Below the pieces are notes generated by a model. The model worked only from the letters and a program-made list of their open reading frames with translations, did not search any database and had not been told where the DNA came from. Below are positions 1 to 24,990 of a stretch of 24,990 nt of DNA, one piece after another. The position numbers were made by a program, and so were the translations under genes. Source of the stretch: a virus (lineage: Duplodnaviria > Caudoviricetes); the IMG/VR virus record IMGVR_UViG_3300048855_000215, positions 1-24,990 of that record. One strand, 5' to 3'. Numbering within the stretch: position 1 is the first letter of the stretch; each line of letters starts with the position of its first letter.

Positions 1-366
1 ATGCTTTACGCTGCCCTCAATACGATCCGTGTTCTGTTTTGCTATGCCGTCATGTTTGCGTTCATGGATCTTGCCTATGGCAAATTCTTTCATTGGTATA
101 TGGCACCATCGTTGGCTTCTGTATGCGTCTTTTCTTTCGTTCCTCTTCCGAGGGTGCGACTTCGGCATCGCTTACCGCTGTTGATCGCTTCTGTAATCGT
201 GGCCAGGTCTCATCAGGCGGCGTGGCGGTGGTACTTCGAGAGCGTTTTCGACTTTCTGTTTTGGTTCGGCCCGCACAATATGGTTTTTCTGCTGGCCTAC
301 GCTTTTCTGGAGGGCGGTCTGCTGAGCATGTTCGCGGCGGTTCGGCCGGCCGGTCGTAAGGGGTAA
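1..366 (+). CDS. Small multi-pass membrane protein (cargo; immunity-like)
   Basis: 121-aa ORF with about four aromatic-rich hydrophobic segments; T-rich codon usage unlike the structural genes. Confidence 0.6.
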   Translation: MLYAALNTIRVLFCYAVMFAFMDLAYGKFFHWYMAPSLASVCVFSFVPLPRVRLRHRLPLLIASVIVARSHQAAWRWYFESVFDFLFWFGPHNMVFLLAYAFLEGGLLSMFAAVRPAGRKG

Positions 367-846
367 CGCTTGTAAGTATTTGCGCGGAAGTGCTTCATCC
401 GCGGCGTCGGAGTGCCGCGCGAATTCGCCCGCATGGGGTGCGTCACTGCTGACCGCCGTAGCAGGTCAATTGCCGCTGAAATGCTGCCGAGAGCATACTT
501 ATCCAGGCGGTCGGCTTCGGCTGACGCGCGTTCGCCCCACATTCGCCTTCCCCATGCTCTTTCTCTAGAATTTTACCTGTGGCGTTGCCGGGACGATGCA
601 GCCGGTGTGCAATTCAAAGACCGAAATCAACCATACCGTGTAGCGGGCTCTTCGCCGGCTGCCAGGGTGGACAGCGCAATAGCCGCTCAAGCCTCTTCGA
701 ATCGATAACGTTCATGTTTTTAGGTCGCCGCCTGCTGATGGGCGAACGCGCGTGTGGCCCCTCGTCCGCCTGCCGGCAGCGCAGGCGGGGCGAAGAGACA
801 CGCAGGCCCCCTCAGCTTCGGGCATTCGACGGGAGCCGGGTTTGAC

Positions 847-1086
847 ATGAAGACAGAAGACAGGATCGCAGCCGCCCGCGTGCTCATCGACATGCCGCTC
901 TTTCACCTGCTGATGGACGAGCTCGAAACCGCGGCCGTCAACGGCTGCGTGAACGCCAAGCACACAGATCACGAGACCCGCGCGGCCTTTGCGGCCGAAG
1001 TGCGGGCAATCCGGAATTTCCGCGGCAAGCTCAAGTTCCTCGCCGAGGGACAAGCCAATGCCGACGGGAAGGAAGCTCCGGCATAG
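847..1086 (+). CDS. Small phage head-module protein (79 aa) of the type found between portal and scaffold
   Basis: ATG at 847 (MKTEDRIAAARVL...), high-GC3 codon usage, immediately upstream of the scaffold gene. Confidence 0.7.
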   Translation: MKTEDRIAAARVLIDMPLFHLLMDELETAAVNGCVNAKHTDHETRAAFAAEVRAIRNFRGKLKFLAEGQANADGKEAPA

Positions 1087-1118
1087 GGCCGGCGCGAAAC
1101 CTTAAAGGCAAGCCAGAC

Positions 1119-2087
1119 ATGACAGACGCAACCACCAACTCGCCGTTTTCCGGCGAGAGTGATAGTGCGCGGCCCTCGCTTTCCCTCGATGACGCTTCAA
1201 GCCTCGAGTTCTCCGAGTCCGGCGGGACCGACGAAGAGGAGGAGAGCGAGCGGCTATTGACGAGCGAGACGGGTGAGACCAGCGAAGATGGTCAAGAGAC
1301 CGGCCAACCCGCAGACCAGGGCGACGAGACACCCAAATCCGAAGAAAAGGGCGAGGAGTCCAACGAAACCCCGGACACCATCATTACCCTGAAAGGTGGC
1401 GAGCAGGTTCCGCTCGAGGAACTGAAGCTGGGGTATTTGCGGGAACGCGACTACCGCCACAAAACTCAGGAGCTCGGCAACAAGGGCCGAAATCTTGAGG
1501 CGATGACAACCCGCGTCGCCGACACGGCGAACGCCATCGCTCAATTCCTGATCGAACAGCTGCCGGAAGAACCGACGCAGGCTCTGGCTATCCAGAACCC
1601 GGCGGAATACGTCCGGAAGAAGGCTATCTACGACGCAGCCCTGACGCATGTGCACCGGCTCGCCGGCATGGGACAGGAGCCTCGCAAGGTCGCCGACGAA
1701 CTCAGCCGGGCCGCCACCGAGGAAACTCTCGCGGCCGAGAATTCAAAGCTGCTCGAAGCCTTTCCGCATCTCGCGAAGGACGAGGCTCGCCAGAAGTTCT
1801 TTGCCGACGCCTTCGCGGCCGGCGAGGACTTCGGCTTCTCCGCCGAGGAGATGCGGCCGGTCACCGATCACCGCTATTTCAAGGTCATGCACTACGCCAT
1901 GCTCGGCCTCCGGGCCGAACAGGCGAAGAACAGGGCGCTGCAGAAGGTGGCGAACGCTCCGCCGGTGACGGCCAGAGCCAGGCCGAACGGACCGGTAAAT
2001 CCGCAAGCACGAAAAAACCGGGAAGCGATGAAGAGGTTGTCGAAAACCGGGTCGATCAAAGACGCAATGGCGATCGACTTCGAATAA
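1119..2087 (+). CDS. Capsid scaffolding protein
   Basis: Very acidic disordered N-terminus, the motif VPLEELKLGYLRERDYRHKTQEL, a helical middle and a KTGSIKDA C-terminus; directly precedes the capsid gene. Confidence 0.8.
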   Translation: MTDATTNSPFSGESDSARPSLSLDDASSLEFSESGGTDEEEESERLLTSETGETSEDGQETGQPADQGDETPKSEEKGEESNETPDTIITLKGGEQVPLEELKLGYLRERDYRHKTQELGNKGRNLEAMTTRVADTANAIAQFLIEQLPEEPTQALAIQNPAEYVRKKAIYDAALTHVHRLAGMGQEPRKVADELSRAATEETLAAENSKLLEAFPHLAKDEARQKFFADAFAAGEDFGFSAEEMRPVTDHRYFKVMHYAMLGLRAEQAKNRALQKVANAPPVTARARPNGPVNPQARKNREAMKRLSKTGSIKDAMAIDFE

Positions 2088-2159
2088 CCATCCCCAAACA
2101 TTTGACGCGTTTGCAGGCCGAAAACGTCCTTGCAAGCGCATTCGAAGGACCAGAAAAAC

Positions 2160-3155
2160 ATGGCTGCTCTCGCCAATACCTTCCTGACCACGGATGCCGT
2201 CGGCAACCGCGAGGAACTCTCGGACGTGGTATCCCGCATCACGCCCGAGGACACCCCGATCTATTCGCTCATCGAAAAGGGCAAGTGCGCTTCGATCCAT
2301 CCCGAATGGGAGACGGACGAGCTTGCCGCTCCGGGGGCGAACATCAAGAGCGAAGGCGACGAATATTCTTTCGGCGCCATCACGCCGCCTGACCGCATGG
2401 GCAACTATACCCAGATCATGCGCAAGGACTGGATCATCTCCGGCACGCAGGAAGTCGTTTCCGAAGCCGGCAACGTGCAGAAACGGAAGTACCAGAAGCT
2501 CAAGAAGGGCGTCGAGATACGCAAGGATGTCGAATATGCGATCGTCGACACCAACGCTTCGGTCGCCGGCGCCACCCGCGAATTCGGCTCGCTCAACACC
2601 TGGACCGAGACCAATGTGTCGCGTGGTGCCGGCGGCGCAAACGGCGGCTTCGACAAGGCCACCGGCCTGACGGTCGCCCCGACCGACGGCACGCAGCGCG
2701 CCTTCAGCAAGGCGATACTGGACGACGTGATGCAGCAGGGCTACCAGAGCGGCGCCAATTTCCGGCACGTCTGCGTATCCCCCTATGTCAAGAGCGTGTT
2801 CGTCACCTTCATGTCGGACGCCAACGTGGCACCGTTCCGCTATGCCGTCTCCAAGGGCGGCGAACGCAACACCATCATCGCGACGGCGGACTACTACGAA
2901 GGCCCGTTCGGCACCGTCATGATCCATCCGAACCGCGTGCAGGCAGCCAATGCGACCACGGCGCGCAACGCCTTCTTCCTCGATACCGACATGCTGGAAT
3001 TCCTCTGGCTGCGGCAGATCCAGGAAGACAAGGACATTGCCCGGACCGGCGACGCCGACAAGGGTGTGATCATCGGCGAAGGCACGCTCAAGGTGAAAAA
3101 CGAAAAGGGCCTCGGCGTCGCGGCCGATCTTTTCGGCTTGAGCGAGGCAAGCTGA
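2160..3155 (+). CDS. Major capsid protein, DUF5309/SU10 type (331 aa)
   Basis: N-terminal NTFLTTDAVGNREELSDVVSRITPEDTP...EWETDEL and C-terminal TGDADKGVIIGEGTLKVKNEKG are typical of this family; GAAGGA RBS before ATG 2160. Confidence 0.9.
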   Translation: MAALANTFLTTDAVGNREELSDVVSRITPEDTPIYSLIEKGKCASIHPEWETDELAAPGANIKSEGDEYSFGAITPPDRMGNYTQIMRKDWIISGTQEVVSEAGNVQKRKYQKLKKGVEIRKDVEYAIVDTNASVAGATREFGSLNTWTETNVSRGAGGANGGFDKATGLTVAPTDGTQRAFSKAILDDVMQQGYQSGANFRHVCVSPYVKSVFVTFMSDANVAPFRYAVSKGGERNTIIATADYYEGPFGTVMIHPNRVQAANATTARNAFFLDTDMLEFLWLRQIQEDKDIARTGDADKGVIIGEGTLKVKNEKGLGVAADLFGLSEAS

Positions 3156-3521
3156 GGGATAGACGGAGTCCCCCCGGCGCGTTTCAGTGCCCCATCGAGG
3201 CATTGAAGCGCGCTTCCGGACGAAAAACCGCTGGACACCTTTCTGGGGATCTCCCTTCAGGGGCAAGGTGCCAGCTTCAGAAGGGATCAGATCAATGGCT
3301 ACCAAAGGTCGGAAACACGGCCGGACACCCTGACGCCTTACAAAGGGAAAAGGCCGAATTTCGCTCCCCACTCTTGCGAGTGTTCCCGAAATGTTCTACA
3401 ACGAGAACGGGTACGGAAGTCAGTATGAAGCTTTTGGTGAGTCTTCCGATGGCCGACCGGATGTCTGGTCCCGAGAGGCGGCTGGGATCTTTATGGGATT
3501 GCTCGCAGGAGAGGAAGGACC

Positions 3522-4105
3522 GTGTTTCGAAGGTATCTCAGCGCAGCGTTCGGTGTAGGCATATCGTTCTTCGCCGCGCCGGCAACGGCCGGCCCAGATG
3601 AGATTGTCGATGCGCTGCTTCGATGCAGACCGGACTTCTTCGAGGTGTTGAAGACCGAAAAATCAGCGTTCGCGCCGGCGCTGATCCGGCATCGTGAAAT
3701 CCCAATCTCCGACATCGTCACGTCCCTGGCAAACATTGCGACGTTCCAGGAGTCGATCCAATCTCGCGGAGTCGACATCCAGGTCTACCTGCAGACGGTT
3801 ATCTCAGGTTCCGGCGATGCCGACCGGCGGACGCATATCTGGGGGGTCTTGGTTCCGGGGAGCCGCAGGAGGTCATCGGTACGCTGGAAGCGAACGTCCC
3901 TGGAGCGAAATTCGAGCCGTCAGCGGATGGCTGGATGCTGAAAGGGGATCAATGGCAGCGACCAGATCCGTGGAGCCTGCTGCTCGTTCGTCGATACCAG
4001 GACAATTTCGGCGCCGGCAGCAGCATCTGGTGTTTTGCCGAAACGGCTGTTCTGGATCCCATGCAGGTCCTGCCCAACATCGAAGAGCTGCTCTGGAAGT
4101 TCTGA
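3522..4105 (+). pseudogene. Secreted/periplasmic protein (about 194 aa if repaired) split by a 1-bp frameshift near 3841-3860
   Basis: GTG start after GAGGAAGG; signal peptide MFRRYLSAAFGVGISFFAAPATA. A second frame continues GEPQEVIGTLEANVPGAKF...LPNIEELLWKF to TGA at 4103-4105. Confidence 0.7.
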
Positions 4106-4559
4106 CTTCAACGCTTTGAATCTGCGCACTCCTAGCGCAAAGGCGTCACACACCTTTGCTCAAAGTGCCCTGATCGGCTTCGGCGGGCATCAAATAAGCG
4201 GGCTTAAACTCGCCTTTTGAGGACAATACGAAGAATCGTCTTGGGACGAATGGAGCAATGATATCGGGCGCCGTTCGGGCGCCGAGCAGTTTTAGCATCG
4301 CCTTCGCCGCGACCGTTCCTTTCCGGGAACGTATCTGAAATGCGACGCAGGAGAAGAGGTCTCGGCGACCTTGGGCCGGCTCCCCCAATTCCAGGCTTTT
4401 CCAGCTGCGGGCATATGGATTCGCTTCGCGTTCGCGGCGCTTACAGGCAAATTCCGGCCACGGCGGCCGGATTCCGGCCCGGTGTGAATTATGCACCTGT
4501 TCCGCTGCAGCATCCGCGAAGATCTCCCTCTTGCAGAAAACGCTGACCAAGGCCGCTGG

Positions 4560-4622
4560 CGCCGACAGACCCGTGATCATCGGCGAAGCACGCTTCAAGA
4601 CGAGAGCGTGAAGAGACCCGCC
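4560..4622 (+). repeat. Decayed copy of the 3' end of the major capsid gene (3053-3115)
   Basis: CGCCGACA-N5-GTGATCATCGGCGAAG(G)CACGCT(T)CAAG occurs at both sites with identical spacing; 16-bp exact core at 3066-3081 and 4573-4588. Confidence 0.75.
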
Positions 4623-4659
4623 GGCGGGCATTCAACCCGGAAAATTCAAAGGAGCCATT

Positions 4660-5913
4660 ATGGCCGAACCGACTTCGAAATTTCAGCCGGAAACGCTTGA
4701 CTTCATCGCCCGCAACGCGCGCAAAGCCGATCGTATCGCCAAGGCGCTGGGTCTTGCACCCAACGCCATGATGGGCGCAGTCGCCAACGAATACGATACG
4801 CGCCACAATCCGGAGCTGGGAAGCGGATTTAGTGGAGCAGCCGGGCAATGGTTTGGAGATGGATTATCTCAGTGGAACCCCTGGTATCAGAAAATTGATC
4901 ATGGAAATCTGGAGGAAAGTTATTATGAGGAGAAAACCGAGGAGCGGTCTCCGGACTGGATCGACAGACATGCTCCGAAGAAGATCGCCAGCCTGATCGA
5001 TAAAATTAAAGAGCCGGCCAGTGTTGATGTAGGGCCGGGCAATATCAAGCTTGGGACGGCGGTCGATCTTCTGGAAGCCTATGTCGCTCAACATCCCGAT
5101 GAGGGCGACGATCCGCTGGGCCTCAAGAAATATGTCGGCCGTTACGACCGGCTGAGAGACGATCTTCTCAACTTCGAAGACGCCGACACGACTCTGGCCT
5201 TCGCCGGGTTGATGGTTGGACGAGCGGAGCCTTTCTTCATCGCTAGAGACGAGGCATCCTGGAGCCGGCTGTCACCAGACGAGCGCGACGCGCTTCGGAT
5301 CATGTACTACAAACTAGGACCGGAGACGCTCTCCAACAACATTGCCGAAAGCAAGGTGAACGCCAGAACGAATGGCCAACGGTACGACTTCAATCCCAAT
5401 GGCGATGGCGGCGAGCAGCACCTGAACAATCTCGGGGGGATCGAGAACGCGTTTCAACTCGGCCGTGTGCAGGGCGAGAACGTCATGCCGTACGTGCCGG
5501 AAGACGAACTGGAGAAGGAGCCGTATTTCGACTATGAGCTCGGACTTCCAACGCGTGTCTACCGTAAAGGGACGACAATACTGAACCCGCAATACACATA
5601 TGACCCTTATTCCACTGCCTTGAATGCGCAAGGCAAGCTTCCGCCTTATGCAGGCTTCGATTCGCCGGTGGAGCGTTTGCGGGCAGAGGGAGCGAAGCCT
5701 GAAACGGCAGGGGATGCAAGCGTTCCGAGGCTGTCGGGGGGAACGGCCGTACGGCCACCGCCACAGGATCCTGCCGGCAAGTGGAAGGGGAAGCAGCGAT
5801 TTGAACCGGGTCGGAGAGGCGCAACGGACTTTCCGGATGCGCTGCGGTTCTGGGATGACGCTGTTCGTGGCCGCGCATCGCTGAAGGAAATGTTTGAAGG
5901 CTGGACCGAATGA
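4660..5913 (+). CDS. 417-aa protein with a putative lysozyme-like (SLT/goose-type fold) N-terminal domain and a Pro/Gly-rich C-terminal region; candidate effector
   Basis: GGAG RBS at 4651. IAKALGLAPNAMMGAVANE (helix ending in Glu) and DVGPGNIK resemble lysozyme-superfamily motifs I and II. No signal peptide. Confidence 0.6.
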   Translation: MAEPTSKFQPETLDFIARNARKADRIAKALGLAPNAMMGAVANEYDTRHNPELGSGFSGAAGQWFGDGLSQWNPWYQKIDHGNLEESYYEEKTEERSPDWIDRHAPKKIASLIDKIKEPASVDVGPGNIKLGTAVDLLEAYVAQHPDEGDDPLGLKKYVGRYDRLRDDLLNFEDADTTLAFAGLMVGRAEPFFIARDEASWSRLSPDERDALRIMYYKLGPETLSNNIAESKVNARTNGQRYDFNPNGDGGEQHLNNLGGIENAFQLGRVQGENVMPYVPEDELEKEPYFDYELGLPTRVYRKGTTILNPQYTYDPYSTALNAQGKLPPYAGFDSPVERLRAEGAKPETAGDASVPRLSGGTAVRPPPQDPAGKWKGKQRFEPGRRGATDFPDALRFWDDAVRGRASLKEMFEGWTE

Positions 5914-5959
5914 ACGGCCGATTCAGCATTCATTCGGTGGCCTCCAGAGCCGGCGACGA

Positions 5960-6769
5960 TCAATTGTTCGACGGGAAATCGGGAGGGAGGCTGAACGAAA
6001 ACAGCGGCACGGTGCTCCAGAAGCGCGGCTTGGGCGTGCAGCGCGCCATGTCGGCGGTGAGGTGGTCGGTGGGGACGAAGCGGTACTTCGCGAACGACCA
6101 GTTATGGCTGTAGTCGTTGTCGCCTGGCAACACCAGAACCGCATGGAAGCTATGGACGATGCCGCGATCGTAGCCGGACGCCGCATAAAGCGGGAATCCG
6201 CGCATGTGCGCCACGCTTGTTCGTTCACCTGTCCGTTCGTCCAGAGCGACGCAAAAAGGCTTGCCGTCGGCGATCAGGCTGGAACTTAAAACCACGAGTG
6301 CGGCGACCAGCAGTGACCAGAGTCCGGCGAGGCAGGCCAATCCCAGCGGCACCCAACCGAGGCACAGCCGTGCGTCCTCGGAACCGGCGGAGGAGACGAG
6401 GAAGACGGAGGATGCCAGTCCAAGCGTCAACGTCATACCGTGCGCCCAAGGAAGGAACAGCGATGGTGAACCGGACAGCGCGCCAATCACGAGCGTAAGG
6501 AGCGCGCCGGGCAGGACGATCAGTGGATAGAGAATCCATGCGAGACGCCAATGTAAGCGAATGCCGCCCAAGACATGGGTAGCGGCCAGAACAAAAGGCA
6601 GGACCGGCAAAACGAGCAAAAAGGCGAAAACGGTCGTTAAAAACCACGCTTCGCTGTTGGAATAATCCAGTTCCAGTATGATGGCGGCGAACAGGACGGC
6701 GTCCGGATGGAATAGTCCCACGGCAATAGCCCCGGTGGCGGCTAGTAAAAGAATGTTCCTGCGTTCCAC
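5960..6769 (-). CDS. Integral membrane protein (about 6 TM) with a soluble C-terminal domain; candidate immunity protein
   Basis: GTG start with GAGG RBS. About 165 hydrophobic residues, then a Cys-containing soluble domain (KPFCV...FHAVL...NWSF). Convergent with 4660-5913. Confidence 0.7.
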   Translation of the reverse strand: MERRNILLLAATGAIAVGLFHPDAVLFAAIILELDYSNSEAWFLTTVFAFLLVLPVLPFVLAATHVLGGIRLHWRLAWILYPLIVLPGALLTLVIGALSGSPSLFLPWAHGMTLTLGLASSVFLVSSAGSEDARLCLGWVPLGLACLAGLWSLLVAALVVLSSSLIADGKPFCVALDERTGERTSVAHMRGFPLYAASGYDRGIVHSFHAVLVLPGDNDYSHNWSFAKYRFVPTDHLTADMARCTPKPRFWSTVPLFSFSLPPDFPSNN

Positions 6770-6870
6770 TGGTGCCTCGAGCTACGGCGAATCATCGCGT
6801 TCAGGTTGATTCCTATCTCATTTATCGGAAAAATTGTGACGGCCCGGGCGAATTCGAAAGAAACTCATCT

Positions 6871-7172
6871 CGTTCCTGGCGGACATTGCGACGTTCCGGG
6901 GTCGATCAATCTCGCGGAGTACACATTCAGGTCCGCCTGCAGACGGTTATCTCCGGCTCCGGCGATACCGAGCGGCGGACGCGTATCCGGGGGGTATCGG
7001 TGCGGGGGCGAGCCGCAGGAGCTCATCAAGACGCTGAAAGCAAACGTCCCGGAAGCGAAATTCGTGCCGTCCGCAGATGGCCGGATGCTGAAGGGGATCC
7101 GGTGCTTTTGCCGAAACGGGTGTTCCAATCCAAGTGCTGCCCGATATCGAAGAGCTGCTCTGGACGTTTTGA
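6871..7172 (+). pseudogene. Second, more decayed copy of the secreted-protein gene (matches 3721-4105)
   Basis: Long DNA similarity (e.g. CCTGCAGACGGTTATCTC, GCGAAATTCG, GAAGAGCTGCTCTGGA). Lacks the 5' end, carries frameshifts and has lost about 3951-4027. Confidence 0.85.
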
Positions 7173-7210
7173 ACATTAGCCCGACGACTTGAATCAAACG
7201 GTCAACAAGC

Positions 7211-7237
7211 GGCGGGCTTCGGCTCGCTTTTTCTTTT
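7211..7237 (+). terminator. Rho-independent terminator with cUUCGg tetraloop
   Basis: GCGGGC-TTCG-GCTCGC followed by TTTTTCTTTT; decayed copies at about 4197-4218 and 11271-11295. Confidence 0.8.
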
Positions 7238-7251
7238 CAGGAAAGATGAAC

Positions 7252-7428
7252 ATGGCAGAAGCCACAGAGAAGACCACGCCGGTCAAGCTGCTTTACGACG
7301 TCTGGGCGGCCGGCGACGGACGCGTGCCGAGAGGAACGGTCCTCGACCTGCCGGTGAAGGCGGCAAAGACCCTCATCCGGCAGGGGAAGGCCGAGCGCGC
7401 CGACCCGCTGCCCGGAGACGCCGAATGA
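7252..7428 (+). CDS. Small phage protein (58 aa), post-capsid
   Basis: AGGAAAG RBS, MAEATEKTTPVKLLYDVW..., stop overlaps the next ATG (ATGA). Confidence 0.75.
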   Translation: MAEATEKTTPVKLLYDVWAAGDGRVPRGTVLDLPVKAAKTLIRQGKAERADPLPGDAE

Positions 7429-7748
7429 TCGTGCGCGATGGTTCGTGGTCCCTCTACGATTACGACCGCAAGAGCGGGCGCTCCGTCTGGCACTATTTCG
7501 ACGGGGAGAAAGACGTTTTCCGCGTCGACTATCCCGTCGACAATCTCCTGAGCGAAAATGCCGAGATCCGCAACGGCGCGGAGCGCGCCTGGAAGGGGGA
7601 CTGGCACCGCGTCGCCTCGATCCCGCTGAACATCGCCTACGGTTCCGGCCTCGTGCAGGCCCACTCGGAAGGCGACGACCGTTCCGTGAAGCGGTTCCTC
7701 AACAACTCCGACAACCGCGCGTGGCGGACGAAGGAAGGCCACCTATGA
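7425..7748 (+). CDS. Conserved phage protein (107 aa) of DUF5309-capsid phages
   Basis: WHRVASIP and FLNNSDNRAWRT motifs; ATGA overlaps on both sides. Confidence 0.75.
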   Translation: MIVRDGSWSLYDYDRKSGRSVWHYFDGEKDVFRVDYPVDNLLSENAEIRNGAERAWKGDWHRVASIPLNIAYGSGLVQAHSEGDDRSVKRFLNNSDNRAWRTKEGHL

Positions 7749-8344
7749 CCATTTCGGACTATGCGTCCCTCCTGGTGGATGCCGGCGAATATGCCGGCCG
7801 CGAGGACATCGCGCACAACTTCCCGCGCTTTCTCGGCCTGGCGGAGCTGAAGCTCAACCGCGGGCTTCGCGTCGCCGACATGGAAGTGACCGATGAAATC
7901 GCGCTGATCGACGGGGAGGGCACGCTACCGGCCGATCTCCTCGAAGCGCGCGAGGTCAGGAACGCTTCGGGAATTCCGATTCGCGCCGTATCGCTGCAGC
8001 AGCTGACGAACAGCTACGTGGACCGCAGCGGCACGCTGGCGGGCTACGCCATCGTCGGCAGCACGATCAAGGTCCGCCCGGTCTCCGACAATGAGCTGAC
8101 GGTCACCTATTACGCCCGCATCCCGGCGCTCACCCCGTCGAATCCGACGAACTGGCTGCTGGAGAAGGCGGCCGACGTGTACCTCTATGCCCTGGTGACA
8201 GAAATCGCGATCTGGGAGCGCGATGCCGCCAAGGCACAGGCGGGTCAGCAGCTTTTGGCTCTCGCGCTTTCCGGGCTCACTGTCGAAGACGAGCGTACCC
8301 GCTGGGGCAATGCGAAGATGGTCGTTGGAGGGGTGACGCCATGA
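7745..8344 (+). CDS. Head-tail adaptor-like protein (199 aa)
   Basis: MTISDYASL...FLGLAELKLNRGLRV, TLPADLLE and TNWLLEKAADVYLY motifs of podovirus adaptor-type proteins; ATG 7745 overlaps the previous stop. Confidence 0.7.
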   Translation: MTISDYASLLVDAGEYAGREDIAHNFPRFLGLAELKLNRGLRVADMEVTDEIALIDGEGTLPADLLEAREVRNASGIPIRAVSLQQLTNSYVDRSGTLAGYAIVGSTIKVRPVSDNELTVTYYARIPALTPSNPTNWLLEKAADVYLYALVTEIAIWERDAAKAQAGQQLLALALSGLTVEDERTRWGNAKMVVGGVTP

Positions 8345-10155
8345 CGGATACGAAGAACTTGATTTTCTCCTGGCTGACGAACGGCGTCGAACCTTCGCGC
8401 ACAAATCATCAGGAATTGGCGGACGCCATTCTCTACGGCAGCCCCGCACAATCTCCGGCGCGCAGGGCGGCAACGCCGATCGCCGGGCAGGAGTGGGCGG
8501 CGGTGGAACAAAACGACATCGACGGTATCCAGAAACCGGTTCCGCCCCGCGCCGACGGCATAAACGGCGCGGTCCGCGCCGCGGGGCAGGGCGTCCTGGG
8601 GATCGGTTCCTACCTGGACGAAATGGATGCGGCGACGAATGCCACGCTGGCACCGGTATTCGATCCCCTGTTGCCCGACAGCTTTGAGAAGCTTCCCGGT
8701 GAAACATGGAGCGAGCGATACGACCAGGCGCTGGAAATTCAGCGGCGTGACAGCCGCGAATATAATGAGGACCATCCTTATCTTTCTACCTCCCTCAAAC
8801 TGGCTGGCGGTGTCGGTTCCGCGGCGGCGCTGTTGAGGGCGCTGCCGTCGATCGGGAACTATGCGCTTGGAAACACCGGCGCATCGATTGCCGGCCGGGT
8901 GGCTTCGGGTACCGGTGCCGGTGCCGGGACCGGCATCGTACAGGGGTATGGCGCCGGAGAAGGGGGTGCCGAGAACCGGTCGAGCGAGGCTCAGATCGAA
9001 GCGCTCTGGGGTGCCGGCGCCGGCGCTGTCGCGGTGCCGCTGGCATCGGGGCTCGGGAGGCTTGGCTCTGCGGCCTACCGCAAGTTTTTCGGCACAGGCG
9101 GTGATGTGCCCGTGCCGAGCGCCCCGGCCAATAGGGCACCCGGCATGGCCGCCGAGAAGGCGCAGGACGGTGGAGAACTTGCCTCCGGCAGAGTGGGGCT
9201 TTACAATCATCCGGCCAGGCCTCAGCGTCCTTTCGAGGTGGATTATCCGGCAAAGGAGAAGAGCTATGCCGAACGGGGAATCGCCGACGAAAACGGAAAG
9301 CTCCTGCAGGACATCGAGGGATACGACTTCGATGGAAACGAAATCATCGCCGGTCGGCGTTATGCGGGACAGGCTGATAGCAATCTCTCTACCGGAGAAC
9401 TGGGACACGTTGTCGAGAGAACAACGGGAACAGTGCCTCTTAAAGTTGCGCGAGGAAGCGTTAGGGGCGACCACGGCGTAACGCTCTACGACAAAGCCTC
9501 CCGCCGACCTGCCGAGGTTCTGACCGCCGACGATGTTTCGCCGGAGGACTATCCACTTCTGCTCGCTCACGAGACCGGCCATGTCGTCGATCAGGCGAGC
9601 GGGGAGCGGTTCTCGCTCGGGATGAAGGGCATGAGCCCGGAGGAGATCGCCCGGATGGCTAAGACGCGGGCATCCGGACAAGGCCTTTCCCCGCAAGAGA
9701 TTGCCCGGTTGATCGAGGCCAGATACTCGCGGACCCTGGAAGGGCTTCCTCCCGAAGAGCGGGAGCTGATCATCCGCCAGGCCCGCCGAATCTACAACGA
9801 CCGCAACATGCATCCGGACAATCCGCGGATGCTGATGCAGGAGCGTACAGGCGTGCCAGTAAAAGAAGAATACCAGGTGACGCCGCAGAAGCAGGGTTAT
9901 CCAGACGATACCGCCGAGCGTGAATATGCCGCGGAAGCCTTTGCCGCCTATATGAGCAACGCAAACGGCACCAAGACGGATGCCCCCGATCTGGCGAAGA
10001 TGCTGCGGCAGATCGTCCGGGAGACGCCGGAACTGAAGGGTATTCTGCGGCTCAACGGCGTTGGCGGCTTGGGGGTTACCGGGATCGCGGCCGGGTCCAA
10101 CGGCCTGGCTGGATACGACGCCAAAGGAAGCAGGACCGGGGAGAGTTGGCCATGA
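8341..10155 (+). CDS. 604-aa two-part protein: ejection/internal-virion-like N-half plus zinc metallopeptidase-like C-half; candidate virion-delivered effector
   Basis: Gly/Ala-rich N-half (RAAGQGV...YDQALE...HPYLSTSLKLAGG). HETGH at 9568-9582 and GY-x7-EYAAEAFAAY at about 9895-9951. Translationally coupled by ATGA. Confidence 0.7.
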   Translation: MTDTKNLIFSWLTNGVEPSRTNHQELADAILYGSPAQSPARRAATPIAGQEWAAVEQNDIDGIQKPVPPRADGINGAVRAAGQGVLGIGSYLDEMDAATNATLAPVFDPLLPDSFEKLPGETWSERYDQALEIQRRDSREYNEDHPYLSTSLKLAGGVGSAAALLRALPSIGNYALGNTGASIAGRVASGTGAGAGTGIVQGYGAGEGGAENRSSEAQIEALWGAGAGAVAVPLASGLGRLGSAAYRKFFGTGGDVPVPSAPANRAPGMAAEKAQDGGELASGRVGLYNHPARPQRPFEVDYPAKEKSYAERGIADENGKLLQDIEGYDFDGNEIIAGRRYAGQADSNLSTGELGHVVERTTGTVPLKVARGSVRGDHGVTLYDKASRRPAEVLTADDVSPEDYPLLLAHETGHVVDQASGERFSLGMKGMSPEEIARMAKTRASGQGLSPQEIARLIEARYSRTLEGLPPEERELIIRQARRIYNDRNMHPDNPRMLMQERTGVPVKEEYQVTPQKQGYPDDTAEREYAAEAFAAYMSNANGTKTDAPDLAKMLRQIVRETPELKGILRLNGVGGLGVTGIAAGSNGLAGYDAKGSRTGESWP

Positions 10156-10230
10156 CCCTGGCGATTGTCTTCTCGCCGATGACCTGCTCGCCATGCGGGG
10201 TGGCAGGCGAAGCCAGTCCCGCGCTGCTTT
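10152..10230 (+). pseudogene. Decayed remnant of the 5' end of the 12119 gene
   Basis: ATGACCCTG start overlaps the 604-aa stop exactly as at 12119, followed by patchy matches (TCTCGCCG..GAC, GCCATG..AGGCGA). Confidence 0.55.
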
Positions 10231-10278
10231 TTCCGCCGACGTTCAATCGCTCATTCGCGGGCTATCTTCGCAGACGGT

Positions 10279-10860
10279 TCAGTTGAATCGGATAATATGT
10301 TTGACCGTCGGGTGGCGCCTGACTTGGTCACGGATAAGAAAGGCAATGTCCGGCCCCACCGTCTTGATATAGTTCGGATCGAGCAAATAAGCGCAGATCG
10401 AAATGGCCGCATATTCCCGGCGGATGGCGTCGCCTTGATATCCGTGGTTCTCGGGGCCGACCCAGTGTTCTTCCGGTATGGGCACGCCGCTCTGCTCCTG
10501 CCGGACCCTGCGCGGATCGTCCGGGGGAGTGTACATATCGTTGTAAATACGGCGCGCTTGCATCAAGGCTGCCCCGGCCCGCGGTATTCCACCGACCTTC
10601 CGGTCGATCATGTGTCCGATTTCAAGGCAGAGAGCGAGCTTGTCTTGCGGCGACATCCCGTCCACGACGCGCTCGATTTCGCGATCGGGGGCGGACTCAT
10701 CCACCGCCTCGCGATCTTCGGTCGATGCCGGCGACGATTTCGCGTTCGGCGCGGCCTCCGGCTTCCGGGGGGCAACCCATTTCAAAACGGCGTCGAGAGA
10801 CGACCGGAGGAAGGTATGCCCGGCACCCGCCGGTTTCGCCTGCGACTCTTCGTTCGACAT
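10279..10860 (-). CDS. Inverted paralog of the metallopeptidase domain with a broken zinc motif (LEIGH, EYAAI); 193 aa (209 aa if started at 10908)
   Basis: Last 93 aa align without gaps to the 604-aa protein (about 45 identities by hand count); GGAG 7 nt before ATG 10860. Confidence 0.75.
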   Translation of the reverse strand: MSNEESQAKPAGAGHTFLRSSLDAVLKWVAPRKPEAAPNAKSSPASTEDREAVDESAPDREIERVVDGMSPQDKLALCLEIGHMIDRKVGGIPRAGAALMQARRIYNDMYTPPDDPRRVRQEQSGVPIPEEHWVGPENHGYQGDAIRREYAAISICAYLLDPNYIKTVGPDIAFLIRDQVRRHPTVKHIIRFN

Positions 10861-11140
10861 GCCTTTTCTCCCCGCCGGATAAGCCTCCACGAACGGACGT
10901 CGAGGCATAGCCGGAGGAGCGTATCGAGACCCGTTATCGAGAGCAAGCTTTCAGCACGAGCCATTGTGCCGACGCGGCAAGACTCCCGGCCGCGGCTTTT
11001 GCAAGCCCGTACCGGAGCGCATTTACCGCGGCACAGGAGAACCGCATGAGCGAATATCTTCACGACTGAATCGTGCAAAAAAATGCTGAACGAAGCTTCG
11101 ACGCCGCGGCGTGCGATTGATGCCGCCTGCCATCCGAGAT

Positions 11141-11397
11141 CGTCGGCAGCATCCGGTGCTTTGCCGAACGGGTGTTCTGGCCACGGTGCAAGTCCTGTCC
11201 GATTTCGAGAGCGGCTCCGGACGTTTTGAACATATCCCCACGTCTTGAATGGGGGTCCGCATCAACAAGCGGCGGGTTCGGCTCGCCCTTCTTTTAGAGG
11301 AAAGACCATGGGGGAAGCCAAGGAGAAGACGACGATCGGAGACGAGCGCGCCCGTTGCGGGAATGCGCGGACAGTCATCGCAGGAGCGACGCCATGA
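11141..11397 (+). repeat. Deletion-compressed copy of 7098-8344: end of secreted-protein gene, terminator, then a 29-aa fusion mini-ORF (11308-11397)
   Basis: Mini-ORF MGEAKEKTT-IGDERARCGNARTVIAGATP joins the start of the 7252 gene (MAEATEKTT) to the end of the 7745 gene (VEDERTRWGNAKMVVGGVTP). Confidence 0.85.
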
Positions 11398-12122
11398 CCG
11401 ATGCGGCGAAGAAGCGGATCGCATCCATGATTCTCGATGGCGTTCCGCCGCAGGCTGAGGGCCTGCAACCCCAGATTGCTGGGTCACTTTCCTCCCGACA
11501 GGAGATGGAGTATGATCCTCCAACCTTGCCTCAGCGGCCGGTCGAGTTGGATTATCCCGCAGGAGAAAAGAGCTATGTCGAACGAGGAATCGCCGATGAA
11601 TCAGGACGATTGCTGCAAGACATCGACGGAAGACCCCTCACAGCGCGCTATGTCGCGGGCCGTACGCATGTGCGCGGGGCTGATACCGTACTCGGCAACG
11701 AGGGACTCGGTCGAATTGTCCTTTGGGGAACAGGAGAGTTCCCTAGACAAGTTCATGGAAGCAAGATCCAAGGCGCAAACGGCGCAACGGAAATAGATCT
11801 CAATACGGGCGAACCAAGAGGCGTCCTTCTTTCCGCCGACCTTCATCCGAACGATATCCCGCGCGTCCTTGCCCATGAGCGCGTTCTTGCCCGTGAGACG
11901 GGGCATGTCATCGATCAGCTCACCGACACCATGTCGATCAACGGGATCGAGGACGAAGCGGGACGCAATTATCACTGGCTCATCACGGGCGAAGCGCCAC
12001 AGCCCGGCGCAAAGCTCGTCGGCCCTGAGGATCTCGGATATCCGCAGCACCTGATCGATCTCGCCGGGACCGGCGGATTGGCAGGTTTCAAGGAAACCGG
12101 GACGGGGAAAGGCGAGCTATGA
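11394..12122 (+). CDS. Internally deleted paralog of the 604-aa protein (242 aa); possibly a pseudogene
   Basis: Shares the N-leader, PQRP.E.DYPA.EKSY.ERGIADE.G.LLQDI.G, ETGHV.DQ and the GLAG tail; HExxH is disrupted by an 18-bp tandem duplication. Confidence 0.7.
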   Translation: MTDAAKKRIASMILDGVPPQAEGLQPQIAGSLSSRQEMEYDPPTLPQRPVELDYPAGEKSYVERGIADESGRLLQDIDGRPLTARYVAGRTHVRGADTVLGNEGLGRIVLWGTGEFPRQVHGSKIQGANGATEIDLNTGEPRGVLLSADLHPNDIPRVLAHERVLARETGHVIDQLTDTMSINGIEDEAGRNYHWLITGEAPQPGAKLVGPEDLGYPQHLIDLAGTGGLAGFKETGTGKGEL

Positions 12123-12721
12123 CCCTGCTTTCCGCAGTCAATCGAGTTTGCGACATCGTCTCGCTCTCGCCGTTCGACAGCGTCTACGGCTCCGACGAGC
12201 CGAACGCGCAGACGATGGTTGCCATGGCGCAGGAGGTAGGCGACGAGATCGCCCGCCGCGCCGACTGGCAGAAGCTCTTGAAGGCGCACACCGCTGCCGC
12301 CTCGCCGGTGACCCTGCCTGACGATTTCCAGCGGCTGACGCCTGGCGGCCCGGTCAGGACAGCCGCCGGCGTCTTCGTCCGCCCCGTCACCAATTCCGGC
12401 CAGTGGGCGGTCATCGCCCGGATATCCGCGGCGCAGCCATATTTCTTCATCAGGGGCGGGCAGGCGCTGTTCTCGCCGGCCTCTGCTGCCGCGAGCGCCG
12501 TCATCGATTACGTCTCGAAGAACTGGATCCTGCACGATCCGGATGGGCCGCAGGATGCCTTTTCGGCAGACGATGACACGACGCTTTTCCCCGAGCGACT
12601 GCTGGTCAAGGGCATCGTGTGGCGCTGGAAGAGGCAAAAAGGCCTCGCCTACGAGGACAACCTTGCCGAGTTCGAAGCCGACCTCGCGCAGGAGATCAAC
12701 GCCGACAGGGGCGCCCAATGA
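12119..12721 (+). CDS. Tail tubular A / adaptor-like protein (200 aa)
   Basis: MTLLSAVNRVCD...ARRADWQKL, TLPDDFQR and GIVWRWKRQKGLAY motifs; directly precedes the nozzle gene. Confidence 0.7.
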   Translation: MTLLSAVNRVCDIVSLSPFDSVYGSDEPNAQTMVAMAQEVGDEIARRADWQKLLKAHTAAASPVTLPDDFQRLTPGGPVRTAAGVFVRPVTNSGQWAVIARISAAQPYFFIRGGQALFSPASAAASAVIDYVSKNWILHDPDGPQDAFSADDDTTLFPERLLVKGIVWRWKRQKGLAYEDNLAEFEADLAQEINADRGAQ

Positions 12722-14334
12722 GAATTCAGCCAAGGCCGGCCCGTATAGGGCAATCCAATCGCGGGGCCGTATCCATCGGCCGTCAACAGACATCGCAGCC
12801 GGTGACCTTCCCTGCGCCGAAGGGCGGGCTGGTCACGACCTCGGACATGGCGTCGCAAGAGCCGGGCTCGGCCACCGTGCTGCGCAATTTCTTCCCGACG
12901 CTGATGGGCTGCAAGATCCGCGGCGGCTCGCAGAAGAAAGGTCTTGCGGTAGACGGCGGTGATATCAAGAGCGCCTTCAAATACAAATACGGCAGCAACG
13001 AAAAGCTGTTCATGGCGACGAACGCCGGCATCTACAACATGACGTCGCCGGCCGCGCCCCCGATCACGACCGCGGCGGATGTTTCCGGTATGAGCGGCGG
13101 TGATTGGTGCGCCTTTCAGCATACCAATGCCGGCACGTCCTATCTCGTGTGCCTCAACGGCGCCAATAACCGGCAGCTTTACAACGGCACGAGCTGGACG
13201 ACCTCTCCTGCCATCACCTTCACCGATGGCACGACGATGCCGCAGCTCAATTACGGCTGGCTGTTCAAGAACCGGCAGTTCTTCCTGAAGAACGCAACGC
13301 TTGACGCCTATTACCTGGCGGTCAACGCGGTCGGTGGCGCCGCTTCCGTCTTTCCCCTTGGCGGCGTGATGAAGAAGGGCGGCTCACTACTTACCGGCTT
13401 CTCCTGGTCGCTGGAAAGCGGGGACGGCCTCAGCGACATGTGCGTGTTCGTCTCGACAGAGGGCGAAATTGCGGTCTACGCCGGGTCCGATCCGTCGAGC
13501 GCTTCCGACTTTGCATTGAAAGGCGTCTATCAGATCGGAAAGCCGCTCGGAAAGAATGCCTGGATCAGGGCAGGGGGCGACATTCTCGTTGCCACGACGG
13601 ACGGACTCACGCCGATGTCGCAGGTGTTCCAGCGCGACCGGCAGGCTCTTTCGCTGGTGTCCGTCTCTCGCCCGATCGAGGATGACTGGCGCAAGGCAGC
13701 CAACGCCACCGGGAGCGGCTGGACGCTGACGCAGTGGCCGGAACAGAACCTCGTCTTCGTGGCCTTTCCGGAAAACACCGTGGTCACCGACACGACCTTC
13801 GTCCTCAACGTGCTGACCGGCCGCTGGTCGACGGTCAGCAACTGGCAGGCGCTCTGCTACGAGACGCTGCAGGGCGGACTGTTCTTCGGCTCGCTCGACG
13901 GCGTTATGTGGCAGGGAGATGCGGGCGGGACGGATGACGGGATGGCCTTCTCGGCGACCTATCTTTCGCAGTTCTCGCCGGCCGGCCAGTTCGGTCAGCG
14001 GGCGACGGCCACGATGGCGCATATGTACTTCCGGGCGAAGTCCAGCCCCAAGGTAAGGCTGTTTGCCCGTGCCGACCACGATCGGTCGACGCCCACATTC
14101 GCCACCGCGACCGAAGGCGATGCAACCTCGTCCGAATGGGACGTCGGTTTCTGGGACGTGGCGATCTGGGACGGCGTTTCACAGGTGCGGCGCTACGAAT
14201 TCCGGCAGAACGTCCGGGCGGCTGGCGACATGCTGGCTGCCGGCTGTGTCATCACCTCGGGCGGAAAATTCAAGCTCGATATCGAGGTCGATCTCGCCAC
14301 GGTGCAAGTCTCGGTCGGGGAGGCCAGCGCTTGA
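12718..14334 (+). CDS. Tail tubular B / nozzle (DNA-stabilization) protein (538 aa)
   Basis: FPAPKGGL...LRNFFP N-terminus, beta-rich body, WDVGFWDVAIW C-terminal motif; ATGA overlap at 12718. Confidence 0.75.
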   Translation: MRIQPRPARIGQSNRGAVSIGRQQTSQPVTFPAPKGGLVTTSDMASQEPGSATVLRNFFPTLMGCKIRGGSQKKGLAVDGGDIKSAFKYKYGSNEKLFMATNAGIYNMTSPAAPPITTAADVSGMSGGDWCAFQHTNAGTSYLVCLNGANNRQLYNGTSWTTSPAITFTDGTTMPQLNYGWLFKNRQFFLKNATLDAYYLAVNAVGGAASVFPLGGVMKKGGSLLTGFSWSLESGDGLSDMCVFVSTEGEIAVYAGSDPSSASDFALKGVYQIGKPLGKNAWIRAGGDILVATTDGLTPMSQVFQRDRQALSLVSVSRPIEDDWRKAANATGSGWTLTQWPEQNLVFVAFPENTVVTDTTFVLNVLTGRWSTVSNWQALCYETLQGGLFFGSLDGVMWQGDAGGTDDGMAFSATYLSQFSPAGQFGQRATATMAHMYFRAKSSPKVRLFARADHDRSTPTFATATEGDATSSEWDVGFWDVAIWDGVSQVRRYEFRQNVRAAGDMLAAGCVITSGGKFKLDIEVDLATVQVSVGEASA

Positions 14335-14777
14335 GCCTGATCTGGGGCGGGGCATCGAACCCCGCCGTCAATCAGGCCATAGCCCGGTTCGTCGCAAGCC
14401 GCATTCCCGGCTGCGACCGCGGCTTCGAGCATTTCACGACACTGGGAATGATCGAAGGCGAGCACCTCGTCGCCGGCATCGTCTTCCACAACTACACGCC
14501 CGAGGCCGGGGTCATAGAGCTTTCGTCCGCTTCGACCAGCAAGCGCTGGCTGACGCGCCCGATGCTCAAAGCGATGTTCGGCTACCCCTTCGATCAGATC
14601 GGCTGCCAATTGGTCGTTCTCAGGGTCTCCGAGCGCAACACCGCAATGATCGAAATAGCCGAGCGTTTCGGCTTCAAGGCCTGCCGCATCCCGCGCCTCA
14701 GGGGCCGGGAGGAAGCGGAAATCATTTTTACGTTCACAGATGACGACTGGCGCAGCCACGCCGTCAACAGAAGGTAG
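14331..14777 (+). CDS. GNAT-fold phage assembly protein (148 aa)
   Basis: TTG start after GGGGAGG; LVAGIVFHNY, MFGYPFDQIGC and N...ERFGF GNAT motifs; usual slot between nozzle and pilot proteins. Confidence 0.75.
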   Translation: MSLIWGGASNPAVNQAIARFVASRIPGCDRGFEHFTTLGMIEGEHLVAGIVFHNYTPEAGVIELSSASTSKRWLTRPMLKAMFGYPFDQIGCQLVVLRVSERNTAMIEIAERFGFKACRIPRLRGREEAEIIFTFTDDDWRSHAVNRR

Positions 14778-14782
14778 ACGCC

Positions 14783-16648
14783 ATGGGGAAGCAAAAAGCT
14801 CCAAGCCCTCCGGATCCGAACAAGACGGCCGCGGCACAGACGGCAACCAATATCGGCACGGCGATTGCCAACCAGACGCTCGGCAACGTCAACCAGGTGA
14901 CGCCCGACGGCAACCTGACCTATTCGCAGACGGGCTCGACGAAATGGACGGATCCGTTGAACGGCAAGGAATATGATCTGCCGACCTATACGGCAACGCA
15001 AACGCTTTCGCCCGAGCAGCAGGCCATCAAGAACCAGACCGATGCCGCCGAACTGAACATGGCGACGCTTGCCAGCACACAATCGGGCAAGCTCAACACT
15101 CTGCTCGGCAGCCAACTCGACATCTCCAAGGCGCCGGCGGCGGGAAGCGCGGGTGCGATCGGGCTGCCGAAGTACCAGAGCTTCACCGGCGGCCCGCAGC
15201 TTCAGACCGGCCTTGGCAATTACGGGAACGTGCAAAGCTCGATCGCCGGAGCCGGCCCCATCCAGACGGGCCTTGGAAATACCGGCAAAGTTCAAACGGC
15301 GCTTGCCGGCGCCGGGAACGTTCAAAGCGCGATCGCGAACGCCGGCCCCATTCAGAACCAGGTTGCAAATGCCGGCAAGATCCAGACATCACTTGGCAAT
15401 GCAGGCGACATCACCAAGTCCTATGCTTTCGATATCGACACCTCGAAATACGAACAGGCGTTGCTCGACCGGCTGAACCCGCAGCTCGAGCGGGACCGGG
15501 CGGCGCTCGAAACGAAGCTCAGCAACCAAGGCCTGCAGCCGGGTTCCGAAGCCTATAACCGCGCGATCGACGAAGCGAACCGCGCAGCGAACGACGCGCG
15601 GATAGGGGCGACGCTGAGCGCGGGGCAGGAACAATCCCGGATCGCCGGGCTCGCGCAAGGCCAGGCGATGTTCCAAAACTCCGCCCAGCAGCAGGCCTAT
15701 GACCAGATGACGGGGATCGGCCAGTTCTACAATTCCGCTCAGGCGCAGCAATATGCGCAGAACTCGAACGACATGCAGATGGCCAACGCCGCCCAGGGGC
15801 AGACGTTCGGCCAGAACCAGGCGCAGCTCGAGGCCGGCAATGCCGCCCAGCAGCAGCAGTACGACCAAACCCTTTCTTCCGGCCAATTCGCGAATGCCGC
15901 CCAGCAGCAGCTGTTCAACAATGCCCTCCAGGCCGCCCAGTTCACGAACGCCGCCCAAGAGCAGAGGTTCGGCCAGAACAAGGCGCAACTCGAAGCCGGC
16001 AATGCAGCCCAGAACCAGAAGTTCACCCAAGGATTGGCGGGTGCCGAGTTCGGCAACAACGCGCTGCAGCAGCAATACCAGAACCAGAACACCGCCGCGG
16101 CCGGCAACAATGCGCTTGCCGATCAGCGCTTCAACGCCCAGCAGGCGAAGTTCAACCTGCAGAACCAGGAGAGAGCGCAATATCTGAACGAGCTCTATGC
16201 CCAGCGCAACCAGCCGGTCAACGAGATTTCGGCGCTCCTGTCCGGCGCCCAGGTCGGCAGCCCGAATTTCGTGCCGACGCAGGGGGTGCAAGTCCCGACG
16301 GTCGACTATGCCGGTCTCGTCAACCAAAACTACCAGAATCAGCTCAGTACATGGCAGCAGAACAACGCCAACTCGCAAAACCTGCTCGGCGGCCTGCTCG
16401 GCTTCGGAGGGCAACTCGCCGCGCTCTCCGATAAGCGGGCGAAGAAGGACGTCGAGAAAGTCGGCCAACTCAAGGGCCATGGCCTCTACGAGTATCGCTA
16501 TAAAGGCAAGCACGACGACGGGAAGCGGCACATCGGCGTGATGGCCCAGGAAGTCGAGAAGATGCGGCCGGACGCAGTGTCGCGCCGCCCTGACGGGCTC
16601 CGCCAAGTCGACTACGGCAAGCTTTTCACTGCTGGAAGGAAGAAATAA
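14783..16648 (+). CDS. Pilot/ejection protein with a C-terminal peptidase_S74-like chaperone domain (621 aa)
   Basis: MGKQKAPSPPDP..TAAAQT N-terminus, Q/N/A-rich repeats, C-terminal SDKRAKKDV...YEYRY...GVMAQEVE...VDY. Confidence 0.8.
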   Translation: MGKQKAPSPPDPNKTAAAQTATNIGTAIANQTLGNVNQVTPDGNLTYSQTGSTKWTDPLNGKEYDLPTYTATQTLSPEQQAIKNQTDAAELNMATLASTQSGKLNTLLGSQLDISKAPAAGSAGAIGLPKYQSFTGGPQLQTGLGNYGNVQSSIAGAGPIQTGLGNTGKVQTALAGAGNVQSAIANAGPIQNQVANAGKIQTSLGNAGDITKSYAFDIDTSKYEQALLDRLNPQLERDRAALETKLSNQGLQPGSEAYNRAIDEANRAANDARIGATLSAGQEQSRIAGLAQGQAMFQNSAQQQAYDQMTGIGQFYNSAQAQQYAQNSNDMQMANAAQGQTFGQNQAQLEAGNAAQQQQYDQTLSSGQFANAAQQQLFNNALQAAQFTNAAQEQRFGQNKAQLEAGNAAQNQKFTQGLAGAEFGNNALQQQYQNQNTAAAGNNALADQRFNAQQAKFNLQNQERAQYLNELYAQRNQPVNEISALLSGAQVGSPNFVPTQGVQVPTVDYAGLVNQNYQNQLSTWQQNNANSQNLLGGLLGFGGQLAALSDKRAKKDVEKVGQLKGHGLYEYRYKGKHDDGKRHIGVMAQEVEKMRPDAVSRRPDGLRQVDYGKLFTAGRKK

Positions 16649-17943
16649 TGGCTCCATCCTTCATCTTCGGTGGGAATACGGGCGAGACGCCCCAATCCGT
16701 CAAGCGCAAGCGGGATCTCGCCATGGCGATCATGGGTGCTTCTGCTGCGCCCAGGAACGTCGGCGAAGGCCTCAATGCGCTCGGCTCCGGGATTGTCGCG
16801 GGCATCATGAACCGGCGCGCCGACAAGGCCGAAAAGAGTGGCAGGGCCGGTGCCGACAGTGTGTTCCAAGGCATCGTGAACAGGATTACCGGTCAAGCGC
16901 CGGATGCGGACGGGTCACGCATGGTTTCGACCGGGGCAGGACCGGCGAGCACTGGCCCTGTATCTTCGCAGTCTTCCGCTTATCGAGATGCAATCGCCTC
17001 GATCGAGAGTGCAGGCAGCGGCGGCTACAAAGCGGTTGGCCCGACGCATCCGAAAATGGGCCGCGCGCTCGGCCGATACCAGATCATGGAGGCAAATGTC
17101 GGCCCATGGTCTCGCGAAGTGCTCGGCCGCGAAGTGTCGCCGGACGAGTTCATGGCCGACGCGCGGATTCAGGACGCCATTTTCGACGGCAAATTCAACA
17201 GCTATGTGCAGCAGTTCGGTCCAGAGGGCGCGGCTCAGGCGTGGTTCGCGGGCCCCGGCGGGGTCGGCAAGACAGACCGGAAGGATACGCTCGGAACCGA
17301 CACAGGCACCTATGGACGCAAGTTCATGCGGGCCCTTGGATCACAGGGACAGCCGCAGAAAGCCGCCGGCCGCGATCCCTCGATCGGGATGCCGCATCAA
17401 ACCGCCGCGGGCGCGGTCAACGCCATGAGTGCGGGGATAAGCAGCCCTTCAGCGTCGCTTTCGGAAGAGGTCGCCGCCTTCGAGCAGACGCCTGAGTACC
17501 GGGCCCAATTCCCCGGCATGAACGTGCCGCAGGGCATCCCCGCGCAGTTCCAAGGCTCCCGGAAGCTCGCCAATGCGCAGGGCGGCGTCATGCCGGCGCT
17601 CATGGGCGGCGCCCCGGCCTCGCCCGAGCAGATCGCAGAGGCGCAGGCGATCGGGCAGCAGCAGGCGCCGCAAGCCCCGACCCGGATGGAGCTACTTCAA
17701 GCCCTCGGCAATCCGTTCCTCAGCGAAGAGCAGCGCGCGATTCTGCAGACACTCTATCAGCAGCAGGTGCAGCAGTCCGATCCGGTGCGACTGATGGAGC
17801 TTGAAAGAGGACGCCTTGAAATCGATGCCATGCGAAACGGCGACTGGTCAAAACTCGATGACGGCAGACTCTACAATCAGCGTACGGGAGAAGTGAGGGA
17901 CACCCGAACCAAACCGAACGCGTGCCTCCCGACCTTGCCCTGA
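16648..17943 (+). CDS. Internal virion/ejection protein with a lysozyme-like (transglycosylase) domain, apparently C-terminally truncated
   Basis: AIASIES...ALGRYQIM...QDAIF...AAQAWFAG motifs; the sequence turns atypical just after DDGRLYNQRTGEV. Confidence 0.75.
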   Translation: MAPSFIFGGNTGETPQSVKRKRDLAMAIMGASAAPRNVGEGLNALGSGIVAGIMNRRADKAEKSGRAGADSVFQGIVNRITGQAPDADGSRMVSTGAGPASTGPVSSQSSAYRDAIASIESAGSGGYKAVGPTHPKMGRALGRYQIMEANVGPWSREVLGREVSPDEFMADARIQDAIFDGKFNSYVQQFGPEGAAQAWFAGPGGVGKTDRKDTLGTDTGTYGRKFMRALGSQGQPQKAAGRDPSIGMPHQTAAGAVNAMSAGISSPSASLSEEVAAFEQTPEYRAQFPGMNVPQGIPAQFQGSRKLANAQGGVMPALMGGAPASPEQIAEAQAIGQQQAPQAPTRMELLQALGNPFLSEEQRAILQTLYQQQVQQSDPVRLMELERGRLEIDAMRNGDWSKLDDGRLYNQRTGEVRDTRTKPNACLPTLP

Positions 17944-18102
17944 GCCCGCGATACGGCGTTGACAACGTCGTCGTACGACCCTGCCTGACGACGTCAGTTT
18001 GTCGAAGCAACCCAAGGGCCGGGGGTGGCGCTGGTGGGGCTAAGGCAATCAAGGAAACGTGTTGCCGGCAGTCCAGCGGAATGAACGAAACGGGAAATCA
18101 CG

Positions 18103-18128
18103 GGCGGTTCTTCGGAGCCGCCTTATTT
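18103..18128 (+). terminator. Terminator-like hairpin with cUUCGg loop before the tail fibre gene
   Basis: GGCGGTTC-TTCG-GAGCCGCC then TTATTT. Confidence 0.65.
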
Positions 18129-18141
18129 CATGGAGGTTACG

Positions 18142-19938
18142 ATGCCACGCACAGGCGGAGTCTATTCACCACCTGCCGGCACGAAAGGTGTGTCCAATAC
18201 GACCATTCAGAGCGTGCCCTACAATGCGCTTGTGGATGACCTCAGCGCCGACGCCAATGCCGCGCGGCCGGTCACGGCAGGAGGGACGGGGGCGACCTCG
18301 GCAAGCGCAGCCCGGACCAATCTCGGATTGGCGATCGGTACGAACGTGCAGGCCTACGACGCCGGCCTGCAATCGATTGCCACGCTCGCGACTGCCGCCG
18401 ACAGGATGATCTACACAACGGCAGCCGATGCCTATGCCACGACGGCGCTGACGCCGTTCGCGCGCACGATCCTCGGCGACGCAGACGCAGCGGCGGCGCT
18501 GACGACCCTGGGTGTGTCCGCTTTCGCCAAAGCGCTCCTGGACGACACGGATGCGGCTACCGCCCGGACGACGCTCGGAGTGGCAATCGGAGCGGACGTG
18601 CAGGCCTACGACGCCGGTTTGCAGTCGATCTCCGGGCTTACGACCGCCGCAGACAGGACGATCTACACGACCGCATCGGATGTCTATGCGACCACGGCAC
18701 TGACGCCATTTGCGCGAACGATCCTCGACGACACCAGCGCCGCTGCCGTGAAGACCACGCTCGGCCTTGCGGCAGTGGCGTCGTCCGGATCGGCCTCGGA
18801 TCTCAGCTCGGGAACGATTTCCGACGCACGGCTTCCGGGCTCGATGGCGGGCAAGAATTTCTCGTCCGGCGTAAGCTTCGCCAATGCGGTTGCTGCCGGG
18901 AATACCGACCTGTCGAAGCATATCCAGCTCTACAGCGGTTACGGATTCACGATCACGGGTTCGACCCTGAACTATACGGTCCCGGCCAACTCCTCTCATG
19001 TGTGGAACGTCAACGGAACGGAAGTCGGCCGCCTCAATTCCTCGGGCCTGACGCTGGCAACACCGCTTGCGCTCGTCGAAGGAGGTACGGGCTCGACGGA
19101 CGCCGCGACGGCGAGATCCAATCTCGGTGCGAACAGCGCTTCCAATCTCACGACCGGAACCGTTCCGAACGCCAGAATTTCCGGAGCCTATGACGGCATC
19201 ACGACGCTCGGCCAGACCGGCACCCATACGATCACCACCCCCGGCGAGGCGATACGTATTGTTGGCCCCGCCTCCACCGACGATCCGTATGTGAGCTTCT
19301 ATAAGGGGGCCACTCGCCAAGCTTATATCCAGCACACCGACGGCACGGGGGTAAATCAAGGGTTTCGCATTTATAACGATACGGCGACCGGCGGCGACAC
19401 GGCCCTCACACTGAAGAATTCCGGCGGCGTCGACAGCCTGGAATTCCAGGTCAACGGCGCCGAGCACGTCGTCTATCACTCCGGAAATCTATCCTCGGCC
19501 GACCTTAACTCGATCTATGGCTACACGCCGGCGTCAAACGCGGTCAGTACCACTGCCGGCAACGGCTTGACCGGCGGCGGCACGCTTGCGGCAAGCCGGA
19601 CCCTGACGCTCGGTACGCCTTCGAACATCACGAACTCGACCACCAACTCGGTCACTGCGACCAGCCACACGCACGCGCTGGGATTTACAGCGGCGGAGGT
19701 TTACACGGGTTCGACGCAGGACGAAACCAACCTGCCGATCGGGCACGTCATCGCCGCCTATATCAACGGGTGGAACAATCGCAATCAATCGACGACGCTT
19801 CGCCTTCACTCACAGCCAATGAGCTACTGTACTGACTCATTCAGTTCCGCCGGTGCCGCTTTAGCCGGCACTTGGCGCGCGAGGGGGGTGGTGTCTACTG
19901 ACGGCAGTGGAATTCAACTCTGGCAAAGGACGGCTTAA
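18142..19938 (+). CDS. Tail fibre protein (598 aa)
   Basis: GGAGG RBS; MPRTGGVYSPPAG anchor; GGTGA...AARTNLG motifs; duplicated VQAYDAGLQSI unit; GTWRARG...WQRTA tip. Confidence 0.85.
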   Translation: MPRTGGVYSPPAGTKGVSNTTIQSVPYNALVDDLSADANAARPVTAGGTGATSASAARTNLGLAIGTNVQAYDAGLQSIATLATAADRMIYTTAADAYATTALTPFARTILGDADAAAALTTLGVSAFAKALLDDTDAATARTTLGVAIGADVQAYDAGLQSISGLTTAADRTIYTTASDVYATTALTPFARTILDDTSAAAVKTTLGLAAVASSGSASDLSSGTISDARLPGSMAGKNFSSGVSFANAVAAGNTDLSKHIQLYSGYGFTITGSTLNYTVPANSSHVWNVNGTEVGRLNSSGLTLATPLALVEGGTGSTDAATARSNLGANSASNLTTGTVPNARISGAYDGITTLGQTGTHTITTPGEAIRIVGPASTDDPYVSFYKGATRQAYIQHTDGTGVNQGFRIYNDTATGGDTALTLKNSGGVDSLEFQVNGAEHVVYHSGNLSSADLNSIYGYTPASNAVSTTAGNGLTGGGTLAASRTLTLGTPSNITNSTTNSVTATSHTHALGFTAAEVYTGSTQDETNLPIGHVIAAYINGWNNRNQSTTLRLHSQPMSYCTDSFSSAGAALAGTWRARGVVSTDGSGIQLWQRTA

Positions 19939-19940
19939 CA

Positions 19941-20261
19941 ATGCGCCTGAACGAAGTATATGCCGCGCACGCGACCCGTGAGCCGGGTGTTTTCATTATT
20001 CAATGCAACATCACGGACGCAGCGGGAGAGACGTATGATGCCGTGTCGGTTGTGCGTCCGAACGACCCGCACGGCCTTAATCCTATTCTCAGGAAGTGGA
20101 TGGAGGACAATCCCGGTTTCACGGTCGGCCCTTATCCGCCGCCGATTGCCGACAAAACGCGAGCGGCAATGCCGCCTCTGCCAGCGCGCCAATTGAGACT
20201 TGGCCTCTTTGGCGACGCACACCATGAGATATCCGAAAATGCGCGGAGAACCGGCGTCTAG
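19941..20261 (+). CDS. Tail-fibre-associated (assembly/chaperone-like) protein, possibly truncated
   Basis: Immediately follows the fibre gene; RPNDPHGL and MPPLPARQLRLGL motifs; ends soon after the second motif. Confidence 0.6.
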   Translation: MRLNEVYAAHATREPGVFIIQCNITDAAGETYDAVSVVRPNDPHGLNPILRKWMEDNPGFTVGPYPPPIADKTRAAMPPLPARQLRLGLFGDAHHEISENARRTGV

Positions 20262-20449
20262 TTCCCGGTATCTAAGTCAGGATAACACGCACGAAATGGT
20301 CACCCCCGAAGAAGCGATCAGGCTGGTGCCACCGATACTGGAACCTAGATCGGGTCGGGAGGCGACATCCCGTAGGAGGATATCCGACGGTGGCCCCGTT
20401 GTATCGCTATAGATCTGCTGGTCGATCAGATACACCACTATGCGCTGGC

Positions 20450-20872
20450 CTAAAGCCTGTTGAGATTCATTTGGAGTTTATGACGGCTTCTGTGAGATTG
20501 ATAATGGCGTTGAAGCTCTGTTCGGTTTTGTCAGCACGCATGACGATGCGCTTGAATTGAGTGCCGACCGTGCGCCACTGCATTTGACCATTGATCGTAG
20601 CCGATCAATGGACAAATGCTGCAGGTCAAAGTGCTCCAGCGAACTTTGCGCGTGTGTAAGACGCGCGGCGCTGTAGGAAACTTTTCGGAGGCGTACAATC
20701 TCTCCTCCCCTCATCCCTGTGCTCGTCACACGGATCCAGCAGCGCCGCGTCTGCGGCGCGGGAAGCGTTCTTTCAGCCCAAGGACTTGGTCTGGCTGGAT
20801 TCCTGTGACAAGCACAGGAATGAGGAAATCAAACAAGCGGAGGCGGGTGTCCCCAATCTCAGCAGGCCTTAG
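20450..20872. mobile_element. MITE-like non-autonomous element (imperfect 19-bp inverted ends)
   Basis: Left end CTAAAGCCTGTTGAGATTC (20450-20468); right end CAATCTCAGCAGGCCTTAG (20854-20872); no transposase. Confidence 0.55.
20709..20825. repeat. RIME/REP-type palindromic intergenic element of Rhizobiaceae
   Basis: 32-bp inverted arms (20709-20740 and 20794-20825, 4 mismatches) enclosing two hairpins (GCGCCGC..GCGGCGC and CAGCCCAAG..CTTGGTCTG). Confidence 0.85.
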
Positions 20873-20917
20873 GTCGTTGCGTGGTGAAGCGCACCGGCAG
20901 AGGCGTAAGCTCCTCAA

Positions 20918-21973
20918 TTAGACGCTTGCGCCCCAGTTTCGCGAGGGCGCTAGTCGTGCGTCATCCGGATCAAATTCAATCGTTGGCATAAACCCAAGAT
21001 CAATAAGTTGCTCAGGATTGACGAAACGAATTGAGGCTTCGTCGACGAAATCGATGGCGCCTGCCTTGTCTATTTCACTCTTCATCGCTTGATAATGCTG
21101 TGAGCCGTTATAATGTTGTTTATCGGAGACGGCCTCAGCAATCTTTTCTCTGTAGTTGGTGAAGAACTTGAAATGCAACAGAACACCCCAAATGGGCGAA
21201 AAATTGCGATTATAAGGAAGTGGACGATGAATGCTGCTTCCGAACCGGCAATCTTTATCCCAATATACGAGGGGATACTTGATTAGCTCATTGTCCTCGC
21301 TGAACAGGCGCTTCCTTGGGCCGCCCTTTACGCTTATGCCTCGCTTTTGAAGCGTGACTTCATAGCCGCTGCTATCGATGTGATCCACGACGTGCCACGG
21401 CATGTTGCCGTCTCTGCTTTTTGCTTCACTAGATGGATAAAAATCGACCATGGGAGCCGGCAACCGTTTGATATTATGCTCCTCGAGCACATTTATCAAA
21501 GCCTTTAGCGGTTCGCGCAGGCACTGGTCATAGACCAGGAACTCGTCCGAATCGAGATTTAGATACCAGCGATTATAGCCGTATCGCTCAAACAGGGCTT
21601 CGCGCCAACGGCGCCCTCGCCGCGCCGCCTCAAAGCGAATTGGGGAAGTCCAGACATCAACGTCCGGTTGGCCCATCAGATACTCACGCGTCCCATCAGT
21701 CGATACGTCATCAAGGCAAATAAATCGGGTTACGCCAAGTCTCCGGTAATGACTCAGGAATGCCGGAATGAGGGCGATCTCGTTGTGTGTGACGAATACC
21801 AACGGAAGATCGCTTGCGCCCAGCGCAGGCGCATCCTTTGCCGGTATAATAGTCACCTTTTCAACTTTTCTGCGCTCTCTGGCGGTAACCCTCCAATTGT
21901 CATAGAACGTTAATAGACGATCAACGAAGGTGCGGTGCGGGAACGAAAAATCGCGGTCAAATGGATATTTCAT
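20918..21973 (-). CDS. Glycosyltransferase family 2 (Glyco_tranf_2_4-like)
   Basis: HNE...FLSHYRRLGV...DDVSTDGT, DSDEF (DxD) and LLHFKF motifs. Confidence 0.9.
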   Translation of the reverse strand: MKYPFDRDFSFPHRTFVDRLLTFYDNWRVTARERRKVEKVTIIPAKDAPALGASDLPLVFVTHNEIALIPAFLSHYRRLGVTRFICLDDVSTDGTREYLMGQPDVDVWTSPIRFEAARRGRRWREALFERYGYNRWYLNLDSDEFLVYDQCLREPLKALINVLEEHNIKRLPAPMVDFYPSSEAKSRDGNMPWHVVDHIDSSGYEVTLQKRGISVKGGPRKRLFSEDNELIKYPLVYWDKDCRFGSSIHRPLPYNRNFSPIWGVLLHFKFFTNYREKIAEAVSDKQHYNGSQHYQAMKSEIDKAGAIDFVDEASIRFVNPEQLIDLGFMPTIEFDPDDARLAPSRNWGASV

Positions 21974-22852
21974 TTAAAAAATCCAGAGAAGTTTATATTT
22001 AGTCTTTCGCCGCGCATCGTTCCAACACATTCTGAAGAACTTAATCCGTATCGTCAGGCCGACAGGAGGAAGTTTTCTTGTAAGGCCGTAGCATCCTAGA
22101 GTATATTTTAGCCGCTGATCAAGCCTGTCGCGAAAGCTTTTCGCTCCATATCTCTGCTCAGAGCCAGATCCCTCCGTGAAGTCGAATGTTGGTCCGTCGA
22201 CGTACACTACGAGGTCGCGGACGACAAGTTCTGAAACGACGTATGATGCGAAACACCAAGGATTTCCAAGTTCGAACCAGCGTTCCATGAGCATTTCTTT
22301 TGCGCTGGCTCTGTACAGACCGTAGATCCACTCAGCCGGGAACGTTAGATTTCTTGGAACCTTGCCTGATGCGTATTTACTTGTGAATTCGAAGACAGAG
22401 TCGTCCGGGGCTTTGATTCTGGACCCGCTTCGCCCTACCAGCTTCGTCGAGCATGCGGCAAGAAGCTTTCCGGGCTTTTCGTCAAGTGCTTCAACCAAGC
22501 GCGCGAGAAAATCCGGCGACGAATGGTCATCGCATGCACGCAGGCAAAAATATTCGCCACGTTCGGCGCCGAGCCGGACTGCTCTCGCGAAGTTATCGAT
22601 CGCGCTTACATGTTCTGCGCATTTGACGACGGAGAAGCGTTCATCCGACCGGCAAAATTGCTCGGCTATGTCGACCGTCTTATCCGTCGATTTATTGTCG
22701 AGAATGATTGCTTCGAAGCCATCGAACGTCTGTTCGGCAATGCACCGTAGACTGCTGGTGAGTGTCTTTTCGCCATTATAGACGGGGAAAACGACGACAA
22801 CCTTCGGCTTGGGCACTGATTTTATCTCTACCGTTGAATCAGTCTTGCACAT
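21974..22852 (-). CDS. Glycosyltransferase family 2
   Basis: PVYNGEKTL...DNKSTDKT...NF...ACDD motifs; ATG at 22852; stop abuts the next start. Confidence 0.9.
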   Translation of the reverse strand: MCKTDSTVEIKSVPKPKVVVVFPVYNGEKTLTSSLRCIAEQTFDGFEAIILDNKSTDKTVDIAEQFCRSDERFSVVKCAEHVSAIDNFARAVRLGAERGEYFCLRACDDHSSPDFLARLVEALDEKPGKLLAACSTKLVGRSGSRIKAPDDSVFEFTSKYASGKVPRNLTFPAEWIYGLYRASAKEMLMERWFELGNPWCFASYVVSELVVRDLVVYVDGPTFDFTEGSGSEQRYGAKSFRDRLDQRLKYTLGCYGLTRKLPPVGLTIRIKFFRMCWNDARRKTKYKLLWIF

Positions 22853-22945
22853 ATCCAATGGCGCGACGATCCGCAACGGGCGTCCATGGCGAGAGCGCCA
22901 GGCGCTTCTTCGGCGGCAGCAAGCTCGCAACGGACGAAGGCCGGT

Positions 22946-22997
22946 TGAGGAGATCAAGCAAGCCGCTGCGGGTATCCCGAATCTCAACAGGCCTTAG
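22946..22997 (+). repeat. 52-bp direct repeat of 20821-20872 (second MITE-like right end)
   Basis: 44/52 identical by hand alignment; its last 19 bp match the reverse complement of 20450-20468 at 18/19. Confidence 0.85.
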
Positions 22998-23045
22998 TCC
23001 GCCTTTTTTCGCCGACGAACTGCAATTTCAGCAGAAAGGAAACCC

Positions 23046-23858
23046 ATGACCAAAACCGTGCCTCCGGGCGCGGCGATGCTGCTCGACTTTATCCGGGAGG
23101 CGGAAGTCGGCAGCAAAGGCCGCGCGTCTTACGACGTGATCTACGGACATAACCAGGGGAAGCTCACAAAGCCGCTTACGCAGATGGCGATCGCCGAGGT
23201 GATCCGTGCGCAGAAGGGGTGGGCGAGGGCGCATGGATCGAGTGCGGCGGGGGGCTATCAGTTCATGCGGGCCACGCTTTCCGGGCTTTTGCAGGAAGTA
23301 CCGGGATTGGGCGGAGATCAGCGCTTCGATCCTGCGCTTCAGGACCGACTCGCCCTTCACCTTCTGAACCGCCGTGGTTTCGCCGGCTTTATCTCCGGCG
23401 AGATCGGCCCCGTTGAATTCGCGAGGCGCCTGGCGATGGAATGGGCGTCTCTGCCGGTTCTCGCCGATAGCCAGGGTGACCGGCAGCGGATAAGGCGCGG
23501 GCAGTCCTATTATGCCGGCGACGGGCTCAACCGAGCGCTGGTGCGGCCGGAAAAGCTGGAAGCCGTGCTTCGCGCAGTGCTGGCAGCCGGTCCACGAGAG
23601 GTCGAGGCGGACCGCGCGGGCGAGGCGGCGGCGCTTGTGGTTCCGGCACGCCCGCGCAAGCCGGTTTCCCGGTCCGGCCGCTTCTGGACCTGGTTGCTGA
23701 CGGCCGGCGGCACGATCGTCACGGCGCTGAAGGAGCTGAACCTCGTCGCGCTGGATTGGCGGGTGCAGCTTGCGATCCTCGTCATAATCGTCAGCTTTGC
23801 CGTTTACGCGATCTGGTCGATGCCGGCGGTCCGCGACGCTTTGAGGCTCACACGATGA
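23046..23858 (+). CDS. Endolysin (lambda-R-like muramidase/transglycosylase) with C-terminal hydrophobic segments
   Basis: LLDFIREAE, YDVIYG, SSAAGGYQF, FDPALQD and EWASLP motifs; AAGGA RBS. Confidence 0.85.
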   Translation: MTKTVPPGAAMLLDFIREAEVGSKGRASYDVIYGHNQGKLTKPLTQMAIAEVIRAQKGWARAHGSSAAGGYQFMRATLSGLLQEVPGLGGDQRFDPALQDRLALHLLNRRGFAGFISGEIGPVEFARRLAMEWASLPVLADSQGDRQRIRRGQSYYAGDGLNRALVRPEKLEAVLRAVLAAGPREVEADRAGEAAALVVPARPRKPVSRSGRFWTWLLTAGGTIVTALKELNLVALDWRVQLAILVIIVSFAVYAIWSMPAVRDALRLTR

Positions 23859-24100
23859 CGTTTCCGTGGAGCAACCTGGTCGTCGCTGCCTTGATCCTGG
23901 CCGGAATTTCCTGGGCCATACTCGAAATCCGTTCGAATGCCGCGCAGGCGGTCCGCAATTCAATCGAAAGGCAGAACAATGAAGCAGCAAAGAGCGCTGA
24001 CGCGAAGCGCTTTGACTATGGCGTCTGTTCTTCTTCTGGCGGGCTGTGGAACTTCGGGACCGGCCGATGTGAGCGGCCTTCGCAGCATCGTGGGAACTGA
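23855..24100 (+). CDS. Rz-like inner-membrane spanin (81 aa)
   Basis: N-terminal TM, helical periplasmic region, two C-terminal Cys; ATGA overlap with the endolysin gene. Confidence 0.7.
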   Translation: MTFPWSNLVVAALILAGISWAILEIRSNAAQAVRNSIERQNNEAAKSADAKRFDYGVCSSSGGLWNFGTGRCERPSQHRGN

Positions 24101-24230
24101 ACTTACCGGCGCCCGCGGCGCGACGCAGATCGACCAGCGCAAGATCGACCGCACGGTGGTCGGCCTCTGCGCGGCATCCGTCTGGACCAGGGCGGAGTGT
24201 GCGAGACACGGGGAGGGCGGAGATGATTGA
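23979..24230 (+). CDS. Rz1-like outer-membrane lipoprotein spanin
   Basis: Lipobox LLLAG-C in a shifted frame overlapping the Rz-like gene; start could be 23979 or 24018. Confidence 0.7.
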   Translation: MKQQRALTRSALTMASVLLLAGCGTSGPADVSGLRSIVGTELTGARGATQIDQRKIDRTVVGLCAASVWTRAECARHGEGGDD

Positions 24231-24561
24231 GGCCGCCGTTCACCAGCAGCTCGGCACCTTGGTCGCCGAGGTGAAGAACCTGCGGGAGGACCTGCGCCGA
24301 TCGGAGGACAGGTCGGATGCCGGCCGCGTATCCATGACGCGCCGGATGGACGAGTTGGTCGAGCGCATGCGGACTCTCGAGGGCTCGATGATGCTCGTCA
24401 AGGACGATATTGCCGCGATGAAACCGGTGACCGAGGACGTGCGCAAATGGAAGCTGATGGGGATGGGCGCTCTCGGCGTTATCGGGATCGGCGGGGCGGC
24501 GCTCGGCGTGACCTTTGCCGATGTGACAAAACGCGTGCTGTTGCTCACGAAGGCAGGGTAG
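24223..24561 (+). CDS. DUF1515-like coiled-coil protein with C-terminal TM (putative holin/lysis accessory)
   Basis: VHQQLGTL...EDLRRSED...MKPVTEDVRKWKLMGMGALG pattern; position in the lysis cassette. Confidence 0.7.
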   Translation: MIEAAVHQQLGTLVAEVKNLREDLRRSEDRSDAGRVSMTRRMDELVERMRTLEGSMMLVKDDIAAMKPVTEDVRKWKLMGMGALGVIGIGGAALGVTFADVTKRVLLLTKAG

Positions 24562-24583
24562 AGAAATTTTTGCAGTAATTACG

Positions 24584-24612
24584 TTGCAGCGGCGCTGAAG
24601 GCGCCGATGCAA
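24584..24612. terminator. Hairpin between convergent genes; possible terminator ending the late operon
   Basis: TTGCA-G-CGGCGC-TGAAG-GCGCCG-A-TGCAA, with a T-run about 8 nt downstream. Confidence 0.45.
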
Positions 24613-24705
24613 TAGGTTCCTTTTTTACCGCAATCCGTTGGCCCGACCGGCGTCACTTCCCTCGAAGATGCTCCAGGGTGCTCCAGCGCAGGAACGTAGC
24701 CCACT

Positions 24706-24990
24706 TCAGTCGTCGTCGAAGAGTGGAAGGTCGCGATAGCGGCGGCTTACCAACCGCAACGATCGGTCCGGCTCTATGACATAGCTTTCGTAGACCCGGC
24801 GGCCGAATCGATCGATGAACTGATGCGGCACAATGCTGCCGACCGGTGCCTTGGTAAGCCTGGTGCGCGGCTGGCCACCATAGGTGATGCTGCCGGGAAT
24901 CGGCTCCAAATAGGGCGAATAGCCCATCGAGGTCGCCTCGCAGCCGGTCAGAAGTGTGAGCATGCACAGGATAGGAAGAACATATTTCAT
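24706..24990 (-). CDS. Small lipoprotein, probably a host gene
   Basis: MKYVLPILCMLTLLTG-C lipobox signal; 94 aa; convergent to the phage operon. Confidence 0.75.
   Translation of the reverse strand: MKYVLPILCMLTLLTGCEATSMGYSPYLEPIPGSITYGGQPRTRLTKAPVGSIVPHQFIDRFGRRVYESYVIEPDRSLRLVSRRYRDLPLFDDD

Follow-up and report, generated by a model that had tools for sequence, protein, structure and literature searches.

Tailocins, eCIS/PVC and the T6SS rely on contractile or headless long tails, with the cargo carried inside the tube or mounted on the spike. As far as the genes tell, the locus described here would share with these phage-derived or phage-like weapons lysis-coupled release, targeting by a fibre, and periplasmic muramidase- or transpeptidase-like effectors with cognate immunity; however, it keeps a head, a portal and a short tail, and its window and slot proteins include the products of capsid, scaffold, portal and short-tail genes with no sheath or baseplate match. 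In CDI/Rhs systems, orphan modules are preceded by a partial copy of the upstream conserved sequence. The genetic layout of polymorphic toxins, namely variable effectors, cognate partner genes and orphan cassettes, is present here as a layout only. For MuF polymorphic toxins, a capsid-like secretion system has been proposed (PMC5576092; PMC3482391). In these systems, as at the present locus, variable toxin-like genes with a downstream partner lie in a terminase-portal-capsid module, and capsid-like loading is proposed. However, as the first-pass annotation supposed, no MuF domain is involved here: neither window nor slot proteins match a MuF family, and the cargo is stand-alone with a short tag rather than fused to a carrier. 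In addition, most muf genes reside in prophages, whereas this locus is fixed and vertically inherited, with wall-directed cargo and secreted partners in its capsid slot. The GTAs (RcGTA, BaGTA and Dd1) likewise consist of domesticated phage genes without an integrase, and a TerS without its N-terminal segment is a GTA trait (PMC11841831); by alignment, this segment also appears to be missing in the Sinorhizobium copies. In contrast, the present locus has SU10-type podovirus parts, lost ejection proteins and enzyme-partner arrays.

The window, which is the whole stretch of 24,990 nucleotides analysed here, corresponds to the head-tail-lysis portion of a podovirus cluster of the SU10/Pa223 type. 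It shares gene order and capsid family with the temperate Rhizobium phage RHph_Y25 and the Pa223/SU10 podoviruses, although Y25 lacks the slots and carries an integrase, an early region and a set of three ejection proteins. The backbone lies on the plus strand. It begins with a small conserved head-module gene (847-1086; phrog_12935, E 5e-33), the head scaffolding protein (1119-2087; phrog_3927, E 1e-79), which ends in a conserved S[IM][KR]DA[ML]xxDF[ED] tail at 2052-2084, and the major capsid protein of the SU10 family (2160-3155; PF17236, Pfam E 1e-82), which is 86% identical to that of Y25 and has Pa223 9ny2 as its nearest solved relative (E 4e-33). Two small head-completion genes and SU10 adaptor 1 follow at 7249-8344 (adaptor 7745-8344; phrog_8441, phrog_3982, phrog_2941; PF24175), and adaptor 2, a 538-aa protein and a GNAT-like gene at 12119-14777. 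The position of the 538-aa protein suggests a tail hub/nozzle; its PHROG label is 'amidase', and a sequence search for a solved homolog returned none. The first ejection-type protein, with an S74 domain (14783-16648; phrog_6121, phrog_4287; PF13884), is likely the outer-membrane component by analogy with the Pa223 gene order, and is followed by a second ejection protein (16648-17943), truncated by length comparison with prophages, and by a tail fibre and its chaperone (18142-20261), the latter of 106 aa against about 160. The lysis cassette (23046-24561; phrog_90, phrog_23603, phrog_19660, phrog_5211; PF07439) comprises an endolysin, two overlapping genes whose layout suggests spanin-like roles, and DUF1515, which is likely holin-like on the same ground. 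It runs into a lipoprotein gene of the conserved host flank (24706-24990, minus strand) and then the SLC13 permease gene, as had been expected of a host gene at this end. The backbone had been called intact; it is present, but the second ejection protein is cut, the third absent and the chaperone short. The inserts before 847 and at 3156-7200, 8341-12122 and 20262-23000 stand where they had been placed, and are missing from Y25 and from free prophage copies.

The cluster adjoins the same SLC13 permease gene, with the same layout, in all 33 Sinorhizobium/Ensifer regions read. DUF1515 lies at most 17 kb from SLC13 in 28 of 32 Sinorhizobium genomes; a full capsid gene lies within 30 kb in 18 of these 32, while 12 of 23 Ensifer genomes have one within 35 kb, and only 16 of 300 family genomes have a capsid match. 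A tyrosine integrase (PF00589) was found at the locus in none of the five genomes tested; free prophage copies in genomes G005 and G339 have one 12-14 kb away. Distances correlate with those of SLC13 (Mantel rho 0.72-0.92, p 0.002), the cluster's dN/dS is 0.08-0.29 with dS similar to that of SLC13, and capsid, portal and hub show dN/dS of 0.03-0.14 across species, sister pairs included. These sequence comparisons show that the cluster tracks the host gene tree, by vertical descent under purifying selection. The first-pass annotation, which proposed that the locus may be a domesticated podovirus or GTA-like particle, had listed an integrase with sporadic distribution, or invariant slots, as evidence to the contrary; the fixed site, with no tyrosine integrase in the five genomes, together with slot contents that vary between species, supports its reading. 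Although the record is filed as viral and the head-tail genes of the window share 82-90% identity with free prophages, we find it barely credible that this is a common mobile prophage that carries morons at a hotspot, because the site is fixed, the distances follow the host, no tyrosine integrase was found in the genomes tested, and a contig 99.5% identical to window positions 1-12500 continues into the SLC13 flank at one depth. In the meliloti/medicae group, the head-tail genes nest among free prophages while TerL groups with the fixed loci, which indicates that fixed loci and free prophages exchange DNA.

The insert behind the capsid gene begins with a 5' remnant of a lysozyme-like cargo gene (3295-3352, plus), about 690 bp being deleted relative to genome G001. 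Next comes a partner protein with a signal peptide, a member of the locus-specific C0 family (3522-4105, plus) and likely a periplasmic immunity protein; its predicted structure is confident (pLDDT 83), and its best match (Z 5.2) is to no known immunity fold. The break once seen in this gene at 3856 turns out to be a one-base gap in a G run of this record only, since the gene is whole in L049 and in the near-identical contigs of runs X4 and X5. The lysozyme-like cargo was correctly recognised: the product of 4660-5913 (plus) has a lysozyme fold and no signal peptide, and carries a C-terminal tag at 5839-5910. Its best structural matches are Tse3 (Z 11.2, rmsd 3.3, 179 aligned) and MltE (Z 10.1), and the top rows of the match list are all lysozyme folds; Foldseek gave zero matches at E<0.001. 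Together with an 18-row alignment, in which the ANE motif is intact in all 16 full-length rows, the model points to a likely muramidase with a conserved Glu43. A membrane protein with about four predicted TM segments (5960-6769, minus), in the same slot in G002 and L051, converges on this cargo and is a candidate partner. The C0 partner gene recurs at 6865-7172 (plus) as a second, decayed copy with 84% nucleotide identity to 3715-3950. The window record contains two decayed cassettes.

Across loci, the capsid-slot enzymes are muramidase-, lysozyme- and Tlde1-like, with matches to Phage_lysozyme2 (E 3e-20), YkuD/Tlde1 (E 5e-8/1e-7), an endolysin-like family (E 1e-21) and the Tse3/MltE-like fold. 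Of 57 partners, 35 have a hydrophobic N-terminus, compared with one of 38 enzymes. Partner subtype follows enzyme family: in the five largest partner subfamilies with an enzyme upstream, that enzyme is of the same family in 30 of 31 cases, which come from related rather than independent loci. On few pairs, cargo dN/dS is 0.13-0.26 and that of the peptidase 0.53. In 26 of the 55 genomes searched, the partner family gives 105 domain matches, none of them farther than about 9 kb from the capsid gene at the fixed site. The cargo folds match the T6SS effector classes Tse3 and Tlde1, and the slots could be a mere landing pad for T6SS-type effector-immunity pairs that use another delivery system. We consider this very improbable, since a T6SS sheath match is missing in 25 of the 26 cassette-bearing genomes, the partner family is otherwise missing from the 55 genomes and turns up in 1 of 401 across the order, and the tag docks on the capsid model (see below).

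Variable enzyme-plus-partner pairs stand behind the portal and adaptor genes as well as the capsid gene. The window opens with a small membrane protein (1-366, plus) that, according to L049, which is the same as the window over 13 kb bar one base, is the partner of a portal-slot cargo just upstream. In L049 the portal 3' end is followed by a DUF6973 cargo with its partner and then, immediately upstream, by this cargo, a 211-aa protein whose invariant His, Asp and Cys make it likely permuted papain-like. The adaptor-slot cargo (8341-10155, plus; phrog_5880 E 3e-17, phrog_342 E 9e-4) joins an internal-virion-protein-like N-terminal part to an HExxH...E zinc-peptidase-like domain, with HETGH at 410 and the YAAE glutamate downstream, in agreement with its initial description; Pfam metallopeptidase matches of its homologs are all weak. 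The dead or decayed paralogs noticed earlier are indeed motif-broken. One is inverted (10279-10908, minus), reads LEIGH and YAAI for HETGH and YAAE, and is likely decayed; the contigs of runs X4 and X5 differ by one base at 10675, inside it. The other is an orphan (11394-12122, plus) with an interrupted motif and the third ligand helix deleted, overlapping a duplicated cassette leader (11019-11461, plus) that consists of copies of a partner 3' end, a terminator hairpin, the adaptor 3' end and the cargo start. Orphan cassettes are preceded by partial 3' copies of carrier genes, a similarity to the partial upstream copies ahead of CDI/Rhs orphan modules, which the abstract of PMC3482391 summarises. 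Here, however, the duplicate copies the 3' end of a structural gene whose reading frame closes ahead of the cargo, which leaves recombination as its only possible use. The capsid gene ends ahead of the cargo and the readthrough frame is inconsistent; adaptor- and portal-slot cargo have only short N-terminal motifs in common, with no conserved trafficking-domain fusion. The insert at 20262-23000, earlier taken as enzyme and partner cargo, is a surface-glycan slot with two low-GC GT2 glycosyltransferases (20918-22987, minus; PF13704, PF00535), and in the other loci scanned the fibre-lysis slot holds glycan-modifying genes.

Unrelated cargo families share a terminal peptide that resembles the scaffold C-terminus, a feature new here. 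A matrix built from scaffold tails only places cargo at ranks 1-3, 5-7, 9 and 10 of 1628 C-termini, and when it is slid along 2426 proteins the top six matches are cargo, including the tag copy of the Phage_lysozyme2 family, which is N-terminal. The window's own cargo family is weakly scaffold-like by this score (ranks 73-834 of 1628). Among stop-anchored tails, a cargo-trained profile picks out 26 of the 29,916 from fixed loci and a single weak match among the 20,969 from prophage loci; it reaches E 2.6 or worse on scaffolds. Most portal- and adaptor-slot cargo is without this tag, and some of the tagged proteins are short, with no enzyme domain that can be recognised. When two capsid copies were modelled with the window tag, the complex scored 0.68 against 0.00 for the best of three controls; docking was reproduced in two of three runs, the remaining run scoring 0.00. 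The docking mark is reached by 116 of 157 solved pairs against 2 of 215 mismatched pairs, and the docking runs had a contact agreement of at least 12% and a partner pLDDT of at least 31. In the predicted complex, the tag docks on the N-arm and backbone helix of the capsid, with contacts at residues 16-37 (N-arm) and 110-118. In phage 80alpha, the scaffold binds the N-arm of the capsid, and SaPI1 CpmB, a second protein, reuses this site through a C-terminal helix-and-hook like that of the scaffold (PMC5644958); CpmB, however, redirects capsid size for a satellite, whereas here several unrelated enzyme families are tagged, once N-terminally. Cargo is more likely to be loaded by a scaffold-like tag on stand-alone proteins than by fusion to ejection proteins.

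That these tags resemble a scaffold tail common to free relatives, and that some tagged proteins are short and domain-less, would also suit a lysis or anti-phage module whose head-tail genes are a relic in slow decay. Selection would then act on the regulator, terminase and lysis ends, and tagged proteins would work in the producer, where they might jam the capsids of related temperate phages in the manner of SaPI CpmB. The lysis end is retained in 33 of 33 regions while the head-tail genes are lost in 11, with differing breakpoints, and the DNA exchange of meliloti/medicae loci with free prophages points the same way. We nevertheless judge this explanation decidedly unlikely, because capsid, portal and hub are under the constraint given above, and wall-cutting domains with secreted partners make no sense for capsid jamming in the cytoplasm.

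The second ejection protein has 431 aa in the window against 622-766 aa in most prophages; across 21 complete loci it is absent in 19 and truncated in 2, and the third is missing in all 21, the window locus included. The loss or truncation of these two large proteins fits periplasmic delivery. By gene order they correspond to the Pa223 periplasmic tunnel and inner-membrane complex, and their loss argues against a GTA-like carrier, in which particles would package host DNA and slot genes would be passengers or wall-crossing aids. Such a carrier would account for the missing integrase, the TerL ATPase and nuclease motifs intact in 25 of 25 fixed loci, the replication-initiator-like genes retained at the left end in Ensifer, and, by alignment only, the loss of the basic TerS N-terminus in 22 Sinorhizobium copies, although 8 Ensifer copies retain it. 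It would also agree with the continued constraint on empty-slot loci: the capsid slot is empty in 7 of the 21 complete loci, yet dN/dS there is 0.07-0.24, so that capsid-slot cargo is not the sole reason why the particle is kept. Since it leaves the cognate secreted partners, orphan arrays and locus-confined tags unexplained, we regard it as unlikely.

We consider it probable that the fixed podovirus-derived cluster builds a short-tailed particle whose head is loaded with tagged wall enzymes that are released into the periplasm of rivals. Sequence comparison shows the fixed site, vertical descent, purifying selection, variable cassettes, 3' duplicates, the tag common to the cargo families and the loss of two ejection proteins. 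RNA contigs examined for expression were sparse. Induction would pass through a CI-like repressor and downstream regulators; the tag, by binding its predicted inner capsid site, would load stand-alone enzymes into the head; and the lysis cassette would release the particles. The tail fibre would choose the target, the first ejection protein would open the outer membrane, and the cargo would then leave through portal and tail. Kin would be protected by the secreted partners and perhaps also by the glycan slot, and homologous recombination may exchange cassettes where the 3' ends are duplicated.

There is about an even chance that the cluster represents a further class of phage-derived secretion system, in which a domesticated podovirus delivers protein instead of injecting DNA, fills its capsid with exchangeable antibacterial enzymes by means of a scaffold-mimic tag, dumps its cargo in the periplasm, renews cassettes at carrier 3' duplicates and draws head-tail genes from free temperate relatives. 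If so, the 2012 proposal of capsid-based toxin delivery (PMC3482391) would become directly testable in culturable, tractable soil bacteria, with a named loading signal and a predicted binding site, and the tag of roughly 24 residues would be a possible means of packing proteins into podovirus capsids. Such a locus can readily be mistaken for a defective prophage, and similar systems may hide elsewhere. If true, it may also explain strain competition in two genera in which the T6SS is missing from most genomes searched, a competition that bears on the persistence of legume inoculants.

Family scans of the window, a single record of 24,990 bases filed as viral, find a scaffold, an SU10-type capsid, two adaptors, an S74 ejection-type protein, a second ejection protein, a tail fibre, an endolysin and DUF1515. 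The gene order is that of the temperate phage RHph_Y25 (capsid identity, 86%), which, unlike the window, has an integrase and lacks the inserts; the nearest solved relative of the capsid is that of Pa223. In its right part, the window shares 97% identity with Sinorhizobium sp. C101 and 91% with S. meliloti Ak57. The first-pass annotation called the backbone intact; scaffold, capsid, adaptor, fibre and lysis genes are there, but the second ejection protein is cut and the fibre chaperone is short. Two enzyme-like slot genes (cargo) are whole, encoding a muramidase-like protein of 417 aa (4660-5913) and a peptidase-like protein of 604 aa; of a further cargo only a stub is left, and decay is seen in one copy of the partner gene and in two paralogs of the peptidase. 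Single-base differences occur at 3856 (against the near-identical locus L049 and contigs of sequencing runs X4 and X5) and at 10675 (against X4 and X5). The break at 3856, which splits a gene in the window record and is absent from L049, X4 and X5, may be an assembly error. An intergenic repeat (20450-20900 and 22946-22997) has many copies across Sinorhizobium replicons.

Related loci form two classes, compact prophages versus insert-bearing loci adjoining a lipoprotein-SLC13 flank, and this flank bears out the earlier claim that the lysis genes run into a host gene. DUF1515 is found in 30 of 32 Sinorhizobium genomes, 28 of which have it no more than 17 kb from SLC13. A full capsid gene is found in 22: 18 have it no more than 30 kb from SLC13, in three it is on another contig and in one it lies 260 kb away. 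Of the 23 Ensifer genomes, 17 have capsid matches, which are full-length and no more than 35 kb from SLC13 in 12 and fragmented near it in one; in two they are on other contigs, and in the remaining two elsewhere. Family-wide, the capsid occurs in 16 of 300 genomes. The first-pass annotation proposed a check for a fixed chromosomal position and named an integrase just upstream as counting against its reading; 33 regions (31 genomes, C101 and Ak57; G002 and G334 partial) share the SLC13 site, and no tyrosine integrase (PF00589) is found at the locus in any of the five genomes searched. Two free prophage copies have a PF00589 match nearby. A 48.7-kb contig of run X5 shows 60 differences from window positions 1-12500, and a contig of equal length and depth extends into the SLC13 flank. 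Four records of 3.5-3.7 Mb (CP090106.1, NZ_CP104135.1, NZ_CP104127.1 and NZ_CP104131.1) are chromosome-like though filed as plasmids.

The left end of the locus carries a CI-like repressor, a DnaA-C HTH gene, a 205-aa gene, the small and large terminase genes and the portal gene; Ensifer additionally keeps replication-initiator-like genes there (e.g., L138:11875-13102). These genes are in pieces at the left end of G318, and the other Sinorhizobium regions reaching this end are without them. The lysis end is kept in all 33 regions, and the capsid and the hub tail gene in 21, while 11 have lost the middle with differing breakpoints and the G334 region is too short to judge. A RelE/HigA toxin-antitoxin pair lies at the Ak57 deletion junction (L001:15415-16011). 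Such losses raise the alternative that the locus is a relic or serves capsid interference. Median dN/dS, a comparison proposed earlier for the backbone, is 0.08-0.29 for locus genes, and it is 0.07-0.24 in seven loci whose capsid slot is empty. We regard this alternative as quite improbable.

Descent is largely shared with the host flank: distances of locus genes correlate with SLC13 distances (rho 0.72-0.92), and in FastTree trees the fixed loci cluster together, with subclusters that largely mirror the SLC13 tree. Three loci depart from this pattern, namely the window, G001 and G002: their capsid and hub genes (2160-3155 and 12718-14334 in the window) nest among free prophages, whereas the large terminase (TerL) of G001 stays among fixed loci. 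This discordance suggests that head-tail genes were replaced through recombination, possibly repeatedly, in the meliloti/medicae group.

We clustered the 306 slot genes called in 40 loci that have either inserts or the fixed-site layout. Behind the capsid gene, an enzyme-like gene is paired with a member of one secreted family, C0 (window 3522-4105). The enzymes are Phage_lysozyme2, YkuD/Tlde1, endolysin-like lysozyme, weakly DUF6973-like proteins and the 417-aa protein of the window. A Foldseek search with a model of the latter gave no significant match; the best structural matches of the model are Tse3 (Z 11.2, rmsd 3.3, 179 aligned) and MltE. Partner subtype tracks enzyme family in 30 of 31 cases within the five largest subfamilies having an enzyme upstream. 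C0 has 105 domain matches, spread over 26 of the 55 genomes and without exception immediately downstream of the fixed-site capsid gene; order-wide one of 401 genomes has a match, and the partner fold has no clear structural match. Only one of the 26 C0-bearing genomes has a T6SS sheath match. Mutual exclusion of T6SS and cassette is not significant (Fisher p 0.10).

In the portal slot, a His/Asp/Cys family is accompanied by a membrane partner and another family is paired with DUF6258, alongside DUF6973 proteins; behind adaptor 1 there are HExxH...E proteins. Slot contents differ among loci, as the first reading expected. Sequence searches found no solved relative of the peptidase and papain-like families, an NCBIfam scan of the cargo gave no match, and the window cargo matched none of 50,697 phage records. 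Partial 3' copies of the capsid (4), portal (6) and adaptor (1) genes precede further cassettes in the regions read, with more in other loci. In ten loci, the portal slot also contains an M20 peptidase together with a small cysteine-rich secreted gene (e.g., L009:3572-4723), without obvious link to the cassettes. In a few prophage-like loci, peptidase-family cargo directly follows the portal (L042:6703-7725, L046:7653-8636 and L108), possibly the ancestral state of the slots. Between fibre and lysis genes, most of the slot genes encode glycosyl-, methyl- and pyruvyl-transferases or sugar-pathway functions, so that the reading of window 20262-23000 as effector/immunity cargo is not upheld. Variable surface-glycan genes in this slot (20918-22987 in the window, and elsewhere) adjoin the variable tail fibre and possibly serve in receptor masking or self-protection.

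The capsid gene ends before the cargo starts, and capsid-cargo fusion by readthrough or frameshift was rejected, since open frames across the capsid stop occur in all three frames and are patternless. A motif like the scaffold C-terminus, S[IM][KR]DA[ML]xxDF[ED], terminates the proteins of six or more unrelated cargo families, register-matched or one residue shorter and often preceded by FWxxLFPGR. With a matrix built from scaffolds only, cargo takes ranks 1-3, 5-7, 9 and 10 of 1628 C-termini, although the cargo family of the window ranks only 73-834; slid along 2426 proteins, the matrix gives cargo as its top six matches. In the Phage_lysozyme2 family, the motif lies near the N-terminus in nine of 13 long members. 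A cargo-trained profile is circular for the families it was trained on. Among 29,916 tails in fixed loci it has 26 matches, which come from 15 loci and always lie on the operon strand; among 20,969 tails in 49 prophage loci it has one, a weak one. Against 1.84 billion representatives, the tag profile, which is weak (33 positions), gives six matches, all C-terminal, the named ones from Sinorhizobium or Ensifer.

An N-terminal signal common to ejection proteins and adaptor-slot cargo is not supported, since the ejection-protein profile matched no cargo. Portal- and adaptor-slot cargo of different families (L049:3214-3846, L052:5444-6106 and L023:4123-4704) have common N-terminal motifs, LELRDF and SPxRAAATP, which are absent from structural proteins and, judged by sequence, are possibly a second address signal. 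A glycine-zipper-like protein (L026:6077-6835, L127:5754-6500 and P0112) combines an N-terminal ELQEF-type motif with the C-terminal tag and is possibly a membrane-active cargo.

Modelling of two capsid copies with window cargo residues 380-417 (tag at 5839-5910) gave scores of 0.68, 0.00 and 0.68, with controls at 0.00. The score mark is reached by 116 of 157 solved versus two of 215 mismatched pairs, a calibration that is only rough for the capsid-tag job. The runs agreed to at least 12%, with a partner pLDDT of 31 or more. Leu408, Met411 and Phe412 contact the capsid at residues 26-30 and 110-118, of which many are invariant. In Pa223, capsid residues 1-33 form the N-arm (10.1101/2025.06.11.659172), and an N-arm is also what the 80alpha scaffold and SaPI CpmB bind (PMC5644958). 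The models support binding of the tag to the capsid as a prediction.

Packaged internal proteins of T7 and T4 are ejected through the portal. The three ejection genes of Pa223 have been assigned to an outer-membrane channel, a periplasmic tunnel and an inner-membrane complex (10.1101/2025.06.11.659172). By gene order only, fixed loci keep the first; the second is missing in 19 of 21, while the remaining two and the window have a cut version, and the third is missing in all 21. Loss of the third and loss or cutting of the second fit periplasmic delivery: cargo would reach the target periplasm, which is the site of action of wall enzymes and the place where secreted partners would protect.

A GTA-like carrier is the other alternative. 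All 25 fixed loci compared have intact TerL motifs. By alignment, the small terminase (TerS) appears to have lost its basic N-terminus in 22 Sinorhizobium copies, and a basic segment is kept in 8 Ensifer copies; lack of the N-terminal segment is a GTA trait (PMC11841831). Together we count these against a protein-only role; packaged DNA could be either transferred or used only to drive maturation and ejection. Locus depth is equal to or below that of the host flank in four metagenome assemblies, not necessarily from particle preparations, which gives no support to packaging enrichment. RNA contigs cover 9 of 30 and 4 of 30 bins, too sparse to inform on expression. A GafYZ-like regulator was also considered; scans gave only the DnaA C-terminal HTH and the CI-like repressor. 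We consider the GTA-like reading unlikely.

A description of the locus was not found in searches of the main texts of the open literature, nor in the accessible parts of PMC5537653 and PMC5498481; it may be listed in the prophage tables of papers on Sinorhizobium. Its nearest published counterparts in concept are MuF capsid-like systems (PMC3482391 and PMC5576092), CpmB mimicry (PMC5644958) and GTAs (PMC11841831). The locus lacks what defines a MuF system, in agreement with the earlier statement that no MuF domain is involved, and likewise what defines a tailocin or a mobile prophage. It is rather, we think probably, a domesticated podovirus particle loaded with enzymes for competition.
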